From: a virus
Lineage: Duplodnaviria; Heunggongvirae; Uroviricota; Caudoviricetes
DNA: 64,000 nt
Direction: 5' to 3' (one strand)
Virus record (IMG/VR): IMGVR_UViG_3300037504_000227
Coordinates: 11,201-75,200 of that record
Part shown: one piece after another, positions 1 through 64,000 of the stretch
How positions within the stretch are numbered: the stretch's first letter is position 1
Layout of the letters: each line of letters starts with the position of its first letter
Made by a program: the position numbers and the translations under genes
The notes under the pieces: generated by a model
Told to the model about the DNA's origin: nothing
The model's database searches: none
Seen by the model: the letters and a program-made list of their open reading frames with translations, nothing else

Positions 1-139
1 TTTGGTTTGCCCCAACGTATAGCAGTCGTGATAATTTGCGCAAGTTTGAGAGGGCTTGCGCAACGCTGGGATGGAAAAAGATTGTGACAGGTTGGTGGCC
101 CGGTGATAATCTGCCACCTTATCTAAAGGAGGTCCAGCG

Positions 140-463
140 ATGAAAGCCAACTTGACAGAAGAGAAGTTTGAACTGACTTTCGAGTGCCCAAACTGCTTTG
201 ACGAAATTGCAGTTGACTTTGCCGATGAAGACGCCGACGCATGGGTCGAACACGGGTGCGGATTCTCTTGCGACGTTATCAGTATCGCTGAAGCCTATGC
301 TTTGGCGCTGACAGGATGCTATGGGACGCCTGAACACTATGAACAGCTATCCTGGTTTGCTCGTAACGCACGCAACTTTGCCCAGTTTGCTGACGAGCTT
401 GATGGTGCATGGCAACGTGTTTTGTATGAGCTGTTCTGCGATGAATTGCTAGAGGAGGGTTGA
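140..463 (+). CDS. hypothetical protein (acidic, Cys-rich)
   Basis: ORF with AAGGAGG RBS 8 nt upstream of ATG; no recognisable motif. Confidence 0.45.
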   Translation: MKANLTEEKFELTFECPNCFDEIAVDFADEDADAWVEHGCGFSCDVISIAEAYALALTGCYGTPEHYEQLSWFARNARNFAQFADELDGAWQRVLYELFCDELLEEG

Positions 464-699
464 GGATGGATCAACTGCTAGAAGAAATCTTTGAGGCCGG
501 ATATCAGGGGCGCGATATCCTCACAGATATCGACCTGATGGTCCGCTCTATCAAGGCGGGTCTGAGCGTCGATGAAATACGAGCTGAACACAAAAAAGGA
601 CAATGCCAGCATAGACTGGACGAACACCGTCGAAAAACAAAGCCGCAAGGGATGAGCAGCAAGGAATGGGTTGACCGATGGATTGAAGGAGAAAGATAA
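460..699 (+). CDS. hypothetical protein
   Basis: ORF overlapping upstream stop (ATGA-type coupling); basic C-terminus. Confidence 0.4.
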   Translation: MRMDQLLEEIFEAGYQGRDILTDIDLMVRSIKAGLSVDEIRAEHKKGQCQHRLDEHRRKTKPQGMSSKEWVDRWIEGER

Positions 700-700
700 A

Positions 701-1141
701 ATGGATAACTGCCTGAGTTGCAACAATACAGGTGTAGCAAACGGGTATCTCTGCGGGCGCTGCCCCCGTGGTCGAGAGCTGCGGGAAAAGCTGCTGACCG
801 AAGCCGTCTCGGAGAAGAACCTAAAAGAGTTGCGCCGCAAGCACAAGCTTGGACCAGAGTTCTGCACCGTCGAGGCCCTAGCGAACGATCAGGGAGCATT
901 GCTTGTGTCCCTGCTCGGGAGCGGGCCGGCTTACGTGACCGACTACACCCGCAACTTCGCCGAGGACGCCGAGAAGGTGTTGGAAGGCGCCGACTTGGAC
1001 GACTTCGATGGGGTGATGTTCCTGGACCTGATAGACAAGGAGGGTTTTAACCGAGTAGCCTTCTACAATCAGGAACGAGGTGCATTCTGGGATCGAGAGC
1101 TGGCGCACGGGCAAATGCCGAAATGGTATAAGGAGGCATAA
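701..1141 (+). CDS. hypothetical protein with N-terminal CxxC..CxxC zinc-ribbon
   Basis: ATG at 701 directly after upstream TAA; GGAGAAAG RBS; CLSCNN...CGRC motif. Confidence 0.45.
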   Translation: MDNCLSCNNTGVANGYLCGRCPRGRELREKLLTEAVSEKNLKELRRKHKLGPEFCTVEALANDQGALLVSLLGSGPAYVTDYTRNFAEDAEKVLEGADLDDFDGVMFLDLIDKEGFNRVAFYNQERGAFWDRELAHGQMPKWYKEA

Positions 1142-1419
1142 TGGACGCTGACCAGTACATTAAAAACGCAGCTGCCGCCGTGCGCTCTAATCGGCAAGAG
1201 TGGTTCCCGATGAACAAACAGTTAAGGCGCGAACGCAACTTGCGCCTAGCCAGCGAAGTGGGCTATGGGCTGTCCGCCTATGACAACTGGGAGGACGCTG
1301 CAAAGTCAACTTACTCCCGGATCATAGTTGCTAATTCGTTTGATTCGACTGGCGTAGTGCTGGATAACACAGAATGGTTGGACGCCATTCGTAAAGGCGT
1401 CGAAAGGGGAAACAAATGA
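1141..1419 (+). CDS. hypothetical protein
   Basis: ORF, ATG overlaps upstream stop (TAATG). Confidence 0.4.
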   Translation: MDADQYIKNAAAAVRSNRQEWFPMNKQLRRERNLRLASEVGYGLSAYDNWEDAAKSTYSRIIVANSFDSTGVVLDNTEWLDAIRKGVERGNK

Positions 1420-1580
1420 ATATGAAAAACTATCTGGTGATCACGTTTCATGAGAATGGGGACACGACTGAAGAGGTCGTGTATCGTATGGATCGTCTCT
1501 ACGAAATCCTTGACGAAGCGAAGCGAAATGGCACAAAGATCTCGGTATACGAGATTGAGTGCGTGCTTGACTGGGCATAA
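1416..1580 (+). CDS. hypothetical small protein (54 aa)
   Basis: ATGA overlap with upstream gene; not in supplied ORF track (<60 aa). Confidence 0.3.
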   Translation: MNMKNYLVITFHENGDTTEEVVYRMDRLYEILDEAKRNGTKISVYEIECVLDWA

Positions 1581-1595
1581 GGAAGGGGGATCGAA

Positions 1596-1820
1596 ATGAA
1601 AAACTTACCGCCGAAGGTTAAGGTATATGGACCCAATGAGGTTTGGGCAATGAGCACGGCTGAGTATCTGGGGCTTATTGAAGAAGCCCACGATCAAGGG
1701 CTCAAAGCTTGGCAACACGACGACAGTAGCCTTGGCTTTGCGTCTTATGAGGCAATGGAAGAGTATGTCGCCTGCACCGGTGACGATGGCTGGGTCGAGA
1801 TTTGCGCGGAAGCGGAATGA
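1596..1820 (+). CDS. hypothetical protein
   Basis: GGAAGGGGG RBS then ATG. Confidence 0.4.
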   Translation: MKNLPPKVKVYGPNEVWAMSTAEYLGLIEEAHDQGLKAWQHDDSSLGFASYEAMEEYVACTGDDGWVEICAEAE

Positions 1821-2005
1821 TGAAAGTAATTCACTTGGATATGGCCGTCACTCACAAAACAGACAAGGTAAGAGAGCGTGACCTTGAGATAATCGAGCGG
1901 GTGGTGCGTCGCGTCCTGTTCTCAGTCGGATATGAGGCAACAGGACACCTTGAAATCGTAACCGTTGACCTGGACAATGATGGGGAAATCACCCTTGACA
2001 AATAG
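1817..2005 (+). CDS. hypothetical protein
   Basis: ATGA overlap with upstream gene. Confidence 0.4.
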   Translation: MMKVIHLDMAVTHKTDKVRERDLEIIERVVRRVLFSVGYEATGHLEIVTVDLDNDGEITLDK

Positions 2006-2181
2006 GGCTATATGTGATACAATGTATCACGGGGAGTTAAATAACACAGGAGGTGTAGGAATGAAGAAACGAGAGGCTTTCAAGCTAGCGAAGAAGTTTA
2101 TCAAGGACCACCCCGAGATCGAGAGCGTTTCGAGAGTCTAATCAGGGGCACCCGCCCCACCCCACAAGGAAGGAGTAGCCT

Positions 2182-3309
2182 GTGAACATTGACCGCACCA
2201 TTAAACTCATCGAAGAAAAATCACTAGGCCCACGAATCCCTCTTGAGGTAGAGGATGTGCTTGAGTCTCCCCAGTTCTGGAGACTTAAAGTTAACCCCCT
2301 GCCGCCAAAGCTAGCAAACGGCAACGATGGTAAGATCCTTAGCATGAACACCATCGCTAGCCGCGCCACAAAAGATCTCCCTGTTCTCACAGGGGTGCCC
2401 ATTAGTGGGTGCAACTATGGCCCTGATGGGATGTTCCTGGTCATTCGCAAGGAAGCCCCTGACATCGTTCCATACACCAAGGGAGTGAAAGGCGTGCTTC
2501 CAATTCGTCTAGGCGTCGATCCTGATGGGAAGCCGGTGGAAATCGACTTGGCGCAAGCTCCCCACCTGCTTGTAGCTGGCGAAACAGGGTCAGGGAAGTC
2601 GGTCTTCGTTAACAGTCTCATCTTGTCCCTACTGGAAAACAATACGCCTCAAGAACTTCGGATGCTGATGGTGGACCCCAAGCGGGTCGAACTGTCAGCA
2701 TACCAGCGGATTGGACACCTGCTAGCTCCTATCATCACCGAAACAGATAAAGCCATTGCCACACTGGAATGGCTAGTCACAGAGATGAATAAGCGGTATA
2801 CAGAAATGGCCGAGGCAGGGGCGCGTAATATCGCCCAAACGGATATGCCAAGAATCGTGGTAGTGGTTGACGAGCTGGCAGATCTGATTATGTCGGATGA
2901 CGACGTAGAAGATTTGCTAGTCAAGCTGGCTCAAAAGGGCAGGGCAGCAGGGATTCACCTTGTCCTAGCAACCCAGTACCCAACGCACGAAGTGGTAACC
3001 GGCCTGCTTAAGGCTAACATGCCCGTCCGTGTTTCCTTCAGGCTCGCCCAGGGATACAATAGCAGGGTTGTGCTGGACCAATCTGGTGCGGAAGACTTAT
3101 ATGGCAAGGGCGATGGATTGCTTTTGCTTAATGGCGAGCTGGTGCGGTTTCAGGGTGCATACGCCACTGATAAGCAGATAGGCTTAATCGCTTGTCAGGC
3201 ACGCAAGCAGTATTCTCAGTGGCAGCCTGAAGTGAAGTCAGACAAGATGGATACAGCCCAGCAAATCGCAGAGATGTTGAGCTGGGTTGACATATATAAG
3301 GAGGGGTGA
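2182..3309 (+). CDS. FtsK/SpoIIIE-family DNA translocase-like ATPase
   Basis: Walker A (VAGETGSGKSVFVNSLILSLL) and Walker B (IVVVVDELADL) as in FtsK/SpoIIIE/TraB motor domains; GTG start with AAGGAGG RBS. Confidence 0.75.
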   Translation: MNIDRTIKLIEEKSLGPRIPLEVEDVLESPQFWRLKVNPLPPKLANGNDGKILSMNTIASRATKDLPVLTGVPISGCNYGPDGMFLVIRKEAPDIVPYTKGVKGVLPIRLGVDPDGKPVEIDLAQAPHLLVAGETGSGKSVFVNSLILSLLENNTPQELRMLMVDPKRVELSAYQRIGHLLAPIITETDKAIATLEWLVTEMNKRYTEMAEAGARNIAQTDMPRIVVVVDELADLIMSDDDVEDLLVKLAQKGRAAGIHLVLATQYPTHEVVTGLLKANMPVRVSFRLAQGYNSRVVLDQSGAEDLYGKGDGLLLLNGELVRFQGAYATDKQIGLIACQARKQYSQWQPEVKSDKMDTAQQIAEMLSWVDIYKEG

Positions 3310-3699
3310 AATGGATAAGAGAGATCCTGATATTGAAATCCTAAAACCGACAAGCATCTGGATCGAAGAAAAAGGAGCGCCAGAGAACGCATACGAAACC
3401 GAGATCAATGGCGTGAAAGTGTGGATCGCCCCAAAGGAAGACGACGATGAATAAGGGATTCGACCGCAACCATGGGGAGATCAACAGACGACAGTGGCGT
3501 CACAACTGCCATCGCGGCGCATACGAGAGAGAGCTTGCGCCAGGGACTAGGCCGAGTGCAGACGCACACGCCACGCTCCCACATCCCAACAAGCACAAGC
3601 GCAAGCAGGGATGGAGGATCGAGGTCATCTTTCTTGGGCTGCTTATGTCTCTCGCGCCGATTGCATACGTGCTGATTATGTTCGCAAAGTGAGGCGACT

Positions 3700-4638
3700 A
3701 TGAAAATTAAAGTCAAGGACGCCGTTCAACAGTGGCTTGGACACCTTCGATCTACCCAAGCCGAAAACACCTACATCACTTACGAAATCGCCATCCGGCT
3801 GTTCAACGAGATGTTTGGCGAGATGCAGGTTAATGAGTTGGGGTTCACCCAGCTTACAGACTACATGGCACAACTCCGCGACTACGCACCGTCCACGGAA
3901 AGCATCAAAACGTCAGCGGTCATGAACTTCTACGAATGGTGTGTTGCTAGTGGTGCCAGCATCGATATCGAGCGGGCCAGAGCCATCCGGAAGAGAATGT
4001 CTCGGAAGGTTCCCGAACAGATCCCCGACTTCAACATGGAGGACGTTGAAGCCGTAATCGACTATGTTCTATCAAGACCGGATTCAATCGAGATGACTAC
4101 ACGGCAGAGGATGGTCCTAGCACGGGACAAAGCGATCTTCGCCATTCTGGCCCATGCCGGGCTCAGGGTTAGCGAGATTGCCGCCCTTAAGGTGTACGAT
4201 TACGAGGATGGACACCTGATCCTTAGAACACAAAAGAATCTCAGGCGCAACGAGAGAGTTCCGCTCTCAGGAACAGCACAGGAGAATCTGAACAAGTATC
4301 TTGTATTGCGCGACCTTTGGACTGGTGAAACGGGGCAACACTTACCCCTAATCTCTGGACACGCCAGACGCCAGAGCAGGGAAATCTCCAGTATGTCCTC
4401 ACAAAGCCTTTACGATCTGGTCAAGCGCTGGACTATCGAGGCGATTGGAGAAGAGCGGGCAGAGGGCATTAGCCCACATACATTCCGCCATCGGTTCGTG
4501 ACCAGGGTCTTACAAAAGACTGGCGATCTGGTCATCACACAGAAAGCAGCACGTCACAGAAGCCCGAAGGTCACACTGCGATATGTCCATCTTGCTGACG
4601 ATGAGGTCAGCCAAGCGATCTTGGAGGCAGTAGAGTGA
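3700..4638 (+). CDS. int: tyrosine recombinase / phage integrase (XerC/D-like)
   Basis: C-terminal catalytic signature HTFRHRF...RHRSPKVTLRYVHL (R-H-R-Y tetrad). Confidence 0.8.
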   Translation: MKIKVKDAVQQWLGHLRSTQAENTYITYEIAIRLFNEMFGEMQVNELGFTQLTDYMAQLRDYAPSTESIKTSAVMNFYEWCVASGASIDIERARAIRKRMSRKVPEQIPDFNMEDVEAVIDYVLSRPDSIEMTTRQRMVLARDKAIFAILAHAGLRVSEIAALKVYDYEDGHLILRTQKNLRRNERVPLSGTAQENLNKYLVLRDLWTGETGQHLPLISGHARRQSREISSMSSQSLYDLVKRWTIEAIGEERAEGISPHTFRHRFVTRVLQKTGDLVITQKAARHRSPKVTLRYVHLADDEVSQAILEAVE

Positions 4639-4937
4639 ACCACAAAGAATTTCTCCGCAGGAATTGGCGCGATGGCCGACTGGGCTGGTTCCCCGAAGAG
4701 CAACGTCACATCTTCGAACACCCCATGTCCCCGGTGGCATTGCGATTCGTGAAAACTGTAAGGCTGTTTGGAGGACGTGTCGAAGGCCCCCCCTATGTCT
4801 ATGAGGAACAAGTAGAGATGGTGGGGGGAGGAACGCAAAATCGGTGTATTGTCAAGGCGTTCATCCCGAACTTCGATGGGGTGACGAAGGAAGAGCAGGA
4901 TCAACCCTGGAAAGATCAGGGAAGGAGGAACGTATGA
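4635..4937 (+). CDS. hypothetical protein
   Basis: ORF overlapping int stop. Confidence 0.4.
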   Translation: MNHKEFLRRNWRDGRLGWFPEEQRHIFEHPMSPVALRFVKTVRLFGGRVEGPPYVYEEQVEMVGGGTQNRCIVKAFIPNFDGVTKEEQDQPWKDQGRRNV

Positions 4938-5140
4938 ATAAAACACAACCACAAGTAGGCGATGCTATCCGAGTGAGCTGGCCTGGGGAAAGAGAACTAG
5001 TTGAGTTTCCCATAGGAGTAATCCGCCCAGACAAAGATGGCGTAATGTGTGCAGTGTTCGGCAGGGACGGGACAATCGGCGCTGAAGCTGTCGAGGATTT
5101 GGTGTGGGACGAAGAGCGCAAAGCCTGGATCAAGCAATGA
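4934..5140 (+). CDS. hypothetical protein
   Basis: GAAGGAGG RBS, ATG at 4934. Confidence 0.35.
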   Translation: MNKTQPQVGDAIRVSWPGERELVEFPIGVIRPDKDGVMCAVFGRDGTIGAEAVEDLVWDEERKAWIKQ

Positions 5141-5565
5141 TCGTCAACTGCCCCACCAGAATTAAGAAGCTACTTCCCGATGGCTTCTCCTTCTCAGCCA
5201 ACGGCGACGCCCGGGCCGAGGTTAAAGTTAAGGCCGGGCGCATCGTGATCAATGGAGAAGAATATCGCACCCTGACGCGGAGAATGTTGATCAACCTTCT
5301 GCGACAGCTAGACCACACTGTCCTTGAGTGTGGGAGGTATAAGTATAATTGTGACACCAGAGAAGTATTTCTGGACAACGAAAGACTGGGAACACTTCGG
5401 CGAGGATGTGGGCGCATCATGCGCCAGATGATGGAGAATGATGGGCGCATTGAAAAGGACACACTAGTTCGCCAAATTGGGCGAAACAATATGTACGTTC
5501 ACATTTCGCACCTGCGCAAAGTGGTCCCTGTGGAATCCCGCGGGGCGTTCTACAAGTTGGGATAG
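5137..5565 (+). CDS. hypothetical protein
   Basis: ATGA overlap with upstream gene. Confidence 0.4.
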   Translation: MIVNCPTRIKKLLPDGFSFSANGDARAEVKVKAGRIVINGEEYRTLTRRMLINLLRQLDHTVLECGRYKYNCDTREVFLDNERLGTLRRGCGRIMRQMMENDGRIEKDTLVRQIGRNNMYVHISHLRKVVPVESRGAFYKLG

Positions 5566-5600
5566 CTTTAAGGTGGATTCTGGCAGAATTGTGGTATAAT
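5566..5600 (+). promoter_or_regulatory. phage promoter, conserved motif CTTTAAGGT-N16-GTGGTATAAT (extended -10)
   Basis: one of at least 6 near-identical 35-nt sites in this window. Confidence 0.55.
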
Positions 5601-5634
5601 TGAGACAAGAAAATCTAGTCAACAGGAGGCAGCA

Positions 5635-5967
5635 ATGGATCAAGCAATCGAGCAACTGATTCAATTCGTTGAACAAGCGTCCCCTATGGTGTGGGATTCG
5701 CTTGTTCGTCAAGTCTATGTATCCGCATTCCTGAATCTCTTCTGGGGCATCGTGGCAGTCATTCTGACCATTGTGGGATTCGTCTACGGGCAGAAATTCT
5801 ACAAGCGGTACGAGGAAGAGGGTAGTTGGTCACCCTATGATATATGTGCTATAGGATGCTATGTGGGCGCTGGGTTCTCTGTCTTCGTTGCAGCAATTTG
5901 TCTGTCTGAGGCTTTCGTCAGGTTCGCCAACCCGATGTACTACGCTATTCAGCTCATTGTTGGCTAA
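5635..5967 (+). CDS. small membrane protein (2-3 TM helices)
   Basis: hydrophobic stretches; AGGAGG RBS. Confidence 0.45.
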   Translation: MDQAIEQLIQFVEQASPMVWDSLVRQVYVSAFLNLFWGIVAVILTIVGFVYGQKFYKRYEEEGSWSPYDICAIGCYVGAGFSVFVAAICLSEAFVRFANPMYYAIQLIVG

Positions 5968-5969
5968 CC

Positions 5970-6383
5970 ATGCAAATCGAAAGCGCAGAAAACCAAAACT
6001 GTTTGGCGCACGGGCTAAGCATCATGCGTGCTGCACTAGGATACACCGAGCCTGCTCCAGACTATCACAACATGGAGAAATCACCACGTGGCGCGCTGGA
6101 AAATGTGGGTAAATGGTTCCCTGACCATGAAGTAATCGTAATGTGCGGCGAAGACCAAGCAGACGAGGCAAACACTCAAGACAATGTTAAGTATGCTGGC
6201 ACCTGGTTTGACTACACAAAAGACTGGAACAACTATATCATAGGATTCAGCTACTACATTGGAGAGAAGAACTCTCCTTCCCACTTCGTTATAGGATACC
6301 CAATATTCTATGGCGACATGAAAGCGTCTGTGTGCGTGTGTGTTAAGTTTAAGGAGGTGCAGGATGTACGAGTTGATCATTGA
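5970..6383 (+). CDS. hypothetical protein
   Basis: ORF only. Confidence 0.4.
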   Translation: MQIESAENQNCLAHGLSIMRAALGYTEPAPDYHNMEKSPRGALENVGKWFPDHEVIVMCGEDQADEANTQDNVKYAGTWFDYTKDWNNYIIGFSYYIGEKNSPSHFVIGYPIFYGDMKASVCVCVKFKEVQDVRVDH

Positions 6384-6807
6384 AGATCGAGGCAAGGAAG
6401 AATCACTTGGAGAATACCAAATACACCCAGAGCCAGAGCGTGGCGACGAAGTGGTAATCGACGGGAAAAGCTACACGCTTGCCCGTCGAAGATGCACCGC
6501 TGATGAAGTCGCTTGGATTTGTCATCCCTTGCGAGAGGGCGTTGTGAAGGCAGGTGTTGACGCTGCTCGCAGGATTGTTGAGAAAAACGTAGATAGCGTA
6601 GAGTTCTTCCAAGAGCGCCCATATACCATCACCAAAGTCACAGCCTATATCAACGGCGCAGAATACTCTGCTATCGGAATTTCGAAAGTTCAGTATCCTG
6701 ACCGCTGGAACCGAGAGCTTGGCATCAAGATCGCAACAGGCAGAGCGGTTAAGAAGATCGCTCGCGCCATTGCCAGCGGAGAGCAACTGAACGAGTCGCT
6801 ATCTTAG
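6364..6807 (+). CDS. hypothetical protein
   Basis: AAGGAGG RBS then ATG at 6364. Confidence 0.4.
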   Translation: MYELIIEDRGKEESLGEYQIHPEPERGDEVVIDGKSYTLARRRCTADEVAWICHPLREGVVKAGVDAARRIVEKNVDSVEFFQERPYTITKVTAYINGAEYSAIGISKVQYPDRWNRELGIKIATGRAVKKIARAIASGEQLNESLS

Positions 6808-6828
6808 ACACCTTTAAGCTATACCTCC

Positions 6829-6857
6829 TTGACTTTCTCCCCTCTTCATGGTAAGAT
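6829..6857 (+). promoter_or_regulatory. sigma70-like promoter (TTGACT-17-TAAGAT)
   Basis: predicted TSS ~6865, exactly at the 5' end of the first tRNA-like element. Confidence 0.5.
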
Positions 6858-6866
6858 GTGTCTGAA

Positions 6867-6988
6867 GTGGTCGTGGTGTAATGGGAGCACGCGAAAAGCC
6901 CGTCTTTCACCAATTGCCTGCAAGGGCCGACGAGGGACGGTTATCCTATTCGGAAGGCGAGGATCGGGTTCGAATCCCGACGACCACT
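6867..6988 (+). ncRNA. tRNA-like ncRNA, candidate Y RNA (YrlA-like) copy 1
   Basis: 7-bp acceptor pairing GTGGTCG/CGACCAC, D-arm GTGT-AATGGGA-GCAC, T-arm TCGGG-TTCGAAT-CCCGA; ~70-nt insertion where a 17-nt anticodon arm would be; 300 nt upstream of a Ro60/TROVE gene. Confidence 0.5.
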
Positions 6989-7058
6989 TTTTGGGCCGAA
7001 GAGCCATCGTTATCCTATATAGATGAAGCTGATGGCTCGCTCACTTGCCCATAACAGC

Positions 7059-7178
7059 GTGGCTGTAGCTTAATTGGAAAAGCACTTACCCTCTTCTTCA
7101 GCAACTTACCTTTTGGGTCGATTGAGGAAGATTACCGCTCATAACGGAGTGTTCTGGGTTCGAGTCCCAGCAGCCACG
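7059..7178 (+). ncRNA. tRNA-like ncRNA, candidate Y RNA (YrlA-like) copy 2
   Basis: acceptor GTGGCTG/CAGCCAC, D-arm GCTT-AATTGGA-AAGC, T-arm CTGGG-TTCGAGT-CCCAG; ~70-nt insertion in anticodon position. Confidence 0.5.
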
Positions 7179-7286
7179 GTTCGTGTACGGGTCGCCGCTT
7201 GACGCTTATCTTTCGCCAGTAGCATTGGTGTTTGAAAGGCACCAGAAGCACCCGCGTCGGCAATTTTATCTGTACAGGAGGATAAT

Positions 7287-8906
7287 ATGCAGGAATACCA
7301 CAAGCATTTCTCGACCAAGAAAACCCCGCAATCTCAGCCAATCCCAGGAACCAATCAGCAGCAGAACAGCGCTGGTGGATTTGCTTGGAAGGTTGACGAC
7401 TGGGCACGCCTTGACCGCTTCCTGATCTTGGGATCAGAGGGTGGCACTTACTACGTCAACGAGCGTGAGCTGACCATAAGAAACGCAAATGCTGTTATGC
7501 GTTGCATCAAGAACGACGGCAAGCGTGCAGTCGAACACATTGCAGAAATCAGCGAGCAGGGCAGAGCGCCCAAAAACGATCCTGCTCTGTTTGCCCTTGC
7601 AATGGCGGCCAGCGCAGATGATCAAGAAACCCGCGTGGCGGCACTTGATGCACTTCCTCGTGTGGCTCGCATTCCGACGCACCTGTTTCACTTCCTGGAA
7701 TACTGCAAGGCATTTCGGGGATGGGGACGCGGACTGCGTGAGGCTGTGGCAAGCTGGTACAACGACAGAGACCCAGGACGACTAGCCTATCACGTTGTAA
7801 AATACCAAAGCCGCGATGGATGGAGTAATCGTGATGCTCTTAGACTGTCTCACCCAACTCCTACAACGCCACAGCACGACAAGATTTATGGATGGGTGAC
7901 GCAAGGACACTCAGTTGACATCCCTCTGATCTCAGCATTCGAGGAAGCAAAAACTGCTGACGAGAAAAGAACAGTCGAGCTAATTCAAGAACACCGTCTT
8001 ACTAGAGAGATGATCAACACCAAACACCTAAACAGCGCTGCTGTGTGGGAGGCACTACTTGAGAATATGCCTCTGCATGCTATGGTGCGCAACTTGGGCA
8101 AGATGACAGATGTTGGACTAATCAAGCCAATGAGCAACGCCGTTACGACAGTGGCTAGCAAGCTATCAGACAAAGAGTATATCCACAAAAGCAGAATGCA
8201 CCCTCTCAAGTTGCTTGTCGCCTTGAAGGTGTATGAGAGTGGTGGTGGATACAGAGGAAGCCTGAGCTGGAATCCAGTGACACAGGTTGTCGATGCACTA
8301 GACAACGCTTTCTATCTGGCGTTTGATAATGCTAAGGTGACTGGCAAGAGAAGGATGCTGGCCTTGGACGTGTCAGGCTCTATGGCATCTGGCGAGATTG
8401 CCGGGATGCCAAACATCACGCCTAGAGTGGCAAGCGCCGCATTGGCAATGGTAACACTTCAAACAGAACCCAGCGTAACGACGACAATCTTCTCGTCCGG
8501 CGGCACGAACTTCAAACAAACAGGGCGCGGGGGGTGGCTGGGCGCGAACGGGATTTCAACCTTCTCCCTGTCGTCAAAGCGGCGACTTGATGATGTTATC
8601 CGAGCTGTATCAGGGCTTCCGTTTGGTGGCACTGATTGTGCCCTGCCAATGATCTATGCTCTTGAGAATGATCTAGAGATTGATTCGTTTGAGGTATACA
8701 CAGACTCCGAGACATGGGCAGGAGATATCCATCCCGTACAGGCACTTGATAAATACCGCAACAAAACTGGAATCCCTGCAAAGCTTGTTGTAATTGGGAT
8801 GACTAGCAATGGATTCTCAATCGCAGACCCAAACGACCCGGGAATGTTGGATGTAGTCGGATTTGACACCGCCACTCCGAATGTAATCTCTCAATTCCTC
8901 CTGTAG
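7287..8906 (+). CDS. rsr: Ro60-like TROVE-domain protein with C-terminal vWA/MIDAS domain (Rsr-like)
   Basis: TROVE-like N-terminal region, long helical repeat region, DxSxS MIDAS (LDVSGSM) plus GGTDCALP as in Ro60/Rsr; AGGAGG RBS. Confidence 0.75.
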   Translation: MQEYHKHFSTKKTPQSQPIPGTNQQQNSAGGFAWKVDDWARLDRFLILGSEGGTYYVNERELTIRNANAVMRCIKNDGKRAVEHIAEISEQGRAPKNDPALFALAMAASADDQETRVAALDALPRVARIPTHLFHFLEYCKAFRGWGRGLREAVASWYNDRDPGRLAYHVVKYQSRDGWSNRDALRLSHPTPTTPQHDKIYGWVTQGHSVDIPLISAFEEAKTADEKRTVELIQEHRLTREMINTKHLNSAAVWEALLENMPLHAMVRNLGKMTDVGLIKPMSNAVTTVASKLSDKEYIHKSRMHPLKLLVALKVYESGGGYRGSLSWNPVTQVVDALDNAFYLAFDNAKVTGKRRMLALDVSGSMASGEIAGMPNITPRVASAALAMVTLQTEPSVTTTIFSSGGTNFKQTGRGGWLGANGISTFSLSSKRRLDDVIRAVSGLPFGGTDCALPMIYALENDLEIDSFEVYTDSETWAGDIHPVQALDKYRNKTGIPAKLVVIGMTSNGFSIADPNDPGMLDVVGFDTATPNVISQFLL

Positions 8907-8926
8907 TATTCGCACCTCCTTTCGCA

Positions 8927-8970
8927 GAAGGGCAATCGCTCGCACAGGGTTGCCCTTCTTGCGTTATCTT
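8927..8970 (+). terminator. intrinsic terminator-like hairpin after rsr
   Basis: GAAGGGCAA/TTGCCCTTC 9-bp stem followed by TTGCGTTATCTTT. Confidence 0.4.
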
Positions 8971-9002
8971 TAAGGTGTAATCCAGCAATTTCGTGGTATA
9001 AT
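8968..9002 (+). promoter_or_regulatory. phage promoter CTTTAAGGT-N16-GTGGTATAAT
   Basis: motif family member. Confidence 0.55.
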
Positions 9003-9035
9003 GGAGGCAGGATTAACTTTAACCTAGGAGGAGTT

Positions 9036-9347
9036 ATGAGATCACATAAAACAGAGACACATAAGAAGATTGTCACGAAAACAACATCGACTACAATCAC
9101 ATGTGACATATGTGAAGCGTCAATAACCAAACATGGCAAGCACACAGGAATAAATGGCACAAACTGGGCAATGTACGACTTTGACTTCAGCACAACCATT
9201 CTGAAAATAGAGATCGGAAACGCCTATCCGGAAGAGACGTTTGGAGAAAGATACGAGATTGATATTTGTCCAGACTGCTTCGAGGAGAAGTTGATTCCTT
9301 GGCTTAGGTCACTTGGTGTAGAGCGTGAATGGGAGGAGTTTGGATAA
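9036..9347 (+). CDS. hypothetical protein
   Basis: AGGAGG RBS. Confidence 0.45.
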   Translation: MRSHKTETHKKIVTKTTSTTITCDICEASITKHGKHTGINGTNWAMYDFDFSTTILKIEIGNAYPEETFGERYEIDICPDCFEEKLIPWLRSLGVEREWEEFG

Positions 9348-9361
9348 GCAAGTTGGATTAA

Positions 9362-9396
9362 CTTTAAGGTCGGGGTTAGTCACTTTGTGGTATAAT
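9362..9396 (+). promoter_or_regulatory. phage promoter CTTTAAGGT-N16-GTGGTATAAT
   Basis: motif family member. Confidence 0.55.
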
Positions 9397-9445
9397 AGGG
9401 ACAGTGATGAGAGCAAAATCGTTTAGTAAGATTAAGGAGGACTAA

Positions 9446-9694
9446 ATGGAGAAAGTAGAAGAATTCTTCGCTGGGATTTTCAGCATCATCTTTGGTGTAA
9501 ACTGCGGGTGTATCGTCCTGATCGGAATCTTCAACCTAGCTCTCGGGGGGTGGTCTGTAAATTACCTGATCCACTTCTTCACCAACGATAAGATTCCCTT
9601 CCTGGCCGCAGCGCTGATTGGCTTGTTCGCTGGGGAATTGTCTATCCCTGGCGCGATTATCGTGGCGATTCTTAGAATGTTTGGAGTAGTTTAA
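9446..9694 (+). CDS. small membrane protein (holin-like topology)
   Basis: two hydrophobic helices; AAGGAGG RBS. Confidence 0.4.
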   Translation: MEKVEEFFAGIFSIIFGVNCGCIVLIGIFNLALGGWSVNYLIHFFTNDKIPFLAAALIGLFAGELSIPGAIIVAILRMFGVV

Positions 9695-9704
9695 AGGAGA
9701 ACAT

Positions 9705-10058
9705 ATGAACACTAACGTATTGGTTTTGACGGGGCGTCTCGGTCGAGATCCTGAGCTTCGGTACACTGGAGAAGGAACAGCAATCTGCAACTTCTCAATC
9801 GCAGTAAATCGTTATGGCGACAAGCCAGCGATGTGGGTTAAGGTAGGCGCGTGGGGTAAGCTTGGCGAACGATGCAATCAGTATCTCCGCAAGGGGAGCC
9901 TGGTCACTGCGTCTGGACGCCTTGAGCCTTCCGGGGCCTGGATCAAGGACGAAGAGGCGCGATCCAGTAACGAGATGACCGCCCTTAATGTTGAGTTCCT
10001 GGCTGACTGGGGCGACAACACCGAGGATGTTCCTGTCGAGGAAGAGATCCCCTTCTAG
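9705..10058 (+). CDS. ssb: single-stranded DNA-binding protein
   Basis: OB-fold N-terminus (VLTGRLGRDPELRYTGEGTAICNFSIAVN) and acidic C-terminal tail EEEIPF. Confidence 0.8.
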   Translation: MNTNVLVLTGRLGRDPELRYTGEGTAICNFSIAVNRYGDKPAMWVKVGAWGKLGERCNQYLRKGSLVTASGRLEPSGAWIKDEEARSSNEMTALNVEFLADWGDNTEDVPVEEEIPF

Positions 10059-10282
10059 TGAAGTGTCAAAATGGATTTGTTCGGACTAGACCTGTGGCGT
10101 GGAAGTATATCCCGCCGCAGGAAGGGGATCAGTATTGGGTGATTAACGGGCGTCTAATGACGGTGTGTTTGTTCTGCGAGGCGTCCGTTAATTGCCCTCC
10201 CTTAAGCTTGGAAGAATTGAGAAAGGAGGTCGAGAGCGATGCATATTCACACAAAAGCAAGAGAAGGCAAGCAATTAATTGA
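10058..10282 (+). CDS. hypothetical protein
   Basis: ORF. Confidence 0.35.
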   Translation: MKCQNGFVRTRPVAWKYIPPQEGDQYWVINGRLMTVCLFCEASVNCPPLSLEELRKEVESDAYSHKSKRRQAIN

Positions 10283-10502
10283 CGAAGTTCTAGAGGATGC
10301 CAAAAGTCTACAGATTGCACTGACAGATCTTCTTAGAGCCTCGCCAACCATCAATCACCCTGGAGGGAAAATCAGACACGTTTTGGTCACATACGAAGAC
10401 GAAAGCACACAAATGATCTTTGGGGATGTAGTCGAGAATGCTGTATATGAGGCAGACAGACGACTAAACAGTTTGTTTCACAAATACTGGAGGACGCCAT
10501 GA
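10239..10502 (+). CDS. hypothetical protein
   Basis: GAAAGGAGG RBS. Confidence 0.4.
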   Translation: MHIHTKAREGKQLIDEVLEDAKSLQIALTDLLRASPTINHPGGKIRHVLVTYEDESTQMIFGDVVENAVYEADRRLNSLFHKYWRTP

Positions 10503-10681
10503 GATTTCTTAAGACAGAGGAGCGCCACGCCACGATGCCCGAAGACAGAATCAAGCCCAAGTCGAACGATCAACTGGCATTGATGACCGATACGAGCCTG
10601 TTGTGAGGGTCAAGTCATGAAACACTACAAGTTCTTAACTGCTGACAACAAAGGCCCATTCTCCGGCATTGAAGGTGGACC

Positions 10682-10978
10682 ATGAACATTCCTGAAGTGG
10701 CTGACAAGCACGCAACAGAATACATCCTTGACCATACGATGTTTCGCTCAGATGGCAAGGCACACCGCGCATTAGTGAAAGCATTTGCGCGTATCATCAG
10801 AAAAACTCTACAGGAAGCCTGCAAGGCCCAATGCCCTCATTGCGCCGATGGAATCCCAGCCTACACTCTCCCAAAGTCTCCCCTCTACTTCCATAACAAG
10901 GAGCGTCAATCCCACTCAGATTGTCTCAGGGAAGTGTGTGAAGCCAGCGGGATAAGGAGGATGATGGATGGGACGTGA
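10682..10978 (+). CDS. hypothetical protein
   Basis: ORF. Confidence 0.35.
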   Translation: MNIPEVADKHATEYILDHTMFRSDGKAHRALVKAFARIIRKTLQEACKAQCPHCADGIPAYTLPKSPLYFHNKERQSHSDCLREVCEASGIRRMMDGT

Positions 10979-11474
10979 ACTAGACAGAAAGATCGCAGAG
11001 GCCCAAGGGTATACAGTGCATATGCTTCACTGCTGGCACGACCCGGAAAATGGCAACCTGCTCATAGAGCACAACCAGAAAGACCCAACAGGCAATTACT
11101 ACGCCGGCATGCATCCGTGCTACATCGCTGGATGTATATGTTCGTTTGTTGAGCCTCTCCCGGAAGACTCAATTGTCAATGGGCACTTTATAGGATGCTA
11201 CGATGTGGTTCCTAGATACTCCACCAGGATTCAGGACGCATGGGAGCTAAACGAAGAGGGGTGGGAATGGGTATTCCAAGAAAGTGGTGGTTGCCTCACT
11301 GTTGCTATCTCCATACCTGGACAAGTCTGGCAATCCATCGTTAGGGTTAACTGGCAAGACTACGCAGAAACATACGCCTTGGCGCGGTCAAGGGCTTACT
11401 TGAAAGCAAAAGAGGCTGTCGGCAAAGGGATAAGGATTTTCCTAAAAGGAGTAAGCGATGATCAATCCAAGTGA
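10968..11474 (+). CDS. hypothetical protein (Cys/His-rich)
   Basis: ORF. Confidence 0.4.
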   Translation: MGRELDRKIAEAQGYTVHMLHCWHDPENGNLLIEHNQKDPTGNYYAGMHPCYIAGCICSFVEPLPEDSIVNGHFIGCYDVVPRYSTRIQDAWELNEEGWEWVFQESGGCLTVAISIPGQVWQSIVRVNWQDYAETYALARSRAYLKAKEAVGKGIRIFLKGVSDDQSK

Positions 11475-11709
11475 GTGGCGCAACGCCATCAAGAGCACAA
11501 TGACCAAGGTTCGGGCCAGAGAATCATACACCACACTAACTAGAACTAGCACCTTGATGGCTACCCTATGGGCACTGGAAGCAATGGTGGACGAGGTAGA
11601 CGCGCTTCAACAAGAGAATCGCAACCTCAGACAGAGGATTGCCTGGATGGAGGAACTCCATGACTGTGATGCTGTGTCTGCTGTTCATGATAATTGTCAT
11701 ACTGATTAG
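11458..11709 (+). CDS. hypothetical protein (C-terminal coiled coil)
   Basis: ORF. Confidence 0.35.
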   Translation: MINPSEWRNAIKSTMTKVRARESYTTLTRTSTLMATLWALEAMVDEVDALQQENRNLRQRIAWMEELHDCDAVSAVHDNCHTD

Positions 11710-11718
11710 GAGAAGAAA

Positions 11719-12399
11719 ATGAAAAACTGGAAAACGCCTGTACTACTATTATTGACTGTAATCGCTTGCGCGATAATGTTTTGCGCATGCAGTTGTCTCG
11801 TCCTCCCCATTCTGTTCCCCTCTGCTACATACGAGTCATCCCCCGCTGTCACATCCACGCCTACCCTGCAACTCTCAACAAACACACCCCGTCCAACCAA
11901 TACCCCTAGACCAACGGCTACTGCTACGCCTGCCCCCGAAGCTGGAAGCAAAGAAAATCCATATGTGATTGGCGAAAGCGCTAGTCTAACCAAGAACGGG
12001 ACTATAGAGTTTACACTAAGCGTAGAAGAGGTGATTAGAGGAAGCGGCGCTCTTGATGTGATCATGCAGGCGAACCAATTCAACGATCCAGCACCCGAAG
12101 GGTTTGAGTGGGTGCTAGCGCGAATCCAAATAAACTACACTGGCGAAGACCAAGGGATGTTAGAAATATCAAAGCAAAACTTCGCTGTTGTAACCAATGG
12201 ACGTATAATCCACTACGACGACACCTTTATCTATAGCCCATGCTGTATAGAGCCGGATCTAGAACTAAGTTTGATGCCGGGAGGAACAGGGAGTGGCTGG
12301 ATTTCTGTTCCTGTAGTAATTGACGATCAATCCCCTCTGTTAGCCATCGGCCTGAGAGATAACGGAACTGGCGGAATCTTCTTTTCGCTAACACAATAA
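11719..12399 (+). CDS. secreted lipoprotein, DUF4352-like fold
   Basis: signal peptide with lipobox-like CACSC, Pro/Thr-rich linker (TPRPTNTPRPTATATPAP), ENPYVIGE motif typical of DUF4352. Confidence 0.5.
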   Translation: MKNWKTPVLLLLTVIACAIMFCACSCLVLPILFPSATYESSPAVTSTPTLQLSTNTPRPTNTPRPTATATPAPEAGSKENPYVIGESASLTKNGTIEFTLSVEEVIRGSGALDVIMQANQFNDPAPEGFEWVLARIQINYTGEDQGMLEISKQNFAVVTNGRIIHYDDTFIYSPCCIEPDLELSLMPGGTGSGWISVPVVIDDQSPLLAIGLRDNGTGGIFFSLTQ

Positions 12400-12427
12400 A
12401 ACTTTAAGCTTCATGGACGTGAAAGGT

Positions 12428-12456
12428 TTGCGCAGGTTGCGGATGTGTGGTACAAT
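12428..12456 (+). promoter_or_regulatory. promoter TTGCGC-17-TACAAT with extended TGTGG
   Basis: precedes ~160-nt structured leader. Confidence 0.4.
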
Positions 12457-12623
12457 GCGCTTGACGGTGAAAAACAATAAACCGTCCTGTCCTGGCAAGA
12501 CTGAAGGCACGCAATGAGAAAGGCGCTTTTTGTGAGCGCCGTTGCGCCGGAACCCTGCGTGTCGGGAACTTGCCAGCGGCCAGCGGTGTTCACAGAAGGC
12601 GCTTTTTGCATAGAGAGGAAAGC

Positions 12624-13157
12624 ATGAGCAAGCTGCTAATTGATACCATTTTTGTAGTATCGGAACAAACTATAGTTGATGACGATGGATTTAAGTCCAC
12701 TATGCCCGCCATAAAGAATTGCAACGGGCTTATAATTGACTGGGATAGTATACAGCGCATAATCGAATCTGTCGCCCCGTTCTACCGCGAGGTGAGCAGA
12801 GAGGAAATAGATAGACACAATGAAGCGGTGATGGAGTCGATGGGCGCTCCAAGATTTAATGATCGGGCAGAGGTCGAGAAAGATAAATCGGGATACGTTT
12901 ATGTCGTTGGAAATCATGACGAGGGGTTGTACAAGATTGGGATGACGACACGGACGCCATCGGAGCGGGTGTTAGAGTTCAGTCCAAAGCTTCCTTTTGA
13001 GTGCGAGATCATGGCGACGATAAGAACGATGGATGCACGCTCACTAGAAAGAGAGATACATGATTTATATAAGCACAAGAGAGAAAACGGGGAGTGGTTT
13101 AGACTAGAAGAAGCAGACATTGATGATTTAATAGCCGCCGATTGGAGTTCAAAATGA
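12624..13157 (+). CDS. T5orf172 (GIY-YIG-like) domain protein
   Basis: GYVYVVGNHDEGLYKIGMTTRTPSERVLEFS motif. Confidence 0.55.
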   Translation: MSKLLIDTIFVVSEQTIVDDDGFKSTMPAIKNCNGLIIDWDSIQRIIESVAPFYREVSREEIDRHNEAVMESMGAPRFNDRAEVEKDKSGYVYVVGNHDEGLYKIGMTTRTPSERVLEFSPKLPFECEIMATIRTMDARSLEREIHDLYKHKRENGEWFRLEEADIDDLIAADWSSK

Positions 13158-14185
13158 CCACCAAAGCAACCGGCTGGACATTCTCGCAGGTTCCGATCTG
13201 GCTTCTATGCAACCACGATATCAGCGACGGCGCAAAAGTACTGTTCGCGTACCTCAAATATCGCCAAGGCACCGACGCAGCATGCTGGCCGTCCAGAGAG
13301 ACTATTGCAAGCGACATTGGGATTGCGCAATCGACTGTGACACGACGACTAAAAGAGTTAGAGGACGCAGGTTACATCAAACGGCACTTCAGGGATGGCA
13401 CATCAACACTCTACGAGATGATAGCAGATCCCCCCGGAGAGCAAGAGCGATGGGCCAAAATGATGAATGATCGCCAGAGGGCAAAGCAAGGTCGCAATTC
13501 TATACCCTGCTCAAAAACGATCAGACCCCCTGCTCAAAAACGATCAGACCCCCTGCTCAAAAATGATCAGCATGACGATAGTCATGAACGAGAATCAAAG
13601 AACGACACTTCCGCTGACGCGGAAAATTCAGGGAAAGAGGAAAAGACTGGCGATGATTTATTAGATGAATTCGGCATACAACCTGCCTTCCCTGAAAACA
13701 GAAAGAAGCAATCTAGTATAGATTATACAGACAAAGAAGCAAGAGATCGCAGATTGCTTGAGGCAACTGTAAGTTTCGCTCAGAAGCACATGGACGGTCC
13801 TGTTCCGCACCCGTGGTCAGAGTGGGGGCAGACATCCGACACTGTGAAGGACTATCTGGAACGTGTTTCGCCCCAGATGGCACACAAGATGCTTGAGGCT
13901 GGATACAAGCTTGAGATGCAGATGATGTTTGAGGTTCCGTGGGGCGACAAGAGCAAGCTTAAGTCCTGGATGCACGGGTTGAAAGTGTGTCTAGAGAAAC
14001 AGGGTGCTACACCGAATACACTCATCGAGGCAGCGAGGCTGCTTGTAACTAGAGATATGATAGTCAGTGAGCCTCATCAGCTTGAGAAAACTGTTGCTGG
14101 ATTGTGTACAAAGAAACGCCTTAAGGAGAGTGGTATGAACGTTGAACCCAAGCATTCCCTCGCCCAAGACATCGACTACTCATGA
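13154..14185 (+). CDS. replication initiator-like protein with winged-helix DNA-binding domain
   Basis: HTH (IASDIGIAQSTVTRRLKELEDAGYIKR); gene carries 3 tandem 23-bp iterons; directly upstream of DnaB. Confidence 0.55.
   Translation: MTTKATGWTFSQVPIWLLCNHDISDGAKVLFAYLKYRQGTDAACWPSRETIASDIGIAQSTVTRRLKELEDAGYIKRHFRDGTSTLYEMIADPPGEQERWAKMMNDRQRAKQGRNSIPCSKTIRPPAQKRSDPLLKNDQHDDSHERESKNDTSADAENSGKEEKTGDDLLDEFGIQPAFPENRKKQSSIDYTDKEARDRRLLEATVSFAQKHMDGPVPHPWSEWGQTSDTVKDYLERVSPQMAHKMLEAGYKLEMQMMFEVPWGDKSKLKSWMHGLKVCLEKQGATPNTLIEAARLLVTRDMIVSEPHQLEKTVAGLCTKKRLKESGMNVEPKHSLAQDIDYS
13505..13573. repeat. 3 tandem 23-bp direct repeats (CCCTGCTCAAAAACGATCAGACC), candidate origin iterons
   Basis: exact x2 plus a degenerate third copy, inside the initiator gene. 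Confidence 0.6.
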
Positions 14186-15489
14186 CAGATCTTATCCCAA
14201 TTGAGGCCGAGATGGGCGTTATCGGTGGAATGACCATCGACAACGAAGTGGTACACAAGGTTGCCCTCCACGTAGACCCGGAAGATTTCGGTCTGACGAA
14301 GCATCAAGAGATTGTCTGTGCTATCTTCAATCTCAGCAGGCGTGGAGATCCGGTTGACTTCCTGACCATCACTGCTGAGCTTGACACTTTAGGGAACGAC
14401 GATAACTACGCTGCGTACATTTCCAAATGCATAAACTCTGTTCCGAGTGCGTTAAACGCTGAGAGCTATGCGCAAACTGTGGCTCAGAAGGCAGAAGAGC
14501 GGAGGATGGAACGGGCTGCTGGGGAGATTGCGAAATTGGCACACGCCCCCCTGCCCATCGAGGACAAGAGGGAGAAGTCCAGGCAGATTCTCCAGCAAGT
14601 CCACAGTCGCAAGGGAACTGGCGCAGTAACAGCAAGGCAAGCGATGGAGGACATTTCTGCCCGTGTAGCCGAATGGGCAGAGAGTCCTCTTGGTCCTGGA
14701 GAAGTCAGGGGATACTCAACTGGACTCAGGGATCTTGACACGCTGATGGATGGGCTAGGTATAGGATTGTATCTGATTGCCGCCGCACAGCACGTTGGGA
14801 AGTCCGCCTTTTGCCACCAATTATCTGTCAATATCGCAGATCAGGGAGGGCGCATCCTTGTATTCACGATGGAGGACAGTAGAGAACAGGTTGCGATGCG
14901 ATGGGCCTGTAATTTAGCAAAGGTTGATATGAAGCAAGTGAGACGCGGATTGCAGGGGGATGATTATGCCCGATTCGTTCGTGCTCAGGGAAGGATTGCC
15001 GAGTGGAATGCGGAGATTGTCGAGGGACACGTACCATTGCCTCAGTTGCACGCAGAGATTGTAGGGAGAGCCAACACAGGCCCGCTGGATCTGGTGGTGG
15101 TAGACAACCTTGAGATCGCTTCCAAGAACGCCAGGGGCAACAAGGAGTATGTAAGGCTTCGTAGTGGTGCCTATGGGCTCCTGGGGGCGGCAAACGCTGG
15201 CAAGTTACCTCTGCTAACCACAATGCAGATTGGGGTTAAGAAGCTAGAGAATCGCCCCAACAAAGAGCCAGAGATGGGAGACATTTATGGGAGTGACGGC
15301 CCTGGGCACGCTGCAAGTGCTGTGTGGTTGCTTCATCGTGATGACAGGTGGACGTTCGATGAGAGTAAGAAGAATCACATTATGAAACTTGCGTGTTGGA
15401 AGGATAAGGTATATCATTCAGGTACAGGGAAGGGTCGAGAGTTTGTCTTTGGTCCGCAAGGTCAGGTTTGGGATAAGGCGAGGGAGTGA
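14182..15489 (+). CDS. dnaB: DnaB-family replicative helicase
   Basis: DnaB N-terminal domain plus RecA-like core with Walker A (AAAQHVGKSAF). Confidence 0.7.
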   Translation: MTDLIPIEAEMGVIGGMTIDNEVVHKVALHVDPEDFGLTKHQEIVCAIFNLSRRGDPVDFLTITAELDTLGNDDNYAAYISKCINSVPSALNAESYAQTVAQKAEERRMERAAGEIAKLAHAPLPIEDKREKSRQILQQVHSRKGTGAVTARQAMEDISARVAEWAESPLGPGEVRGYSTGLRDLDTLMDGLGIGLYLIAAAQHVGKSAFCHQLSVNIADQGGRILVFTMEDSREQVAMRWACNLAKVDMKQVRRGLQGDDYARFVRAQGRIAEWNAEIVEGHVPLPQLHAEIVGRANTGPLDLVVVDNLEIASKNARGNKEYVRLRSGAYGLLGAANAGKLPLLTTMQIGVKKLENRPNKEPEMGDIYGSDGPGHAASAVWLLHRDDRWTFDESKKNHIMKLACWKDKVYHSGTGKGREFVFGPQGQVWDKARE

Positions 15490-15839
15490 TGTTCAAGGTG
15501 ATCGTCGCTGGCAGTCGATCCTTCAATGACTACGAACACCTAGAGAAAACTCTAGACACCCTTCTTCAAAATAAGAAGTTCGTTGAGATTCTAAGCGGTG
15601 GCGCTGATGGCGCAGACAAGCTTGGAGAGCAATACGCAAAGACTCACGGCCACATATTAACCGTTGTCCCTGCCCAATGGAGCAAGCACGGCAAATCTGC
15701 TGGTCCTATCAGAAACAAAAGGATGGCAAGCATGGCCGAAGCACTGGTCGCGTTTTGGGATGGGGAATCGAAGGGAACGAAGAGCATGCTCGAAGAGGCG
15801 CGTAAAGCAGGTTTAGAGATCAGGGAGGTGCGAGTGTGA
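15486..15839 (+). CDS. SLOG/DUF2493-family Rossmann protein
   Basis: VIVAGSRSF ... SGGADGADKLGEQYA signature. Confidence 0.5.
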   Translation: MMFKVIVAGSRSFNDYEHLEKTLDTLLQNKKFVEILSGGADGADKLGEQYAKTHGHILTVVPAQWSKHGKSAGPIRNKRMASMAEALVAFWDGESKGTKSMLEEARKAGLEIREVRV

Positions 15840-16018
15840 ACAACTGCATCGTCATAGAGCAGACAATCGTCACGGACCACGAAGTAACGCGGGAAGAGGT
15901 TGACGAGCTGTGTACTGCTTTCCTGGAAATGGTGTCAGATTTCGGGTGCCAGACTGGCGGCACGTTCAAGATCGTCTCTGAGTTTGACAACGAAGAAGTG
16001 GCGAGGCTTGCGATATGA
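15836..16018 (+). CDS. hypothetical protein
   Basis: ORF. Confidence 0.3.
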   Translation: MNNCIVIEQTIVTDHEVTREEVDELCTAFLEMVSDFGCQTGGTFKIVSEFDNEEVARLAI

Positions 16019-16614
16019 AATACGAAGTAGTGGATGTGCCAGCGAAAATCATAGAGATCAACCACCCCCTATCTGCAGAGGGATTCAAGATCCTACAGGA
16101 AAGTGACGATTTCGTTTCGGGCAACCGCTATCGCTACAAAGTCTGGACGCCTGGATACACGATGCGTGTTGCTCCCACACTCACCAAGGTCCACGAATGG
16201 CTTTGGGGAGACTGGGGGCCGATGTATATCACCTGGAAAGAGGGTCTATTGTGCCCCTTCCACGACAGCGTTGGGACACGTAACATTCGGTGCCTGGAAG
16301 GAAACTGCCACAGACGAACCTTCACTGACATCACGCAACAGTACGTGAGGCATCTAGACGAAGATTCACAGCGCCGCCTAATAGGAAGGGTTGTGTGTTA
16401 CGACTGGGCGCATTTGCTGACATTGGCACTTTACGACATTCCGTTTGACTGGCAGTTGAGCCTCCCTGATGACCCTCAGTTGGTTGTGATCAAGCTGTTG
16501 CGTAGGGTGTACAAGGAGAGTGGATATGAGGATTGGTGGCACGAATTGAAGCGCAGGAAGCGTGGGAAGCCACGGAGTGAGTGGCTAAGGAGGGTTAAAG
16601 TTAATGTTGCCTAA
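16015..16614 (+). CDS. hypothetical protein
   Basis: ORF. Confidence 0.4.
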   Translation: MKYEVVDVPAKIIEINHPLSAEGFKILQESDDFVSGNRYRYKVWTPGYTMRVAPTLTKVHEWLWGDWGPMYITWKEGLLCPFHDSVGTRNIRCLEGNCHRRTFTDITQQYVRHLDEDSQRRLIGRVVCYDWAHLLTLALYDIPFDWQLSLPDDPQLVVIKLLRRVYKESGYEDWWHELKRRKRGKPRSEWLRRVKVNVA

Positions 16615-16984
16615 TGCACCGACGAGAATGTGGGAGCCAGACGATCACACCAAGCTTGGGGGATGGGTAGCATTAGCTGGCAGAGATCCTAGTGAAGTGT
16701 TTGGCGTCCGAGGGGTTAACCATCCGTGGGTTGGCCTAGAGATCTCGTTTCCCTTCGAGGGATTCGGGAATGGCAAAATCGTCAAGTGTCTCACTCATCC
16801 GAAAGGGCAGTTCATGTTCGATGTGGAGTGGGACAAGCCAGTTCCTCCTGTCCACTACAACTTGAGAGATGGATACCACGCCCCATTTGACAGGGACGAA
16901 ACATACTATTCGAGTATTCAGAGGTATATGGCAAACAAGCTGATCAGGATTCTTGGAATGGAGGAAGTCAGTGAAGACGTATAA
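16604..16984 (+). CDS. hypothetical protein
   Basis: ORF. Confidence 0.4.
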   Translation: MLPNAPTRMWEPDDHTKLGGWVALAGRDPSEVFGVRGVNHPWVGLEISFPFEGFGNGKIVKCLTHPKGQFMFDVEWDKPVPPVHYNLRDGYHAPFDRDETYYSSIQRYMANKLIRILGMEEVSEDV

Positions 16985-17139
16985 CTTTGTCCTATCTGTC
17001 AAGGAGCGAAAAGACGAATTCTGGGAGTCAGATCCCACTCCCGGGATAATCGAGATGTGGATCAAAGAAATTCTCAGACTTGGTGATATGCTTGAAGGGT
17101 TCGACTATGATTTGGAGTTTATCGGAAAGGAGACACAAG

Positions 17140-17454
17140 ATGAATGACTGGAAGACTAATCTGCAACAAAAGCAAAAATTGCGCTCTGGACCCAGGGTGA
17201 GTTCGCCTTTGGCGAAGGCGGCACCGGCGCAGTTGGTGCCTAGCCGAAGCTTTCACCCCATGAAAGTAGACAGTTCGCCTAGATTAAACTTGTCAATCAA
17301 ACAATCGAGAGAAAGCGCACAATCTTTAGTTGCTCTACTCGGTGTCACTGGTGCGTTTGTCATGGGAGTGATTGGGCTTACAATGATCTATGTTGGGATG
17401 CAACAATATCTAAGCATGGTAACGTTTATGTCATTCTTGGCTTGGTTGCGATGA
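17140..17454 (+). CDS. membrane protein
   Basis: AAAGGAG RBS, ATG at 17140; C-terminal TM helices. Confidence 0.4.
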   Translation: MNDWKTNLQQKQKLRSGPRVSSPLAKAAPAQLVPSRSFHPMKVDSSPRLNLSIKQSRESAQSLVALLGVTGAFVMGVIGLTMIYVGMQQYLSMVTFMSFLAWLR

Positions 17455-17960
17455 GTACAATCCAAGTAGCAAGCCGAGGAGACATTGCACAACTTCAGCA
17501 TATACACCAATGTATGTTTTGTCCGCCTGTTCCTCAAGACACTGTGGTTAGTCTATCCGAGTATCGGTTAAAGCCTCTGGTTAAGAAAAAGGCTCAGGCT
17601 ACTGCATCGGCAATGATTGAGGCTGCGTTGGGCAAGGCTGTTTTGAAGGAGTCATGTGGGCGCGTTATCACCATCGACGTAGAGCCACAGGCGCTTCCTA
17701 AGCGTCCATCGGTAGACCCTCCCATCCCTGTCGTGTTGACCAATATGGGAATGTGGTACGATCTTGCTGTTCGTCAGTACGTCCGACACATCCTTACGCC
17801 AGTTGGTCACAATTGGGGTCCGTGGTATCGCAGGGCTCGACGGCGTCTTTCGCGATGCCTATCTGTTATTCCAGGAGATCGCCTGACAAACGTAGAGTAC
17901 GAGTATTTAGTTGTGATGCTTGATCACTTGGGAGCAAATTACCGTGGACAAATTGCGTAG
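17442..17960 (+). CDS. hypothetical protein
   Basis: ORF. Confidence 0.4.
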   Translation: MVAMSTIQVASRGDIAQLQHIHQCMFCPPVPQDTVVSLSEYRLKPLVKKKAQATASAMIEAALGKAVLKESCGRVITIDVEPQALPKRPSVDPPIPVVLTNMGMWYDLAVRQYVRHILTPVGHNWGPWYRRARRRLSRCLSVIPGDRLTNVEYEYLVVMLDHLGANYRGQIA

Positions 17961-18050
17961 TGTACAGCTACTTGTGATCGAACTTTTCGACCGTGTGAAT
18001 CTAGGGGGAATCTCGCCTCGCATAATAGGTGTAGTTAGCATGTTGCTGAT

Positions 18051-18698
18051 ATGGATTATCGTGACAGTGGCCTGTCTGGTTGCTGGATGGGAGGCAATGT
18101 GAACGTTGAATTGTTAGCGTATACGAAGATGGTTGACGGAAGAGGCCCAGAGGCGCTACTTGCACATTCAGGAAGGGTGTGTTATAATAGTCAAGGTAGC
18201 AACGATGCTGGTTTCTTACAGGCTAGGATCAGAGAGGGGCACGAATCACTGATTGAACATGCAAGTTTCACCTTTGAGATCAGTGGGATCTCTCGATCTT
18301 GCTCACATCAGATCGTTCGGCATCGCTTGGCCTCTTATTCGCAAAGGTCGATGCGATATGTTCTCCACGACCAAGCAGGAGCGGTTGTTCCTCAAACTGT
18401 GATGGACAACAAGGCAATGTCTGAGTACACTATGGGTGTTGCCGCAGCGCAAGATGTGTACGAGAAGCTGCTTGAGATGGGTGTTCCGAAAGAAGATGCG
18501 CGATTTGTTCTGCCTATCGGAACAATGACTCGACTGGTAATAACGATGAACTGTCGTAGTCTACGTCACTTATTTAAGGTTAGAATTTCCAAGCACGCAC
18601 AGTGGGAGATCCGGGACGTTGCCAAAGAAATGCTGAGGCAGTGTCTAGAGGTTGCGCCGAATGCGTTTGGGGATTTTGAGGAGCTGCTCGATGTTTAA
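18051..18698 (+). CDS. thyX: FAD-dependent thymidylate synthase ThyX (true start possibly GTG ~18100)
   Basis: ThyX signature RHRLASYSQRSMRY (RHRxxxxSxxSxRY). Confidence 0.75.
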   Translation: MDYRDSGLSGCWMGGNVNVELLAYTKMVDGRGPEALLAHSGRVCYNSQGSNDAGFLQARIREGHESLIEHASFTFEISGISRSCSHQIVRHRLASYSQRSMRYVLHDQAGAVVPQTVMDNKAMSEYTMGVAAAQDVYEKLLEMGVPKEDARFVLPIGTMTRLVITMNCRSLRHLFKVRISKHAQWEIRDVAKEMLRQCLEVAPNAFGDFEELLDV

Positions 18699-18990
18699 CA
18701 AGGATAGGATTGAAAAACTGGAAAGGCTTGTTGACCTTCAGGCGGGAGACATAAAAGACTTGCGGCGAGAGGTTAGGCGACTAGAAGATGCATTAGAGAA
18801 GACCAGTGTCATCTGGGTGGAAGAAGATATGAGATTCCGATCTTTTGACAAGAGGTACGACGTTGGTATCATTGCTCGTATTGTTCATCAGTTAGTAGAG
18901 GCGACAGGGTACAAGGTGGTATACAGAAAAGATATTCCACCAGTCGATTTGGTCAGGGTATATGCTCAAGACGAAACAGACGATCCATAA
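18691..18990 (+). CDS. hypothetical coiled-coil protein
   Basis: ATG overlaps thyX stop. Confidence 0.35.
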   Translation: MFNKDRIEKLERLVDLQAGDIKDLRREVRRLEDALEKTSVIWVEEDMRFRSFDKRYDVGIIARIVHQLVEATGYKVVYRKDIPPVDLVRVYAQDETDDP

Positions 18991-19876
18991 TGGTATCTAC
19001 ATCCTCGAATACCCTGTCAAATTCGTGTGTGCAGAGTGTGGTGGAGATCTTGAATTCCGGTATAAAGATGAAGGATATCTGGTTTATTGCCCAAGGGGGC
19101 ACGAAGGCTTTGAAAGGAGACAAGAGATGGACTATGTAGAAATCGCAAAGATGCTACGCGAGCATCCAATTGATTCAGACGACATTCAGTTCAGAGTTGG
19201 TGCCAGAACGAGCGACAAGAAGCGCGGGATTGGACTTGCATACGCTGACTTGCGTGCTTACCTGGACGCTCTGGATGCAATAACAGATGGGAATTGGACT
19301 GATGATCAGACACAGATCTTTGAGATGGATGGTGGTGTCTACGCCCGCTGTCCGATTATGATTGATGGTGTAGTGAAGGTTGGGTTCAGTGAAGTCCACA
19401 GTGGCAATAACGCTGTAACCGCAGCCGTGGCCCAGGCGTTCAAGCGGGCATTGGTGAAACACGGACTGTGGCGCGATCTGTATTCATTCCCTGACGTGTG
19501 GGTCGAGTTGAAGAATGGGAAATATATTACTAAGCAGGGCAAGCAGAAGTTGCAGGCTGCTCTGCGTAGCTTCCTCGCAGGAAACAAGATTGACGGTGGG
19601 TCGCCGGACGAATTGGACGATGAAGTTAAGCTGGGCGATCTAGAAGTGTCTCATTACAACAAGACCATCGCCGCTCTCAAAAAGTCTCTTGAGAACGCTG
19701 GGTACGACTCGTCTGGTGCTCGTGGGAAGTTTGTCTCAGGCGTGTTCAACGTAGATGACGTGAAGGCCTTAACACTTGGCGATATCTCTCTGATCGAGGG
19801 GTTCTGCCAGAAAGTTGCCGATGGAGCCGATAAGGAGGCTCAGCTTAAGATGCTGAAGGCGGCGGCCAGTGGCTAA
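18962..19876 (+). CDS. Rad52/Sak-family single-strand annealing protein with N-terminal zinc ribbon
   Basis: Rad52-like core (VYARCPIMIDGVVKVGFSEVHSGNNAVTAAVAQAFKRALVKHGLWRDLY); CxxC...CPRGH ribbon. Confidence 0.55.
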   Translation: MLKTKQTIHNGIYILEYPVKFVCAECGGDLEFRYKDEGYLVYCPRGHEGFERRQEMDYVEIAKMLREHPIDSDDIQFRVGARTSDKKRGIGLAYADLRAYLDALDAITDGNWTDDQTQIFEMDGGVYARCPIMIDGVVKVGFSEVHSGNNAVTAAVAQAFKRALVKHGLWRDLYSFPDVWVELKNGKYITKQGKQKLQAALRSFLAGNKIDGGSPDELDDEVKLGDLEVSHYNKTIAALKKSLENAGYDSSGARGKFVSGVFNVDDVKALTLGDISLIEGFCQKVADGADKEAQLKMLKAAASG

Positions 19877-20765
19877 CTCACTTCAGAAAGTGACTAATCC
19901 CATCGCAAACCTGGACTCGGATAGCGTTGCCCACGTTCTCACCAAGGACTTCGATCAAGAGTATGAGTCCTTGGTTCGTGCCATCAAGGGGAAAAACCTG
20001 ATGGAGATGGAGGTCCAGCTTAGGGTTAGCTGGATTGTCCTGAAAGGGCTTTGGGCACAGGCCAGAGTGTGGGTTAATCCAGAAACAGGTGTCGTGTATG
20101 AAAGCAAGCGCGACATTCCTGAGAACGAGAAGTATCTTGTGTCTTCCAAGCGTCGATGGCATCACCAGAAAGAGTTCTCTGAGCACGTCCAGGAAGTGTA
20201 TGGCCTAAATACAAACACCTGGAGACGAAGGCATATTGTCATAGAGAGGATGCTTGCAAACAAGAGGGCATTGTATAACCGAGAAAACACTGCCACAGAT
20301 CTAGTAGATGCTGTTAAGGCTGTGATGTCTGCTTTCACCGCCACAGACGAAATTCGTGAGTCCCTGGTTTATGAGAGAACGCCTGCTGGAGAACTCGAAG
20401 TTGTGGGCGTCAATGAAAATGTGTTTGGCGAAACCCCACTTGAGGAAGCCTTGGAGGTTGTAGAGCGCGAGACTGACAATGTAGTGGCGCGCTCTCAGGG
20501 TGGTGAATCAACGCGAGAGATTATGAAGGACGTGCGCGGAAGCTTCTTGCGCAAGCCTCTAATCAACGCATACCTGGATACAGACCATCAATGCATCGGG
20601 ATCTATGTAGAATGGCCCGATAAAGAAGAGGACGAGGAACAGTGGACAGAGAAGATGCCAACGCGATATTACATGCGCATCTACGACGAAGACGGTACTG
20701 AGGTTACATTCAAGATGCCAACAGAGATCTTCTCTTGGATCAGGAATCGCTTGAATGCGTCCTGA
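19869..20765 (+). CDS. hypothetical protein
   Basis: ORF. Confidence 0.4.
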   Translation: MANSLQKVTNPIANLDSDSVAHVLTKDFDQEYESLVRAIKGKNLMEMEVQLRVSWIVLKGLWAQARVWVNPETGVVYESKRDIPENEKYLVSSKRRWHHQKEFSEHVQEVYGLNTNTWRRRHIVIERMLANKRALYNRENTATDLVDAVKAVMSAFTATDEIRESLVYERTPAGELEVVGVNENVFGETPLEEALEVVERETDNVVARSQGGESTREIMKDVRGSFLRKPLINAYLDTDHQCIGIYVEWPDKEEDEEQWTEKMPTRYYMRIYDEDGTEVTFKMPTEIFSWIRNRLNAS

Positions 20766-21561
20766 CCCACTCTCCGATCTTCTTTGGAATCACATTCGGC
20801 TTCCCTGTGGACTCGCCCCGCCACGTAAGCCATTTGTCACGCTCTACGTCCGAAGATAAAATATGGCAGTAGGCTCCAGCGATTCCTAGGGATTGACAAC
20901 GAGATAGGAAGTTAGTGTATTGCTTGGCTTTCACTGACTTTTTTATTACCGCTGATGGGTTCATATATTCTACCATCAGCGGTTTATCGTATCTCAGACG
21001 GTCAGACATTCTCCATAGACAGGTGTTGTAGTCATCCAGACAATCAGCGCTTGACGACCACGAATATAAATCAGAAATGTAATCGCACGCCTCGACTGCC
21101 CCCTCAGACGCTCTTAGAAACGCCTCTGAGTCGCCTCTGAGCCTGCCGACCCCTCCACCAGCTTTGAGTGCTGGATACCCCCATTTAGCCTCTGGGAACC
21201 AAACGCCGAGCTTGCTTCTCAGCTCGACCCACCATGAAGCAAACTCTGCCCCATCTCTCCACGCCCAACCAAACCCGTTGTTCTCTACGTTCGGGAAGCG
21301 ATGTAAGTCAAAGTGTCGCGCGCCATCTTCATAGGCAGAACACAAACGATCATAGATGTAGTCTATGTAATCATTCACCGGGTCTGGTTGTGCAACTATC
21401 TGATAATGCGTGTCTAGGTTTGTGGCAGGGGGATAGTCCTCTAGCGAGATCTTAATTGTAGAAACGCCTGATAACTTTAATGCTGTCAGGTCTTTTTCTT
21501 TAACAGGACGAATTGCAACGACGCCTATGATCATAGAGGTATTATACAATAAATCTTGCAA
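20740..21561 (-). CDS. hypothetical protein, possible glycoside-hydrolase-like lysin/depolymerase
   Basis: last gene of tail block; aromatic/acidic-rich; weak resemblance only. Confidence 0.3.
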   Translation of the reverse strand: MQDLLYNTSMIIGVVAIRPVKEKDLTALKLSGVSTIKISLEDYPPATNLDTHYQIVAQPDPVNDYIDYIYDRLCSAYEDGARHFDLHRFPNVENNGFGWAWRDGAEFASWWVELRSKLGVWFPEAKWGYPALKAGGGVGRLRGDSEAFLRASEGAVEACDYISDLYSWSSSADCLDDYNTCLWRMSDRLRYDKPLMVEYMNPSAVIKKSVKAKQYTNFLSRCQSLGIAGAYCHILSSDVERDKWLTWRGESTGKPNVIPKKIGEWVRTHSSDS

Positions 21562-21564
21562 AAG

Positions 21565-22098
21565 TCAAATCCAGTACCCCCAGATCTCCAGATAGACTTC
21601 CATCGTACCCGCGCCGCTTGCATTACATCGGTACCACAAATCCCCGTTGTTGCACGGGCAAACCGCGGTTTCATAGATCCAATCGTCATTGTCTTTACCG
21701 CTCGGATCTGCGAGGACGGTGAACGTGGAAACTGACGACGACCCGTTCACAGCGAAATAGAGTCCTGATGTGCCGGCGCTCCCGCTGTCTCGGACCTGCA
21801 CTTTGAGGAGCACAGCCGTGGCGCTGGCCGGGATTGTAGTGCTCCAGGATGTATTCTCAATTTTGGTATTTGAGGAGACATCGCTGAATGAATCGCCATC
21901 GAAGCTTGTGTTAGTATATGGTGTGGTGAGCGGAACAAACACGCTCCCTGTATATGACGTGCTGGACCTGGACGGCTTGATGTCGCCTGCATAGTTAATG
22001 TCTCCAGAGTCACTGACCCCAAAGTTCTGAGTGCGCTTAACAAAGTATGTAGCCAGCTGGTTTACTGCTTGCTTAAATGAAGTTCTAAATGGATTCAT
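21565..22098 (-). CDS. tail-associated hypothetical protein
   Basis: position downstream of tail genes. Confidence 0.35.
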   Translation of the reverse strand: MNPFRTSFKQAVNQLATYFVKRTQNFGVSDSGDINYAGDIKPSRSSTSYTGSVFVPLTTPYTNTSFDGDSFSDVSSNTKIENTSWSTTIPASATAVLLKVQVRDSGSAGTSGLYFAVNGSSSVSTFTVLADPSGKDNDDWIYETAVCPCNNGDLWYRCNASGAGTMEVYLEIWGYWI

Positions 22099-23237
22099 CT
22101 AAATGCCTCGATTCTTGCCAATATCGCATCTGCGCGATTGCTTTCCTGATCTAGCACAACGCGCAATGTGTTATCTGCCCCAGAGTACTCGGCTTCCATA
22201 ATCTGCCCAATCCGTTTCCTGTCCCAAGAAGAACTCAACAGTGTTGAGTCAGGGAACAAGTCATTGACGCGCAAGTATCCACCACTCTCCTTAATGACAT
22301 TCCACAGTGGCACTCTTGCTCCATTTGAGTTAGTGATCTTGGGTGCAGAGATTTGGATTTCATACCTGAGCATTGGTTGTTTGAACTTGTTCAGGAATAA
22401 GTCTCTATACTGTGTTGCTGCCACATCTGGCACGTCACCAACGTCTATGTGTGCCTCTCTGGTCCAGAAATCAGATTGGCTGGTTGAGTCTGTAGCAGCG
22501 CTAGTGATGCTCAAATATCCATCCTCATCTGTATAGATTACTTGCACATCGTTGGCAAGCTTTGAGATGCTACGAGTCATGGAGAATGATCCTTTGGCTA
22601 AATCTTTTTTCCACACCTGCCAGTCAAACGTACCGTCGTCAACTTGTGCTTTGAAGTATGGTAGCGGGAGCTGTGGAATTGCGCCTTGTAACTGTTGATT
22701 GACTAGGTAGTAATTCCATTGGTTGTTTGACGAATCAGACAGCGCAGCCATCTTCTGAATCAGGTCGCCAGGGAATATGCCTTCGTCTGGCGGCTCCCAG
22801 AACCCGATGACTGTACTTGTCTCGTCTATGTTAGACTGCGTGCTTGAAACGAACGGCACATTGTTTGTAAGCGCGTCTTTGATTACATCAGAAGTGGAGT
22901 CTGTGTCCGTGACAGTCTGAACGTAGTATTGGTCGAAGTGTCGATCCCAGAACCCGCGACAGTCTACTCTGACTCCACTCTGTGTAAGTGAGATGTCTGT
23001 AATGTGACCGTCTGCTACAGGTTTGTCAACATAGTCGTCCAGCAAACATACTCTGTATCCAGGGTAGTCTTTGAAGAATCGCCACGCCTGATATTCTGGC
23101 ATAGCAATTGAGAACCCAAAAGAGATCACGCCTCCGTGAATAGCCCAAGTGATATTGGTGTCAGAAACATCCCTGTATATATTCTCTAGAGATGGTGAGG
23201 CTGTGCTATTTGTATATAGAGCAGCTTGAAGTTCCAT
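22095..23237 (-). CDS. putative tail tip/baseplate protein
   Basis: second gene after tape measure. Confidence 0.4.
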   Translation of the reverse strand: MELQAALYTNSTASPSLENIYRDVSDTNITWAIHGGVISFGFSIAMPEYQAWRFFKDYPGYRVCLLDDYVDKPVADGHITDISLTQSGVRVDCRGFWDRHFDQYYVQTVTDTDSTSDVIKDALTNNVPFVSSTQSNIDETSTVIGFWEPPDEGIFPGDLIQKMAALSDSSNNQWNYYLVNQQLQGAIPQLPLPYFKAQVDDGTFDWQVWKKDLAKGSFSMTRSISKLANDVQVIYTDEDGYLSITSAATDSTSQSDFWTREAHIDVGDVPDVAATQYRDLFLNKFKQPMLRYEIQISAPKITNSNGARVPLWNVIKESGGYLRVNDLFPDSTLLSSSWDRKRIGQIMEAEYSGADNTLRVVLDQESNRADAILARIEAFR

Positions 23238-25174
23238 TATTTTGTTCCAATCAAGAACTCTGTGCGAGGTGTAGTGCGAATCGTTAATTGGATCTCGTCA
23301 TCAATGTCATCTCCGCTGTAGTCTGTTAAATAGTTTGCTCCAGACTTTGTTCCATAGCTTATTGTAAATCTGTTTTTGTTGTATTCAGGATCGCAATTAG
23401 GAATTGTGCCGATTAGGTTTGAAAGTTCTGAGTTATAATAAGATCTGGTGTACAAAAGGGCTTCGCCATTATACGTTGTGTGAAGGCTGTCCCCTGTAGA
23501 AAACGGTGGGTTGCCATTGAAGTTTGGCGGGGTCATGTCTATTATTGTTCTTGAATTATCTCTAATGGGAACAATGGACACATAATCAACATCTAGATTT
23601 GCTATATCTGAATGGTTCTCGAATTCAGTGTAAAGCCTTGTTACATAATCTTCTATCCCCGAAAACACATTCGGGTAAAACAGTTCGGATTCTACCAGTT
23701 CCCATGTATTGTTTTCTTGTGGGATTATGCTTTGCCCGCTGCTGGATTCGTGCTGAGCCCATCCAACACCAGAGTTTGTATCAACATATTGTGTCGATAT
23801 ATTTGCGCTTCGTGTTCTGAATCTAATAATGACAGGAGCCTCTATAATATTTGTAAGCAAAGCACCAGCAGTTGTGCTTGTTAAAACTGTATCTGTGGCT
23901 AGCCCGGCTCCTGCACGAAGATATTTCCCATTGCTTGCTGAGGTATCTGACTGCTCTGTCCAAGAGTCTGCACGTCCGTTAAAGTCTCTTTCTGCTTCAA
24001 GATATGTGATATGTGCGCCTCTTGTATTGACTATATACATTAGTGATGCGCCTGTGGATGCAGTTGTTGCTGTTATGTCCATCTCAATCGGGCTTTGCAA
24101 GTCCCCCAATACGTCGACATCAAAATAGTTAATATCCCCATCCCCAGTGTCATAGTGATTTCTGACATTCCGATAACTCATCCAGGAATCAGGCGTCGTT
24201 GTGGTGCCAAGTTGTAGATACGTTTTGTCTAGATAATATGTCGTTGCTGCGCTTGCATCCCCGGACAACCTGCGCACGTACATCGAAAGTGTGGAGTCGC
24301 CTGACGTAGTAGCGCCAGATACATCCAGTCTCTTCCAGGTGTTACTGTCGTCATCGTCTTCTGTTTTAGTTGCAGCGTTATATTTCGCAGTCCCAATAGA
24401 GCCAGAACTGTCACCCTGAATATCCAGCGTAATGTCATCGCCAGAAGCGCGATACACCCAAGCATACGAAACGAAATTCCCCGCTGTACTGACAGAAACG
24501 GTGTCGCTGTAAACGCCTTCTGTTGTGCTAGCGTCTGTCACAACCTTCTGACTTTGGCTACCAATCAAGAAAGTGGATGTATCCAATGTGGTTGTTGGTG
24601 TCCCACTCTCTGTCCAGTTGTCAGCAAGGCCATTAGAGTCAGCATCTTCCTCGAAGTGTGGCGTCTTCAATTCGTTAGCCAGCGTCTCTTCATCCCCATA
24701 TCCCCAAGGTTTGGTCGTCACTGTGATGGACAGCCCATCCCCAAAGATGATTTCCTGACTGGTCCTGTTGAAGAAGTTAAAGAAGTCAACCCCGTCAGGT
24801 TCGATCTCCATCACGTCATAGTACGTGGTGTTCGTCGCACCCTCAAGTTTAATCTCTAGGTACACCTTGTCAACATTCTTCTCCTTCCAATACTGAGAAG
24901 CTTGTCGCGCAAGACGATTAAATGACGCTAGTGTGTCAATCACATCGTCGTCTGTAGACCCTCTTACAGCCAATCTGAGAGGCCACTTCCTGTTCTCAAG
25001 GCGTGTCCTAACCAGGTCCTCCCCATCCTCCCACTCTGAGGTGTGATACAAAGAGTCGTGAGGCGCGACGCCAAACTTGGTTCCTTGCACCAGCAACTCA
25101 AATCCTGCTGTGTCAAAGAACAAGTCGATTTCTGTTGTCCCGTCCGTAAGTTTAATCGTATCTGAAATAGCCAT
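23237..25174 (-). CDS. putative distal tail protein / tail fibre-like protein
   Basis: Ser/Thr-rich 645-aa protein immediately downstream of tape measure. Confidence 0.45.
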   Translation of the reverse strand: MAISDTIKLTDGTTEIDLFFDTAGFELLVQGTKFGVAPHDSLYHTSEWEDGEDLVRTRLENRKWPLRLAVRGSTDDDVIDTLASFNRLARQASQYWKEKNVDKVYLEIKLEGATNTTYYDVMEIEPDGVDFFNFFNRTSQEIIFGDGLSITVTTKPWGYGDEETLANELKTPHFEEDADSNGLADNWTESGTPTTTLDTSTFLIGSQSQKVVTDASTTEGVYSDTVSVSTAGNFVSYAWVYRASGDDITLDIQGDSSGSIGTAKYNAATKTEDDDDSNTWKRLDVSGATTSGDSTLSMYVRRLSGDASAATTYYLDKTYLQLGTTTTPDSWMSYRNVRNHYDTGDGDINYFDVDVLGDLQSPIEMDITATTASTGASLMYIVNTRGAHITYLEAERDFNGRADSWTEQSDTSASNGKYLRAGAGLATDTVLTSTTAGALLTNIIEAPVIIRFRTRSANISTQYVDTNSGVGWAQHESSSGQSIIPQENNTWELVESELFYPNVFSGIEDYVTRLYTEFENHSDIANLDVDYVSIVPIRDNSRTIIDMTPPNFNGNPPFSTGDSLHTTYNGEALLYTRSYYNSELSNLIGTIPNCDPEYNKNRFTISYGTKSGANYLTDYSGDDIDDEIQLTIRTTPRTEFLIGTK

Positions 25175-28100
25175 TACGCTGCTGATCTCCTCATATATGC
25201 CATCTCACCGATGTCAGATGCCAACTGTCTACTTATTGCTCTACCTGTCTGCGCGTTCGGAACCACCATAGATTGCACAATCGGACCTTGGAATACTACT
25301 GTGGATGTGTTGTTGGCTACGGGAGCGGGTGTCATTGGCGATCCTGTCATATTCCCTATCGTGCTTGCCAAAGACCTCATCTCGGCATTCACTTCGCTAA
25401 CACCAACTGCCAACTTCGGAGGCGACTTGACAAACAGTTGGTCGAAAAGCTCACTTAGTCCAGGCGGAATGGAAGGCCACGAAATATCTAGGTCCAGTGT
25501 GTGATCCTTGAACCATTGCCACGCTTCCTGAATTGGGTCCAGGATGGTTTTCTTCAGGTTGTCCATAATCGTCTCTGCGCTCGACTTCAGGTTGTTCAGG
25601 ATGGTTTCAATTGCTGTCTTGATATCTGTAAAGATCCTCTTTGCCTCAGACTTCGCCATTGTGATTGCTGTGACAACTGCATCCTTAAGGTTGTTGAAGT
25701 GCATCTCGCCCTTTTTCTTGATCTCAAGGAACTTAGACACACCATTTTGAACCATTGTCGTCACAGCAAGTGTTACAGCCTGCTTGGCGGCATTAAACTT
25801 ATCCTTCAGATTTGCCTGGATCTCTGAGGCGCGAGCAACGATATTATCTTTAAGGCTGGTGTATTCTTTTGCAACACCTTTGGCTGAGTTCTCTGTGTCA
25901 GATCCAGTCTTGATAGCTGTTTCTGCCAGAGAGTACAAGGCACGGCGACCTCTGTCTCTGAATTTTTCAAAGTGATCGCCTGTTCTGATTACGCCATCTG
26001 TTATTTTGTCAAGTGACGAGCCAACATCCGTGAATGTATCATCTACCTCAAACGAAACCTTTAGCCCGGCTTCCCTTGTCCCTCCGTCGTCTCCAAATAG
26101 TGCAGCTGCAGACTCCCTAAACTCAAGCATTTGCACAGTAGCTTCTGCTAAAGCAGATGGGTCTGGTCCTCCGCCGCGTATACTGGATATTAAAGTTAAT
26201 GCTATCTTTATGCCGTCTAGTATTAGCCCAACAAACCTTAGAGCATCAGACAATATGCCAATTAGCCCTTGTCCTCCATCTCCGCCTATGATAAGCTCTG
26301 GCAAAGTAGGAAGTTCTTCTAGGCCAAATATCTCTTTGGCAAGGTCACCAACGGCGTCTGTTAGCTCGCCGAACGCCGGCTTGAGATCTTTGTTTATTTG
26401 TCCTCTTACCTCGTTCACAAAATCCCTGAATCCCTCTTGAATCTCAGGGTCAGTGACAGTATCAACCAGTTCCCCCCAAGCCTCAGAGATCTCCTCTGTG
26501 CTAGTGTTCCACTGGTCGATAAAGTCCTGGAAGTCAATCTGTCCCAAGATCTCTTCAAGACGATCTCTTAATCCCTCAATTCTCTCTTCCAGGTCCATTG
26601 TGCCAGCAAGGGGCGTGTCCAAGCTTGGCATACTTGGCATCTCAATCGCCCCTGCACCCGCACCCCCGCCCCCACCACCTCCGCCGCCGCCTCCAGAGGC
26701 TTCTTTGTTAAGATCCTTCACTGCTCTCAACAGCAAGCGGAACAGCTTCAATTGATCCTGCAACAGCTTCTTGCGATCCTCTAGCTTCTCAACCTCTTTT
26801 TCCTGTGCTTCAAGCGCATCCTCAGTTGCCTGAACCTGAGCAACCTTGTTCCTAATCGCAGCAGGGTCTTTGTTCAAAATTTGCAACCTGAACAGTTCAC
26901 GTCTTTGTGTTCCCAGCGCATCAGTAAGTTCTTCTTGCTTGTCCTTTGCTCGATCAAGGACGCTCTCAACGTCCCGAATTAGGAACTCAAGGTCGATAAT
27001 TGACAATCCCTCGGCCCAGGACTCAATTGCATCCACGCCAATCTTGAAGAACTCAGGCTCTACAGTGTCCTCTAGGGACTTTGCCAACTCAGACGCGATA
27101 GGTTCAAAGGTGAATCCTTCAGCCCTTCTCTTAATCCCGTCAAGCCACTCCTGAATTGTCTCAGCACCCCAAGTGTCAATCTCTGGCAGGATGTTTGGTG
27201 GAGATCCAGGCGCAAACCAGTGAGTTAGGATTCCAGCAATCGTGTTCAGAACGAACGTGATGACGTTAGTGAACCCTTTCAGGATTCCTGTGGCAAAATT
27301 GATGCCGATGTTTGCGCCCCACACCACAGCATTCGCCGCCCATTCGGCAGCTCTCGCCCCCATCCTCGCCGCTTCTGAGTCAATTGTTGGGGGCAGGAAT
27401 GCCAGTTGGTCAACAAACCCTTGAACAAAGTCTGTGATCCTGCTTGACGACTGTACAGCCATCTCGGTAATTGCTTCCAGGATAACCGTGAACACTGGTG
27501 CCAGATCGTTTAGCACCTCGTCTCGGACGTTCTGGAATGTGGCAGCCAGCGCGTTTGCTTGAGTTGACAGGTACAGCGAAGCATCGCCAGTGCGAAGGAT
27601 GATTTCTTGTCCAGCTCTCAGCGTCTCCTGCAACAAACCCATAACCTGCTCTTGGTGTGTTAGTTCATCAGATGCTTTGCCAATTTTCTCTGCATACTGA
27701 TCTGTTGCCTCTGACAAGGAAATGCTCAGGCCAAGATTGTCTAGATAGCGCGTGCTCAGACGCCCAACACCACGGACAATGGACTCAAACATATGTTCAA
27801 TGTCCTGTCCTGTTGACAGCGCTGCTGCCTGCGCCACACCTAGAAGTGCTGGGAGTTCAGTTGCAACCTGATCGCCAATCAGCATAAAGGCAAGGTTGCT
27901 CATTTTCAGCATATCTGTGGTTGCAATCGCCCCATGGGTAGCACGCTGTAGGTCAGAGATCATCTGATCTGTTGTCGAGCTAAATCCATCAACACTTTGA
28001 TTCGCTGCATCAACAAAGTTCGCAAATGCAGTTCTCACAGATTGGATGGGTCCAATCTCTTCTGCAACACCCCTTAGCGCCCTTCCAATCCCACGGATGC

Positions 28101-28719
28101 CCTGATACCCAATCAGTGCCCCAACCATCTTTGCCATATCGCCAAAGGCACTAATCAATCCCCTCGCGCCCTTCTGAACAATCTTGAATGGCAAAGCTGC
28201 AAGGTTCACACCAAGCCCAGCAATCAGCCCTGTCACTCCGGGTACCCCGCCCTGGATTGCCATAAACACATTGGACATCACGTTACCAAACCTAGCGGCA
28301 ACTCCGCCTGCTGACTGGAAGCCCTGAATCATACTACGGATAGATTTATTGATAGCCTTCGCCGCATCCTTGGCAGCCTTCTCGGCTTCCTTTTGGGCCT
28401 TTTCTTCCTTCTTCGCCGCAATCTGAGCTGCCTCAGCTCTAGTTCTATATGACGCAGCAACCTTGGCAGATCCTTCAGAGGTTTGCTTGGACGCTGTGGC
28501 TGTTACTCCACCAAGCTTTTGCAACAACTGTGTTGCTTTCTCGACATTTGCAGGGTCGATCTCGCTGAACGATGCAGACATTTTCTTGAGTTGCCCATCG
28601 ACAGCAGAAATCGCCACACGCGCATCTTTACCCAACTGTCCTAGCGCCTGTGCTATTTTCTTTATGTCATCAGAACTTCCATCTAGCGTTTCAATTCTGA
28701 TCTGGGCATCACTTGGCAT
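25174..28719 (-). CDS. tail tape measure protein
   Basis: 1181 aa, long coiled-coil A/E/K-rich regions, hydrophobic glycine-zipper segments, (G)11AGAGA tract; follows G/GT chaperone pair. Confidence 0.8.
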   Translation of the reverse strand: MPSDAQIRIETLDGSSDDIKKIAQALGQLGKDARVAISAVDGQLKKMSASFSEIDPANVEKATQLLQKLGGVTATASKQTSEGSAKVAASYRTRAEAAQIAAKKEEKAQKEAEKAAKDAAKAINKSIRSMIQGFQSAGGVAARFGNVMSNVFMAIQGGVPGVTGLIAGLGVNLAALPFKIVQKGARGLISAFGDMAKMVGALIGYQGIRGIGRALRGVAEEIGPIQSVRTAFANFVDAANQSVDGFSSTTDQMISDLQRATHGAIATTDMLKMSNLAFMLIGDQVATELPALLGVAQAAALSTGQDIEHMFESIVRGVGRLSTRYLDNLGLSISLSEATDQYAEKIGKASDELTHQEQVMGLLQETLRAGQEIILRTGDASLYLSTQANALAATFQNVRDEVLNDLAPVFTVILEAITEMAVQSSSRITDFVQGFVDQLAFLPPTIDSEAARMGARAAEWAANAVVWGANIGINFATGILKGFTNVITFVLNTIAGILTHWFAPGSPPNILPEIDTWGAETIQEWLDGIKRRAEGFTFEPIASELAKSLEDTVEPEFFKIGVDAIESWAEGLSIIDLEFLIRDVESVLDRAKDKQEELTDALGTQRRELFRLQILNKDPAAIRNKVAQVQATEDALEAQEKEVEKLEDRKKLLQDQLKLFRLLLRAVKDLNKEASGGGGGGGGGGGAGAGAIEMPSMPSLDTPLAGTMDLEERIEGLRDRLEEILGQIDFQDFIDQWNTSTEEISEAWGELVDTVTDPEIQEGFRDFVNEVRGQINKDLKPAFGELTDAVGDLAKEIFGLEELPTLPELIIGGDGGQGLIGILSDALRFVGLILDGIKIALTLISSIRGGGPDPSALAEATVQMLEFRESAAALFGDDGGTREAGLKVSFEVDDTFTDVGSSLDKITDGVIRTGDHFEKFRDRGRRALYSLAETAIKTGSDTENSAKGVAKEYTSLKDNIVARASEIQANLKDKFNAAKQAVTLAVTTMVQNGVSKFLEIKKKGEMHFNNLKDAVVTAITMAKSEAKRIFTDIKTAIETILNNLKSSAETIMDNLKKTILDPIQEAWQWFKDHTLDLDISWPSIPPGLSELFDQLFVKSPPKLAVGVSEVNAEMRSLASTIGNMTGSPMTPAPVANNTSTVVFQGPIVQSMVVPNAQTGRAISRQLASDIGEMAYMRRSAA

Positions 28720-28728
28720 ACAATACTC

Positions 28729-29435
28729 CTAAAGCAACTTGTGCTTCCCTGGGTCTTTCAAGTCCACATCTGGCGCAGAAGATCCCATTTTCCTATACAG
28801 CGCCGTCTCATCACCAGTGACAAGCATAATCTCCATCCTAATCCTGTCATCTGGATCACACGACTTGGGATCTCTCTTGTACGCATTCGCAGAATCCCGC
28901 CAGTGTTTCAGTTCGAGCATCCGAAGTAGCTGTACCCCATCCTCGCTCTCTAAATCTGAGGGAAGACAGTTGAACGTCTCACATAGAGACAGTATCAAAG
29001 CATCCTTCGGAGGAACGCCCTCGTCCTTAAGAATGCAACGGACTAGCTGGGCGCTTGCTCTTTTTTTTCTTGATCCCCAAGAACCCCAGACAACTTATTG
29101 GTTAGATACGTCAACTCAGGGATGTCAAGATTCTGAATCGCCTCAAGGGACAATTCCATCGGCTCTCCAGTGTACGGATCGGTCCACGTCCAACTGTGAA
29201 TCGCCCTGAGCAAAATTGGGGGGATCTCGCCAAACAAGAAATGGACGATCTCTCGCTGATCCTCAGAGTCGCCCAACTCTTCTGCCTGCATCATCATCAT
29301 TAAATCGGCAGGCGAAAGCCGACGACGGAATATCACACTCTCCCCTGCATGGGGATAATATTCCTCGCCACCTTCCTCAATCACAAAATCATCGCTCTTG
29401 CGCTCAATGAGCGGTGCTCGTCTATTCTTTCCCAT
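28729..29435 (-). CDS. tail assembly chaperone GT-like fusion via programmed -1 frameshift at A_AAA_AAA (plus-strand T8 29061-29068)
   Basis: downstream ORF 28729-28998 lies in -1 frame and stays open back through the slippery heptamer. Confidence 0.55.
29043..29435 (-). CDS. tail assembly chaperone (G-like)
   Basis: immediately upstream of tape measure; ends 3 codons after A8 slippery site. Confidence 0.6.
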   Translation of the reverse strand: MGKNRRAPLIERKSDDFVIEEGGEEYYPHAGESVIFRRRLSPADLMMMMQAEELGDSEDQREIVHFLFGEIPPILLRAIHSWTWTDPYTGEPMELSLEAIQNLDIPELTYLTNKLSGVLGDQEKKEQAPS

Positions 29436-29467
29436 TGGTTTCCTCCTATGGGTAATAAGTTGTTATA

Positions 29468-30131
29468 CTACGCGCCGAATCCTAGTGTCGATACGTCACC
29501 CTCAACAACGCCACCGAAGTCGATGCTCCAGAACTCGCCAGTCGAAGCCGATACACTCCAGCTTCCAAACTGACCGTCAAAGTACCACCCGTTCCCGGTA
29601 TTGGTACGATCTGGATAGACAGCGATATTAACCGTCGTGGTGCTTGAGCCAGTCACCTGATCGAACAGTGTCTTTTCAGACGTGTTCATTAGCGCTGATC
29701 CACTGAAGTCTGTGCCGTAGGTTCCGACACGTCGGATCTGGCTCTCGTCACCGAAAATGCTTGCCTCGGCTGTCTCACGGCTGATGTCGATGCTGAAGGA
29801 GGTTACGTAGTTAGTAATGCTTCCGTCGATGTAAACTGCTCCATCACTGTTGTCTATTAGCTTTCACTAGCAGTTGGACTATATCATCACCTAACGGTGT
29901 CGGGCGCTCTGGGAGAGGTTATTGCCTGCTTGGCTCACTCTCTAGTCTCTGAACCTGCCCCATACTGAATAGCGTTCAGGGGATTGGCTGCTGATTGCCC
30001 AATGCGGTCTGTTTTCAAACCTTCACGCTTGCCGTTTCCAGCTACGTTGTGGTCAGATCGCCTCTAAGGGTATTCCAGCAATTCACCCGATTACGGCCCC
30101 GATGGAATTAGAGGCCGGTCTTGTAGGCCAT
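29468..30131 (-). CDS. putative major tail protein, two exons: complement(join(29468..29864,30112..30131)), 138 aa after splicing
   Basis: exon 1 AGGAGGattttATG encodes MAYKTGL then hits a stop; large C-terminal ORF has no start; removing 29865-30111 joins them in frame (..KTGL|KLIDNSDG..). Confidence 0.5.
29865..30111 (-). mobile_element. group I intron (~247 nt, no ORF) in major tail protein gene
   Basis: exon 1 ends in U; P1 exon CGGCCU pairs with IGS GGGCCG (intron nt 13-18) giving U.G at splice site; R-like GUUCAGAGACUAGAG and S-like GAUGAUAUAGUCC elements (P7 GACUA/UAGUC); intron ends in G. Confidence 0.55.
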
Positions 30132-30140
30132 AAAATCCTC

Positions 30141-31220
30141 CTATGTTGTTTCTAAACGTTCGAAATATTCAAGAATGTTTTCAATCACATCATCTCTCAC
30201 AAATGGCATCTCTGCTGCCCACTCCATAGCGTCCTTGTCATTTTTGCTGGAGTTGCATCGCTTGCAAGCTGGAACTATGTTGTTTTGTGTGTATGGACCG
30301 CCTTTTGCCACTGGTATAAAGTGATCTTGGGTCAACCGCTTCATCTTTCTGCCACAGTATGCACATTTGTTTCCAAAGCACTTTTTGACCTCACTCCACT
30401 GTTTAGAGGTGAAGTTGTGCTCTAGTCCGTTAATTTTCGCTCGGCGGATTTGTGCATTCCTATTGGCCACAGCGCGCCCCCTATCAGACTTTGTATATTT
30501 AGACCAGCACTCATTACACCAAGACCCAACTCCATTTTGCCTGCGCTCATCTGGTCTAAATTCGTCCAATGGCTTTGTCTGATTGCAGTTCGAACATCGT
30601 GAAAGCCCTCTGTCAAACAAAAACTTTGTTTCTGCCCATGACCAAGCTCTCTCTCCACCAGCTCGACAATCTCTGCATCGACTTCTGTACCCACATTTGT
30701 TGTATGCGCTTTTCCCAAATTCATCAAGCTCTTTTGTTTCATTGCACTGTGAGCACTCTTTAAGCCCCATCCATCTTAGAACTTGCTCCATTGCTCGGCG
30801 TCCTGATAGTATATGTTGTCCTCTGTCAGACCATATCTCTTTGCGCTTTTTGGAATCGCACTCTAGACAGTGTGTCATTTTGCTGTTTGGTCCAGACAAC
30901 TTGTTTCCAAATGCAGAAATTGGCTTAATTTCTTCGCAATGCGTGCATCTTCTAAGCCCCTCCTCGAATAATCTCTGGCGCTCCTTCTGAGTTTTGTGTC
31001 TGTTTGTTGTTCTTTTGCATTCCATACACTCAGATCTAACACCACCGATTTTTGCCCCTGTTCTGTCCTCGTAGAATTCATCAAGGGGCTTAATCTCGCC
31101 ACACCGCTTGCAGAACTTTAGACCTGTAGCTATCAGGGTGTCTTGGATCTCTCTATACCGATTTGTCCTGTGATGCAATTGTAAAAGTTCGTCCTTGATA
31201 TTCATGTGCCCTCCTAGCAC
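30141..31220 (-). CDS. HNH homing endonuclease with multiple CxxC zinc-ribbon repeats
   Basis: C-terminal HNH motif CAYCGRK...QDHFIPVAKGGPYTQNNIVPACKRCNSSK; stop overlaps RBS of intron-containing gene. Confidence 0.75.
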   Translation of the reverse strand: MLGGHMNIKDELLQLHHRTNRYREIQDTLIATGLKFCKRCGEIKPLDEFYEDRTGAKIGGVRSECMECKRTTNRHKTQKERQRLFEEGLRRCTHCEEIKPISAFGNKLSGPNSKMTHCLECDSKKRKEIWSDRGQHILSGRRAMEQVLRWMGLKECSQCNETKELDEFGKSAYNKCGYRSRCRDCRAGGERAWSWAETKFLFDRGLSRCSNCNQTKPLDEFRPDERRQNGVGSWCNECWSKYTKSDRGRAVANRNAQIRRAKINGLEHNFTSKQWSEVKKCFGNKCAYCGRKMKRLTQDHFIPVAKGGPYTQNNIVPACKRCNSSKNDKDAMEWAAEMPFVRDDVIENILEYFERLETT

Positions 31221-31354
31221 TCCCCTAGATTGATTGGGGCAGAGGGGTAGGAGAGTCCCCCTTTTCGCTCCGTCGAGCTAGCCCCATATACTCTTAATTC
31301 TCATCTATTTTATCTAAGTGTTAAAGCCCACTCAAGGTTGCACATCTGCGACAC

Positions 31355-31389
31355 CTTTAAGGTCACTTTTTTGACTTTTGTGGTATAAT
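31355..31389 (+). promoter_or_regulatory. phage promoter CTTTAAGGT-N16-GTGGTATAAT
   Basis: motif family member; divergent from tail block. Confidence 0.55.
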
Positions 31390-31541
31390 AGCATCACGGG
31401 TCGGGTAGAGGGCTTAAGCCCTGGGGAGACTGGCGCAAGAGATGAAACCCCTCCAATTGCAGCGCTAGGCATAATTTGGCAGATGGTGAGAGTCCATCAC
31501 CGACCCGATAATAGACAATCTTAGTCAAAAGGAGGCAGTAG

Positions 31542-32462
31542 ATGAAACGAAATGCAGGATACGTAATCGGTACAGTCGTTGTGATCGCAGTCCTGGTTGG
31601 TATGGGGTTGCTAATGTCACTTGTCCGAGTCAACTACGACGAAGTAGGGCTTCTGACGAAGTGGGGCGCTCTGACTGGCGATGTATATGAGCCGGGGGCG
31701 CATCTTCGAATCCCTGTCATCTATGGTGTTCGCCGGGTGCCTGTTGCTATTCGCTCGTATGAAACCTCAAGCAATCCAGAATCTTCCCTGGCGGACTATC
31801 GGGATTTCCCTATCACGGCCCAGACAGTCGATGGTCAGCAGATCGAGATTCGCTTCACAGTCATCTTCCGCGTAACGAGCGACAGCGCACTTGAGGCAAT
31901 CCGAAACGCTGGCAGCTTCAACGCCATTGTTGAGAATGTCGTCAAGGCACACTCCCGTAGTCTTGCGCGAACCATTGCCCAGCAGTATTCTGCTGAGGAA
32001 TTGTACTCTGGTGATGGGATCGTTGGTTACCAAGACGAAGTTGAGCGTCAGTTGACTGAGGAGTTCTCTGAATACAACGTCGTGCTTGAGGATTTCCTTG
32101 TGCGCAAGATTGACTTCGACCAGAACTACACAGACGCAATCGAGCAGCAGCAGATTGCCGAAGAGGCGATTGAGACTGCAGAGTATCGCGCACAAGCTGC
32201 AGAGCATGAACGTGACCAGCAGATCACAATGGCTGAGGCCGAGGCAGAGCGTGCTCGGTTGAACGCCCAGGCCGAGGCTGATAGCCAGCGGTTATTGGCC
32301 GATGCAGAGGCGTACAGCATCGAGGTTCGTGGAGCTGCGCTTCGACAATATCCTGAATTAGTCCAGTGGCAGTTTGTGCAGGGGCTTGATAGTGTGGACT
32401 GGGGTATTATGCCCAGCGACGGCATCACGCCTCTCATCCCTGTTCCCGAAGTCGGAGAGTAA
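31542..32462 (+). CDS. SPFH/band-7 (HflK/C, stomatin-like) membrane protein
   Basis: N-terminal TM helix, SPFH core, C-terminal Ala/Glu-rich coiled coil. Confidence 0.7.
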   Translation: MKRNAGYVIGTVVVIAVLVGMGLLMSLVRVNYDEVGLLTKWGALTGDVYEPGAHLRIPVIYGVRRVPVAIRSYETSSNPESSLADYRDFPITAQTVDGQQIEIRFTVIFRVTSDSALEAIRNAGSFNAIVENVVKAHSRSLARTIAQQYSAEELYSGDGIVGYQDEVERQLTEEFSEYNVVLEDFLVRKIDFDQNYTDAIEQQQIAEEAIETAEYRAQAAEHERDQQITMAEAEAERARLNAQAEADSQRLLADAEAYSIEVRGAALRQYPELVQWQFVQGLDSVDWGIMPSDGITPLIPVPEVGE

Positions 32463-32470
32463 CTTTAATT

Positions 32471-32493
32471 GGGAGGGGGCTTGTCCCCCTCCC
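32471..32493 (+). terminator. strong hairpin GGGAGGGGG-cttgt-CCCCCTCCC
   Basis: 9-bp GC stem after SPFH gene; no U-tract. Confidence 0.45.
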
Positions 32494-32511
32494 GCAAAGG
32501 AGGTTGATAGA

Positions 32512-32730
32512 ATGGATGATAACGCTGTTTTCTACTTGTTTCTGATTTGGACTGCTATCATAGCCATATTCTTCGGAGTTCTTGGGCGCAATTTGGAAGT
32601 AGACTATCTGTGCACTGAGAATGGGTACGACGGCAGAGAATTCGTTAACGGGGTTGCTTATTGTCGTCTTGACACTAATGATGGGCAGGAACTGTTTGCC
32701 CTGAACGATCTGATTGCCGATGCAGAATAG
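32512..32730 (+). CDS. small membrane protein (NfeD-like partner position)
   Basis: TM helix; directly downstream of SPFH gene. Confidence 0.4.
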   Translation: MDDNAVFYLFLIWTAIIAIFFGVLGRNLEVDYLCTENGYDGREFVNGVAYCRLDTNDGQELFALNDLIADAE

Positions 32731-32932
32731 GGACGCTGTAGCCGATCTGTTGCACGATGCTGTAGACGATTGGGCTAATGGGGAGTTGTCGGATTGGACA
32801 TTCTTGTTCCTGATTAAGAGCTTGGTTGAGCGTCCAAGCAATGAGGATGCTGAAAAAGCGCAAGAATGGGGGCGTAAAAAGATGGCAGGGCAGCTTTCTG
32901 CGCTTGACATCGTTAGTGTAGATGGCTCATAA
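32714..32932 (+). CDS. hypothetical protein
   Basis: ORF. Confidence 0.35.
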   Translation: MPMQNRDAVADLLHDAVDDWANGELSDWTFLFLIKSLVERPSNEDAEKAQEWGRKKMAGQLSALDIVSVDGS

Positions 32933-33575
32933 GGAGGCGAGGATGAAATATCCAAAGATTGAAACCTTGTACAACCGCGATGATAACTTTAAGGTCGTCC
33001 CTGGCGATTTCAGGGTGCCAGAGTTTGCCTTGGTGAAACGATGGTTGTTCACAGAGAAGATTGATGGTCGCAACCATCGAATCATCCTGCATCATGACGG
33101 ACAGGTTAAGCATCGTGGGCGGACAGATCGTGCTCAGTTTGCTGACTTTGAGATGGCAGGGGCGCAAGCGGCGATTGATGAGGATCAATTGCGATATGTC
33201 ATCAAGGAAGGTGACAGCGGATGGCCTCTGACGATCTTGTATGGGGAATTGTATGGCCCTAAGATCCAGGGTGGCGGCAAATATCGTGATGATGTTGGGT
33301 TCAGGCTGTTCGATATCCGAATCGAAGACTGGTGGATGAATTGGTCTGACGTTGTGGACATTGGGACGCAGTTGGGCTTGCAGATCGTCCCAGTTCTTGG
33401 TGAGTATGACAGTTGGCTACCAACGTGTCTAGATGAGCTTTTGGATCTGTTGCCAGATGGGTCTAGGCTTGAGAAGCCTGGGGAACCTGAAGGCGTTGTT
33501 GCACGGACAGAACCGTTGCTGATGACGCGGCGTGGGGATCGGTTGATGTGGAAACTCAAAGTGAGGGATTTCTGA
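32922..33575 (+). CDS. ATP-dependent RNA ligase-like nucleotidyltransferase (small Rnl/PF09414-like)
   Basis: motif I lysine TEKIDGRN (KxDG), TILYGELYGPKIQGGGKY downstream motif, basic C-terminus. Confidence 0.5.
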   Translation: MAHKEARMKYPKIETLYNRDDNFKVVPGDFRVPEFALVKRWLFTEKIDGRNHRIILHHDGQVKHRGRTDRAQFADFEMAGAQAAIDEDQLRYVIKEGDSGWPLTILYGELYGPKIQGGGKYRDDVGFRLFDIRIEDWWMNWSDVVDIGTQLGLQIVPVLGEYDSWLPTCLDELLDLLPDGSRLEKPGEPEGVVARTEPLLMTRRGDRLMWKLKVRDF

Positions 33576-33576
33576 A

Positions 33577-33858
33577 ATGGCTATCCAATTCACTCAATAT
33601 CTGTTACCCAATGGTCGTCGCCGCCAGATCGAGATCGAGCGCCCCGATGATATCGAGGCAATGGCACAAATCCTTGTTGATCATGGATGCTTCTTCGATG
33701 CTGAGGTTTTGCGCACAGACCACGTTAGCCTGACCTGCGAACACGATGACGATCTGATTGCAATTCAGGTTTGCCCCAATGACGAGAATGTGCCTAGGGC
33801 AGTTGATAATTTGGTACGAGACGCATATGAAAAGGTGGTGCAAAATGGATCTGGTTAA
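33577..33858 (+). CDS. hypothetical protein
   Basis: ORF. Confidence 0.4.
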   Translation: MAIQFTQYLLPNGRRRQIEIERPDDIEAMAQILVDHGCFFDAEVLRTDHVSLTCEHDDDLIAIQVCPNDENVPRAVDNLVRDAYEKVVQNGSG

Positions 33859-33991
33859 AGAGGCGCAGAAAATGTTGGACACGCTCAATCAGCCTCACAT
33901 TGACGACTCCGAGGAGTTACTGATGTGGTTGATGACGACTGGCAAAAAGATTCTTGAGGACTATGTGGAAAAGGAGGCTTCAGATGGATAA
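33845..33991 (+). CDS. hypothetical small protein
   Basis: ORF. Confidence 0.3.
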   Translation: MDLVKEAQKMLDTLNQPHIDDSEELLMWLMTTGKKILEDYVEKEASDG

Positions 33992-34322
33992 CGAAAATGA
34001 AGTTAGCACTTTCTTGCTTTCGTGCTTGGGACTGGTTGCTCTTACAGCAATCGTGATTGTTGTAGGGCCGCCGATGCATGGGTGGGCGCTGGCACAGTTG
34101 TGGGATTGGTTTGTTGTGCCTATCTTTGATTTGCCATCAATGACTGTGTTGCAGGCATACGGCGTTGCTATGGTTGTGTCTCTGCTGGCTAGAGACTTCG
34201 ATCTTGAAAGCCACGAGGACAAGTCGCAGTTTGAGCGATGGACGATTATCATTGCAGGAACAATCTTCCGCCCGCTGTTTGCAGTTCTGGTTGGATGGAT
34301 CGTTCACGGGCTTGCTTTCTAG
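33984..34322 (+). CDS. membrane protein (3 TM)
   Basis: AAGGAGG RBS, ATG 33984. Confidence 0.4.
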   Translation: MDNENEVSTFLLSCLGLVALTAIVIVVGPPMHGWALAQLWDWFVVPIFDLPSMTVLQAYGVAMVVSLLARDFDLESHEDKSQFERWTIIIAGTIFRPLFAVLVGWIVHGLAF

Positions 34323-34558
34323 TGGAGCCTAAACTTTTCACTGTAATCCGCCACCACGATGCCTCTGGTGTCTCAGGGACAGGACGTGTGCTGGACGGCG
34401 TAATCTTCCCAAATGGCAAAGTCGTGGTATGCTGGCGAACTGAGAACAGTAGCGTCGCTGTCTATGATAGCTTTGAGATCTTCAGTGCGATTCACATAGA
34501 CAGTCACCCAGAAAACGAAACGGAGGTGCGATATGCAGAAGGGCCAGGGGTTAGTTGA
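34322..34558 (+). CDS. hypothetical protein
   Basis: GTG start overlapping upstream stop. Confidence 0.3.
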   Translation: MEPKLFTVIRHHDASGVSGTGRVLDGVIFPNGKVVVCWRTENSSVAVYDSFEIFSAIHIDSHPENETEVRYAEGPGVS

Positions 34559-34874
34559 GTATGTCGTGATTATTTTTTTGGTGGTGTTTGTCGTGGTTGC
34601 CGCCCTGAGCGCGATAGATTTCAAGCAAGATCTGGACAGGGAGCGATGGGGAGGGTGTGACACGTTTGGATATGAGATCGTGTTCGTTACTAGGAACAGG
34701 CGTTGTGCGCGCTGGCTAGAGGCGGATCTAGATAAAGGAATGTTGTACTGGGATAATGGGTCTGCATCAATTGCAACTGTTAGAAGTGTACATTCAACTA
34801 GTGGGTATATGTGTAATCGTGGCGGTATTCGTTCTGGCAACTGTGCGATTGTCACTTACAGAGGAGGCAACTAA
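34533..34874 (+). CDS. protein with Flp/Fap-pilin-like N-terminus
   Basis: MQKGQGLVEYVVIIFLVVFVVVAALSA matches Flp motif G-x-x-x-x-EY-x-LI. Confidence 0.4.
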   Translation: MQKGQGLVEYVVIIFLVVFVVVAALSAIDFKQDLDRERWGGCDTFGYEIVFVTRNRRCARWLEADLDKGMLYWDNGSASIATVRSVHSTSGYMCNRGGIRSGNCAIVTYRGGN

Positions 34875-35326
34875 TGGATCAAGAGAAACTTGAGCAACTG
34901 GCGATGCAGGCATATGCAGAGCGAGAGGCTGAATATCACGAAGCAAGAGTGCGAGATTTAACAAGGCAGGCTAATCGGACTGTTGAGTTGGTCAAGCGCA
35001 CCATTGGCATAAACGCAGAACCATCTAGTAATGAAGGGGTTGCTCGGGTAGGAGACGTGCGCTTTGAGATCAGGACAGATGCTTACAGTCAGCGTGAATA
35101 TCTGAAGGCGTTCTATCGTGGTCACTCGACACAAATTCGTAGCCTGGCTGACTTGGGCGAGTTGATGTCTAGGAAGCCGAAAGAAGTGGAAGAGAAAGGT
35201 CCAGTCTGCTATCTTGAAACAGCCAAGCGTGCCATGAATGAGAAGCCTAATGCAGTTGCCTGTACGCTAATTGATATTGCAGAATCGCTTAGGGAGATTC
35301 TTGAGTGGATGCCTTACGAGTTTTAA
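34874..35326 (+). CDS. hypothetical protein
   Basis: ORF. Confidence 0.4.
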   Translation: MDQEKLEQLAMQAYAEREAEYHEARVRDLTRQANRTVELVKRTIGINAEPSSNEGVARVGDVRFEIRTDAYSQREYLKAFYRGHSTQIRSLADLGELMSRKPKEVEEKGPVCYLETAKRAMNEKPNAVACTLIDIAESLREILEWMPYEF

Positions 35327-35475
35327 GGAGACATTATGGAAGAATTAAGAGAAATGCTGTTGGAGCTTTGCAACATACAGGATACTATCACTCACTTGAA
35401 CGAGGGGCTTGCAGACCTTAACCGTATCGCTCGCGAGAAGGTAAGACGCAAGCAACAGATTGAGAAGATTGTTGC

Positions 35476-36198
35476 TTGGGTGAGGGGGGAACAGTGATTA
35501 TAGCGTTTGATTTGGAGATCACAACACCTATCCCTGAAGGTGATGACTGGCAGGATCTTCGCCCTCTGGGAATCTCTTGTGCTGCTACTCACACATCACA
35601 GGGAGAAACCATCGTTTGGCATGATAACTTCAGCCCGCGAATGTCTAAGCGCGAAGTGGACGAGATAGCTAAATACCTCTACTGGGAGTGGCGCGAGGGA
35701 GCACAGATCGTTACTTGGAATGGTCTTGGATTCGACTTCGATGTAATGCATGAAGAGTGCCGGTGGTGGAAGTCCAGTCTGCGGTTCATGGCTTGGAACC
35801 ATATTGACCCCGGATTCCAGATGCTTTGTGAGAAAGGGTTTATGGTAGGCCTAGATACGGCAGCCAAGGGAATGGGGCTTCACGGCAAGACAGAAGGTAT
35901 GTCTGGCAAAGACGCCCCTGTGATGTGGGCAGAGGGGCGAAATCAACAGGAGAAAGTGTTAGAATACGTTGCTCAAGACGCCGTCACGACCCTAGAGGTC
36001 TACGAGGCAATCCTGCGACGCGGGAGTCTGAGTTGGATCAGCAGGTCAGGGAGAGCAAATAAGTGGCGTCCAGAGTTCAAGAATGGGCGTATGCTGACTG
36101 CAAAAGAGTGTATGCATATCCCTGAGCCTGATACGTCGTGGATGTCAGACCCTTGGCCTAGAAAGAAATTCTATGGATGGCTAGATCCTCTCAAGTAA
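35476..36198 (+). CDS. DEDDy-type 3'-5' exonuclease (DnaQ/RNase T-like)
   Basis: Exo I AFDLEI, Exo II VTWNGLGFDFDVM, Exo III YVAQDAVTTLEVY. Confidence 0.6.
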   Translation: MGEGGTVIIAFDLEITTPIPEGDDWQDLRPLGISCAATHTSQGETIVWHDNFSPRMSKREVDEIAKYLYWEWREGAQIVTWNGLGFDFDVMHEECRWWKSSLRFMAWNHIDPGFQMLCEKGFMVGLDTAAKGMGLHGKTEGMSGKDAPVMWAEGRNQQEKVLEYVAQDAVTTLEVYEAILRRGSLSWISRSGRANKWRPEFKNGRMLTAKECMHIPEPDTSWMSDPWPRKKFYGWLDPLK

Positions 36199-37224
36199 GC
36201 TAATCGCCCTATCCAGGTACGAATGACTCTCCACAGCTTTCCTGAGCATCCTTCCTCTCTCGATTCGCTCTTCCTCTTTGGGAAGCCAATAATGGATTAG
36301 CTCATTCAGCTCCTTGTCTGTGGAGAACGTTGGCACAAGATCGCCAAACACAGTCTCTAGTTCAGGTCGCCCATCCTCAGATAGCATAAATGCCCCACAC
36401 GCTGCGATCTCATACACCCTCGGAGAAATAGATTCTGCCTCAGTGACTTTTTCCCCGCCTTTGTAGTCCACACTTTGACGATTAAAGTTAAGGACAATCT
36501 TCGCTCCATTGTAATGCATCGCCGCCTCTGGGTTGGGTACCATCGCTGCCTTGTAGTGCTCGGCCAGTGGATGGTCATAGTCGAATGGGTAATGACCGAT
36601 TAACGTTAAGTCAATCCCCTCCCAATCCACGCCCTCAAGAAGCTTAATCCGCTCAGGCCACCCAGATCCAATAAAACAGACATCGCTCTTGTATTTGTTA
36701 GAAACAATCATTGGGTGATGGACTTCTTGGTGCCATCCTGTAGGCTGATATGGCACACCCATCTTCCTGGCGCTTGCCAAGTCATTGCTAAATGGATAAT
36801 CAGCAACAGTGGAAACGTGAGCCAGCAGATTGTCTCGATATGGGCACTCTGTCATTATCAGTACAGTTGGGATATTCAGCCTGCGCCATACGTTCCAGGC
36901 ACGTCTATGGATTTGTGTTCCATCAATGACGACGATAAGATCAGGGAACTCTGCCAAGGACACCAACGCAACCTCGCCAGATGCACGTTCGAGAGCCTTA
37001 ATTTTAAGCTCGTTGTTGATCTCGTTGCCCTCGAATAGAGCACGGTATCTTAGCGTCTCATGCCAGCGTGTGACGTAGCTGTTGTACTCGATTACGTTGG
37101 TTCTAATCCCGATTCTGCGGAAGGCGTCGATGTATCCAGACGCAACATCATTTGGACCTGTGGACGATGCCGCTGTGACAACAGTGATGTGCCTAAATCC
37201 AACCGTACTCTGGGCTAATTCCAT
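36181..37224 (-). CDS. glycosyltransferase (GT-B, CgeB/DUF3880-like C-terminus)
   Basis: C-terminal GAFMLSEDGRPELETVFG...ERIERGRMLRKAVESHSY. Confidence 0.5.
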   Translation of the reverse strand: MELAQSTVGFRHITVVTAASSTGPNDVASGYIDAFRRIGIRTNVIEYNSYVTRWHETLRYRALFEGNEINNELKIKALERASGEVALVSLAEFPDLIVVIDGTQIHRRAWNVWRRLNIPTVLIMTECPYRDNLLAHVSTVADYPFSNDLASARKMGVPYQPTGWHQEVHHPMIVSNKYKSDVCFIGSGWPERIKLLEGVDWEGIDLTLIGHYPFDYDHPLAEHYKAAMVPNPEAAMHYNGAKIVLNFNRQSVDYKGGEKVTEAESISPRVYEIAACGAFMLSEDGRPELETVFGDLVPTFSTDKELNELIHYWLPKEEERIERGRMLRKAVESHSYLDRAISLLERI

Positions 37225-37948
37225 TTAGCTCCTCGAACTTTCTTTTGTTTCGTTGTTTCTCTCGTATCCACTGTTCATAGTCCTCTTCTGACTTCTCCCA
37301 AGCGTACTGATGGTACTGATGGATGGGTCGCACAGAGGAGTCGAATGCGCACTTGCATCCTTCCAGGAAGCATCTATACGCAAAGTCTATGTCCTCATAC
37401 CCATAGAATCCATCGTAGTCTGGACGAAGCCTGACTTTCTTTGCGGTCTCCATTGGGACACTGATCGAGTGCCCTGACATATACTGCCAACGCAAAACGA
37501 TAGGGGTTTTGTCGGGATTGAATCTGCGTTTCCAGAAGTTGTCGGCAATTGCATATTCCCCATCTGATTGTTGGAGATACATTGGATTGCTGACCATCCA
37601 GGGTCCATCATCTCTCTCGTGCCATTTGATGTGACTCTCGATCCAATCAACAGGGAAAATCATATCATCCTGTGTCATTAGGCACACGTCGCCTTCTTGC
37701 ATATCTAGGGCCATGTTGTTGTGTGTGGCACGTCCGTGGAGTTCAGGGCAATCGCAGACATCAACTTTAAGATCAAACGGGGGATCTGGGATCTCGTTTA
37801 GCACCCAACTGGCAATCTTGCCATCACGATGAACTATTACCAGTGCAACCTCAAAGTCTTTTACTGTTTGGTGGTATAGAGATCCGAAGCACTTCTTGAA
37901 GAGTTCAGCCTTCCAGTCTGCAGCGGCTAAGTTGATAGAGACTCGCAT
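37193..37948 (-). CDS. glycosyltransferase-like (GT-A fold); start placed at internal Met MRVSINL
   Basis: QDDMIF DxD-like motif; first 41 codons of the track ORF overlap the upstream gene. Confidence 0.45.
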   Translation of the reverse strand: MRVSINLAAADWKAELFKKCFGSLYHQTVKDFEVALVIVHRDGKIASWVLNEIPDPPFDLKVDVCDCPELHGRATHNNMALDMQEGDVCLMTQDDMIFPVDWIESHIKWHERDDGPWMVSNPMYLQQSDGEYAIADNFWKRRFNPDKTPIVLRWQYMSGHSISVPMETAKKVRLRPDYDGFYGYEDIDFAYRCFLEGCKCAFDSSVRPIHQYHQYAWEKSEEDYEQWIREKQRNKRKFEELNGISPEYGWI

Positions 37949-38576
37949 ACACCCTCGCCCAGTCGTAGAATGTCCATAGGGACAATGTGCTTTTCTCAGG
38001 GGGGCGATACGGAATGTCCACAGTGTCAATCGTCCCCTCCCACTTGACAAGCATCTCAATCTGAAATGCATGTGGACTCTTGGAGATTATACCACTGTCA
38101 GGTAGTTTGTCAAGTTTGTATGCGCGGAACCCGCACGTTGCATCGTCTAAGTCTACTCCGAGGAGCGACACAGCCAAGCTGGCGACATTCGATATGATTC
38201 TGCGGATTCCTTTCCCGTAGAACCTTCTTTGCCCAATGACAAGATCGGCATCTTTGTCAAGCAACTCCACCTCGTATGGCATGAAGTTGTCGCCGCAGTC
38301 CATTGTGATCCCAATCTCATATCCTAGCCTTTTTGCAGTTTGGAGGCCCAGCATATACTTCAAGGGGATGTACTGCCACTTGGCGCGTGGCATACGCAAA
38401 ACAATAGCGCCCATCTCTTCTGCCAAATCTGCTGTGGCATCCGAACTATCATCAATAATAATGGGGTGATAACCTTGCGGAATCTGTGCAAGAAATGGGC
38501 GTATGTTCTTTTCTTCGTTGTGCGTTGGAACAATAACAGCAGTCATAAGTTCAGAAACCGAGTCGTGCGGAGACAT
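37905..38576 (-). CDS. family 2 glycosyltransferase (DPM1-like)
   Basis: AVIVPTHNEEKNI ... IIIDDSSDATADL. Confidence 0.65.
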   Translation of the reverse strand: MSPHDSVSELMTAVIVPTHNEEKNIRPFLAQIPQGYHPIIIDDSSDATADLAEEMGAIVLRMPRAKWQYIPLKYMLGLQTAKRLGYEIGITMDCGDNFMPYEVELLDKDADLVIGQRRFYGKGIRRIISNVASLAVSLLGVDLDDATCGFRAYKLDKLPDSGIISKSPHAFQIEMLVKWEGTIDTVDIPYRPPEKSTLSLWTFYDWARVYASLYQLSRCRLEG

Positions 38577-38614
38577 GCGCAGCAGCGAAGATGCGCCACG
38601 ACCCGGAACGCTGC

Positions 38615-39118
38615 CTATTCAGGTGGCTCCCCAGGAATACAAGCTGGGATCATATCTGCGTCCAAAATCTGCTTATACAGCTTGATCGCTACAGAGTACA
38701 AGCGCTTGCGATCATTCTTAAGAAACCTGATCTCTCTTTGCATTTCCTCGATAACCTTGTCTTGTTCTTGCTTATCTTGGTTGAGAGCATCAACTTCCCT
38801 GCGCAGATTGTCAATCGTGTCATCCCTTTCCTGAATCATCGCCCTTTGCTCTTGTATCAGAGCATCTTGTTCGTCCATCTTACCCTCTACTCTTTCGAGG
38901 CGTTCACAGACACGCTTGTACATCTCAAGCGCAGAGTCGCTTAACGCTTGTGCTGTTTCTGCCTCGACCTTATCAATTTGGGCTTGTGTCAAATCAGATT
39001 CTTGCTCTCTCTTGCGCCTAGACTTAATCCTCTTGATGATTGGTGGCAAAATAGCTGTTAGAATGCTTCCGGCAAGAGAGAAGATGGCAATAACGATAGC
39101 TGCATCAATGTTTTGCAT
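38615..39118 (-). CDS. membrane-anchored coiled-coil protein
   Basis: N-terminal TM then heptad-rich Q/E/R region. Confidence 0.4.
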   Translation of the reverse strand: MQNIDAAIVIAIFSLAGSILTAILPPIIKRIKSRRKREQESDLTQAQIDKVEAETAQALSDSALEMYKRVCERLERVEGKMDEQDALIQEQRAMIQERDDTIDNLRREVDALNQDKQEQDKVIEEMQREIRFLKNDRKRLYSVAIKLYKQILDADMIPACIPGEPPE

Positions 39119-39121
39119 TTG

Positions 39122-39592
39122 TCACTCCGATGATGTTCTAGTAATTTCAAACTCTACGTGCAGTGTTAGAGGTTGCATCAGGAAGTATGGACCCTCACCG
39201 TCTCGCAGAATCTCAAATACATCCCCTGCTGTTTCGATGTAGGAAATTACTACACTTGATGCACCGTCTAGTGTCGGGTATTTGTTAAATTCGTCAATCA
39301 ATGAGTCCACTGTATCTGATAAACTCAATAGTGTTACGCCATCATACTCATATCTTCTGTAGACTTCCAGTGTGTAAGCCCGCTCTGATGAATACTTGCC
39401 AAAGGGCGAGTTGAACGATCCTGTCTGCACTGGACCGTTGTTAAATGGGGTGACAGGCTTAATAATCAGTGCGTCGTCAACGCCGGCGTCCAGGATCTTG
39501 TAGTTTGCAATGCTGGTGTTTGTGCTACTAAACTCAGTTGTTTTCTGTGCGATTGTCTCAACCGCATTCATGGTCGTGCGCTGAAGTCCCAC
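39122..39592 (-). CDS. hypothetical protein (possible head-tail connector component)
   Basis: size and position only. Confidence 0.3.
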   Translation of the reverse strand: MGLQRTTMNAVETIAQKTTEFSSTNTSIANYKILDAGVDDALIIKPVTPFNNGPVQTGSFNSPFGKYSSERAYTLEVYRRYEYDGVTLLSLSDTVDSLIDEFNKYPTLDGASSVVISYIETAGDVFEILRDGEGPYFLMQPLTLHVEFEITRTSSE

Positions 39593-40173
39593 TATGCCCC
39601 CTCGATCAATCTGACAAACTCAATCTCAAGCTCTTTCGCCGCCTGTTCTAATGTAGTGTCTGTGGTTGGATCTGCAAGAGTCTCCTCTGGGAATGGGAAT
39701 CCCATCGTGCCACGTTCCCTCATTTGCCAGGATGACGTGCCAACCTTCTGAATGTTTGCCTGCACGGCATAAGCCGCCCTGCGTGTCCAACTAGTAGATC
39801 CTCCACGCTCTCCGCTCAATCCAAAATCTGTTTCCGCTTTTGTTCCCCCTAGCTTTACAGCAACCCAAGGCTCAAGATCCTCGATTGCCTCAGTTCTTGG
39901 CGGGCCGCCCTGCCAGATATTCTTAACCTTCGCTGGCGCAACAGATACACCTGCAACATTAGGCCCAATCACTACAGCGTCTTTTTCCACTCTTTTGCCA
40001 ACAGACGCTTGCATTTCGCCTGTATAGCGAATTGGCTCCAGCTTCCTAATCATTACACCACGAAGCTGATCGCCAATCCACGTCAACACAGCTTTCTTGC
40101 GCTTGTCAAACTGGTCAGGAATATCCTGCAATCTTCTTGCTAACGAATCAACTTGACTAGTATCAACTGGCAT
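39592..40173 (-). CDS. hypothetical protein (possible virion morphogenesis protein)
   Basis: ORF. Confidence 0.3.
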   Translation of the reverse strand: MPVDTSQVDSLARRLQDIPDQFDKRKKAVLTWIGDQLRGVMIRKLEPIRYTGEMQASVGKRVEKDAVVIGPNVAGVSVAPAKVKNIWQGGPPRTEAIEDLEPWVAVKLGGTKAETDFGLSGERGGSTSWTRRAAYAVQANIQKVGTSSWQMRERGTMGFPFPEETLADPTTDTTLEQAAKELEIEFVRLIEGA

Positions 40174-41174
40174 CAGTCGTTATCCCACATATCAGACTGG
40201 AATAGAGGCTGGATAATGTCGTCATCGTCCCTGTAGTCGTCTCGCTCATCCTCGTCAATATGACCAGCGGTAAGCCCAGCAGCCAGACTGCCTGTAGACG
40301 ATCTCTCAAGGCCGGCGTCAATCAGTGAATCAACCAATGCGCCGCCACTGCGAATCTCGTCTCTTAGGTAGTGATATAAACTTCTGAACGCACCAGTGCG
40401 AGTGTCTGCCCCTCCCTGAGCACGGAAGCCTGCTGATCTTTGTGTCAGTTCAGCCCCCATCATCACGCCCCATTTGGCGTAGGGTTTCAGGATATTGATT
40501 GCAGAGGTCGATGTTACAGGCGTATCAAACCCAGCGCCAGCAAGCCAAGTGTCTATTTCGTCTGAGATGTCTTCTTGAATATCCATAATCGCTGTTGCTG
40601 TAATGTTAGACGAGCTTGAGAACTGCCCTGTAGCTGTGGCGTGTTTAATCAGCGCCTCGACCTCTTGCAACTCAGAGTACACTGAGCGCCTACGACTGTA
40701 CAGTTTGAAGTCAAAGTCTGTGGCAGTTGCAATATTTGACCACGACCCATCATAAACTTCGCCCTCTCCATCCAGATAGGCTGGATCAGTTTGATCACAT
40801 CCCCACACAACTTCTGTTGTTCCATCTGTGTAGGTGTAGCCTGTGGACTTAAGCACAATATGATAATCCGTGGCAGATGTAAGGCTGGGTCTGTTGTCAG
40901 TGTAGAAGTCGAAATCAATATATCCATATGCTGATGCCAAAGATGATACCTTGACACCTTTTGATTTCCCGTTGGTAATCATTGCGTCTGGGTTTCCACT
41001 GTCGTCTGAGTAAATCTCAATCCACAATACGCCAGATGGTGATCCCGTAGTCTTAAGGTATAGTTGCACGCGCCCCACAGGTGCATCGCGATATAGGGAG
41101 AATCGTTGTCCCAGCCACCCGCTTGTGGTTAGGTCTTCTCCTGTGTTCTGAGTTGTATATTCTAGTAAAAGCAT
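40173..41174 (-). CDS. hypothetical protein, Ser/Thr/Asp-rich
   Basis: ORF. Confidence 0.35.
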   Translation of the reverse strand: MLLLEYTTQNTGEDLTTSGWLGQRFSLYRDAPVGRVQLYLKTTGSPSGVLWIEIYSDDSGNPDAMITNGKSKGVKVSSLASAYGYIDFDFYTDNRPSLTSATDYHIVLKSTGYTYTDGTTEVVWGCDQTDPAYLDGEGEVYDGSWSNIATATDFDFKLYSRRRSVYSELQEVEALIKHATATGQFSSSSNITATAIMDIQEDISDEIDTWLAGAGFDTPVTSTSAINILKPYAKWGVMMGAELTQRSAGFRAQGGADTRTGAFRSLYHYLRDEIRSGGALVDSLIDAGLERSSTGSLAAGLTAGHIDEDERDDYRDDDDIIQPLFQSDMWDND

Positions 41175-41205
41175 TCAATTTCTCCTGTAACCGCGATTAT
41201 GGGGG

Positions 41206-41805
41206 CTACGACGTGAACCGTAGAGCAATCTCCGGTTGGTTGCCACGCGCCAACAGCAAACCGACGAAAAACTGGACCAGTCGCTTGCCCCGGTCAATCT
41301 CAGTCGGCAGCGCCAACCCTAGCACGTTCTCGATTCGCGCTTCCCACGTCGCCCGCTCCTCTGCCGCCCACTGCTCGTCAACCAACGCGCCGATGACACT
41401 CTCGCCATCGACCTCCACGATCTCTGCCTGGCAGGCGATGTAGCAATCCGCGTCGCTGGCAATTACCGCAGCGTCCGCATCACTCCCCGCCCAGAACAGT
41501 AAAAACCAGTCGGGTGATAGAATCCCATCGACCAGTGGCAGATCGTGATCGTGCTCGGTGACGGAGTCGGGGAGCGTTAGCTGCACCCACTGTCCCGTTA
41601 CGTCAGTCACAAAGTGCTCGTGGAAAACGCCGATCTGATCGGAGTGCATCGCCAGTGAGCCGACCAGCAGGTGCGTGTGTTCGTTTCCGGCGGGGCCGCC
41701 CGTGATCCGCACGATGTCAAGCGGGTTGACGTAGCGCCCGCCAATACCATCCGGCAGCGAGGGTGTGCCGCCATCATCCCGCGCAAAAACCCATCCAGCC
41801 TTCAT
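41206..41805 (-). CDS. hypothetical protein in GC-rich island
   Basis: ORF; visibly higher GC than flanks. Confidence 0.35.
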   Translation of the reverse strand: MKAGWVFARDDGGTPSLPDGIGGRYVNPLDIVRITGGPAGNEHTHLLVGSLAMHSDQIGVFHEHFVTDVTGQWVQLTLPDSVTEHDHDLPLVDGILSPDWFLLFWAGSDADAAVIASDADCYIACQAEIVEVDGESVIGALVDEQWAAEERATWEARIENVLGLALPTEIDRGKRLVQFFVGLLLARGNQPEIALRFTS

Positions 41806-41830
41806 GTGTATTTCTCCAATTCGTTAAGCG

Positions 41831-42334
41831 TCATAGCCCCAACCTCGACCGACACGCAGTTGATAGCTGGTACGTTACAATGTCGGAAACCTCGCCCGCG
41901 GTAACAAGTCGTTCAAGCTCACCGCTGGTCTCTGTTTTAAAATTCGCAGCCAGTGCATAATTTAGTTTCACCGCTCCGCCAACGTAAGCGATGATGCTCT
42001 CATCGTCCAATTCAATGATAATTTCATCCCCGTCCGACACAGTTCCAGCCGCCGCGAATGACCGAGTGGTCAGTGCACCACCAACAATCTCCTCTAGCGA
42101 AAAAGCTCCGCTACTGTAGATTCGTATCTTCCACAGGTTGTTTGCATCCTGCCTGCGGACAAAAACCTCTATTCTGCCAGCCGTAGGTACCGCATCAACG
42201 GTAAATGTAATGTAAGCATCTGCTTCATGCGTAAATGAGTCTCCAGCAGATCTAGAGCCAGGCAACCTATCCGTTACTATACACCCGCCCAGCCCGAACA
42301 TGCCCGGTATGAATCCGCCACCGATGATCGCCAT
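41831..42334 (-). CDS. hypothetical protein in GC-rich island
   Basis: ORF. Confidence 0.35.
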   Translation of the reverse strand: MAIIGGGFIPGMFGLGGCIVTDRLPGSRSAGDSFTHEADAYITFTVDAVPTAGRIEVFVRRQDANNLWKIRIYSSGAFSLEEIVGGALTTRSFAAAGTVSDGDEIIIELDDESIIAYVGGAVKLNYALAANFKTETSGELERLVTAGEVSDIVTYQLSTACRSRLGL

Positions 42335-42358
42335 TACCCAGCCCCCATAATGCTATTA

Positions 42359-42691
42359 CTATGTGTTGTCAGTGTAATACGCAACTGAATACCCACATGT
42401 GTTTGCGCCAGACAGATTCAAGTTAAGCGCACTGTTATCCCCTAACTGCCAAAACGTCTTTGGATGGAATTCCTTGGTAATCCCATCTCCCTGATCCTGT
42501 CCCAGCAGCCGATAAACATCGCTTGCGCCAGACTGCAGCTTCATAGTGGTCGCAGTAGATGTTTCATTTTGTATCGTAAACCCGGTCACAACAATTTGTC
42601 GTCCAGATCCAGGCGCGGCAACTAGTTCGTTTGTTCCAGACGACGCTGTGGTGCTGGAAATATACGTTAGGTCAATCATCCTATTGGTCAT
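42359..42691 (-). CDS. hypothetical protein
   Basis: ORF. Confidence 0.35.
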   Translation of the reverse strand: MTNRMIDLTYISSTTASSGTNELVAAPGSGRQIVVTGFTIQNETSTATTMKLQSGASDVYRLLGQDQGDGITKEFHPKTFWQLGDNSALNLNLSGANTCGYSVAYYTDNT

Positions 42692-43367
42692 TATTGTCCC
42701 ACCTATTGTACTGCCTGAAGTGTGCGTTCGTTATCCCGTTGATGCTGATATGCACACACTGAACGTTCATATCTAGATATGTTTTATACCCCTGCTCTTT
42801 CGCGTTAAGACAAAACAGAACATCCTCGCCTAGATTCTCTCCGTGTTTACCGAACCTTGGCTCTGGTATCACCTCAACAACCTCACGCTTGATTACAATT
42901 AGCCCGAACCCAATACAATCACACGGAATGATCGAGTCGTCATAATCCCCAACAAAATACGTGCTCTGGATAGGGACTTGTTGCTCCTGATGCCAATTGA
43001 GCACTGTCTGGCTGATGGATCTGGTCTTGTTGTCCGGCGTCATCTCAAATGCACAGGCCACAGGCACGTCGCGTCTTCCGTAGTACAACCCGCCTACAAT
43101 CGGCAAATTATCCTCAATCAGCCTCATAATAGAGTTGGGATGGATCGCCATGTCGCTGTCTATGAAGCACAAGTGTGTGGCGTCAGATTCTAGAAATGAC
43201 TCTGCAACCCACTCCCTGCCCTGATGGATGTAGGTAGGGCTACACGCTGCCCTGTAGACCTCAATTCCGTTTTGCTGAACGACACTCAACGCATTTGCAA
43301 CAGTGTCAACGTGGTCCCAGAACGCAATGCGCTCCCGCAACGTGCCGACAAATAACTTGATATCCAT
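42681..43367 (-). CDS. GT-A-fold glycosyltransferase-like protein
   Basis: FIDSDMAI DxD-like motif; paralogous to 50540-51208. Confidence 0.4.
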   Translation of the reverse strand: MDIKLFVGTLRERIAFWDHVDTVANALSVVQQNGIEVYRAACSPTYIHQGREWVAESFLESDATHLCFIDSDMAIHPNSIMRLIEDNLPIVGGLYYGRRDVPVACAFEMTPDNKTRSISQTVLNWHQEQQVPIQSTYFVGDYDDSIIPCDCIGFGLIVIKREVVEVIPEPRFGKHGENLGEDVLFCLNAKEQGYKTYLDMNVQCVHISINGITNAHFRQYNRWDNNDQ

Positions 43368-43387
43368 CTAGCTTATCTCCGATTTTA

Positions 43388-44704
43388 TCAAACTGTGGAA
43401 GGCGATTCAAGGTTGTGTTCAAAGCCCAGAACACGTTCTGCTTTCTCTGTACTGATTAGTTGATCTGGCACCTCTTGATCTGGATATTCTTGTTGCACGA
43501 ACGCTTCAACGTCCACGCAATCAGGTGGATAACGGTCACAAATGTTAAACGCCTCGTACCAGAACTCTTGTTCTGATTCAACAGCAAGGACGATGGCCTG
43601 CACAGCATACTCTGGCGTGCAATTGGCAAAGAACGCGCCTTTGCGATAGGACGTATCGGTTTCCCAATCATAACCGTCAGGATATTGATCCTCTTTTGTG
43701 TTACAGGGAGCAAGGCGAAGCGCGACAGTTTCAACTAGATGGTTGGTGCCGTAGTATGCCAACAGTTGTTCTGCCATTACCTTGCTTTGGTTGTAGGAAT
43801 CCAACGCGCCACTGGATGCACCCTCTATGCTTGCTGGCGGTGTTTCCTCTGTGATGGGCAATTCTGGATATAGTTTGCCGTCGATGTTGCACCCGTAATA
43901 CGCTGTCGAACTGGTGTAAATCACCCGTTTCACGCCAGCTTGTTTAGCGCACCACAGGACATTATTTGTACCTAGGACATTAACGTTAATGTAGTCATCC
44001 ATTGTCCCTGAGTTGGGATGCGGGATGCCTGCGCAATGGACAACTGTATGACATCCTTGCATTGCCCCAAGTAAAGCTTGGCGGTCGAGGATGTTTTGTC
44101 CGTTCTTCAAATCATATCCCACAGCGCCACCCAGCGCCTTCATGACCAAGCTACCAATCTTCCCAGCGCTGCCAGTCACCAATGTAGCTTGCTCTCTTGC
44201 TTCGACTAACATATCTGTGTCTCCGTGTTTCACGTATGCCTCCTCAATATCAAGCCGCTGCGCTCTATTGAACCCTGCCTCTATTAGACATTCCTCAAGA
44301 AACTCAAAAGTGAATACTGATTTATGTTCTGTCCCGGGCGATCCTTCGTCCATCCAGAACAGCTTCCGATTGAGCCATATACCAAGATTGACAGACTCCA
44401 TTGCGTCTATTTCGCCAGACGTGTACAAATCGACAATCAAATCAAAGTCGTGTGTCTGGACTTTCAGCATACCTGTGGGCTTCAACACACGATGAAACTC
44501 TTTCAGAAACTCAATTGTATCTGTCCAAGGGATATGCTCTAAAACATGTGACAGGAGAATTTCGTCGCAGGAATTGGACAAGAATGGCAAGTTGAATCCA
44601 TCTGCTACCAAATCGACATCAGGATATACTTGCCAGTCTACGTGTATATATCCTAGTGTTGGATATCTGCCAGATCCAATGTCAAGACGTATACCATTCG
44701 ACAA
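43388..44704 (-). CDS. bifunctional class I SAM methyltransferase / NAD(P)-dependent sugar epimerase-dehydratase (SDR)
   Basis: N-terminal LDIGSG...ILLSHVLEHI; C-terminal Rossmann VTGSAGKIGSLV. Confidence 0.55.
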   Translation of the reverse strand: MSNGIRLDIGSGRYPTLGYIHVDWQVYPDVDLVADGFNLPFLSNSCDEILLSHVLEHIPWTDTIEFLKEFHRVLKPTGMLKVQTHDFDLIVDLYTSGEIDAMESVNLGIWLNRKLFWMDEGSPGTEHKSVFTFEFLEECLIEAGFNRAQRLDIEEAYVKHGDTDMLVEAREQATLVTGSAGKIGSLVMKALGGAVGYDLKNGQNILDRQALLGAMQGCHTVVHCAGIPHPNSGTMDDYINVNVLGTNNVLWCAKQAGVKRVIYTSSTAYYGCNIDGKLYPELPITEETPPASIEGASSGALDSYNQSKVMAEQLLAYYGTNHLVETVALRLAPCNTKEDQYPDGYDWETDTSYRKGAFFANCTPEYAVQAIVLAVESEQEFWYEAFNICDRYPPDCVDVEAFVQQEYPDQEVPDQLISTEKAERVLGFEHNLESPSTV

Positions 44705-45632
44705 GCTTGGCTATCCCTTCTGGCAACGGTGTAGGCTCAAAGTCTGACACAATCGCCTTCATTCTGGATACGTCACACATTCGTGCTGGATACCCATCTG
44801 GATACGACGTGTCAAAGAAAGCCTCTTTCTCTGTTCCGAGTGTGCCCTGAATAATCTCTAGCAGTTCCCGAATAGATACAACCTCCCCGCTTGCCACGTT
44901 GATTGGATAGGGCAATGGGCCACTCTCTGCCAGCTTCATTGTGACTCTGGCGGCGTCCTCAGCAAACATAAATTCCCTGATCTGTTTGCCAGTCCCAAAA
45001 ACGTGCATTCTATCTTGCTCTAAACACTTGCGGATCAGCGCCGGGATGACGTGAGATCGGTCGTGCCTGAACTCGTCTCCAATTCCGTACAGGTTGGTGT
45101 AGCGCGTCATAATGATGGGCAACCCATATTCTTCGTGTGCCCATAGAGCATAACGCTCCCCCATTCTCTTTGCCCATCCGTACCCTGCATTGGTTGGCTC
45201 TGGCTCCTTGCTATGTCCTGTCTCTTCTTGAGATGGATATGCATACTCAGGGGCGTAAACACAGACAGTGGAGCAACAGTGGAACATTTTTGCCTTACCT
45301 TCAATTGCCATTTTCAAAGGCTCAACTTGTAGCCTGACATTCTCGTAGAACATATCTGCGTGGTGTTCGCGGTTATAGTGCATCCCTGTCACCTTGGCTG
45401 CCAGGTTAAACACCACATCCTTGTTCTCATACAACTTTGTATTATTCCAGTCCGCTGCGTCGCCCTCAAATACGTGAATATCAGGCGCAATGTCCTCAAT
45501 AAATTCCCACTTACCCCTAGAGAAATCGTCTAGGATCGTGACTCTTGCGCCCTGTTCAACCAACAATCGGCACAGGGCATTTCCCACCATCCCTGCGCCA
45601 CCAGTAACTAGTACGTCTTTGTTATTCCACAC
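44682..45632 (-). CDS. NAD-dependent nucleotide-sugar epimerase/dehydratase (extended SDR)
   Basis: VLVTGGAGMVGNALCRLL Rossmann motif and YGWAKRMGE (YxxxK). Confidence 0.7.
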   Translation of the reverse strand: MWNNKDVLVTGGAGMVGNALCRLLVEQGARVTILDDFSRGKWEFIEDIAPDIHVFEGDAADWNNTKLYENKDVVFNLAAKVTGMHYNREHHADMFYENVRLQVEPLKMAIEGKAKMFHCCSTVCVYAPEYAYPSQEETGHSKEPEPTNAGYGWAKRMGERYALWAHEEYGLPIIMTRYTNLYGIGDEFRHDRSHVIPALIRKCLEQDRMHVFGTGKQIREFMFAEDAARVTMKLAESGPLPYPINVASGEVVSIRELLEIIQGTLGTEKEAFFDTSYPDGYPARMCDVSRMKAIVSDFEPTPLPEGIAKLVEWYTS

Positions 45633-46422
45633 GCTGAATCTCCCTCAAATACGACCTGTAAATGTTCTCCTGAACCCACGGATGGATTGGGTACCTGTCT
45701 TCCCCAAGCCCGTGGAAGTGGTAGAAAACGATGGGGTATAACCCCTCAACCTTCCAACTCTCATAAGTGTACTGCATCTGGTTCCAGGGTGCTAAATTGC
45801 ACCCCAAGTGTTCTACAATATGCGCTCCATAATCTTGAGGCCAGTAATCCAAATATCCTTGCGTGCCACAGATTTGACCTCTTCCTGGCCCCGGACGCGG
45901 ATCTGTCCACACCAAGTCCCATTCGATACAGTTCTCAAGCCACTCGTTGACACAATCTCTCCCAATCTGTGTGTTCCTAAAATACGTCGCACCACCATTG
46001 TATACGCCTGTTCGTTTGGCTAAGTGCTGCAATTGGGGAGGGAATCTGTGGGGATGAACCGCAACGTCAGCAGTCTTGATCTCTCCAAAGAGAGGGCGAG
46101 GGCTATTGAAAAACCAAATGTCGCCATCGAGCATCATCACGCGCTCTAGGCCGACATCTAACAGAAACGCAGGGAAAGCAGGCTGGAACAACCAGATATA
46201 CTCTACATAGTTCCTGTTGTCTTTTTGCGCTGCGATCTCAGGCGTCTCAACCTTGTGCTTTGGTATGACGTGGATTCCGTGTCCCTGAGCAGCCTTATAG
46301 ACATCATCATCCAGCGCCAGCAAAAACAGTTCAGCTTTCGGCTCGTGCCTCCGTATCGACTGGAGCATTGTCAGCGTCCTCTTCCAATACCCCATGTCGC
46401 TCATCGTCGCAAACTGGTACAT
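45622..46422 (-). CDS. nucleotide-diphospho-sugar transferase-like protein (start uncertain)
   Basis: DGDIWFF motif; track ORF N-terminus overlaps upstream gene by ~270 nt, so internal Met chosen. Confidence 0.35.
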   Translation of the reverse strand: MYQFATMSDMGYWKRTLTMLQSIRRHEPKAELFLLALDDDVYKAAQGHGIHVIPKHKVETPEIAAQKDNRNYVEYIWLFQPAFPAFLLDVGLERVMMLDGDIWFFNSPRPLFGEIKTADVAVHPHRFPPQLQHLAKRTGVYNGGATYFRNTQIGRDCVNEWLENCIEWDLVWTDPRPGPGRGQICGTQGYLDYWPQDYGAHIVEHLGCNLAPWNQMQYTYESWKVEGLYPIVFYHFHGLGEDRYPIHPWVQENIYRSYLREIQRVE

Positions 46423-47107
46423 ACTTTTCAAACGTCTCCCTGCCAACATCCCATCCTTGCTTCGAGATGTCCTTGTTGGCTTTGTGTGTCTCAGATGTGT
46501 TGTCTGGTCGCTCGTGCCATAGATGGAATAGCCCTGGACCCTCAATCCACTTAATCTTGTGTGGCAGCCTGTTCGACAGGTCTGTGTCAATATATCCCCA
46601 TCCACTCATTCGTTCGTCGTACCCACCAGCGTCCATCAACGTTTCTCTGTGGAATACACCGAAGTCTCCAAGTGAAGTTAATGGGTGAAGCTCGCCATCC
46701 CAATCGTCAGAACAAAATCGCCAAGGGTTAATCTCTGCCATCGCCTCCGCACTTGCTTCCTCTGAAAGATCAAATCGCTGGTGGTAAAGTTGAGTTTCTG
46801 GCTCTAGTTCTGCATTAACTACAGCCAGCAGGTTAGGTGCCCATAGGCAATGACTGCACGCAATAATAATGTATTCTCCCTTGGCGTGCGCAATCCCGCA
46901 GTTGATCGCAGTCGGCTTGTGCCACTCATCAAGTGGCAAGTCAATAAACTTGACGCCCTTCTTTCTTTTCTTCTTGCCACTACAATTTACAACCAGAACT
47001 TCGTGCTCCGGGGCGTCAGCCTGCCATCCCAAACTTTTCAAGAGATAAGTAACACTCTTGTCCTTAAAGGCTGTCAATATGGTGAATTTCAATTCAAGGT
47101 CCTCCAA
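46331..47107 (-). CDS. glycosyltransferase-like protein
   Basis: ORF in glycan island. Confidence 0.35.
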   Translation of the reverse strand: MEDLELKFTILTAFKDKSVTYLLKSLGWQADAPEHEVLVVNCSGKKKRKKGVKFIDLPLDEWHKPTAINCGIAHAKGEYIIIACSHCLWAPNLLAVVNAELEPETQLYHQRFDLSEEASAEAMAEINPWRFCSDDWDGELHPLTSLGDFGVFHRETLMDAGGYDERMSGWGYIDTDLSNRLPHKIKWIEGPGLFHLWHERPDNTSETHKANKDISKQGWDVGRETFEKYVPVCDDERHGVLEEDADNAPVDTEARAES

Positions 47108-47949
47108 TGCACTGTGTCCAAATCGTACTTGCGCGTTACAGCTAAAGCTTCATCTTTGTAGATCTTCTTAAGCTTTTCCTCTAGGTCTGGATCTAGTGTC
47201 GGCTTCTTATTGCCAAATCTAGGCGACAGGATCTCCCTGTCAAACCAATACATCGCCTCGATAAATGTCTTGTCCGACTCGGATAGATTTATACCTTGCG
47301 TCACCCCGCCCCGACTGTATTCGCTATACCTGACGCTTTTTAGAATAAGCTCAAACCTTATTCGCTCTAATGAGTATATACCGGCTTGCGGACTGTTGCC
47401 GTTGAACTCTATGAACACACGACGCAAGGATAGAAGTTCATAGATCCTGTCCATTGCCTGTTGTGTGTCGTCAATCAACTCCTGGTGAGTCAGGACTAGG
47501 ACATCATCATAGCGACTTAATCCAGACGCATATCTTCCAAATTCTATCACTTCGTTAGACCTCGGCCAATGTTCCATCCTGTGCTCCAGAATGTCAGGCA
47601 GTCCTACGTTGATGGGTAGTACAGGTAGAAGCCCGGTCCTCATATAGTGATGATAGGCAGAGATCAAACGGTCGATGGGATCTCTCAAGACAGCAATCAG
47701 TTTTGCTCCCTGATTTAGCTGTTTGAATTCCCCGCATCGCCCACACAGCAACGTGGGGCGCTTGATGCCCACAACCTTTAGATGGTTTGGAACCTCGCCC
47801 TCGAACAATTGTTCTTTTGTTGTTGCCCAGTCTGCGTTCCCTGTTTCCCCTTTGGGCATCCATACGTCTGGGTGTGTTCTGAGCAGTCGGTGCAAGAACG
47901 TGGTGCCTGATCGCGGCGCTCCAATAATCGCAAAGTCTACAGCGCCCAC
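47089..47949 (-). CDS. PAPS-dependent sulfotransferase
   Basis: 5'-PSB loop IIGAPRSGTTFLHRLL and 3'-PB motif VLRDPIDRLISAY. Confidence 0.7.
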   Translation of the reverse strand: MGAVDFAIIGAPRSGTTFLHRLLRTHPDVWMPKGETGNADWATTKEQLFEGEVPNHLKVVGIKRPTLLCGRCGEFKQLNQGAKLIAVLRDPIDRLISAYHHYMRTGLLPVLPINVGLPDILEHRMEHWPRSNEVIEFGRYASGLSRYDDVLVLTHQELIDDTQQAMDRIYELLSLRRVFIEFNGNSPQAGIYSLERIRFELILKSVRYSEYSRGGVTQGINLSESDKTFIEAMYWFDREILSPRFGNKKPTLDPDLEEKLKKIYKDEALAVTRKYDLDTVHWRTLN

Positions 47950-48860
47950 AGAATCTCCTCTCGAAGCCGCTTCTCTAGTTGATCCATTCTTTTTCTGATT
48001 GGCTCTGGATGCGTGCCACTGAACTCATATGTTCTGCATTCTCCCCTGAACGATGGTCTGAAGTGGTGTGGTCCATCAAACTTATTTTCCACTTCCTGCC
48101 TTTGCCCCAGCATCCAAGGCTTGTAGACTTTGTGCCAGTATTGCGAGATGGTCTTATTGGGACGAATGCCCTCATAATACTTCGTTTTCCAATACATCTG
48201 CATTGGGAAGATCTTGCCATAGTGATACAGCCTAATGCCCTCCTGGGCTAGCTCTTCATATCCTAAATGACGATGCTCCCCCCAGGGCTTCATTGTCTGT
48301 GGGTTCAGTATAGTTGGGGGGCGGTGAGTGAGCCACTTAGCGCCGGGGTAAACACGCTGGATTCTGTGCATCTCAAACGCCTCCTCCCATCCTCCAAGAA
48401 CTGTGTTGAAGCTCCCGAAAAATGAATAGGGTTTGAATCCCACAGAGTCATAGTTATCTAGATGATCAAGGACGGACTCAACATCCTCTGCCTTGTATAC
48501 TTCATCTGAGTCAATGTGCCAGATGTGAGTTTCGTCCTCTAGGTACTTCATATACTCATTGCACATCTCATCTTTCTCAGGCCATTGTCCAGTGATAACT
48601 TTAATCTTGGACTCTGGGTCAGGGAAGTTGCGCAGGATTTGTAGGGTGTCATCGAATGACGACAGGAATCCCTCAGAAACCCAGTGCTGCACTGGACCCT
48701 CAACCACAATGATTTGATGGGCGTATGGGTAGATGCTTTCTAGGCACGGCTCAAGGATATGATCTCCGTTGAACACAATCATCCCGAATGAGACTTTAGC
48801 CATCGTCCACTTCTTTGGCGCAGAGCTGGTACTTTTCCACCTTAGTCGTGAAGTCTTCAA
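47937..48860 (-). CDS. glycosyltransferase-like protein
   Basis: FGMIVFNGDHILEPCLESIYPYAHQIIVVEG resembles GT-A N-terminus. Confidence 0.4.
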   Translation of the reverse strand: MKTSRLRWKSTSSAPKKWTMAKVSFGMIVFNGDHILEPCLESIYPYAHQIIVVEGPVQHWVSEGFLSSFDDTLQILRNFPDPESKIKVITGQWPEKDEMCNEYMKYLEDETHIWHIDSDEVYKAEDVESVLDHLDNYDSVGFKPYSFFGSFNTVLGGWEEAFEMHRIQRVYPGAKWLTHRPPTILNPQTMKPWGEHRHLGYEELAQEGIRLYHYGKIFPMQMYWKTKYYEGIRPNKTISQYWHKVYKPWMLGQRQEVENKFDGPHHFRPSFRGECRTYEFSGTHPEPIRKRMDQLEKRLREEILWAL

Positions 48861-49011
48861 TCATCTTTGCTGTGACAATGCGCTCTATTTTGATCATGCC
48901 AAATGTATCCGTGTCGAGCTCCAGCCTGACATGCGTCACATATTTAGAATCTATCCCAAGAGCCTCTAATAGCTCTGGTACAATCTCGTCGTGTATTGTA
49001 ATAACACTCAT
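48796..49011 (-). CDS. hypothetical small protein
   Basis: ORF. Confidence 0.3.
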   Translation of the reverse strand: MSVITIHDEIVPELLEALGIDSKYVTHVRLELDTDTFGMIKIERIVTAKMIEDFTTKVEKYQLCAKEVDDG

Positions 49012-49012
49012 T

Positions 49013-49573
49013 TCAAAACTCCCAATCGTATCTACGCATCAGCGTAAAGCATCCAATTCCATAATACCAAGGCTCTGTAGTTGGTTCCTCTCTCATTGCA
49101 ACCTCAATTGGCGCAGGGTTCCATTTGCCTTCGCGCTTTACATATCCTGTACTGTGTATGACCATATATCCCCACAGCAGCCTTGGCAGTCGATGTTTCC
49201 CATACACTCTGTGCATCGGGCTGAACACAGAATCTATTCCAACAGGGATAGTGAGGATCATTGTTGCCCCTGGCTCCATGATTTCCAAGAGCTTCCTCAT
49301 TCCCCATATGTCTCCTTCTGACAGGCTCGTCTCCACGTCGTATCGTCCCGCCAGTCCAAAGTGCTCGATACTAGACACATTTAGAACCCAGTTGAACTTA
49401 TCTGCTGGCATATAATTCAACAGGTCGCCGTGGACAAACTCAACCCCACGCGGAACATGGGGCTTCTGTAACCCAATGGCAGTCACATCATACCCACGAT
49501 CACTAGCGATTTTCGATAGGGGAGCGTTCTCTGACGGTCCGATGTCGAGTAGTCGCCCGCCGCCAGGGGGCAA
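49013..49573 (-). CDS. class I SAM-dependent methyltransferase (FkbM-like)
   Basis: RLLDIGPSEN motif I. Confidence 0.5.
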   Translation of the reverse strand: MPPGGGRLLDIGPSENAPLSKIASDRGYDVTAIGLQKPHVPRGVEFVHGDLLNYMPADKFNWVLNVSSIEHFGLAGRYDVETSLSEGDIWGMRKLLEIMEPGATMILTIPVGIDSVFSPMHRVYGKHRLPRLLWGYMVIHSTGYVKREGKWNPAPIEVAMREEPTTEPWYYGIGCFTLMRRYDWEF

Positions 49574-49623
49574 AACATTCTTGGCATACCCCCACTCTAC
49601 CAGCCTGTCTCCTGATAAGTCCC

Positions 49624-50340
49624 TTAGTTCAGAAATGGTATGTCTCCTGATTTGTACTGTTCCTCAGTGATAAGTGGGAACTCTGGACAAGCAAACGCGC
49701 CCCATCCCCACTTGCCAAACACCTTGTTGTTGTCCTCTCTCGCTTTGTACTGTGCTCTTAGATCATCCTGGTGCCTTGAGTGGTCAATGATTGTGTGCGG
49801 AGATGCCTCAACAGTGTACCCCTTACTCCATATGGTCAGTGACAGATGCGGGTCACCACCATAAGTCCGTGACAGATTGCCCCACCATCCACAGTGTTTC
49901 CCCAACCACTTCCGTGTCATCCCGAAGTTGGCATACGTTCTTCCACAGGCCTGCTTGATTACATATTGCCCTTTTGTCCCAGGCTCTTTGTGAGGGAATG
50001 CAAGCTGTCCTATGGTTGGGTTGTGGTCCAGATACGATGCATCTCGACACAGGTTACCGAACATCACGCAGTCGTCGTTGACGTGAACGACGTATTTCCC
50101 CCTGGCAATCCTGAACCCTGTGTTGAAGGCAGGGATTGCCCCGACCAACTTGCCCTGAGCAAACAGGTTTACATCGTCTTGCTTTTTGCACCATTCAAGC
50201 GTGTCATCCTCAGATCCCCCATCGACTACAACGATCTCGTATGGGGAGTACGCGATGCTTTCTCTAACGCTCTCTATACAAGGCTCAAGTAGCTCAAGCC
50301 TGTTGTATGTGGCAATGACGACAGAGATGCGAGGGTTCAC
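49624..50340 (-). CDS. family 2 glycosyltransferase
   Basis: ISVVIATYNRLELL...EIVVVDGGSEDDT. Confidence 0.7.
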   Translation of the reverse strand: MNPRISVVIATYNRLELLEPCIESVRESIAYSPYEIVVVDGGSEDDTLEWCKKQDDVNLFAQGKLVGAIPAFNTGFRIARGKYVVHVNDDCVMFGNLCRDASYLDHNPTIGQLAFPHKEPGTKGQYVIKQACGRTYANFGMTRKWLGKHCGWWGNLSRTYGGDPHLSLTIWSKGYTVEASPHTIIDHSRHQDDLRAQYKAREDNNKVFGKWGWGAFACPEFPLITEEQYKSGDIPFLN

Positions 50341-50540
50341 TGATCGCTTTCTGCGTTAGGATCTGTTGGGGGATTCTGTGCTGCCTGCGATCCAACTCTC
50401 AGGATGCGATTGATCTCTGCGCGAGCGCCCATATGCTGGTAATACTCTGCATTCTTTTGCTCGATCTCTTCCTCCAACTTCTTCATTGCGTTCTCGTGCT
50501 CTGTTTTCCAGAAAATCAACTGCTGTGCGTTAAGTGCCAT
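50337..50540 (-). CDS. hypothetical small coiled-coil protein
   Basis: ORF. Confidence 0.3.
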   Translation of the reverse strand: MALNAQQLIFWKTEHENAMKKLEEEIEQKNAEYYQHMGARAEINRILRVGSQAAQNPPTDPNAESDQ

Positions 50541-51208
50541 TAGCTACTCTCCTTTAGATATTTCTCCCACTGAATAATCGACCAATCCTTTACATCAAGC
50601 CAATCGCTCTCTGTAATCGGCTTGACAGACAAATGTCCACACTGAAGCCCTGTATCAATCCATATTTTCTCGTTAGCTTCCTCCCTGATCTTCAAACACA
50701 GCCTAACGTCACTCCCAACTACAGGCTCATCACCAAACGGCCCTAAGCGTGAATAAGGCGGCTCTAACTTCTCTAGCACAGTCCTATGAAGCAACAAGCA
50801 TCCGTGCCCCGTAGCGCCCGCCTCTACCAGTGCATTCTTGGGATAGTTAAACATCCTGGTCTTAGGCCAATGGTGAATTGGCTCCATCTGAAACGGAATA
50901 GGCCACGTGTGATCGCCACGACTAAAGTACATAGCAGAGACAACCTTCTTGTTGTGGCTTAGAAGCCTGTCCAATGCACCCCGCGGCACCTCCATATCCG
51001 TGTCTACAATCCACAACCACTCCGAGCCACTTTCCTCCAGGAAGTTGTTAATCAGCAATTCCCTAGCATACTCAGAGCGCATCCCCACCTTAGACCAGAT
51101 ACGTGACACTCTGGGATGCAGAACGATGTCAAACAATGTACTTGTGACGAATCGCGCTGCGATCAGTTCGGGGAATAGTAGGAGAAGATCAACCTTGCCA
51201 TCATCCAT
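50540..51208 (-). CDS. GT-A-fold glycosyltransferase-like protein
   Basis: WIVDTDMEV motif; paralogous to 42681-43367. Confidence 0.4.
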   Translation of the reverse strand: MDDGKVDLLLLFPELIAARFVTSTLFDIVLHPRVSRIWSKVGMRSEYARELLINNFLEESGSEWLWIVDTDMEVPRGALDRLLSHNKKVVSAMYFSRGDHTWPIPFQMEPIHHWPKTRMFNYPKNALVEAGATGHGCLLLHRTVLEKLEPPYSRLGPFGDEPVVGSDVRLCLKIREEANEKIWIDTGLQCGHLSVKPITESDWLDVKDWSIIQWEKYLKESS

Positions 51209-51524
51209 CTTTGCACTCCATCACTGCGTGGATTCTGTCTAGTTCTTTCTGCAATTCGTTGACCATCATCTTCGTCGCAGCAAACTCCTCGACACATCCC
51301 AGCACAGTGCTTAGATCAGTCTCTCTGACCCTGTATTCGAGCCTGTCTCTAGCCTCCCATATTGTTACGCCCTCCACAGCCTGGGCAAGCGAATTGAGCA
51401 CAGCGATTTCGTCGCCAGTCATCTCAACAATACAGTTTCCTTTAGGGGTTCTGCCAATCTCTTTCACTTTTGTCTCCTTTTGCAAATACAATTGCATTAT
51501 ACGACACGCTCGCAACATTGTCAA
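51201..51524 (-). CDS. hypothetical protein
   Basis: ORF; first gene of minus-strand island. Confidence 0.35.
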   Translation of the reverse strand: MTMLRACRIMQLYLQKETKVKEIGRTPKGNCIVEMTGDEIAVLNSLAQAVEGVTIWEARDRLEYRVRETDLSTVLGCVEEFAATKMMVNELQKELDRIHAVMECKDG

Positions 51525-51534
51525 GTCGGGATAG

Positions 51535-51569
51535 TTTTAAGGTTGACTTTCGGCCTTTTGTGGTATAAT
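51535..51569 (+). promoter_or_regulatory. phage promoter TTTTAAGGT-N16-GTGGTATAAT driving a near-leaderless mRNA
   Basis: TATAATAGGGTCACGATG: ATG 8 nt after -10. Confidence 0.55.
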
Positions 51570-51577
51570 AGGGTCAC

Positions 51578-51812
51578 GATGGCCTATGAAAACTATGACA
51601 ATATTCCAACACGAATAGAGAAGTTCATGCGGCAGTTCCCGCCAGGGGTAATAATCCCCAAGCCAGTGCTATATACTGCTGTGTGGGGCGGGGAGTACAA
51701 TAGATTGTGCGACAATACTATTCGTGCAAACATAAGCTATTTGAGGAAGAGCGGGTTTTCAATCAGAGTTAGAAGAGGAAAGGGGTATGTGTGGGAGGAA
51801 ACAGATGGATAA
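51578..51812 (+). CDS. hypothetical protein (78 aa, basic C-terminus)
   Basis: ATG directly after promoter. Confidence 0.4.
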
Positions 51813-52221
51813 ACTGTCGTGGTCGTCTAGAGCACATCGTGTTCACAAGGCTACTGCGAGTGCTCGCGCAACATATGAAGTGAATGCCAAGTTTGCTTAT
51901 GAAAGGATGCGGGAAGGCCCGTATCTGGAAGACTTTGGTGTAGGTGGGCCTTTCATTGTAATCCCGTCTGACTGGTACAGAGAAGAAGCTAAAGAGTATT
52001 GGGCAAAGGCCGGGTTCACCTTTAGATATTTGGATGGGCTTCCAAGTTGGGTTAGATCAACTGACAGGCCGTGGAAGGACCGCAAGTTTACTCCGATGGC
52101 CTGGCTCAAGTGGGCAAGAGATAGATTCTATGACTTCTTTGGCTCAGAGCTTTGCCAGCATGGGGATCTAGTGTTGAAGAAAGACTTTGTGAGGGAGGGA
52201 TTAAGTGACAAAGATGGATAG
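51787..52221 (+). CDS. hypothetical protein
   Basis: ORF. Confidence 0.4.
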   Translation: MCGRKQMDKLSWSSRAHRVHKATASARATYEVNAKFAYERMREGPYLEDFGVGGPFIVIPSDWYREEAKEYWAKAGFTFRYLDGLPSWVRSTDRPWKDRKFTPMAWLKWARDRFYDFFGSELCQHGDLVLKKDFVREGLSDKDG

Positions 52222-52289
52222 GGATAGCTTGGCGCTCGCAATCATAACCCTAGTTGTTATAGTAGCTATTAGACTTCTAGGAGGCTAGT

Positions 52290-52580
52290 GTGAAAATTGT
52301 CGTGTTTGATAATGAACATAGATGGATTCAGCATGTCAGGGATGAACTTGGCGACATCGTGGCAACTACAGACCAGGAAGATGTGAAAGATGCAGATCTA
52401 GTCATTGTTGCGCCTAGGTTTTTGGACTCTATAGATTGCGACGGCGATATTGTCGTTGCAACGTCTAGGCCAACAACAAATGGCGCGCTGAAAGCATTTA
52501 GATGTGGCGCAATCAGGTATATAGCCAAAACGTTTGGTGATTTGGAGGAAATTCATGCCATATGCAGTAAGTCTCAGTGA
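52290..52580 (+). CDS. degenerate receiver (REC/CheY-like) domain protein
   Basis: KIVVFDNEH ... DLVIVAPRFLD pattern; TAGGAGG RBS, GTG start. Confidence 0.35.
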   Translation: MKIVVFDNEHRWIQHVRDELGDIVATTDQEDVKDADLVIVAPRFLDSIDCDGDIVVATSRPTTNGALKAFRCGAIRYIAKTFGDLEEIHAICSKSQ

Positions 52581-52815
52581 TTGGCACGCTCGCAAGGATA
52601 GATTGCCTGTACAAATTCTTTTCTCTGGTGTAGTCAGCGAGGGCTCAGAGATCGTTGAGGCAGAGAAGGGGCGCGTTGATGGAACAGCTGTGCTACTGGA
52701 CTGTGACGACGAACGTGGAGAGGCAATCCACTTTGTCCTGCGCAAGAAGTTCACTAAGAATCTGTTTCGGATGTACTACAGCAAGACAGGAGAGGGCGGA
52801 TGGAAACGAGTCTGA
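52555..52815 (+). CDS. hypothetical protein
   Basis: GGAGGAA RBS. Confidence 0.35.
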   Translation: MPYAVSLSDWHARKDRLPVQILFSGVVSEGSEIVEAEKGRVDGTAVLLDCDDERGEAIHFVLRKKFTKNLFRMYYSKTGEGGWKRV

Positions 52816-53099
52816 GGTCTGGGTTTATGTATCTCCTTGGATACGCAAATGCTTTACAGAATACGTTTGGTGTAATATCTAAGGTTGGTGCTACTAGAGC
52901 AGATATTATCCATCTTCTAGCGCGGGCCGACGAAATGCAAATGTATCTCCAGCGACAGACAGACGCAATCCTTGAGTGCGGGAGTGTTGTTTGGATTGAT
53001 CCAATGGTCGAAGGGATGATTCAAAGTTGGCCGTTTGAGGACTTGGTTGACAAGACCATTGTTCGCGCTGCGATGAAAGGGGAAAAAGATGGCGCTTAA
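52800..53099 (+). CDS. hypothetical protein
   Basis: ORF. Confidence 0.35.
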   Translation: METSLRSGFMYLLGYANALQNTFGVISKVGATRADIIHLLARADEMQMYLQRQTDAILECGSVVWIDPMVEGMIQSWPFEDLVDKTIVRAAMKGEKDGA

Positions 53100-53292
53100 C
53101 TTTAACCCTGGCCTTGGCACTGTGAACGAATACTTTGAAGTCATTGAGGATGGTGAGGTTGTCACAGAGGGCGAGGCCTATATCCTAGACGATGGAGAGA
53201 TCTGGATTGAGTTCTGGGAATCTGGTGAGCTGACGTTCTCGGAGATGAAAGAGATGGTTGAGAAAATCGAGGGATGGGCGAATGCCAGATAA
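53089..53292 (+). CDS. hypothetical acidic protein
   Basis: ORF. Confidence 0.35.
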   Translation: MALNFNPGLGTVNEYFEVIEDGEVVTEGEAYILDDGEIWIEFWESGELTFSEMKEMVEKIEGWANAR

Positions 53293-54688
53293 TTACACTA
53301 TTATCTGCGACGATGTGATTTCTGCATTGCAACAATACGACGATGGTGTATTTCGCGGATGCTTCTGTGATCCGCCATATGGCCTGACAGACATTACCAA
53401 AGATGACATCGTTGATGTTTTGACACACTGGCTTTTGGGAGATGCGTACAACGGGACAGGCGGCGGGTTTATGGGGAGAAGTTGGGACTCGTTTGTTCCT
53501 GGTCCAAACTATTGGAGTGAAGTGTATCGTGTGCTTAAACCTGGGGGCAACTTGCTTGCGTTCGGTGGAGCGCGGACGTATGACTTGCTAACGTTAGCGC
53601 TTAGATTGGCTGGGTTTGAGATTCGGGATACTGTGTATTGGGTGCATGGGCAGGGAATGGCGCTTGGATTAAATATTGGCAAGGCTGTTGACAGTCACCT
53701 TGGGGCAGAGAGAGAAGTGGTCGGGAAGGGGCACAGTGGTGCATCATATAACCTTGCTGGGGGCAACGACAGACCGTGGCATGAAGATCGCAAAAACGAC
53801 AATGGACGCATCGAGTACGATATTACAACCCCGGCAACAGAGCAAGCCAAGATATGGGACGGATATAACACACGACTAAAACCAGCAGTGGAGCCAATTG
53901 TGTGGGCAATGAAGCCAAGAGACGGAACGTTTGCTGAGAATGCGCTGAAACATGGTGTTGCAGGAATCAACGTGGATGGGTGCAGGGTGCCGACAGATGG
54001 TAGGCCGAAACGCGAAGTGGCACAGGCAAACAAAGACGTGGATTATTCGGGAACATCCTTAGCTGGAAGACTGGACGGTTCTCTGCAAACAAACAAAGCT
54101 GTTGGGCAAACTGATCAGGGGAGATTCCCTGCCAATCTAATTCACGACGGGAGCGATGAGGTAACTCAATTCTTCCCAAGAACACCAGGACAGCAAGGCA
54201 GAGTTGGTCCAGAGATGGGCAAGAAGGACAGCGTAAACGTCTATGGCGATTATGGCGAACGTCCAGAGTTCACTCCCAGGGGCGATCAAGGCTCTGCTGC
54301 TCGATACTTTTACTGTGCCAAGGCATCTGGGTCAGAGAAAAATGCGGGATGTGAAGATCTCTATTGGCGCAAAGACAAATCGTCATCAACTGGATTCGTG
54401 CGCATAACTAGACGAGAGTGGCAAGATCTTCCCAATAATCGTCGCGCAAGAGGCAACATCCATCCAACAGTTAAACCATTGGCCCTAACAGAGTATCTAG
54501 CCAAACTAATTAAACCGCCACAGGGAGGAAGATTGTTGGTTCCGTTCTCTGGAAGCGGGTCTGAGGGCAAAGGCGGCATTGCCGCTGGATGGGATAGAGT
54601 GACATTGATCGACGTAGAGCAAGCGTATTGTGACATCGCAGATGCAAGATTGGGAATGGCAATTCAGATGAAGTTGAACTTTCTGTAA
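53282..54688 (+). CDS. DNA N6-adenine (or N4-cytosine) methyltransferase
   Basis: motif IV CFCDPPYGL and SAM-binding region. Confidence 0.7.
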   Translation: MPDNYTIICDDVISALQQYDDGVFRGCFCDPPYGLTDITKDDIVDVLTHWLLGDAYNGTGGGFMGRSWDSFVPGPNYWSEVYRVLKPGGNLLAFGGARTYDLLTLALRLAGFEIRDTVYWVHGQGMALGLNIGKAVDSHLGAEREVVGKGHSGASYNLAGGNDRPWHEDRKNDNGRIEYDITTPATEQAKIWDGYNTRLKPAVEPIVWAMKPRDGTFAENALKHGVAGINVDGCRVPTDGRPKREVAQANKDVDYSGTSLAGRLDGSLQTNKAVGQTDQGRFPANLIHDGSDEVTQFFPRTPGQQGRVGPEMGKKDSVNVYGDYGERPEFTPRGDQGSAARYFYCAKASGSEKNAGCEDLYWRKDKSSSTGFVRITRREWQDLPNNRRARGNIHPTVKPLALTEYLAKLIKPPQGGRLLVPFSGSGSEGKGGIAAGWDRVTLIDVEQAYCDIADARLGMAIQMKLNFL

Positions 54689-54696
54689 GGAGGAAC

Positions 54697-54909
54697 ATGA
54701 ACATATTCAAGTGGCTCAAAAGTGGACGAGCTCGATACAAGAAGGACGCACAAGGAAACCCTATCAAGTTCAAGATGCCTGCCCCCAAGACCCCCAAAGT
54801 CAGGGGCAAGGCCAAGCAGAAGCCGAAAGACTGGAAGAAGAAGAGAAAGAAGAAGCGTAAGATGGCTAAAGAATCCCGGCGCAAGAATCGCTGGGCAAAT
54901 CAGGGGTGA
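54697..54909 (+). CDS. highly basic Lys/Arg-rich small protein (possible DNA-binding/condensing protein)
   Basis: KPKDWKKKRKKKRKMAKESRRKNR; AGGAGG RBS. Confidence 0.45.
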   Translation: MNIFKWLKSGRARYKKDAQGNPIKFKMPAPKTPKVRGKAKQKPKDWKKKRKKKRKMAKESRRKNRWANQG

Positions 54910-55060
54910 TACATGTTGATGATATGCTACGCAATCGCGTGTAGAATCGCCAAGAAAAAGGTCGATGAAGTGTTTCTGTTTACCCTCTTGATGTTTGATG
55001 CCATTGTATTTGCGATGTTGGTTATTCCAGTGACAGCTGCGCTTCTGCTAGGAGGATAAT

Positions 55061-55201
55061 ATGCTACAATCAGAGAATGGTCAAGGGCTTGTCGAGTACG
55101 TGCTGATTTGCGTACTGGTTGCTATCGTGGTGCTTTCTGCTGTGGCGCTGTTTGGACCCGTGATTGAGGAGGCGCTGAACAAGATAGCAGACAAGCTATA
55201 A
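55061..55201 (+). CDS. Flp/Fap-pilin-like small protein (46 aa)
   Basis: MLQSENGQGLVEYVLICVLVAIVVLSAVALFG; AGGAGG RBS. Confidence 0.45.
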   Translation: MLQSENGQGLVEYVLICVLVAIVVLSAVALFGPVIEEALNKIADKL

Positions 55202-55210
55202 CACAAAAAG

Positions 55211-55240
55211 CCACAGCGCAATGCTGTGGCTAAATGTGTT
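55211..55240. terminator. bidirectional intrinsic terminator CCACAGC-gcaat-GCTGTGG
   Basis: between convergent genes; on minus strand followed by TTTTTGTGT. Confidence 0.55.
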
Positions 55241-55250
55241 CCAATGTTAT

Positions 55251-55718
55251 CTATGCAGTTGACGTGGCTGACAACTCGACGTACTTTAGAGATCCACCTG
55301 CTGTGGTCACTGCAAGGAACCACTTGTTGGATTCGTCTGTTGCGCGCACGACTCTCAGTGAACCTGTCTCGCCCGTGCCTGGTGAAGCACTTGTATATCC
55401 AAGGTTTGTCCATCCCTGAACATCTAGTGTGTTGTAGCTCGATGCGTCTTGCTCAAGCTTCAAGGCAGGTCGCGTGTCCGAAGCGTGATCTTGCTTAATC
55501 ACAACAACGGCGGCGTCGGTGCTTGTTGCAGTCAGGTTGCGCGTGACATTAAACGACGGATTCGATCCATACAGATCAATGTCACCTGTCTGGATGTTGA
55601 AGTCCAAGTCAACATATTCATCTGAGGTTCCAACCTCAAAGTCCGCCCCAGATGAATAGGGCTTCATCTTGAGATGTCCTCTTATGAAAGTTGTTCTCCA
55701 AAACTTATTAACTGGCAT
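55251..55718 (-). CDS. hypothetical protein (possible head-tail joining component)
   Basis: ORF downstream of capsid genes. Confidence 0.35.
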   Translation of the reverse strand: MPVNKFWRTTFIRGHLKMKPYSSGADFEVGTSDEYVDLDFNIQTGDIDLYGSNPSFNVTRNLTATSTDAAVVVIKQDHASDTRPALKLEQDASSYNTLDVQGWTNLGYTSASPGTGETGSLRVVRATDESNKWFLAVTTAGGSLKYVELSATSTA

Positions 55719-55788
55719 ACTATCCTCCTAATGTGTGGGTACAGACCCCCACTGGTCATATGCTGGGGTACAGTCCCCCCAGCCAGGA

Positions 55789-56085
55789 CTATCTATTTCC
55801 GTGAGTGTTATGTCCGTGAACGTCCAGCAGAGAAGCGTGAGTAAACTTCGCCCCACACTCCCCACACTCAAACAGTTCATCACTATCTGGCACAGGGACA
55901 ACGTGCTTGTTCCGAAGCAAGCCTTCGTCATTCTTGAACCCCTTTAGCTCAAAGACTTGCCCGCGGTCAAACTTGTCCCCGCCATAGGAAAACCCCTCAC
56001 GGGCTACAGCTACTAGCATATTTTGTCTCCTTTGCTCACTTGACATTTCCAAGATTTGTGCTATACTTATTCTAACCAAAATCAC
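55789..56085 (-). CDS. protein with classical C2H2 zinc finger
   Basis: FECGECGAKFTHASLLDVHGHNTH fits C-x2-C-x3-F-x5-L-x2-H-x3-H. Confidence 0.45.
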   Translation of the reverse strand: MILVRISIAQILEMSSEQRRQNMLVAVAREGFSYGGDKFDRGQVFELKGFKNDEGLLRNKHVVPVPDSDELFECGECGAKFTHASLLDVHGHNTHGNR

Positions 56086-56103
56086 ACGATAGGAGAATCA
56101 AGT

Positions 56104-56964
56104 ATGGGAAGATCCCCCAAGTATGATGCTCAAGAAGCGCTGTGTATTTATGAAGAGGAAGGTACGTATGCCGCCGTTGCCAGAGCGTTTGGATGTAGTC
56201 AATCGTCTGCTACACAAGCTGTTCGTCGCGCCCAAGGTGTGTGCTTGTTTTGTGGAGACGAAACCGTTGAAGGTCGCTCGTTTTGCGAGAAGCATTTGAA
56301 GGTTCAACGTGAGAATTCCCGCAAACTATATCATCGTAGAAAGTTAAACGGCATCTGCCCCAACTGTGGCAAGAAATCCAACAGAGATGGTACGCTTTGC
56401 CGAGAGTGTGCCGACAAAAACACTCAACACACAATGAAGAGCGGCAACAAGGCGCGCGACCAAGGACTATGCTTCAATTGCCGGTCAAGCCCACTGTCAG
56501 AAAGATCTGACTGGCTGTGTGAGACATGTCTAGATAAAACAAATAGGAGAACCAAGGCTCGTCGCGAAGAATTGTTGGATGCAGGAATCTGCATTCGTTG
56601 CAGAGAAGCTCCGTCTACAGACGAAAACAAATCCTATTGTCAAGAGTGTAGGGAGATAGTTAACGAAGCCAAGCGTCTCAAAAACAGCAACTCTGAGTGG
56701 GCAATGAATCGTCGTCGAGCGATGAAAGAAAACGGTCATAGATGTCAGATATGTGGAGAGAAAGCCAAGGTGGGGCATCACATTGATGAAAGTGGAAACA
56801 CAGACAATCCAAATGATGCGATTGACAACATTGCTGTTTTGTGCTGGCCTTGCCACGGCAGACTTACAGCAGCTCTTGAATTGTTAAAGTTAGATAATAT
56901 TGAGTATATCTTGAGGCTGTTGGCGGAGTCTCCGCACAACAACCTGCAAGATTATCTCAATTAA
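56104..56964 (+). CDS. HNH endonuclease with multiple zinc ribbons
   Basis: CQICGEKAKVGHHIDESGNTDNPNDAIDNIAVLCWPCHGR; seven CxxC pairs upstream. Confidence 0.7.
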   Translation: MGRSPKYDAQEALCIYEEEGTYAAVARAFGCSQSSATQAVRRAQGVCLFCGDETVEGRSFCEKHLKVQRENSRKLYHRRKLNGICPNCGKKSNRDGTLCRECADKNTQHTMKSGNKARDQGLCFNCRSSPLSERSDWLCETCLDKTNRRTKARREELLDAGICIRCREAPSTDENKSYCQECREIVNEAKRLKNSNSEWAMNRRRAMKENGHRCQICGEKAKVGHHIDESGNTDNPNDAIDNIAVLCWPCHGRLTAALELLKLDNIEYILRLLAESPHNNLQDYLN

Positions 56965-57932
56965 TCGGCGATTCCTGAGAAGAAAGCCCCTGCATCGGCA
57001 ACCAAGGACTTCTGATCGTAGTACGACCGAACCTCAACCACGTCGCCCATGCGTTCCTCGTCTCGATACTTGCGCATCCACTGCGGTCCGCCGCCTGCAT
57101 TTGAGCTGGTGCGCCAAACGAAGGTGTACCCTGCGGCTGGCTCCATCAACATCGGGTTGTCAGGAACGTACAGCAACAGAGCGTCGTCGTCCCAGTTGGC
57201 ACTTAGTGTCACAGAAGCCTCTGCAAGCCCTTCCTCGTCAGCAGTGTAAACGCTGGTGCCGACTAGAACCTTGCTTAGACCGAACATTGAAGCCAGTAGA
57301 TCCTGGGTTGCAATGCCGCGCTCAGTGTACTTAATACGGTCAAGCACGTCTGGGTGATCCAGAAGCTTGTCGTAGGTCAGGTCGCCAAGGACCAAGCAGT
57401 TTGGGTCACGCCCGATTAGGCGTCGAACGGTACGCTTGTAGGTGCGAACATCCACGATTGGATCGCTGGTACCGAAGTCGCTCCACTTGTTGACCGTGCT
57501 CCCACCTGTGATATCCGTGGTCCAAACACTGGTGCTCCAGAAGTCGGACACGAATGATCGCTCCCTGCGAAGCATTAGGCGATCAGTCACCCACTTGGTA
57601 GCATCGCGGTCGATATTGAATGGGTCGTCCTGGTTTGCGCGCTGGTCGTCAGAGATGAAGTAGCGCAGACCGAAGCGGTCGCAGTAGTATGTGGTGGTGG
57701 TCGTCACGTCGAATCCTGCGAACGGCGCAGTGCCGCCCTCAGAGATTCGGTCCGCCATATCACGGAACCAGTGTGACTTATCGTACTCAGGAACGATGTC
57801 GGTTTGCTTATCCACCATCACAGTTGGGAAAATCTCATCTGCGATGTAACGTGGATTCGAATATGCGACGGAAATATCCGTCAGCATCTTATTTACATGT
57901 AGATCACTTGCTGATGGCATGAAAACTGGCAT
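56961..57932 (-). CDS. major capsid protein (lambda gpE-like)
   Basis: 323 aa; order protease/scaffold - decoration - capsid mirrors lambda C-Nu3-D-E. Confidence 0.6.
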   Translation of the reverse strand: MPVFMPSASDLHVNKMLTDISVAYSNPRYIADEIFPTVMVDKQTDIVPEYDKSHWFRDMADRISEGGTAPFAGFDVTTTTTYYCDRFGLRYFISDDQRANQDDPFNIDRDATKWVTDRLMLRRERSFVSDFWSTSVWTTDITGGSTVNKWSDFGTSDPIVDVRTYKRTVRRLIGRDPNCLVLGDLTYDKLLDHPDVLDRIKYTERGIATQDLLASMFGLSKVLVGTSVYTADEEGLAEASVTLSANWDDDALLLYVPDNPMLMEPAAGYTFVWRTSSNAGGGPQWMRKYRDEERMGDVVEVRSYYDQKSLVADAGAFFSGIAD

Positions 57933-57946
57933 TAGTTAATCCTCCT

Positions 57947-58345
57947 CTAGCTAGCCAAGTAAGCTGGGCCGGTAAGGACGATGCTGGCGATGTCGCCTGC
58001 AGATCCACAGCCAGTCTCAACAACGCCTACCATGTAAACCCCAGTGGTCGTACCAGGGGTAACAACAGCCGCCTGTCCATCTGCTGAAGTGCTCACAACG
58101 TTGCCTGCAGTCAGAGACTCGTTAGCCGAAATCTTAGAGTGCCCCTTGATCCTCACCCGTGCTTCCTGTGAAGTCTCAGGCTTGTTCTGCAGAACGCCGA
58201 GCACTACATCTGTGGTCCCATCGCATACGTCAACCTGACCATCCCCGCTCAACTCTACGAAGTAATACTGTTTCGAGCTAAGATCATTCTCTGCCTTCAG
58301 AGTGATGTCCTGCCCGTCGTATTGTCGTGCTCCCTTTACAGCCAT
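57947..58345 (-). CDS. head decoration protein-like
   Basis: 132-aa Gly/Val/Thr-rich beta protein between scaffold and capsid genes. Confidence 0.45.
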   Translation of the reverse strand: MAVKGARQYDGQDITLKAENDLSSKQYYFVELSGDGQVDVCDGTTDVVLGVLQNKPETSQEARVRIKGHSKISANESLTAGNVVSTSADGQAAVVTPGTTTGVYMVGVVETGCGSAGDIASIVLTGPAYLAS

Positions 58346-58349
58346 TTAT

Positions 58350-59663
58350 CTATTCCTCCCTGTCCGCCTTGATGCTCTTAACGGTCTTCTTGTCGTACTC
58401 AGCGTACAGACCAGGGTTCTGGCTTAGAACCTTCTCAAGAGCGGTCACTTCATCTTCCCCAAACTTCTCCACGCGCTCGCTAACCAGGGCATCAATCTTG
58501 CTTTCCACACCCTCGTTAACCCCACTGTGTCCGCGCTCACCGAAAAGCTCACTTTCGTCAATCTGATTGCTCAGGGCAACCAATGTGGTGTGAATCTTCT
58601 CGTATGCCTCTTCGTCCTCGTCGTGCAGCTTCATAAGCGCAGGTGCCACATCATCAGCCTCAAGATTCTTAATCTCTTTTAGCCCATCTGTGAACTCAAC
58701 CAGTCGCTTCTCGCGCTCGATCTCGGACAGTTGGGTTAGCGCCTCTTTCTTCTCTGAACGCTCAGCCTCTAGAGCATCATTAGCCTCCTGAAGCTGCTCG
58801 GACAGATTAGTGATTTGAGCGCTCTGCTCATTCAGTTTGCCTTCCAACTCTGCAAACTTTTCTTCCAACTCACTCATATCGTCCTCCATATCCTCCGTGT
58901 CATTATCCATTCCGAACTCATCTTCTGGCAGGCTGAACGTGTCATTGAACCAGCCCTTGAGCTTTTCAAATACAGACTTCGCAATTTGCTCTTCGTCTAC
59001 CTCAGCCTCTTCAATGACCCAGCCATCCTCGTCTGAGAAAAATGCTGTGTCTCTACCAAGCCGAGGTCGTGGCGTAAACGCAATGCCCATTGCAACATTG
59101 TTGTACATATTGCCGTCGTTGGCCTGATAGTCGCGGAACCAAATCTCAGGAGATGTGTAACGATACCCCTTATCCTTAATCTCTTCGTCTTTCCCATCTC
59201 GGAAACTTGGACGCCACTGAACCTCTGTATCAGTCGCCCTCAGATCAGCGATGTTGCCATAAATGCCTGCTGAATCTCGGTGCAATACGTTGATTGGCAG
59301 GTCGTAGCCAGGAACATCGTGCTCTTTGAAGTTGGCTACCATCTCTTGGGCATCGCTAGGCGTAAGCTCGTGACTCTTGCCGTGATGATAAACTTCGCGT
59401 CCGATGGGGAAGTAGAAATACCATCCATCTTCGCGTTCGGAAAAAGGGACAATAAACTTAAGATCGTCACTCATCTTCTTCACCCATTTACCGTCCTTCT
59501 TGACATAGTTCTTCTTGATCACTCCCCAGGCAAGCGTAAAGGCATCCGATTCATCTTTCCCGTCCCGCAAGGCTTTGTTGACAACAGCCAAAAATTGTTT
59601 CTGCGCTGACTCGGGCAGACCCTTTACTCTGTCTGGGAGTTCACTTACACTATCATATGGCAT
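58350..59663 (-). CDS. putative head maturation protease/scaffolding protein with ChaB-like N-terminus
   Basis: N-terminal PYDSVSELPDRVKGLPESAQKQF; C-terminal acidic coiled coil. Confidence 0.45.
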   Translation of the reverse strand: MPYDSVSELPDRVKGLPESAQKQFLAVVNKALRDGKDESDAFTLAWGVIKKNYVKKDGKWVKKMSDDLKFIVPFSEREDGWYFYFPIGREVYHHGKSHELTPSDAQEMVANFKEHDVPGYDLPINVLHRDSAGIYGNIADLRATDTEVQWRPSFRDGKDEEIKDKGYRYTSPEIWFRDYQANDGNMYNNVAMGIAFTPRPRLGRDTAFFSDEDGWVIEEAEVDEEQIAKSVFEKLKGWFNDTFSLPEDEFGMDNDTEDMEDDMSELEEKFAELEGKLNEQSAQITNLSEQLQEANDALEAERSEKKEALTQLSEIEREKRLVEFTDGLKEIKNLEADDVAPALMKLHDEDEEAYEKIHTTLVALSNQIDESELFGERGHSGVNEGVESKIDALVSERVEKFGEDEVTALEKVLSQNPGLYAEYDKKTVKSIKADREE

Positions 59664-59743
59664 GCAGTCCCTCCGACAATTCTATCATCTGTGTCTATTT
59701 TATTGCGTGATGGAAGGTGGTACAAGGTTGCAATCTGAGATAG

Positions 59744-59778
59744 CTTTAAGTTCGGTTTTGGACGCTTTGTGGTATAAT
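59744..59778 (+). promoter_or_regulatory. phage promoter CTTTAAGTT-N16-GTGGTATAAT driving a near-leaderless mRNA
   Basis: TATAATAGGGTCACGATG: ATG 9 nt after -10. Confidence 0.55.
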
Positions 59779-59787
59779 AGGGTCACG

Positions 59788-60708
59788 ATGAAAAACACGC
59801 GAGCCGACCTAGCGAAGTTACAGAGCAAGACTCTTGATGAGAAAATCGAGATGTCTGTTGCCCTGATAGAAACGTGGCTTGATGTATTTGATGGTAAAGC
59901 ATTTGTGTCTTTTTCTGGCGGCTTAGACTCAACTGTTCTGTTGCATTTGGCTAGAACTGTTTATCCACATATACCAGGAGTTTGTGCAGATGCATTGCTG
60001 TACCCAGAGATCAAGCAATTTGTCGCGTCTACAAGTAATACGCACTTTGTAAAACCAAGGAAGAGCTTCTATCGTGTTACACAAGAATACGGATACCCTG
60101 TTGTTAGCAGGCGTGTTGCCACTGGAATAGACAGATGTTATTCTGGTGACGAAACGCAGATTAGGCTGAGGCTTCATGGTGGAATAAACCCAACATCTGG
60201 CAAAAAGCAACGACAGGATGTTCCAAGGAAGTGGCATTATTTACTGGATGCACCATTTAAGGTGTCTGACAAATGCTGTTACTGGCTAAAGAAAGCACCG
60301 TTGAGACGGGCCTATAAAGACTTTGGCGCTCCAATGATTGGGACTAGGGCATCAGAAGGAATGATGCGCACTAGGTTATGGTTGAAGTATGGATGTAGTA
60401 TATACAAATCTTCCGAGCCGAAATCAGCACCGTTGTCGTTTTGGACAGATCTGGACATCCGAGAATACATTAGGCAGGTTAATATTCCTTATTGTGAAAT
60501 TTATGATATGGGATACAAGCGCACTGGATGTTTTGCTTGTATGTTCGGCGTTCACATGGAAAATATTCCGAATCGCTTTCAGCGGATGCAGGAAACGCAT
60601 CCAAAACTATGGAGGGCTTGTCAGAAATGGGGCATACCAGAGGTTCTTGATTACATCAACGTCCCGTATGGAAAATATTATAAGCAAATGGAGCTTGATC
60701 TAGGTTAA
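59788..60708 (+). CDS. PAPS reductase-family PP-loop protein (DndC/CysH-like)
   Basis: PP-loop SFSGGLDSTVLLHLA; C-terminal Cys cluster. Confidence 0.65.
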   Translation: MKNTRADLAKLQSKTLDEKIEMSVALIETWLDVFDGKAFVSFSGGLDSTVLLHLARTVYPHIPGVCADALLYPEIKQFVASTSNTHFVKPRKSFYRVTQEYGYPVVSRRVATGIDRCYSGDETQIRLRLHGGINPTSGKKQRQDVPRKWHYLLDAPFKVSDKCCYWLKKAPLRRAYKDFGAPMIGTRASEGMMRTRLWLKYGCSIYKSSEPKSAPLSFWTDLDIREYIRQVNIPYCEIYDMGYKRTGCFACMFGVHMENIPNRFQRMQETHPKLWRACQKWGIPEVLDYINVPYGKYYKQMELDLG

Positions 60709-60713
60709 AGTTA

Positions 60714-60971
60714 ATGATGCATCAACTGAAACACTGGAAAGAGGCAATGGAACACAAGAAAGAACAGGATCTCGCAAGGTTGCAGAGAGAGATGTTGAAG
60801 CGCGCCAATGATAACTTTAATGCCCGAACTAGGGAGCTTTGGCAGCTTCAGAGAGCGCTGTATGTTCTCCGGGATCAGGGAAGGCTGAAAATCACAGGTA
60901 ATACAGAGGAGCGAGTGGTTGTGGAAAAAGCAATTGGTGAGTGCAGAAAGCGCGTGAAGGAGGTAAGATGA
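60714..60971 (+). CDS. hypothetical coiled-coil protein
   Basis: ORF. Confidence 0.35.
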   Translation: MMHQLKHWKEAMEHKKEQDLARLQREMLKRANDNFNARTRELWQLQRALYVLRDQGRLKITGNTEERVVVEKAIGECRKRVKEVR

Positions 60972-61240
60972 ACTTGAATAACGCTACAGAATCATCGTTA
61001 ACTGAACTCCATAAGGTCACAGACGAAATGGGCATGTATGGAGTAGATGTAGATCTTTTGGAGGCTGTTGTTCGAGACGCTGTTCATGCCGGATGGGTAG
61101 CTGGCATACTCAACGAGGAAGTGTGCATACGATGTGAGTCGTATCCAGCAATGCCTGGGTCTTGCTACTGTGAATACTGCATGGACGCTGAGCGAATGGC
61201 TTGGGAGGATGACGAGGAATGGGTAGAGTGGTCGGTTTGA
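60968..61240 (+). CDS. hypothetical Cys-rich protein
   Basis: CIRCESYPAMPGSCYCEYC. Confidence 0.35.
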   Translation: MNLNNATESSLTELHKVTDEMGMYGVDVDLLEAVVRDAVHAGWVAGILNEEVCIRCESYPAMPGSCYCEYCMDAERMAWEDDEEWVEWSV

Positions 61241-61704
61241 AGCGCGACATTATCATAGGACTCAAGAACATTTGGCACTGGCTCCCTGTAATATGGCGTG
61301 ATAGGGATTGGGATAGATACTATATCATCGAGATTCTGGCACACAAGCTAGAGAAGATGGCAAAGTCTGCCAAGACAGAGTGGTACACGAGTCGTGGAGA
61401 AGAAGCCGCTGCAGAGATGGAGGATCTAGCATCGGCCTTGCGGAGGCTCCAAAAGGATCACTACGAACGATGGTATCTCGACAGACACGCAGAAAAATGG
61501 GGCGAGATCGAGATGCACACTGTCCCAATTGATGATGAGTGGTGTGAGGTTTTCGTTACTCGGGGCGGTGTGATCCCTGAGAACGAGGAACAGGAGCGAC
61601 AAGAGTTCCTTGAGGCTTACGCAAAAGCACGCAGGGATCAGGAACAAGACTTGAAGTTTGTTGGCGAGATGATCACGGAGAGGTTGCTATGGTGGTGGGA
61701 CTGA
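61219..61704 (+). CDS. hypothetical protein
   Basis: ORF. Confidence 0.4.
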   Translation: MGRVVGLKRDIIIGLKNIWHWLPVIWRDRDWDRYYIIEILAHKLEKMAKSAKTEWYTSRGEEAAAEMEDLASALRRLQKDHYERWYLDRHAEKWGEIEMHTVPIDDEWCEVFVTRGGVIPENEEQERQEFLEAYAKARRDQEQDLKFVGEMITERLLWWWD

Positions 61705-61895
61705 AGCCGGGAGACATTTTTCTTAAAGGATGGGCTTTCTTGACTGTAATCAGTATAGAGGATGGATTGATCACAGCCAAAGACGAGATAGGAGCGACTT
61801 GGACTTGGTCGTACGAAGAGAGATTTGAGAACCAGTTTTGTGGCGTGTTTATAGACGGGAAGCTCAACCTCGTGATTGGTTCAGAGCTTTGGTAG
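61689..61895 (+). CDS. hypothetical protein
   Basis: ORF. Confidence 0.35.
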   Translation: MVVGLKPGDIFLKGWAFLTVISIEDGLITAKDEIGATWTWSYEERFENQFCGVFIDGKLNLVIGSELW

Positions 61896-61900
61896 AATAC

Positions 61901-61929
61901 TTGACACGCCTGGCGAATTGTGGTATACT
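61901..61929 (+). promoter_or_regulatory. sigma70 promoter TTGACA-17-TATACT with extended TG, drives tRNA array
   Basis: near-consensus hexamers with TGTGG extension. Confidence 0.6.
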
Positions 61930-61940
61930 GTATCACGCGA

Positions 61941-62012
61941 GGGTCGGTAGTTTAATCGGTAAAACCTCCGTCTCCAACACGGAAGATGCTGACTCAGTTT
62001 CAGCCCGGCCTG
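61941..62012 (+). tRNA. tRNA-Trp(CCA)
   Basis: hand-folded cloverleaf, anticodon loop CTCCAAC; T-loop CTCAGTT non-canonical. Confidence 0.5.
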
Positions 62013-62017
62013 CCTAG

Positions 62018-62090
62018 AGGGGATTAGCTCAGGTGGAAGAGCGCTGGCTTTGGGAGTCAGAGGTCGCCAGATCATGGCTGGCATCCCCTA
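62018..62090 (+). tRNA. tRNA-Pro(TGG)
   Basis: acceptor AGGGGAT/ATCCCCT, D GCTC-AGGTGGAA-GAGC, loop TTTGGGA; T-loop ATCATGG. Confidence 0.55.
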
Positions 62091-62095
62091 TAAAC

Positions 62096-62168
62096 TGCTC
62101 CGTAGCTCAATTGGAGGAGCCGCCGCCTGTTAAGCGGAGGGTTGCTGGATCATAGCCAGTCGGAGCAG
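62096..62168 (+). tRNA. tRNA-Asn(GTT)
   Basis: acceptor TGCTCCG/CGGAGCA, loop CTGTTAA; T-loop ATCATAG. Confidence 0.55.
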
Positions 62169-62196
62169 CCTGAATAGAACCTTAACACTTGAACAA

Positions 62197-62268
62197 GCGT
62201 CTATAATTTAGTCGGTAGAATGCCTGCTTGCCATGCAGGCTGCGCGGGTTCAAGTCCCGCTAGACGCT
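62197..62268 (+). tRNA. tRNA-Gly(GCC)
   Basis: acceptor GCGTCTA/TAGACGC, loop TTGCCAT, canonical T-arm GCGGG-TTCAAGT-CCCGC. Confidence 0.6.
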
Positions 62269-62336
62269 CTTTGTCTGGGAGAGAAATGTCGGAGTTGCCG
62301 ACACTAAATGCATACCTGGACTCTCTCAGGCGCTAT

Positions 62337-62412
62337 TCCCGGATAGCCAAGTCTGGTAAGGCGCTGCTCTGATGAGGCAGTAATTGCGTGGGTTCAAATC
62401 CCACTCCGGGGA
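62337..62412 (+). tRNA. tRNA-Ile(GAT) (tentative)
   Basis: acceptor TCCCGGA/TCCGGGG, loop CTGATGA, T-arm GTGGG-TTCAAAT-CCCAC; 3-bp D stem, 7-nt variable loop. Confidence 0.4.
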
Positions 62413-62531
62413 CTCTCCGCGTGGGCTAATTGCCTTAAAGTCGCAGGGATGGCCTCCTGAGATGTGCGAGGTCGAGCGAGAGTGCTTTAGCGGGCATTTG
62501 AGCAAGACAGGCGACCGCACCGCGAGAACGA

Positions 62532-62604
62532 GGGCCTGTAGATCAGTCAGGAGATCACTTCTTTTGCAAAGAAGAGGACACCGGGGCGGAGCCGGTCAGG
62601 TCCA
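62532..62604 (+). tRNA. tRNA-Ala(TGC) (non-canonical T-loop)
   Basis: perfect 73-nt cloverleaf count, D GATC-AGTCAGGA-GATC, loop TTTGCAA; T-loop GGCGGAG lacks TPsiC. Confidence 0.4.
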
Positions 62605-62710
62605 CTAAGGACATTTGGGTTCAATTCCCATTCAGATGCCCTAGGAGCATCTGAGCGCTTCTGTTCAGGCCAAATAGAAGCGTCAGTCTGGAATGACTGT
62701 GTCCGAGAAA

Positions 62711-62781
62711 TGCGAGGTAACTCAGAGGTAGAGTGCTGGTTTCATGTGCCAGAAGCCTCGGTTCAATTCCGAGCCTCGCTA
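62711..62781 (+). tRNA. tRNA-Met/Ile2(CAT) (tentative)
   Basis: loop TTCATGT, T-arm CTCGG-TTCAATT-CCGAG, 1-72 mismatch. Confidence 0.4.
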
Positions 62782-62784
62782 TAA

Positions 62785-62858
62785 GCGGGTGTGGTCTAGT
62801 GGTCGAGGATGCTTGCCTGTCAAGCAAGAGGACGTCGGTTCAAATCCGTCCACCCGCG
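62785..62858 (+). tRNA. tRNA-Asp(GTC)
   Basis: acceptor GCGGGTG/CACCCGC, anticodon stem CTTGC/GCAAG, loop CTGTCAA, T-loop TTCAAAT. Confidence 0.55.
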
Positions 62859-62863
62859 CCTAG

Positions 62864-62935
62864 AGGCGCTTTGTGTAGTGGCTATCACACAGGGCTTTGA
62901 CCCCTGGGACACTGGTTCAAATCCAGTAGCGCCTG
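62864..62935 (+). tRNA. tRNA-Gln(TTG)
   Basis: acceptor AGGCGCT/AGCGCCT, anticodon stem CAGGG/CCCTG, loop CTTTGAC, T-arm ACTGG-TTCAAAT-CCAGT. Confidence 0.55.
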
Positions 62936-62938
62936 TTT

Positions 62939-63012
62939 GCGCCCGTAGTGGAATCGGTTAACACGCCGGCCTCTCAAGTCGGAGATTGCGGGATCGTACC
63001 CCGCCGGGCGTA
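62939..63012 (+). tRNA. tRNA-Glu(CTC)
   Basis: acceptor GCGCCCG/CGGGCGT, loop CTCTCAA; T-loop ATCGTAC non-canonical. Confidence 0.5.
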
Positions 63013-63013
63013 C

Positions 63014-63071
63014 TGGGATGTGGCCTAACGGTATGGCGTGTAAGATTCAGGTTCAAGTCCTGGCATCCTAG
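63014..63071 (+). other. truncated tRNA-like element (acceptor + D-arm + T-arm, no anticodon arm)
   Basis: TGGGATG/CATCCTA acceptor pairing, T-arm TCAGG-TTCAAGT-CCTGG, only 58 nt. Confidence 0.35.
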
Positions 63072-63074
63072 CCT

Positions 63075-63095
63075 AGCGCGCCCAGCGCTTTCCTA
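63075..63095 (+). terminator. weak terminator hairpin AGCGC-gccca-GCGCT + TTCCT
   Basis: inverted repeat after last tRNA. Confidence 0.3.
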
Positions 63096-63122
63096 CGGTT
63101 TAAACAGACCAAGGAGGATCAA

Positions 63123-63776
63123 ATGTATCTCAATCGTTTCTCAGTCGTAATCCCTGAAGGTAGGGAAGTAGATGACGGATACGTGGAAATGTCCCACGGG
63201 CAGACCTACACAATCCGTCTGAAGAATAGTCGCAGTGTCCGATGCAACGCTAGGGTAGAGGTTGATGGCGAACACGTCGGCACGTTCAGGATCGGAGCGC
63301 ACAGCAACATCACGCTAGAACGTCCCTCTCACGACCACGGACAGTTCACCTTCTACAAGGCAGGGACGCAGGAAGCCCGGCAGGCTCAGCTTGATCGAGT
63401 CAGCGTTCACGACCTGGGGTTGGTTTCAGTGACGTTCACGCCAGAGAAGAGGGCGAAGCCTCTCAAGTGGCGACATGCATCCAACCATTCATATCCATCT
63501 GACCCGTGGTATGATCCCAGTGGAACAGCTCGTGGGCGGAGCGTGTCTTGCTACTACACCAACACCCTAGAGGGCAACATGCGGGGCATGACGAAAGGTG
63601 CTTCCGCAGGCGGCACTGGACTCTCTGGACACAGTGATCAGCAGTTCTATCAGGCAGACGCAATGACGCTGGACTACACACAAGCCACCAGCATCAACCT
63701 TCGCCTGGTTACGCGGGATAGTGGACCTCGACCTTTGACGCATCGGTCGAACCCAACTCCGCCGCCAGTATTGTAA
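63123..63776 (+). CDS. hypothetical protein
   Basis: AAGGAGG RBS, 217-aa ORF. Confidence 0.45.
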   Translation: MYLNRFSVVIPEGREVDDGYVEMSHGQTYTIRLKNSRSVRCNARVEVDGEHVGTFRIGAHSNITLERPSHDHGQFTFYKAGTQEARQAQLDRVSVHDLGLVSVTFTPEKRAKPLKWRHASNHSYPSDPWYDPSGTARGRSVSCYYTNTLEGNMRGMTKGASAGGTGLSGHSDQQFYQADAMTLDYTQATSINLRLVTRDSGPRPLTHRSNPTPPPVL

Positions 63777-63804
63777 GTTAATCTGCGCTGGGCGCGCATA
63801 AATC

Positions 63805-64000
63805 ATGACACATCAAATACACCTGTTCGCACCACCAGAAGAGATTGCTCTTTCGGATATTCAGGTTGTACGAACAACAAAGCACAAACGAATCGCTCAA
63901 CTTAACAAAAGGTGGCATAGCGTTCTGCCACACTGTCCACCAGGGATGAGAGCAGGGTTTATATTCTATGTCAACTTCTCTCCAATAGCTTGTGCAATGT
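63805..64000 (+). CDS. hypothetical protein (5' partial, runs off window)
   Basis: ORF open to window end. Confidence 0.3.
   Translation, partial: MTHQIHLFAPPEEIALSDIQVVRTTKHKRIAQLNKRWHSVLPHCPPGMRAGFIFYVNFSPIACAM

What the first reader, a model, noticed from the sequence alone, without database searches (positions are those of the whole stretch)
36181..51524. ~15-kb phage-encoded glycan synthesis and modification island (glycosyltransferases, epimerases, methyltransferases, sulfotransferase)
A contiguous minus-strand block encodes at least 8 GT-A/GT-B glycosyltransferase-like proteins, two SDR nucleotide-sugar epimerase/dehydratases (one fused to a methyltransferase), two further class I methyltransferases, and a sulfotransferase with both PAPS-binding motifs. 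It sits between the tail and head modules. That is far more carbohydrate machinery than typical seroconversion cassettes carry. The combination of sulfation, O-methylation and multiple glycosyl transfers suggests a complex glycan decorating virion proteins or remodelling host surface polysaccharide. A PAPS-reductase-family protein (59788-60708) is encoded elsewhere.
Basis: partly seen in the sequence, partly recalled or inferred. Interest (0 to 1): 0.8.

Follow-up and report, generated by a model that had tools for sequence, protein, structure and literature searches.

The report
Phage virion-module sugar-coating gene island
An uncultivated tailed phage carries 13 sugar-building and sugar-modifying enzyme genes, including a sulfate-adding enzyme, woven in among its head-to-tail genes, and its relatives keep four of them in the same places, which suggests the phage coats its own particle with a complex sugar, though no experiment has shown this.

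Summary
Window 36181-51524 (minus strand) encodes 9 glycosyltransferase-like proteins, two SDR nucleotide-sugar enzymes (one GDP-L-fucose-synthase-like, one fused to a methyltransferase), one DUF268-type methyltransferase and one carbohydrate-type sulfotransferase. I found one further methyltransferase, not two. The block is not contiguous: seven non-enzyme genes (38615-42691; one confirmed as a virion protein by fold, one by a Pfam neck-protein match, the rest by position) split it.

Comparison with more than 20 related metagenomic phage contigs gives the main new result. Four GTs are a conserved core at fixed positions inside the capsid-to-tail module. The other nine enzymes form a hypervariable accessory cassette; the closest relative has about 25 kb there, with an amino-sugar pathway and at least six methyltransferases. 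More distant relatives lack all of them.

No enzyme has a membrane segment, and there is no flippase, polymerase or initiating transferase. No hydroxymethyl-pyrimidine enzyme for DNA glycosylation was found. The window's only two perfect sigma-70 promoters both lie in the island.

Best explanation (confidence about 0.5): cytoplasmic glycosylation of virion proteins, as in mycobacteriophages and chloroviruses, here with fucose-like, O-methyl and possibly sulfate groups. The PAPS-reductase-like gene is probably unrelated. Nothing has been tested experimentally.

The parts
51496..51524 (-). Perfect sigma-70 consensus promoter (TTGACA-N17-TATAAT) at the 5' edge of the island
   Evidence: It is one of only two perfect matches in the 64-kb window (0.02 expected by chance; 0 of 100 shuffles gave 2 or more). 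An AAAGGAGA Shine-Dalgarno and a GTG at 51466 follow it.
51201..51466 (-). Small first gene of the unit (about 88 aa, unknown function). Its stop overlaps the start of the next gene.
   Evidence: No Pfam or PHROG hit. The Logan gene caller starts it at 51497.
50540..51208 (-). GT-A-like glycosyltransferase (accessory, partly shared). Paralog of 42681-43367.
   Evidence: Pfam GT2 at E 1.8e-3. Paralogy at E 1.6e-16. Homologs at 52-57% identity lie just downstream of the capsid gene in L025, L028, L036 and L037.
49624..50340 (-). GT2 glycosyltransferase (accessory)
   Evidence: Pfam Glycos_transf_2 at E 2.3e-22. A 54%-identity homolog is in L025.
49013..49573 (-). DUF268-type class I methyltransferase (accessory)
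   Evidence: Pfam DUF268 at E 1.4e-13. A homolog is in L036.
47937..48803 (-). GT2 glycosyltransferase (accessory)
   Evidence: Pfam GT2 at E 1.3e-5. The Logan gene call is 288 aa. A 48%-identity homolog is in L025.
47089..47949 (-). PAPS-type carbohydrate sulfotransferase (accessory; found in no relative of this phage)
   Evidence: Sulfotransfer_3/_1 match; AF2 pLDDT 88.5; the nearest folds are heparan-sulfate 3-O/N-sulfotransferases; the closest homologs lie in cellular Wzx/Wzy polysaccharide loci. The PSB-loop Lys is an Arg.
46331..47107 (-). GT2-like glycosyltransferase (accessory)
   Evidence: Pfam Glyco_tranf_2_2 at 2.2e-6 and GT2 at 1.5e-5.
45622..46368 (-). Nucleotide-diphospho-sugar transferase (GT-A, PF03407) (accessory)
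   Evidence: Pfam at E 3.3e-7. Homologs at 34-35% identity are in L025 and L036. Start taken from the Logan gene call.
44682..45632 (-). Extended SDR, GDP-L-fucose-synthase-like (a GDP-4-keto-6-deoxymannose epimerase/reductase type)
   Evidence: Pfam Epimerase at 2.4e-48. NCBIfam GDPFucSynFcl at 1.9e-45, below the equivalog cut-off. Best PDB hits are GDP-L-fucose synthases at E 1.5e-31, with the S-x-C-V-Y, YxxxK and SHVIPALIR motifs kept.
43388..44704 (-). Fusion of a class I SAM methyltransferase (N-terminal) and a short SDR epimerase/dehydratase (C-terminal)
   Evidence: Pfam Methyltransf_11 at 2.1e-9 and Epimerase at 4.5e-16. The SDR half is 53% identical to a stand-alone gene next to the CgeB-like gene in L022.
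42681..43367 (-). Core GT-A-like glycosyltransferase (phrog_1574). It overlaps the start of the next gene.
   Evidence: PHROG hits and paralogy to the weak-GT2 ORF. Homologs at 33-40% identity lie 1-2 kb downstream of the capsid gene in 9 related loci.
38615..42691 (-). Seven non-enzyme genes, partly shown to be virion genes, that interrupt the island. They are: a 110-aa S/T-rich protein, 167-aa and 199-aa proteins unique to this phage, a 333-aa jelly-roll plus helical protein, an HK97-gp10-like neck protein (39592-40173), a 156-aa probable tail terminator, and a 167-aa protein with an N-terminal TM segment and a coiled coil.
   Evidence: The order 333 aa, gp10-like, 156 aa is conserved in all relatives. 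The N-terminal domain of the 333-aa protein matches domains of phage baseplate, capsid and minor-tail proteins.
37905..38576 (-). Core GT2 glycosylransferase 'a' (distant DPM1/AglJ-like similarity, no membrane segment)
   Evidence: Pfam GT2 at 2.5e-8. NCBIfam hits are far below cut-off. Conserved in L005, L007, L014, L022 and L026.
38086..38113 (-). Second perfect sigma-70 consensus promoter (extended -10), inside the 3' part of GT2a and upstream of GT2b
37193..37948 (-). Core GT2 glycosyltransferase 'b'
   Evidence: Pfam GT2 at 9.5e-5. The Logan gene call is 251 aa. Homologs are 38-55% identical.
36181..37224 (-). Core CgeB-like glycosyltransferase (PF13524). It is the most conserved enzyme of the set.
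   Evidence: Pfam at 4.7e-19. It is 39-59% identical in every relative whose sequence reaches this position. 27 other metagenomic clusters match; the nearest named cellular protein is a Cohnella CgeB-family protein at 29%.

Best explanation
The island is a phage-encoded cytoplasmic glycosylation system tied to virion assembly.

Proposed mechanism (inferred, except where marked as shown):
1. A core of four soluble glycosyltransferases primes and extends a glycan on one or more virion surface proteins in the cytoplasm of the infected cell. The core is the GT-A-like gene just downstream of the capsid gene, plus the GT2a/GT2b/CgeB-like trio between the tail-terminator-like and tail-tube-like genes.
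2. Candidate acceptors are the 333-aa jelly-roll protein, the small S/T-rich proteins, and the tail-tube-like protein whose gene directly follows the CgeB-like gene in relatives.
3. A swappable accessory cassette sets the glycan's composition. In this phage it has five more GTs, a GDP-L-fucose-synthase-like SDR, a methyltransferase-SDR fusion, a DUF268 methyltransferase and a carbohydrate-type sulfotransferase. That predicts 6-deoxyhexose (fucose-like) residues, O-methyl groups and, if the Arg-variant sulfotransferase is active, sulfate esters.
4. The host would supply the precursors (GDP-4-keto-6-deoxymannose or GDP-mannose, UDP-sugars, SAM, PAPS).

Shown here: the enzyme families, the gene order, the conservation pattern, the absence of membrane or export components, and the promoters. 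Inferred: the acceptor, the glycan chemistry and the biological role (surface masking or adhesion).
For: 1. The enzyme families are confirmed.
2. The genes are co-oriented, tightly packed (overlapping stops and starts) and interleaved with neck and other virion genes. They sit behind one of the window's only two perfect sigma-70 promoters.
3. Lineage conservation. The CgeB-like gene (with GT2a and GT2b in most cases) follows the 333-aa / gp10-like / 156-aa genes in all 7 independent related contigs that reach that position. The GT-A-like core gene lies 1-2 kb after the capsid gene in 9 loci. More distant relatives have a compact capsid-to-tail module with none of the island's GTs (L042, MCP 49%, by BLAST against the window proteins) or no annotated GT (RDJL Phi1; Laroyevirus Edmundo).
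4. The accessory set is hypervariable. The closest relative (MCP 76% identical) has about 25 kb there, with an NTP-transferase, an FdtA-like protein, a DegT aminotransferase and at least six methyltransferases. Others carry CTP-transferase or Laminin_G_3 proteins.
5. No island enzyme has a membrane segment, and there is no Wzx, Wzy, initiating transferase or Gtr-type protein. This points to a cytoplasmic acceptor.
6. Precedents. The CgeB family primes O-glycosylation of a spore-crust protein, with a GT2 proposed as elongator (PMC13577073). Cluster O mycobacteriophages carry an O-methyltransferase and three GT genes inside the virion operon (PMC4351075), and virion glycans are reported for Che8 (PMC11256854 citing Freeman 2023). 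Chlorovirus PBCV-1 encodes GTs, methyltransferases and GMD/GMER for its capsid glycan (PMC9614988).
Against: - No glycoprotein evidence exists. The phage is uncultivated and its host is unknown.
- The capsid protein shows no S/T-rich extension specific to GT-bearing relatives, so no acceptor is identified.
- Perfect host-type promoters fit early or moron genes as well as virion genes. The second one drives only GT2b and the CgeB-like gene.
- An integrase is present, so expression in a lysogen, and hence host remodelling, is conceivable.
- The sulfotransferase has Arg in place of the PSB-loop Lys.
- No GDP-mannose 4,6-dehydratase or PAPS-synthesis gene was seen in the window. About 46.7 kb of the 110.7-kb source contig was not available.
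- Cyanophage and other marine phage genomes also carry GT and epimerase genes of unknown role.
Confidence: 0.5

Rival explanations
1. Host-surface remodelling. The enzymes change the host's LPS, EPS, capsule or S-layer glycan, either to block superinfection or re-adsorption of progeny or as a lysogenic-conversion trait. They would act on host lipid-linked or cytoplasmic intermediates and rely on the host's own flippase, polymerase and export machinery.
For: - The closest sulfotransferase homologs (33-37% identity) lie in cellular Wzx/Wzy polysaccharide loci.
- The SDR and GT-A-like proteins have relatives in cyanophage genomes, where they are usually treated as auxiliary metabolic genes.
- An integrase is present.
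- The strong host-type promoters could act without phage factors.
- GT2a is faintly similar to polyprenyl-phosphate hexose transferases.
Against: - The island has no membrane protein, flippase, polymerase, ligase or initiating transferase.
- Four GTs keep fixed positions inside the virion module across divergent relatives, unlike att-proximal conversion cassettes.
- The first promoter also drives the neck genes.
- The GT2a similarities are far below family cut-offs (36.8 bits against a cut-off of 375).
Confidence: 0.2
2. Another cytoplasmic acceptor. The GTs modify host proteins (for example flagellin, pilin or S-layer precursors), or make a soluble or lipid glycoconjugate that the phage uses during infection, rather than modifying virion proteins.
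For: The enzymes are soluble and nothing identifies an acceptor. The CgeB and GT2 families act on varied protein and non-protein acceptors.
Against: The same conserved embedding in the virion module. Laminin_G_3 and fibre-adaptor-like virion proteins co-vary with the enzymes in the same region in relatives.
Confidence: 0.12
3. DNA hypermodification. Some or all of the GTs glycosylate modified bases in phage DNA to evade restriction, as in T-even phages and the metavirome gene clusters described by Pyle et al.
For: GT-A and GT-B genes for DNA glycosylation can lie near structural genes (10.1101/2023.12.21.572611). This phage encodes a DNA methyltransferase, a PAPS-reductase-like protein and, just beyond the window, a Mom-family protein.
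Against: - No hydroxymethyl-pyrimidine source was found in the window ORFs scanned. The thymidylate synthase is ThyX (Thy1, E 1.4e-62), the methyltransferase is N6/N4-type, and there is no TET/JBP hit.
- Nine GTs plus SDRs, O-methyltransferases and a carbohydrate sulfotransferase far exceed the mono- to trisaccharide DNA systems described.
- The unseen 46.7 kb of the contig could still hold such genes.
Confidence: 0.05

Closest known systems
[quoted passage not shown]
   Same: Phage-encoded soluble GTs, with an O-methyltransferase, sit inside or beside the virion structural operon. The enzymes are not virion components. Glycans on capsid proteins are reported for Che8 (PMC4351075; PMC11256854 citing Freeman et al. 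2023).
   Different: - Those cassettes have 2-4 genes; this island has 13 enzymes.
- They have no nucleotide-sugar SDR, no sulfotransferase and no described core-plus-hypervariable architecture.
- Their hosts are Actinobacteria.
- No sequence relationship was detected: tblastn of the CgeB-like protein and the sulfotransferase found nothing in 50,697 GenBank phage records.
- The primary paper (PMC10527164) could not be read here.
Chlorovirus PBCV-1 capsid-glycan machinery (A064R, A111/114R, A061L methyltransferase, A118R GMD, A295L GMER)
   Same: Virus-encoded cytoplasmic GTs, sugar O-methyltransferases and a GDP-L-fucose synthase build a virus-specific glycan on a capsid protein, and variants change antigenic type (PMC9614988).
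   Different: It is a eukaryotic giant virus with N-linked glycans and dispersed genes. That review never mentions sulfation or a sulfotransferase (0 occurrences). No homology beyond family level was tested.
Bacillus subtilis spore-crust glycosylation (CgeB with CgeD/GT2)
   Same: A CgeB-family (PF13524) enzyme and a GT2 enzyme decorate a proteinaceous shell assembled inside a cytoplasm. CgeB is proposed to prime Thr112 of CgeA (PMC13577073). The phage core holds a CgeB-like gene next to two GT2 genes.
   Different: It is a cellular sporulation system. The nearest named cellular CgeB-family protein is only 29% identical. The acceptor CgeA has no counterpart identified here.
Cellular Wzx/Wzy-dependent polysaccharide loci carrying sulfotransferases
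   Same: The sulfotransferase family is the same (33-37% identity), and these loci also combine GTs and methyltransferases.
   Different: The cellular loci carry a Wzx flippase, a Wzy polymerase and a pyruvyl transferase. The phage island has no membrane or export component.
Phage seroconversion cassettes (GtrABC-type) and phage DNA glycosylation clusters
   Same: Both are phage-encoded glycosyl transfer systems.
   Different: Gtr-type cassettes need the membrane proteins GtrA and GtrC and lie near the attachment site (established knowledge). DNA systems need a 5-hydroxymethyl-pyrimidine-forming enzyme. Neither feature is present here.

Membership tests
Virus-encoded virion-protein glycosylation system (mycobacteriophage / chlorovirus type) | Virus-encoded glycosyltransferases co-located and co-oriented with virion structural genes | tested here: met
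   Gene map. Positions are conserved in relatives.
Virus-encoded virion-protein glycosylation system (mycobacteriophage / chlorovirus type) | Glycan covalently attached to capsid, tail or other virion proteins | not testable with these tools
   This needs virions or co-expression plus mass spectrometry. No S/T-rich capsid extension was seen.
Virus-encoded virion-protein glycosylation system (mycobacteriophage / chlorovirus type) | Soluble cytoplasmic enzymes with no dependence on lipid-linked export machinery | tested here: met
   The maximum 19-residue hydropathy of every enzyme is below 1.8. There are no Wzx, Wzy, PGT or Gtr hits.
Virus-encoded virion-protein glycosylation system (mycobacteriophage / chlorovirus type) | Sequence homology to the characterised mycobacteriophage enzymes | tested here: not met
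   tblastn of the CgeB-like protein and the sulfotransferase against GenBank phages gave no match. The GT-A-like protein hits only cyanophage, pelagiphage and uncultured phage records.
PAPS-dependent carbohydrate sulfotransferase | Sulfotransferase fold | tested here: met
   Pfam Sulfotransfer_3/_1. AF2 pLDDT 88.5. Foldseek TM about 0.6 to heparan-sulfate 3-OST/NDST and to 3rnl.
PAPS-dependent carbohydrate sulfotransferase | 5'-phosphosulfate-binding loop with the catalytic Lys | tested here: inconclusive
   The loop is present but reads GAPRSGTT against the family consensus GAQKxxST, so Arg replaces Lys. One other family member (P0026) also has Arg.
PAPS-dependent carbohydrate sulfotransferase | 3'-phosphate-binding motif (R...S) | tested here: met
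   RDPIDRLISAY; R89 and S97 are invariant in 25 sequences.
PAPS-dependent carbohydrate sulfotransferase | Carbohydrate (not tyrosine or small-molecule) acceptor | tested here: inconclusive
   The best folds are carbohydrate sulfotransferases (TM 0.6), against tyrosylprotein and cytosolic SULTs (TM about 0.35). The closest homologs lie in polysaccharide loci. No activity data exist.
GDP-L-fucose synthase (GMER/Fcl) | Extended SDR with the Ser/Cys, Tyr-x3-Lys and His catalytic motifs | tested here: met
   Alignment to PDB GDP-L-fucose synthases (E 1.5e-31) keeps S-x-C-V-Y, YGWAK and SHVIPALIR. Assigning these motifs to catalytic residues rests on my knowledge of E. coli GMER.
GDP-L-fucose synthase (GMER/Fcl) | Score above the curated equivalog cut-off | tested here: not met
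   NF047922 scored 155.6 bits against a cut-off of 500. File it as GMER-like, not as Fcl.
CgeB family glycosyltransferase (PF13524) | Score above Pfam's gathering threshold | tested here: met
   69.2 bits against a threshold of 25.
Wzx/Wzy-type surface polysaccharide locus or Gtr-type seroconversion cassette | Flippase, polymerase, initiating phosphoglycosyl transferase, or GtrA/GtrC membrane proteins | tested here: not met
   No such Pfam or NCBIfam hit, and no membrane segment in any enzyme.
DNA-glycosylating hypermodification gene cluster | An enzyme that makes 5-hydroxymethyl-pyrimidine (ThyA-like hydroxymethylase, or C5-methyltransferase plus TET/JBP dioxygenase) | tested here: not met
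   Only ThyX (Thy1) and an N6/N4 methyltransferase are present. No TET/JBP hit in the window ORFs scanned. The rest of the 110.7-kb contig was not seen.

The most novel reading that the evidence does not exclude
A widespread but uncultivated lineage of roughly 60-120-kb siphovirus-like phages builds a 'glycocalyx' on its virions from a conserved four-GT core and a serotype-like, horizontally swapped accessory locus, analogous to O-antigen loci. This member adds sulfate esters. That would be the first virus-encoded glycan sulfation and the first sulfated phage particle.
Probability: 0.3. Interest if true: 0.85.

Novelty: new variant of a known kind. Interest (0 to 1): 0.66.

Why it matters
Virion glycosylation by phage-encoded enzymes is so far documented mainly in actinobacteriophages, with 2-4 genes, and it alters antibody recognition there. 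If this island works as proposed, it has four consequences:
- Phage self-glycosylation extends to an unrelated environmental lineage.
- Phages can carry O-antigen-like variable glycan loci inside the structural module.
- The particle gains negatively charged sulfated, methylated deoxy-sugar chemistry, which bears on adsorption to sulfated exopolysaccharides or mucus, colloidal behaviour and evasion of host or grazer recognition.
- The island offers a compact, soluble, membrane-independent set of enzymes for protein glycoengineering.

It also warns against scoring such genes automatically as 'auxiliary metabolic genes'.

Tried and rejected
- Nucleotide search of the island and tblastn of the sulfotransferase and CgeB-like proteins against GenBank phages gave no match.
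- Single-protein scans of IMG/VR with the sulfotransferase and the capsid protein found nothing. Alignment-based scans were needed.
- The window is not in IMG/VR. No prophage relative was found in 185,579 species genomes, so the host stays unknown. Planctomycetota names among the sulfotransferase homologs are not host evidence.
- Sequence searches of the 333-aa protein and the GT-A-like core protein against PDB were negative.
- A capsid alignment looking for an S/T-rich acceptor extension specific to GT-bearing phages found none.
- jackhmmer among the related loci found no relatives of the 167-aa, 199-aa, TM/coiled-coil or 88-aa proteins, the sulfotransferase, the fucose-synthase-like SDR or the GT2_2.
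- The 110-aa protein is not similar to the Gp77-like adaptor at the equivalent position in L022.
- The perfect promoters are not conserved at the matching positions in relatives.
- Overall counts of promoter-like and terminator-like sites are at chance level. Only the two perfect matches are significant.
- I rejected the PAPS-reductase link to sulfation.
- Literature searches for a phage-encoded carbohydrate sulfotransferase found only unrelated mentions.
- Freeman et al. 2023 (PMC10527164) is not held, and only a stub of the Jabs preprint is held.

Full report
**What is in the sequence**

The finding's interval (36181-51524) is an unbroken run of minus-strand ORFs with negative GC skew. In order of transcription the genes are:

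| Coordinates | Product | Evidence |
|---|---|---|
| 51201-51466 | small protein of unknown function | no hit |
| 50540-51208 | weak GT2 | E 1.8e-3 |
| 49624-50340 | GT2 | E 2.3e-22 |
| 49013-49573 | DUF268-type methyltransferase | E 1.4e-13 |
| 47937-48803 | GT2 | E 1.3e-5 |
| 47089-47949 | sulfotransferase | E 1.5e-14 |
| 46331-47107 | GT2-like | E 2.2e-6 |
| 45622-46368 | PF03407 nucleotide-diphospho-sugar transferase | E 3.3e-7 |
| 44682-45632 | extended SDR | E 2.4e-48 |
| 43388-44704 | methyltransferase-SDR fusion | E 2.1e-9 / 4.5e-16 |
| 42681-43367 | GT-A-like protein | phrog_1574; paralog of 50540-51208 at E 1.6e-16 |
| 38615-42691 | seven non-enzyme genes | see below |
| 37905-38576 | GT2a | E 2.5e-8 |
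| 37193-37948 | GT2b | E 9.5e-5 |
| 36181-37224 | CgeB-like GT (PF13524) | E 4.7e-19 |

That makes 9 GT-like proteins, 2 SDRs, 2 methyltransferase domains (one of them fused) and 1 sulfotransferase, in about 10.9 kb of enzyme coding.

The block is also not contiguous. About 4.1 kb in the middle encodes an HK97-gp10-like neck protein, a probable tail terminator and other non-enzyme genes. These include a 333-aa protein whose AlphaFold model (pLDDT 78) has an N-terminal jelly-roll. That jelly-roll resembles domains of phage baseplate, capsid-accessory and minor-tail proteins.

Three contigs from an independent run (Logan SRR12689834) tile window 31.06-64 kb (and continue ~0.6 kb past its end) with the same gene order, so the arrangement is not an assembly artefact.

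**What kind of phage it is**

The window comes from a 110,716-bp JGI metagenome contig. It carries:
- an integrase, an FtsK-like protein, a replication module and ThyX;
- a tape-measure protein and distal tail genes (20740-28719);
- a capsid protein (56961-57932), a scaffold protein and a ChaB-domain head protein.

The capsid protein is about 35% identical to those of Arthrobacter Laroyeviruses, Pseudomonas KPP23/RSP and Roseobacter RDJL phages. No GenBank phage matches the island at the nucleotide level.

Plus-strand cassettes cut the virion module into segments at 31.5-36.2 kb, 51.5-57.0 kb and beyond 59.7 kb. The island together with the neck genes forms one of those segments.

**Comparative result (the main new evidence)**

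Homologs of the 333-aa protein (42-57% identity) and of the capsid protein (49-76%) led to more than 20 related contigs. I compared these gene by gene with the window.

*Core genes.* Every one of the 7 independent contigs that reaches the position after the 333-aa / gp10-like / 156-aa genes has the CgeB-like gene there (39-59% identity). Most also have GT2a and GT2b. In relatives these are followed directly by a 128-132-aa tail-tube-like gene, the tail chaperones and the tape measure. A homolog of the GT-A-like gene 42681-43367 lies 1-2 kb downstream of the capsid gene in 9 loci. Its paralog 50540-51208 has homologs in 4 loci.

*Outgroups.* More distant relatives have compact capsid-to-tail modules with none of the island's GTs (L042, capsid 49% identical, by BLAST against the window proteins) or no annotated GT (RDJL Phi1; Laroyevirus Edmundo).

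*Accessory genes.* The remaining enzymes vary from contig to contig.
- The closest relative (capsid 76% identical) has about 25 kb between the capsid and 333-aa genes. It shares three or four GTs with the window. Otherwise it carries an NTP-transferase, an FdtA-like protein, a DegT aminotransferase, at least six methyltransferases, a GT1 and a Laminin_G_3 protein.
- Other relatives carry CTP/NTP-transferases, fused GT2-GT1 proteins, Methyltransf_24, Laminin_G_3 and fibre-adaptor-like (Gp77 / BppU_N) proteins.
- The sulfotransferase, the fucose-synthase-like SDR and the GT2_2 have no counterpart in any relative.

So the system has a conserved four-GT core fixed in the virion module and a swappable accessory cassette.

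**Clues to the acceptor**

No island enzyme has a predicted membrane segment; the highest 19-residue hydropathy is below 1.8. Only the non-enzyme 167-aa coiled-coil protein has one. There is no flippase, polymerase, ligase, initiating phosphoglycosyl transferase or Gtr-type protein. This argues for a cytoplasmic acceptor.

For DNA glycosylation the required hydroxymethyl-pyrimidine source is missing. The thymidylate synthase is ThyX and the DNA methyltransferase is N6/N4-type. None of the window ORFs scanned hits TET/JBP. About 46.7 kb of the contig was not available.

The name-giving member of PF13524, B. subtilis CgeB, is proposed to prime O-glycosylation of the spore-crust protein CgeA, with the GT2 CgeD as elongator (PMC13577073). 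That is a close functional analogy for the conserved CgeB-like plus GT2 set here: decoration of a protein shell assembled inside a cytoplasm.

I did not identify the acceptor. The capsid protein has no S/T-rich extension specific to GT-bearing phages. Three candidates remain, on weak grounds:
- the 333-aa protein, which always co-occurs with the CgeB-like gene and has an S/T-rich linker;
- the 110-aa protein, which is 25% Ser+Thr and overlaps the core GT-A-like gene;
- the tail-tube-like protein, which has a conserved S/T-rich loop and, in relatives, lies directly after the CgeB-like gene.

**Predicted chemistry (inferred)**

*Deoxyhexose.* The SDR at 44682-45632 is GDP-L-fucose-synthase-like. 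Its best solved relatives match at E 1.5e-31, and the S-x-C-V-Y, YxxxK and SHVIPALIR motifs are kept. It scores below NCBIfam's equivalog cut-off, 155.6 bits against 500. No GDP-mannose 4,6-dehydratase was seen, so the host would have to supply the 4-keto intermediate.

*Sulfate.* The sulfotransferase model (pLDDT 88.5) is closest to heparan-sulfate 3-O- and N-sulfotransferases (TM about 0.6). Tyrosylprotein and cytosolic sulfotransferases match less well (TM about 0.35). Its nearest homologs (33-37% identity) sit in cellular Wzx/Wzy polysaccharide loci. This supports a carbohydrate acceptor and a cellular origin for the gene.

One caveat applies. The 5'-PSB loop reads GAPRSGTT where the family has GAQKxxST, so the catalytic Lys is an Arg. 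From memory, Lys-to-Arg variants of some plant sulfotransferases keep partial activity, but I did not check this. Activity is unproven.

*PAPS reductase.* The PAPS_reduct protein at 59788-60708 should not be linked to sulfation. The family consumes PAPS (established biochemistry). A gene annotated PAPs reductase also sits next to a ParB-like gene in Laroyevirus Edmundo, whose capsid-to-tail region has no annotated GT.

**Expression**

The only two perfect TTGACA-N16/17-TATAAT promoters in the 64-kb window are both on the minus strand and both in the island (0.02 expected by chance; 0 of 100 shuffles gave 2 or more).
- One lies at the island's 5' edge (51524-51496). An AAAGGAGA Shine-Dalgarno and a GTG follow it.
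- The other lies at 38113-38086, upstream of GT2b and the CgeB-like gene.

Genes overlap or abut throughout. The island and the neck genes are therefore probably one strongly expressed unit with an internal booster. The promoters are not conserved as perfect matches in relatives. They could equally fit phage-independent expression, which keeps the host-remodelling rival alive.

**Verdict**

The best explanation is cytoplasmic glycosylation of virion proteins by a conserved core plus a variable accessory cassette (confidence about 0.5). The rivals are:
- host-surface remodelling (0.2);
- another cytoplasmic acceptor (0.12);
- DNA glycosylation (0.05).

The remainder is unassigned.

The closest known systems are the mycobacteriophage virion-glycosylation cassettes (PMC4351075; PMC11256854 citing Freeman 2023) and the chlorovirus capsid-glycan machinery (PMC9614988). 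Compared with these, the island is a new variant. It is much larger, sits in an unrelated phage lineage, has a core/accessory architecture and carries a sulfotransferase. I found no description of a phage-encoded carbohydrate sulfotransferase in the searchable literature; that is an absence in the held library, not proof of absence. Nothing here is experimental evidence of a glycan on any molecule.

Noticed in passing
window 29468-31220 (-): A group I intron (Rfam RF00028, 81.4 bits, E 3.9e-19, 29855-30180) splits the tail-tube-like gene after about 7 codons. Exon 1 is 'MAYKTGL' at about 30131-30111, and exon 2 is 29842-29468. Relatives have an uninterrupted 128-132-aa gene that is 39-48% identical. 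An HNH/EndoVII-like ORF (30141-31220) lies immediately upstream, and an int-alpA RNA Rfam hit is at 31222-31288.
   Followed up: partly
window 7059-8906 (+): A Ro60 ortholog (TROVE + Ro60 vWA, E 1e-60) at 7287-8906 is preceded by a 120-nt tRNA-like Rfam hit at 7059-7178 that ARAGORN does not call. This may be a phage-encoded Ro60 / Y-RNA (YrlA-like) pair.
   Followed up: no
window 38086-38113 and 51496-51524 (-): These are the only two perfect sigma-70 consensus promoters in the 64-kb window. Both are in the island (0.02 expected by chance). Together with the AAAGGAGA Shine-Dalgarno, they suggest a host with canonical sigma-70 and SD usage.
   Followed up: partly
window 51480-51812 (+): A small divergent ORF with a weak winged-helix Trans_reg_C hit (E 2.3e-4) starts back-to-back with, and overlapping, the island promoter. 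It may be a regulator of the island.
   Followed up: no
window 61941-63013 (+): An array of 9-11 tRNA genes (Trp, Pro, Asn, Gly, Ile, Met, Asp, Gln, Glu and others) lies on the strand opposite to the head genes.
   Followed up: no
window 31542-36198, 51480-56964 and 59515-64000 (+): Three plus-strand cassettes split the minus-strand virion module. Their contents include a Band_7/SPFH protein, an RNA ligase, an Acb5-family hit (34238-34558, precomputed Pfam), a DNA-polymerase-exonuclease-like protein, an N6/N4 DNA methyltransferase, an HNH protein, the PAPS-reductase-like gene and the tRNAs. The independent Logan contigs break at about 42.3 kb and 52.2 kb, close to the edges of the accessory cassette. 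This could reflect population variants, but I did not test it.
   Followed up: partly
window 47089-47949 (-), residues 10-17: The PSB loop of the sulfotransferase has Pro-Arg where 23 of 24 homologs have Gln-Lys. One homolog, P0026, has Gln-Arg.
   Followed up: yes
L025 + L024 + L005 (IMGVR_UViG_3300017613_001755, 64,083 bp): The closest relative has about 25 kb between its capsid gene and its 333-aa gene. That stretch includes FdtA-like and DegT aminotransferase genes (a 3-amino-3,6-dideoxyhexose-type pathway), an NTP-transferase and at least six methyltransferases. About 5.5 kb of it (18966-24468) was not read apart from a 4.3-kb piece.
   Followed up: partly
window 2182-4638 (+): An FtsK/SpoIIIE-like ATPase (E 6e-86) lies next to a tyrosine integrase, which is unusual for a siphovirus-like genome. 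The source contig (110.7 kb) may be a large temperate phage or may include non-phage flanks.
   Followed up: no
window 58350-59663 (-) and L007 5052-6803: A ChaB-domain protein sits at the position between portal and scaffold, where a MuF-like or protease gene would be expected. It is conserved across the lineage at 36-61% identity.
   Followed up: no

What the first reader, a model, noticed from the sequence alone, without database searches (positions are those of the whole stretch)
61901..63095. Tightly packed 10-tRNA array with recurrent non-canonical T-loops plus a truncated tRNA-like tail element
From one near-consensus promoter, ten tRNAs (Trp, Pro, Asn, Gly, Ile, Ala, Met/Ile2, Asp, Gln, Glu) follow with 3-6-nt spacers. 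Several have A at T-loop position 54 (ATCATGG, ATCATAG, ATCGTAC). The tRNA-Ala T-loop GGCGGAG has no TPsiC at all. The array ends with a 58-nt element that has acceptor and T arms but no anticodon arm. Atypical T-loops could affect modification and elongation-factor binding, or could evade host tRNA-targeting nucleases.
Basis: partly seen in the sequence, partly recalled or inferred. Interest (0 to 1): 0.55.

Follow-up and report, generated by a model that had tools for sequence, protein, structure and literature searches.

The report
Phage tRNA genes with flipped T-loops
This is the first block of a large tRNA gene region in a phage genome, and half of its ten otherwise intact tRNAs have replaced a nearly universal base pair in the T-loop, a change that also recurs in tRNAs of unrelated phages, including lab phages of E. 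coli and Mycobacterium, and is therefore probably functional.

Summary
A near-consensus sigma-70 promoter (61901-61929) is followed by ten intact, co-oriented tRNA genes (61941-63012). A 57-nt tRNA-like element without an anticodon arm follows (63014-63070).

The "3-6 nt spacers" claim is wrong for four gaps of 28, 68, 119 and 106 nt. The tRNA region also continues past the window end.

The swapped A54/U58 T-loop is not private to this phage. The exact T-arm of the window's tRNA-Glu occurs in 14 distinct viral tRNAs of several isotypes. The same loop type is annotated in Mycobacterium phage Asterius (Gly, Asp) and in T5-like phages (Phe). There the T-arm is identical between E. coli and Aeromonas phages although the rest of the tRNA has diverged.

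Positions 54 and 58 covary strongly. The window tRNAs keep all stems, U8, A14, G18-G19, C56 and R57, and U55 in four of the five.

Best reading: these are working tRNAs with an alternative 54-58 pair. Why that pair is favoured is unknown, and nuclease evasion is untested. The tail is most likely a tRNA remnant.

The parts
61901..61929 (+). Sigma-70-type promoter-like site: TTGACA, 17-nt spacer, TATACT, with TG upstream of the -10 hexamer. tRNA-Trp starts 12 nt downstream.
   Evidence: Consensus scan, 11 of 12 matches. Transcription was not tested.
61941..62012 (+). tRNA-Trp(CCA). The T-arm is GCUGA-CUCAGUU-UCAGC (loop 61993-61999), giving A53-U61, C54 and G58. Discriminator G73.
   Evidence: ARAGORN; Rfam tRNA 53.0 bits; cloverleaf parse with all stems paired.
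62018..62090 (+). tRNA-Pro(UGG). The T-loop is AUCAUGG (62071-62077), giving A54/U58.
   Evidence: ARAGORN; Rfam 51.4 bits.
62096..62168 (+). tRNA-Asn(GUU). The T-loop is AUCAUAG (62149-62155), giving A54/U58.
   Evidence: ARAGORN; Rfam 44.9 bits.
62197..62268 (+). tRNA-Gly(GCC) with the canonical T-loop UUCAAGU.
   Evidence: (67.6 bits).
62269..62336 (+). Spacer X1 (68 nt). It folds into a 12-bp stem enclosing a 6-bp hairpin. In relative L008, a mini tmRNA-like element sits at the same place, between Gly(GCC) and Ile(GAU).
   Evidence: Fold z-score -2.9. L008:1000-1084 scores 43.6 bits against the Rfam tmRNA model. No sequence similarity between the two was found.
62337..62412 (+). tRNA-Ile(GAU) with a canonical T-loop. 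The anticodon loop CUGAUGA has G37 instead of the usual A37.
   Evidence: (56.1 bits).
62413..62531 (+). Spacer X2 (119 nt). It has weak similarity to the 5' part of the tRNA(CAU) gene and may be a remnant of a duplication.
   Evidence: the repeat finder families D9 and D11. The fold is not significant (z = -0.3). Local alignments do not exceed shuffles.
62532..62604 (+). tRNA-Ala(UGC) with G3-U70 and A73. The T-loop is GGCGGAG (62585-62591), giving G54, G55 and G58. C56 and R57 are kept.
   Evidence: Rfam 49.4 bits. ARAGORN misses it. The minimum-energy fold is the cloverleaf, z = -3.2.
62605..62710 (+). Spacer X3 (106 nt). It folds stably into a five-way junction. The first hairpin is a perfect T-arm look-alike (UGGG-UUCAAUU-CCCA, 62616-62630). 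That is followed by an acceptor-like 3' strand and G-CC, as at real tRNA ends. It is probably tRNA debris turned into a structured spacer. Its function is unknown.
   Evidence: Fold z-score -4.9, with 0 of 200 shuffles folding as well. T-arm repeat family D1. No homologue in 366 kb of other phage tRNA arrays using a covariance model built from it.
62711..62781 (+). tRNA(CAU); whether it reads as Met or Ile2 is unresolved. It has a U1-U72 mismatch, G2-C71, C3-G70 and A73. The anticodon loop UUCAUGU has G37. The T-loop is canonical.
   Evidence: (60.8 bits).
62785..62858 (+). tRNA-Asp(GUC) with a canonical T-loop.
   Evidence: (67.4 bits).
62864..62935 (+). tRNA-Gln(UUG) with a canonical T-loop.
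   Evidence: (61.3 bits).
62939..63012 (+). tRNA-Glu(CUC). The T-arm is GCGGG-AUCGUAC-CCCGC (loop 62993-62999), giving A54/U58. The identical T-arm occurs in 14 distinct tRNA sequences of other viral contigs.
   Evidence: (62.0 bits).
63014..63070 (+). tRNA-like element without an anticodon arm. It has a 7-bp acceptor stem (UGGGAUG/CAUCCUA), U8, and a 3-bp D-stem with a GG-containing loop. An 8-nt linker replaces the anticodon arm and variable loop. The T-arm is canonical (UCAGG-UUCAAGU-CCUGG), followed by G-CC. It is most likely the remnant of a tRNA gene. Its 5' half resembles the tRNA-Cys of related phages.
   Evidence: Fold (z = -0.2, so the energy alone is not informative). Descriptor scan: it is one of only 3 such elements in 2.06 Mb, against 0-1 in shuffles. 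Best local match is tRNA-Cys of L016. No Rfam hit at E <= 1.
63123..63776 (+). 217-aa ORF of unknown function with an AAGGAGG ribosome-binding site, 52 nt after the tail. In relatives L008 and L011 its homologue lies inside a 33-tRNA region.
   Evidence: No Pfam or PHROG family matched.

Best explanation
The locus is the promoter-proximal block of a large tRNA gene region in a tailed phage.

Transcription and processing (inferred). It is probably transcribed from one strong sigma-70-type promoter. Host RNase P and 3' nucleases would cut it into ten tRNAs, which then receive CCA, since none encodes it.

The tRNAs (shown). All ten are structurally intact. In five of them the intraloop pair that closes the T-loop, U54-A58, has been replaced. 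It is reversed to A54-U58 in Pro, Asn and Glu, changed to C54-G58 in Trp, and changed to G54-G58 in Ala. The residues that dock the T-loop onto the D-loop are kept: C56, R57, G18 and G19 in all five, and U55 in four.

Most likely reading (inferred). These are working decoder tRNAs built on an alternative T-loop pair, not decaying genes. The A54-U58 form is a recurrent, conserved alternative in phage tRNA arrays of unrelated lineages. Such tRNAs cannot carry m5U54 or m1A58 and are probably poor TruB substrates. They would therefore differ from host tRNAs at the elbow, which many proteins read. What selects for this is not known.

The rest of the block. The long spacers and the 57-nt tail are best read as remnants of rearranged tRNA genes. 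Some of them are now stable structures that may still guide processing.
For: Intactness. All ten pass the Rfam tRNA threshold. Acceptor, anticodon and T stems are fully paired apart from three isolated mispairs (Met 1:72, Asn 27:43 and one Asp T-stem pair). The D-stems are paired apart from the innermost pair in Ile, Gln and Glu. U8, A14, GG in the D-loop and U33 are present in all. Identity elements fit: G3-U70 and A73 in Ala, G73 in Trp and Asn.

The changes are specific. Positions 54 and 58 change together, while U55, C56 and R57 stay.

Recurrence elsewhere:
- The 17-nt T-arm of the window's tRNA-Glu matches 38 sites in IMG/VR. Twenty of these lie inside ARAGORN tRNAs for Gly, Glu, Leu, Lys and a CUA anticodon, in contigs with 13-34 tRNAs in the stretch fetched.
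- Mycobacterium phage Asterius has tRNA-Gly(GCC) and tRNA-Asp with the loop ATCGTAA (57.7 and 50.7 bits). Similar tRNA-Gly sequences were hit in 172 further mycobacteriophage records.
- T5-like phages such as HildyBeyeler have tRNA-Phe with GTTGG-ATCGTTA-CCAAC. The distant Aeromonas phage TS3 has the same T-arm although the rest of its tRNA has diverged (alignment A2).

Covariation. Among 396 unique tRNAs, the 54/58 combinations are UA 360, AU 25, AA 8, and UU, GG and CG one each. Fisher p = 1e-31, or 1.6e-15 without the T-arm used as search bait.

Codon fit. The codons that match Pro-UGG, Asn-GUU, Ala-UGC, Glu-CUC and Ile-GAU exactly are the commonest synonymous codons in 28 ORFs of the window.

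Phage context. The window carries a major capsid protein, a tape measure protein and an integrase. Relatives carry 33 tRNAs in partly the same gene order.
Against: - No expression, processing or charging data exist.
- The nearest relatives available (L008, L011) have canonical T-loops in the corresponding tRNAs. The changes are therefore recent in this lineage, and their conservation within it cannot be tested.
- The only other copy of this phage is identical.
- The block also holds evident gene debris (the tail, and the T-arm fragment in X3), which shows that decay is going on here.
- The Trp (C54-G58 plus A53-U61) and Ala (G55) versions have no counterpart, or only one, in the other arrays. 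These two are the weakest candidates for function.
- The sample of other phages was partly selected with the window's own T-arm as bait, so frequencies are biased.
- ARAGORN under-detects deviant T-loops. It misses Ala here and Phe in HildyBeyeler.
- The host is unknown, so the codon argument is one-sided.
Confidence: 0.6

Rival explanations
1. The five deviant tRNAs are on their way to becoming pseudogenes. Phage tRNA genes are under weak selection, and this block is being rearranged and eroded. On this view the odd T-loops, the tail and the spacer fragments are all products of decay.
For: - The block contains a tRNA lacking its anticodon arm, and an orphan T-arm with an acceptor strand.
- The deviant tRNAs have five of the six lowest Rfam scores in the array: 44.9-53.0 bits for four of them and 62.0 for Glu.
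- ARAGORN rejects Ala.
- Relatives L008 and L011 have canonical loops in every one of their 33 tRNAs.
Against: - Decay would hit stems and other conserved bases as well. Instead the changes are confined to 54 and 58 (plus 55 in Ala, and the 53-61 pair in Trp), and the stems remain paired.
- The same double change arose in three tRNAs with different T-stems.
- It recurs, and is conserved, in unrelated phages.
Confidence: 0.2
2. The T-loop pair was changed under selection to escape a factor that reads the canonical T-loop. That factor could be a host or competitor tRNase that cuts at T54-Psi55, or a defence system that senses or modifies the elbow. Phage translation would then continue when host tRNAs are attacked.
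For: - A tRNase that cuts in the T-loop between the conserved T and Psi is known (CdiA-CT E479; PMC9086364).
- Phage tRNAs are documented to escape anticodon nucleases through loop changes (PMC10264068; PMC11555353).
- The window phage also carries an RNA ligase (PF09414, 32922-33575). T4 is known to use an RNA ligase to repair cleaved tRNA; that link is my own knowledge, not tested here.
- The recurrence and conservation of A54/U58 in several phage lineages argue that some selection is acting.
Against: - No anti-phage nuclease that targets the T-loop was found in the papers read.
- Only a minority of the tRNAs in each array carry the change.
- The isotypes involved (Asp, Glu, Gly, Asn, Lys, Phe) do not match a known nuclease specificity that I could verify.
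- Nothing in the window links the tRNAs to a defence or counter-defence gene.
Confidence: 0.15
3. The deviant tRNAs and the tail are not decoders. They would be tRNA mimics with another role: decoys for tRNA-binding host proteins, partners of the phage's Ro60/Y-RNA system, or processing punctuation for the operon.
For: - The same phage encodes a Ro60 orthologue (7287-8906; TROVE and vWA_Ro60 domains).
- Two upstream RNAs have tRNA-like acceptor, D and T arms and a long insert in place of the anticodon arm (6868-6988 and 7059-7178). The phage clearly uses tRNA mimicry.
- The tail cannot decode.
- Similar armless elements sit in two other phage arrays.
Against: - The five deviant tRNAs keep normal 7-nt anticodon loops with U33, 5-bp anticodon stems and the aminoacylation identity elements.
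- Their anticodons match the phage's preferred codons.
- The Y-RNA-like genes have canonical T-loops and lie 55 kb away.
- The tail has no Ro-binding stem and no Rfam YrlA match.
Confidence: 0.05

Closest known systems
Phage tRNA gene clusters (T5-like Demerecviridae, Bxz1-type mycobacteriophages, and the 33-tRNA contigs L008/L011)
   Same: - Many co-oriented tRNA genes are interspersed with small ORFs and structured spacers in a large tailed-phage genome.
- The gene order is partly shared with L008: Gly-X-Ile; Ala(UGC)-X-Met-Asp; Gln-Glu; His-Leu(UAG).
- A minority of tRNAs with A54/U58 loops is also present in Asterius, TS3 and HildyBeyeler.
   Different: - The share of deviant T-loops is higher here: 5 of 12 known tRNAs, against 1-2 of 23-31 in the cultured phages examined and 11 of 34 in contig L110.
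- C54-G58 (Trp) was seen nowhere else in the sample.
- The closest relatives by the neighbouring protein have only canonical loops.
A54-A58 T-loops of eukaryotic initiator tRNA and of some eukaryotic tRNA-Ala(AGC)
   Same: These are natural, functional tRNAs in which U54 is replaced by A and the 54-58 pair has a different geometry. A purine at position 60 often goes with it (PMC7912444; PMC7566577). Three of the window's five deviant loops also have G60.
   Different: Those tRNAs keep A58 and are eukaryotic. The authors state that such pairs are not seen in bacterial or archaeal tRNAs. Here position 58 is U, so the pair is reversed, and the genes belong to a phage with bacterial-type promoter and ribosome-binding signals.
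Suppressor tRNAs selected in vivo with altered 54-58 pairs (Zagryadskaya, Doyon and Steinberg, Nucleic Acids Res 2003)
   Same: As I recall the abstract, functional clones carried U54-A58, G54-A58 or G54-G58. The purine-purine pairs were modelled as mimics of the reverse-Hoogsteen pair. G54-G58 is what the window's tRNA-Ala has.
   Different: I could only verify the paper's existence and title from a reference list. The text is not held, so the content is from memory. Those were laboratory selections in one suppressor tRNA. I do not recall A54-U58 being among them.
Anticodon-loop variants of phage tRNAs that escape anticodon nucleases
   Same: In both cases phage-encoded tRNAs differ from host tRNAs at normally conserved loop positions. 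The change is proposed to make them insensitive to host tRNA-targeting defences (PMC10264068, PMC11555353).
   Different: The change here is in the T-loop, not the anticodon loop. Those papers do not mention the T-loop, and no matching nuclease is known.
tRNA-like RNAs without a decoding arm (YrlA-type Y RNAs, the tmRNA tRNA-like domain, mascRNA)
   Same: The tail has acceptor, D and T arms but no anticodon arm, as these mimics do. The window itself has two YrlA-like candidates next to a Ro60 gene. Relative L008 has an 85-nt tmRNA-like domain inside its array.
   Different: The tail has no Ro-binding stem, no G3-U70 and no tag-coding part. It matches no Rfam family at E <= 1. No homologue was found anywhere.

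Membership tests
tRNA (Rfam RF00005) | Cloverleaf with a 7-bp acceptor stem and D, anticodon and T arms; score at or above the family's gathering threshold of 29 bits. | tested here: met
   All ten score 44.9-67.6 bits. The stem-by-stem parse shows near-perfect pairing. ARAGORN finds nine of the ten.
tRNA (Rfam RF00005) | Conserved T-loop U54-U55-C56-R57-A58, with G53-C61 closing the stem. | tested here: not met
   Not met in 5 of 10. Pro, Asn and Glu have A54/U58. Trp has C54/G58 and A53-U61. Ala has G54, G55 and G58. The other five are canonical.
tRNA (Rfam RF00005) | Other invariant positions: U8, A14, G18-G19 and U33. | tested here: met
   Present in all ten.
tRNA (Rfam RF00005) | The RNA is processed, receives CCA, is aminoacylated and is used on the ribosome. 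| not testable with these tools
   No expression data are available. None of the genes encodes CCA.
Phage tRNA gene cluster | Several co-oriented tRNA genes in a phage genome, with related clusters in related phages. | tested here: met
   Capsid, tape measure and integrase genes are in the window. There are 10 tRNAs in the window and 2 more just beyond it. L008 and L011 have 33 tRNAs in partly the same order.
Phage tRNA gene cluster | Transcription of the block as one unit from the upstream promoter. | tested here: inconclusive
   There is one strong consensus match, and no other promoter-like site on the + strand inside the array. Two weak terminator-like hairpins lie inside it. No transcript data exist.
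Phage tRNAs with a reversed A54-U58 T-loop pair (a class defined here from the comparison) | Loop A54-U55-C56-R57-U58-N-N on a 5-bp T-stem closed by G53-C61, in an otherwise canonical tRNA with G18-G19. | tested here: met
   The window's Pro, Asn and Glu fit. There are 25 unique examples in the sample, and all 33 A54 tRNAs have GG in the D-loop. Annotated examples occur in Asterius, TS3 and HildyBeyeler.
tRNA pseudogene or remnant (for the tail, 63014-63070) | Recognisable tRNA parts with an essential arm missing, and no conservation in relatives. | tested here: met
   The anticodon arm and variable loop are replaced by 8 nt. There is no homologue in IMG/VR by exact pattern or among 2.06 Mb of loci. 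Absence of function cannot be shown with these tools.
YrlA-type Y RNA (for the tail) | A tRNA-like module joined to a long stem that carries the Ro-binding site, usually next to a Ro60 gene. | tested here: not met
   There is only an 8-nt linker where the stem would be. No Rfam YrlA match was found at E <= 1. The Ro60 gene is 55 kb away.
tmRNA tRNA-like domain (for the tail and for spacers X1-X3) | G3-U70 in the acceptor stem, a T-arm, no true D-stem, and a tag reading frame or at least helix 2. | tested here: not met
   ARAGORN finds no tmRNA and Rfam gives no tmRNA hit in the window. The tail has its G-U pair at 2:71, not 3:70. L008 does have such an element.

The most novel reading that the evidence does not exclude
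Reversing or replacing the U54-A58 pair may be a general strategy by which phages make a subset of their own tRNAs distinguishable from host tRNAs at the elbow. This would protect those tRNAs from a still unidentified defence, toxin or modification enzyme directed at the T-loop. Alternatively, it would let a phage factor spare them while host tRNAs are inactivated. This window would be an extreme case, with five of twelve tRNAs recoded in three different ways. The same mechanism would operate in T5-like coliphages and Bxz1-type mycobacteriophages, where it can be tested directly.
Probability: 0.18. Interest if true: 0.8.

Novelty: new variant of a known kind. Interest (0 to 1): 0.5.

Why it matters
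The U54-A58 pair is treated as a near-universal feature of tRNA, and single changes to it abolish function in test systems (PMC4117946). This window led to the observation that a reversed A54-U58 pair is a recurrent and conserved alternative in phage-encoded tRNAs. It occurs in tRNAs already annotated in phages of E. coli K-12 and Mycobacterium smegmatis. I found no description of this in the papers searched.

If these tRNAs work, two things follow. They widen what counts as a functional T-loop. They also show that gene finders under-call such tRNAs: ARAGORN missed two of them here.

If the change is adaptive, it points to a T-loop-directed layer of the conflict between phages and hosts over tRNA. 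So far that conflict has been documented for the anticodon loop, the anticodon arm and the 3' tail. The question can be tested with existing phage-host pairs.

Tried and rejected
1. A tRNA interrupted by tRNA-Ala (an intron or nested gene), or a circularly permuted tRNA, in X2-Ala-X3. An 11-bp helix (62492-62502 with 62631-62641) encloses tRNA-Ala, and a T-arm look-alike follows it. When the two flanks are joined, however, they give no D or anticodon arm. The helix plus T-stem is also too long for a tRNA minihelix. Rejected.

2. A tmRNA or two-piece tmRNA in the spacers. ARAGORN and Rfam find none in the window. The tmRNA-like element of L008 has no detectable counterpart here.

3. Close relatives, to test conservation.
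- Protein-guided scans of IMG/VR with the flanking ORFs gave none or only distant loci without tRNAs.
- Exact 21-23-nt patterns from tRNA-Pro and from the tail gave nothing.
- The only contig with the same 217-aa protein is identical to the window.
- The best other homologue is 56% identical.

4. A covariance model of spacer X3 found only X3 itself in 366 kb of phage tRNA arrays.

5. T5 tRNA-Phe as a biochemical precedent. T5 tRNA-Phe is reported as a substrate of E. coli PheRS (PMC9976931). T5 itself, however, has a canonical T-loop. Only other T5-like phages carry the A54/U58 allele, so the precedent does not apply.

6. The 15-nt T-arm core of tRNA-Asn gave 80 hits in the fetched loci, none inside a tRNA. 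These are chance matches. They were used as a random-contig control: 0 of 28 tRNAs in those contigs were deviant.

7. A functional link between the 217-aa ORF family and tRNA arrays. Most loci with this gene have no tRNAs nearby. There is no general link.

8. Fold energy as evidence for the tail. The z-score is -0.2, which is not informative.


Full report
WHAT IS THERE

The window is part of a tailed-phage genome. It carries a major head protein (56961-57932), a tape measure protein (25174-28719), a DnaB-type helicase and an integrase. No close relative exists among 50,697 deposited phage genomes.

At 61901-61929 there is a promoter-like site, TTGACA-17 nt-TATACT with an upstream TG, matching 11 of 12 consensus positions. 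Twelve bases downstream the first of ten co-oriented tRNA genes begins.

ARAGORN calls nine of them. The Rfam tRNA model calls all ten at 44.9-67.6 bits, against a threshold of 29. This includes tRNA-Ala(UGC) at 62532-62604, which ARAGORN misses.

A position-by-position parse shows the following:
- Every acceptor stem is paired, except for a U1-U72 mismatch in the CAU tRNA.
- Anticodon and T stems are paired apart from two isolated mismatches.
- The D-stems are paired apart from the innermost pair in Ile, Gln and Glu.
- U8, A14, a GG pair in the D-loop and U33 are present in all ten.
- No gene encodes CCA.

- The genes are not uniformly tightly packed. Six junctions are 1-5 nt, but four spacers are 28, 68, 119 and 106 nt long.
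- tRNA-Trp also has a deviant T-arm: GCUGA-CUCAGUU-UCAGC, giving A53-U61, C54 and G58. Five of the ten tRNAs are therefore unusual, not four.
- The array is not complete. A second assembly of the same phage (L007, 100% identical over 6878 nt) runs 635 nt past the window end. It contains tRNA-His and tRNA-Leu(UAG), both with canonical T-loops.
- Relatives found through the 217-aa ORF downstream of the array (L008 from a 119-kb contig, and L011) carry 33 tRNAs around the homologous gene. The order is partly the same: Gly(GCC)-X-Ile(GAU); Ala(UGC)-X-Met-Asp; Gln(UUG)-Glu(CUC); His-Leu(UAG).

The finding is therefore the promoter-proximal block of a much larger tRNA region.

THE T-LOOPS

The five deviant loops are:
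- Pro: AUCAUGG
- Asn: AUCAUAG
- Glu: AUCGUAC
- Trp: CUCAGUU
- Ala: GGCGGAG

The other five in the window, and the two beyond it, are UUCRANN.

In the first three, U54 and A58 have swapped. In Trp they are C and G, and in Ala G and G. U55 is kept in four of the five. C56 and R57 are kept in all five, and so is the G18-G19 pair they dock with.

Both programs give the same boundaries, so the deviant loops are not an artefact of gene calling.

In 125 tRNAs from 91 related loci only two loops deviate, each at position 55 alone. Five of twelve against two of 125 gives p = 4e-5. The corresponding tRNAs of L008 are all canonical, although they are only 55-74% identical to the window's. The changes therefore arose in this lineage.

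THE KEY COMPARISON

I searched IMG/VR for the exact 17-nt T-arm of the window's tRNA-Glu, GCGGGATCGTACCCCGC. It matched at 38 sites. Twenty of them lie inside ARAGORN tRNAs for Gly(GCC), Gly(UCC), Glu(UUC), Glu(CUC), Leu(UAA), Lys(UUU) and a CUA anticodon. The contigs involved carry up to 34 tRNAs in the stretch fetched.

In those loci 80 of 297 tRNAs have loops other than UUCRANN. Many begin with A54: AUCGUAC, AUCGUAA, AUCGUUA, AUCAUUC, AUCGAAA, AUCGAUA. In a control set of contigs picked up by chance 15-mer matches, 0 of 28 are deviant.

Cultured phages show the same thing.
- Mycobacterium phage Asterius has tRNA-Gly(GCC) with GCGGG-AUCGUAA-CCCGU and tRNA-Asp with GCGGU-AUCGUAA-UCCGU. Both are annotated by the depositors and score 57.7 and 50.7 bits. 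A BLAST search with a tRNA-Gly of this type hit 173 mycobacteriophage records.
- Aeromonas phage TS3 and the E. coli K-12 phage HildyBeyeler, both T5-like, have tRNA-Phe with GUUGG-AUCGUUA-CCAAC. Sixty-seven deposited phages carry a tRNA-Phe at least 99% identical to HildyBeyeler's.
- An alignment of five T5-like tRNA-Phe genes (A2) is instructive. The four coliphage genes are identical except in the T-arm and one adjacent base. T5, phiLLS and DaisyDussoix have canonical loops.
- HildyBeyeler shares its A54/U58 T-arm exactly with the Aeromonas phage, whose tRNA has otherwise diverged at about a quarter of its positions. That is what a functional, selected or exchanged module looks like, not a decaying one.

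Over all 396 unique tRNAs collected, the 54/58 combinations are UA 360, AU 25, AA 8, and UU, GG and CG one each. U58 goes with A54 in 25 of 26 cases. This gives p = 1e-31, or 1.6e-15 after removing the T-arm used as bait.

The A54 tRNAs have varied T-stems. All have GG in the D-loop. They are concentrated in Asp, Glu, Gly, Asn, Lys and Phe. The window's Glu and Asn fit that pattern, while Pro is the only example of its isotype.

G54/G58 was seen once elsewhere, as GUCGGCA in a tRNA-Ser(GCU) found in L116 and L135. C54/G58 was seen only in the window.

This sample is biased by how it was gathered, and ARAGORN under-detects such tRNAs. The counts therefore show recurrence, not frequency.

WHAT IT MOST LIKELY IS AND DOES

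Shown:
- There are ten intact tRNA genes behind a consensus promoter.
- Five carry a specific replacement of the 54-58 pair.
- The A54-U58 form recurs and is conserved in unrelated phages.
- The codons read by exact pairing by Pro-UGG (CCA, 38%), Asn-GUU (AAC, 60%), Ala-UGC (GCA, 35%), Glu-CUC (GAG, 62%) and Ile-GAU (ATC, 46%) are the commonest synonymous codons in 28 ORFs of the window.

Inferred:
- The block is transcribed as one precursor and cut by host enzymes.
- The five tRNAs decode.
- The 54-58 pair still forms in an altered geometry.
- These tRNAs lack m5U54 and m1A58 and are poor substrates for the Psi55 synthase. This rests on what is established about how those enzymes recognise the T-loop.

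Literature context:
- U54-A58 tolerates no single change in a yeast suppressor tRNA (PMC4117946).
- The natural exceptions described are A54-A58 in eukaryotic initiator tRNA and in some eukaryotic tRNA-Ala. These are said to be absent from bacteria and archaea (PMC7912444; PMC7566577).
- A laboratory selection is reported to have yielded G54-A58 and G54-G58. I verified the title of that paper but recall its content from memory.
- I found no paper describing A54-U58 in phage tRNAs. The papers on phage tRNAs escaping host nucleases do not mention the T-loop.

WHY THE CHANGE WOULD BE FAVOURED

This is open. A toxin that cuts the T-loop between the conserved T and Psi exists. Phage tRNAs are known to escape anticodon nucleases. 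This phage also carries an RNA ligase (32922-33575).

Against it, no anti-phage T-loop nuclease is known to me, only some tRNAs in each array are changed, and nothing here tests it. I give the specific evasion reading about 0.15-0.2. I give the general reading, that these are working tRNAs with an alternative T-loop pair, about 0.6.

Decay is the main rival at about 0.2, chiefly because of the debris in the block and the two unique variants (Trp and Ala).

THE TAIL AND THE SPACERS

The tail (63014-63070) has these parts:
- a 7-bp acceptor stem
- U8
- a 3-bp D-stem with a GG-containing loop
- G26
- an 8-nt linker
- a canonical T-arm
- then G-CC

About 14 nt, essentially the anticodon arm, are missing. 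Its fold energy is unremarkable (z = -0.2). As a pattern, however, it is one of three such elements in 2.06 Mb of phage loci, against 0-1 in shuffles. The other two lie in or near tRNA arrays: Asterius L262:99-154 and L122:7883-7942.

Its 5' half resembles the tRNA-Cys of related phages. It matches no Rfam family and has no homologue. The simplest reading is a tRNA gene that lost its anticodon arm. It could still be cut by RNase P and so mark the 5' end of the downstream mRNA, but that is speculation.

Spacer X3 (62605-62710) folds very stably (z = -4.9). It starts with a perfect T-arm look-alike, followed by an acceptor-like strand and G-CC. X2 has weak similarity to the start of the CAU tRNA gene. 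X1 is a stable hairpin at the place where L008 has a small tmRNA-like element.

None of the spacers has a detectable homologue. I read them as rearrangement debris, some of it structured. The nested-tRNA, permuted-tRNA and tmRNA ideas did not hold.

VERDICT

The features are real. The description is partly inaccurate.

The array itself is an ordinary kind of thing: a new member of the phage tRNA clusters. The T-loop replacements are a new variant of tRNA. They turn out to be recurrent in phages and, as far as I could find, undescribed. They can be tested directly in model phage-host pairs.

Interest 0.5. It would be higher if the change proves adaptive.

Noticed in passing
window 6868-6988, 7059-7178 and 7287-8906 (+): A Ro60 orthologue (TROVE and vWA_Ro60 domains, 539 aa) is preceded by two RNAs. 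Each has a canonical tRNA-like acceptor stem, D-arm and T-arm, and a long insert where the anticodon arm would be. This is the architecture of bacterial YrlA-type Y RNAs. The first is preceded by a TTGACT-17-TAAGAT promoter-like site and ends in a run of U. Rfam calls the second one a tRNA (44.9 bits over 120 nt), and no YrlA hit is reported.
   Followed up: partly
window 29855-30180 (-), 30141-31220 (-), 31222-31288 (-): A group I intron (Rfam 81.4 bits) lies next to, or overlaps the end of, an ORF with an HNH endonuclease domain. An int-alpA RNA motif (51.8 bits) lies just upstream.
   Followed up: no
window 32922-33575 (+): A 217-aa ORF has an RNA ligase domain (PF09414, E = 2e-17). Together with the Ro60/Y-RNA genes and the large tRNA set, it suggests a phage heavily invested in RNA repair or RNA conflict.
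   Followed up: no
window 62337-62412 and 62711-62781: tRNA-Ile(GAU) and the CAU tRNA both have G37 where tRNAs reading A-starting codons almost always have A37 (125 of 134 in the sample). These two would therefore lack t6A37. The CAU tRNA also has a U1-U72 mismatch with G2-C71, C3-G70 and A73. This resembles the acceptor end of a bacterial initiator tRNA, but the tRNA lacks other initiator features.
   Followed up: partly
window 62012-62020, 62638-62645, 62858-62866, 63071-63076: The motif G-CC(C)-TAG follows the acceptor stem of Trp and Asp, the tail, and the T-arm fragment in X3. Asn is likewise followed by G-CC, but then by TGA. It may be a shared 3' processing signal or a partly encoded CCA.
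   Followed up: no
L007 7286-7449 (equivalent to about 64408-64571, beyond the window end): The same phage has tRNA-His(GUG) and tRNA-Leu(UAG) after a Mom-like gene. Both have canonical T-loops. The tRNA region continues past the window.
   Followed up: yes
L008 1000-1084 and L040 3299-3381: Related phage tRNA arrays contain an element of about 85 nt that matches both ends of the Rfam tmRNA model (43.6 and 32.6 bits, below the threshold of 47). The L008 element has a G3-U70 acceptor stem and a T-arm but no obvious tag reading frame, like a miniature tmRNA tRNA-like domain.
   Followed up: partly
L262 99-154 (Mycobacterium phage Asterius) and L122 7883-7942: Two further tRNA-like elements without an anticodon arm (54-60 nt: acceptor stem plus canonical T-arm). 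Both are unannotated. One lies 39 nt upstream of the first tRNA in the fetched stretch of the Asterius array.
   Followed up: no
L264 8997-9071, L265 7501-7575, L266 21-95, L267 21-95, L263 3264-3338: The tRNA-Phe genes of T5-like coliphages are identical except for the T-arm and one adjacent base. The T-arm comes in at least four versions: TTCAATT, TTCGATT, TTCGATA and the A54/U58 form ATCGTTA. This looks like exchange of the T-arm as a cassette, or strong diversifying selection on it.
   Followed up: partly
window 63123-63776; L093-L102: The 217-aa ORF after the array belongs to a family of unknown function with a conserved GGTGLSGHS motif. It lies inside tRNA arrays in L008 and L011. It is also present, without tRNAs nearby, in many metagenome contigs and in cyanobacterial genomes (Tolypothrix, Scytonema, Spirulina, Plectonema).
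   Followed up: partly
window 36181-50340 (-): A long run of glycosyltransferase, sugar epimerase/dehydratase, methyltransferase and sulfotransferase genes. That is an unusual amount of carbohydrate-modifying capacity for a phage.
   Followed up: no
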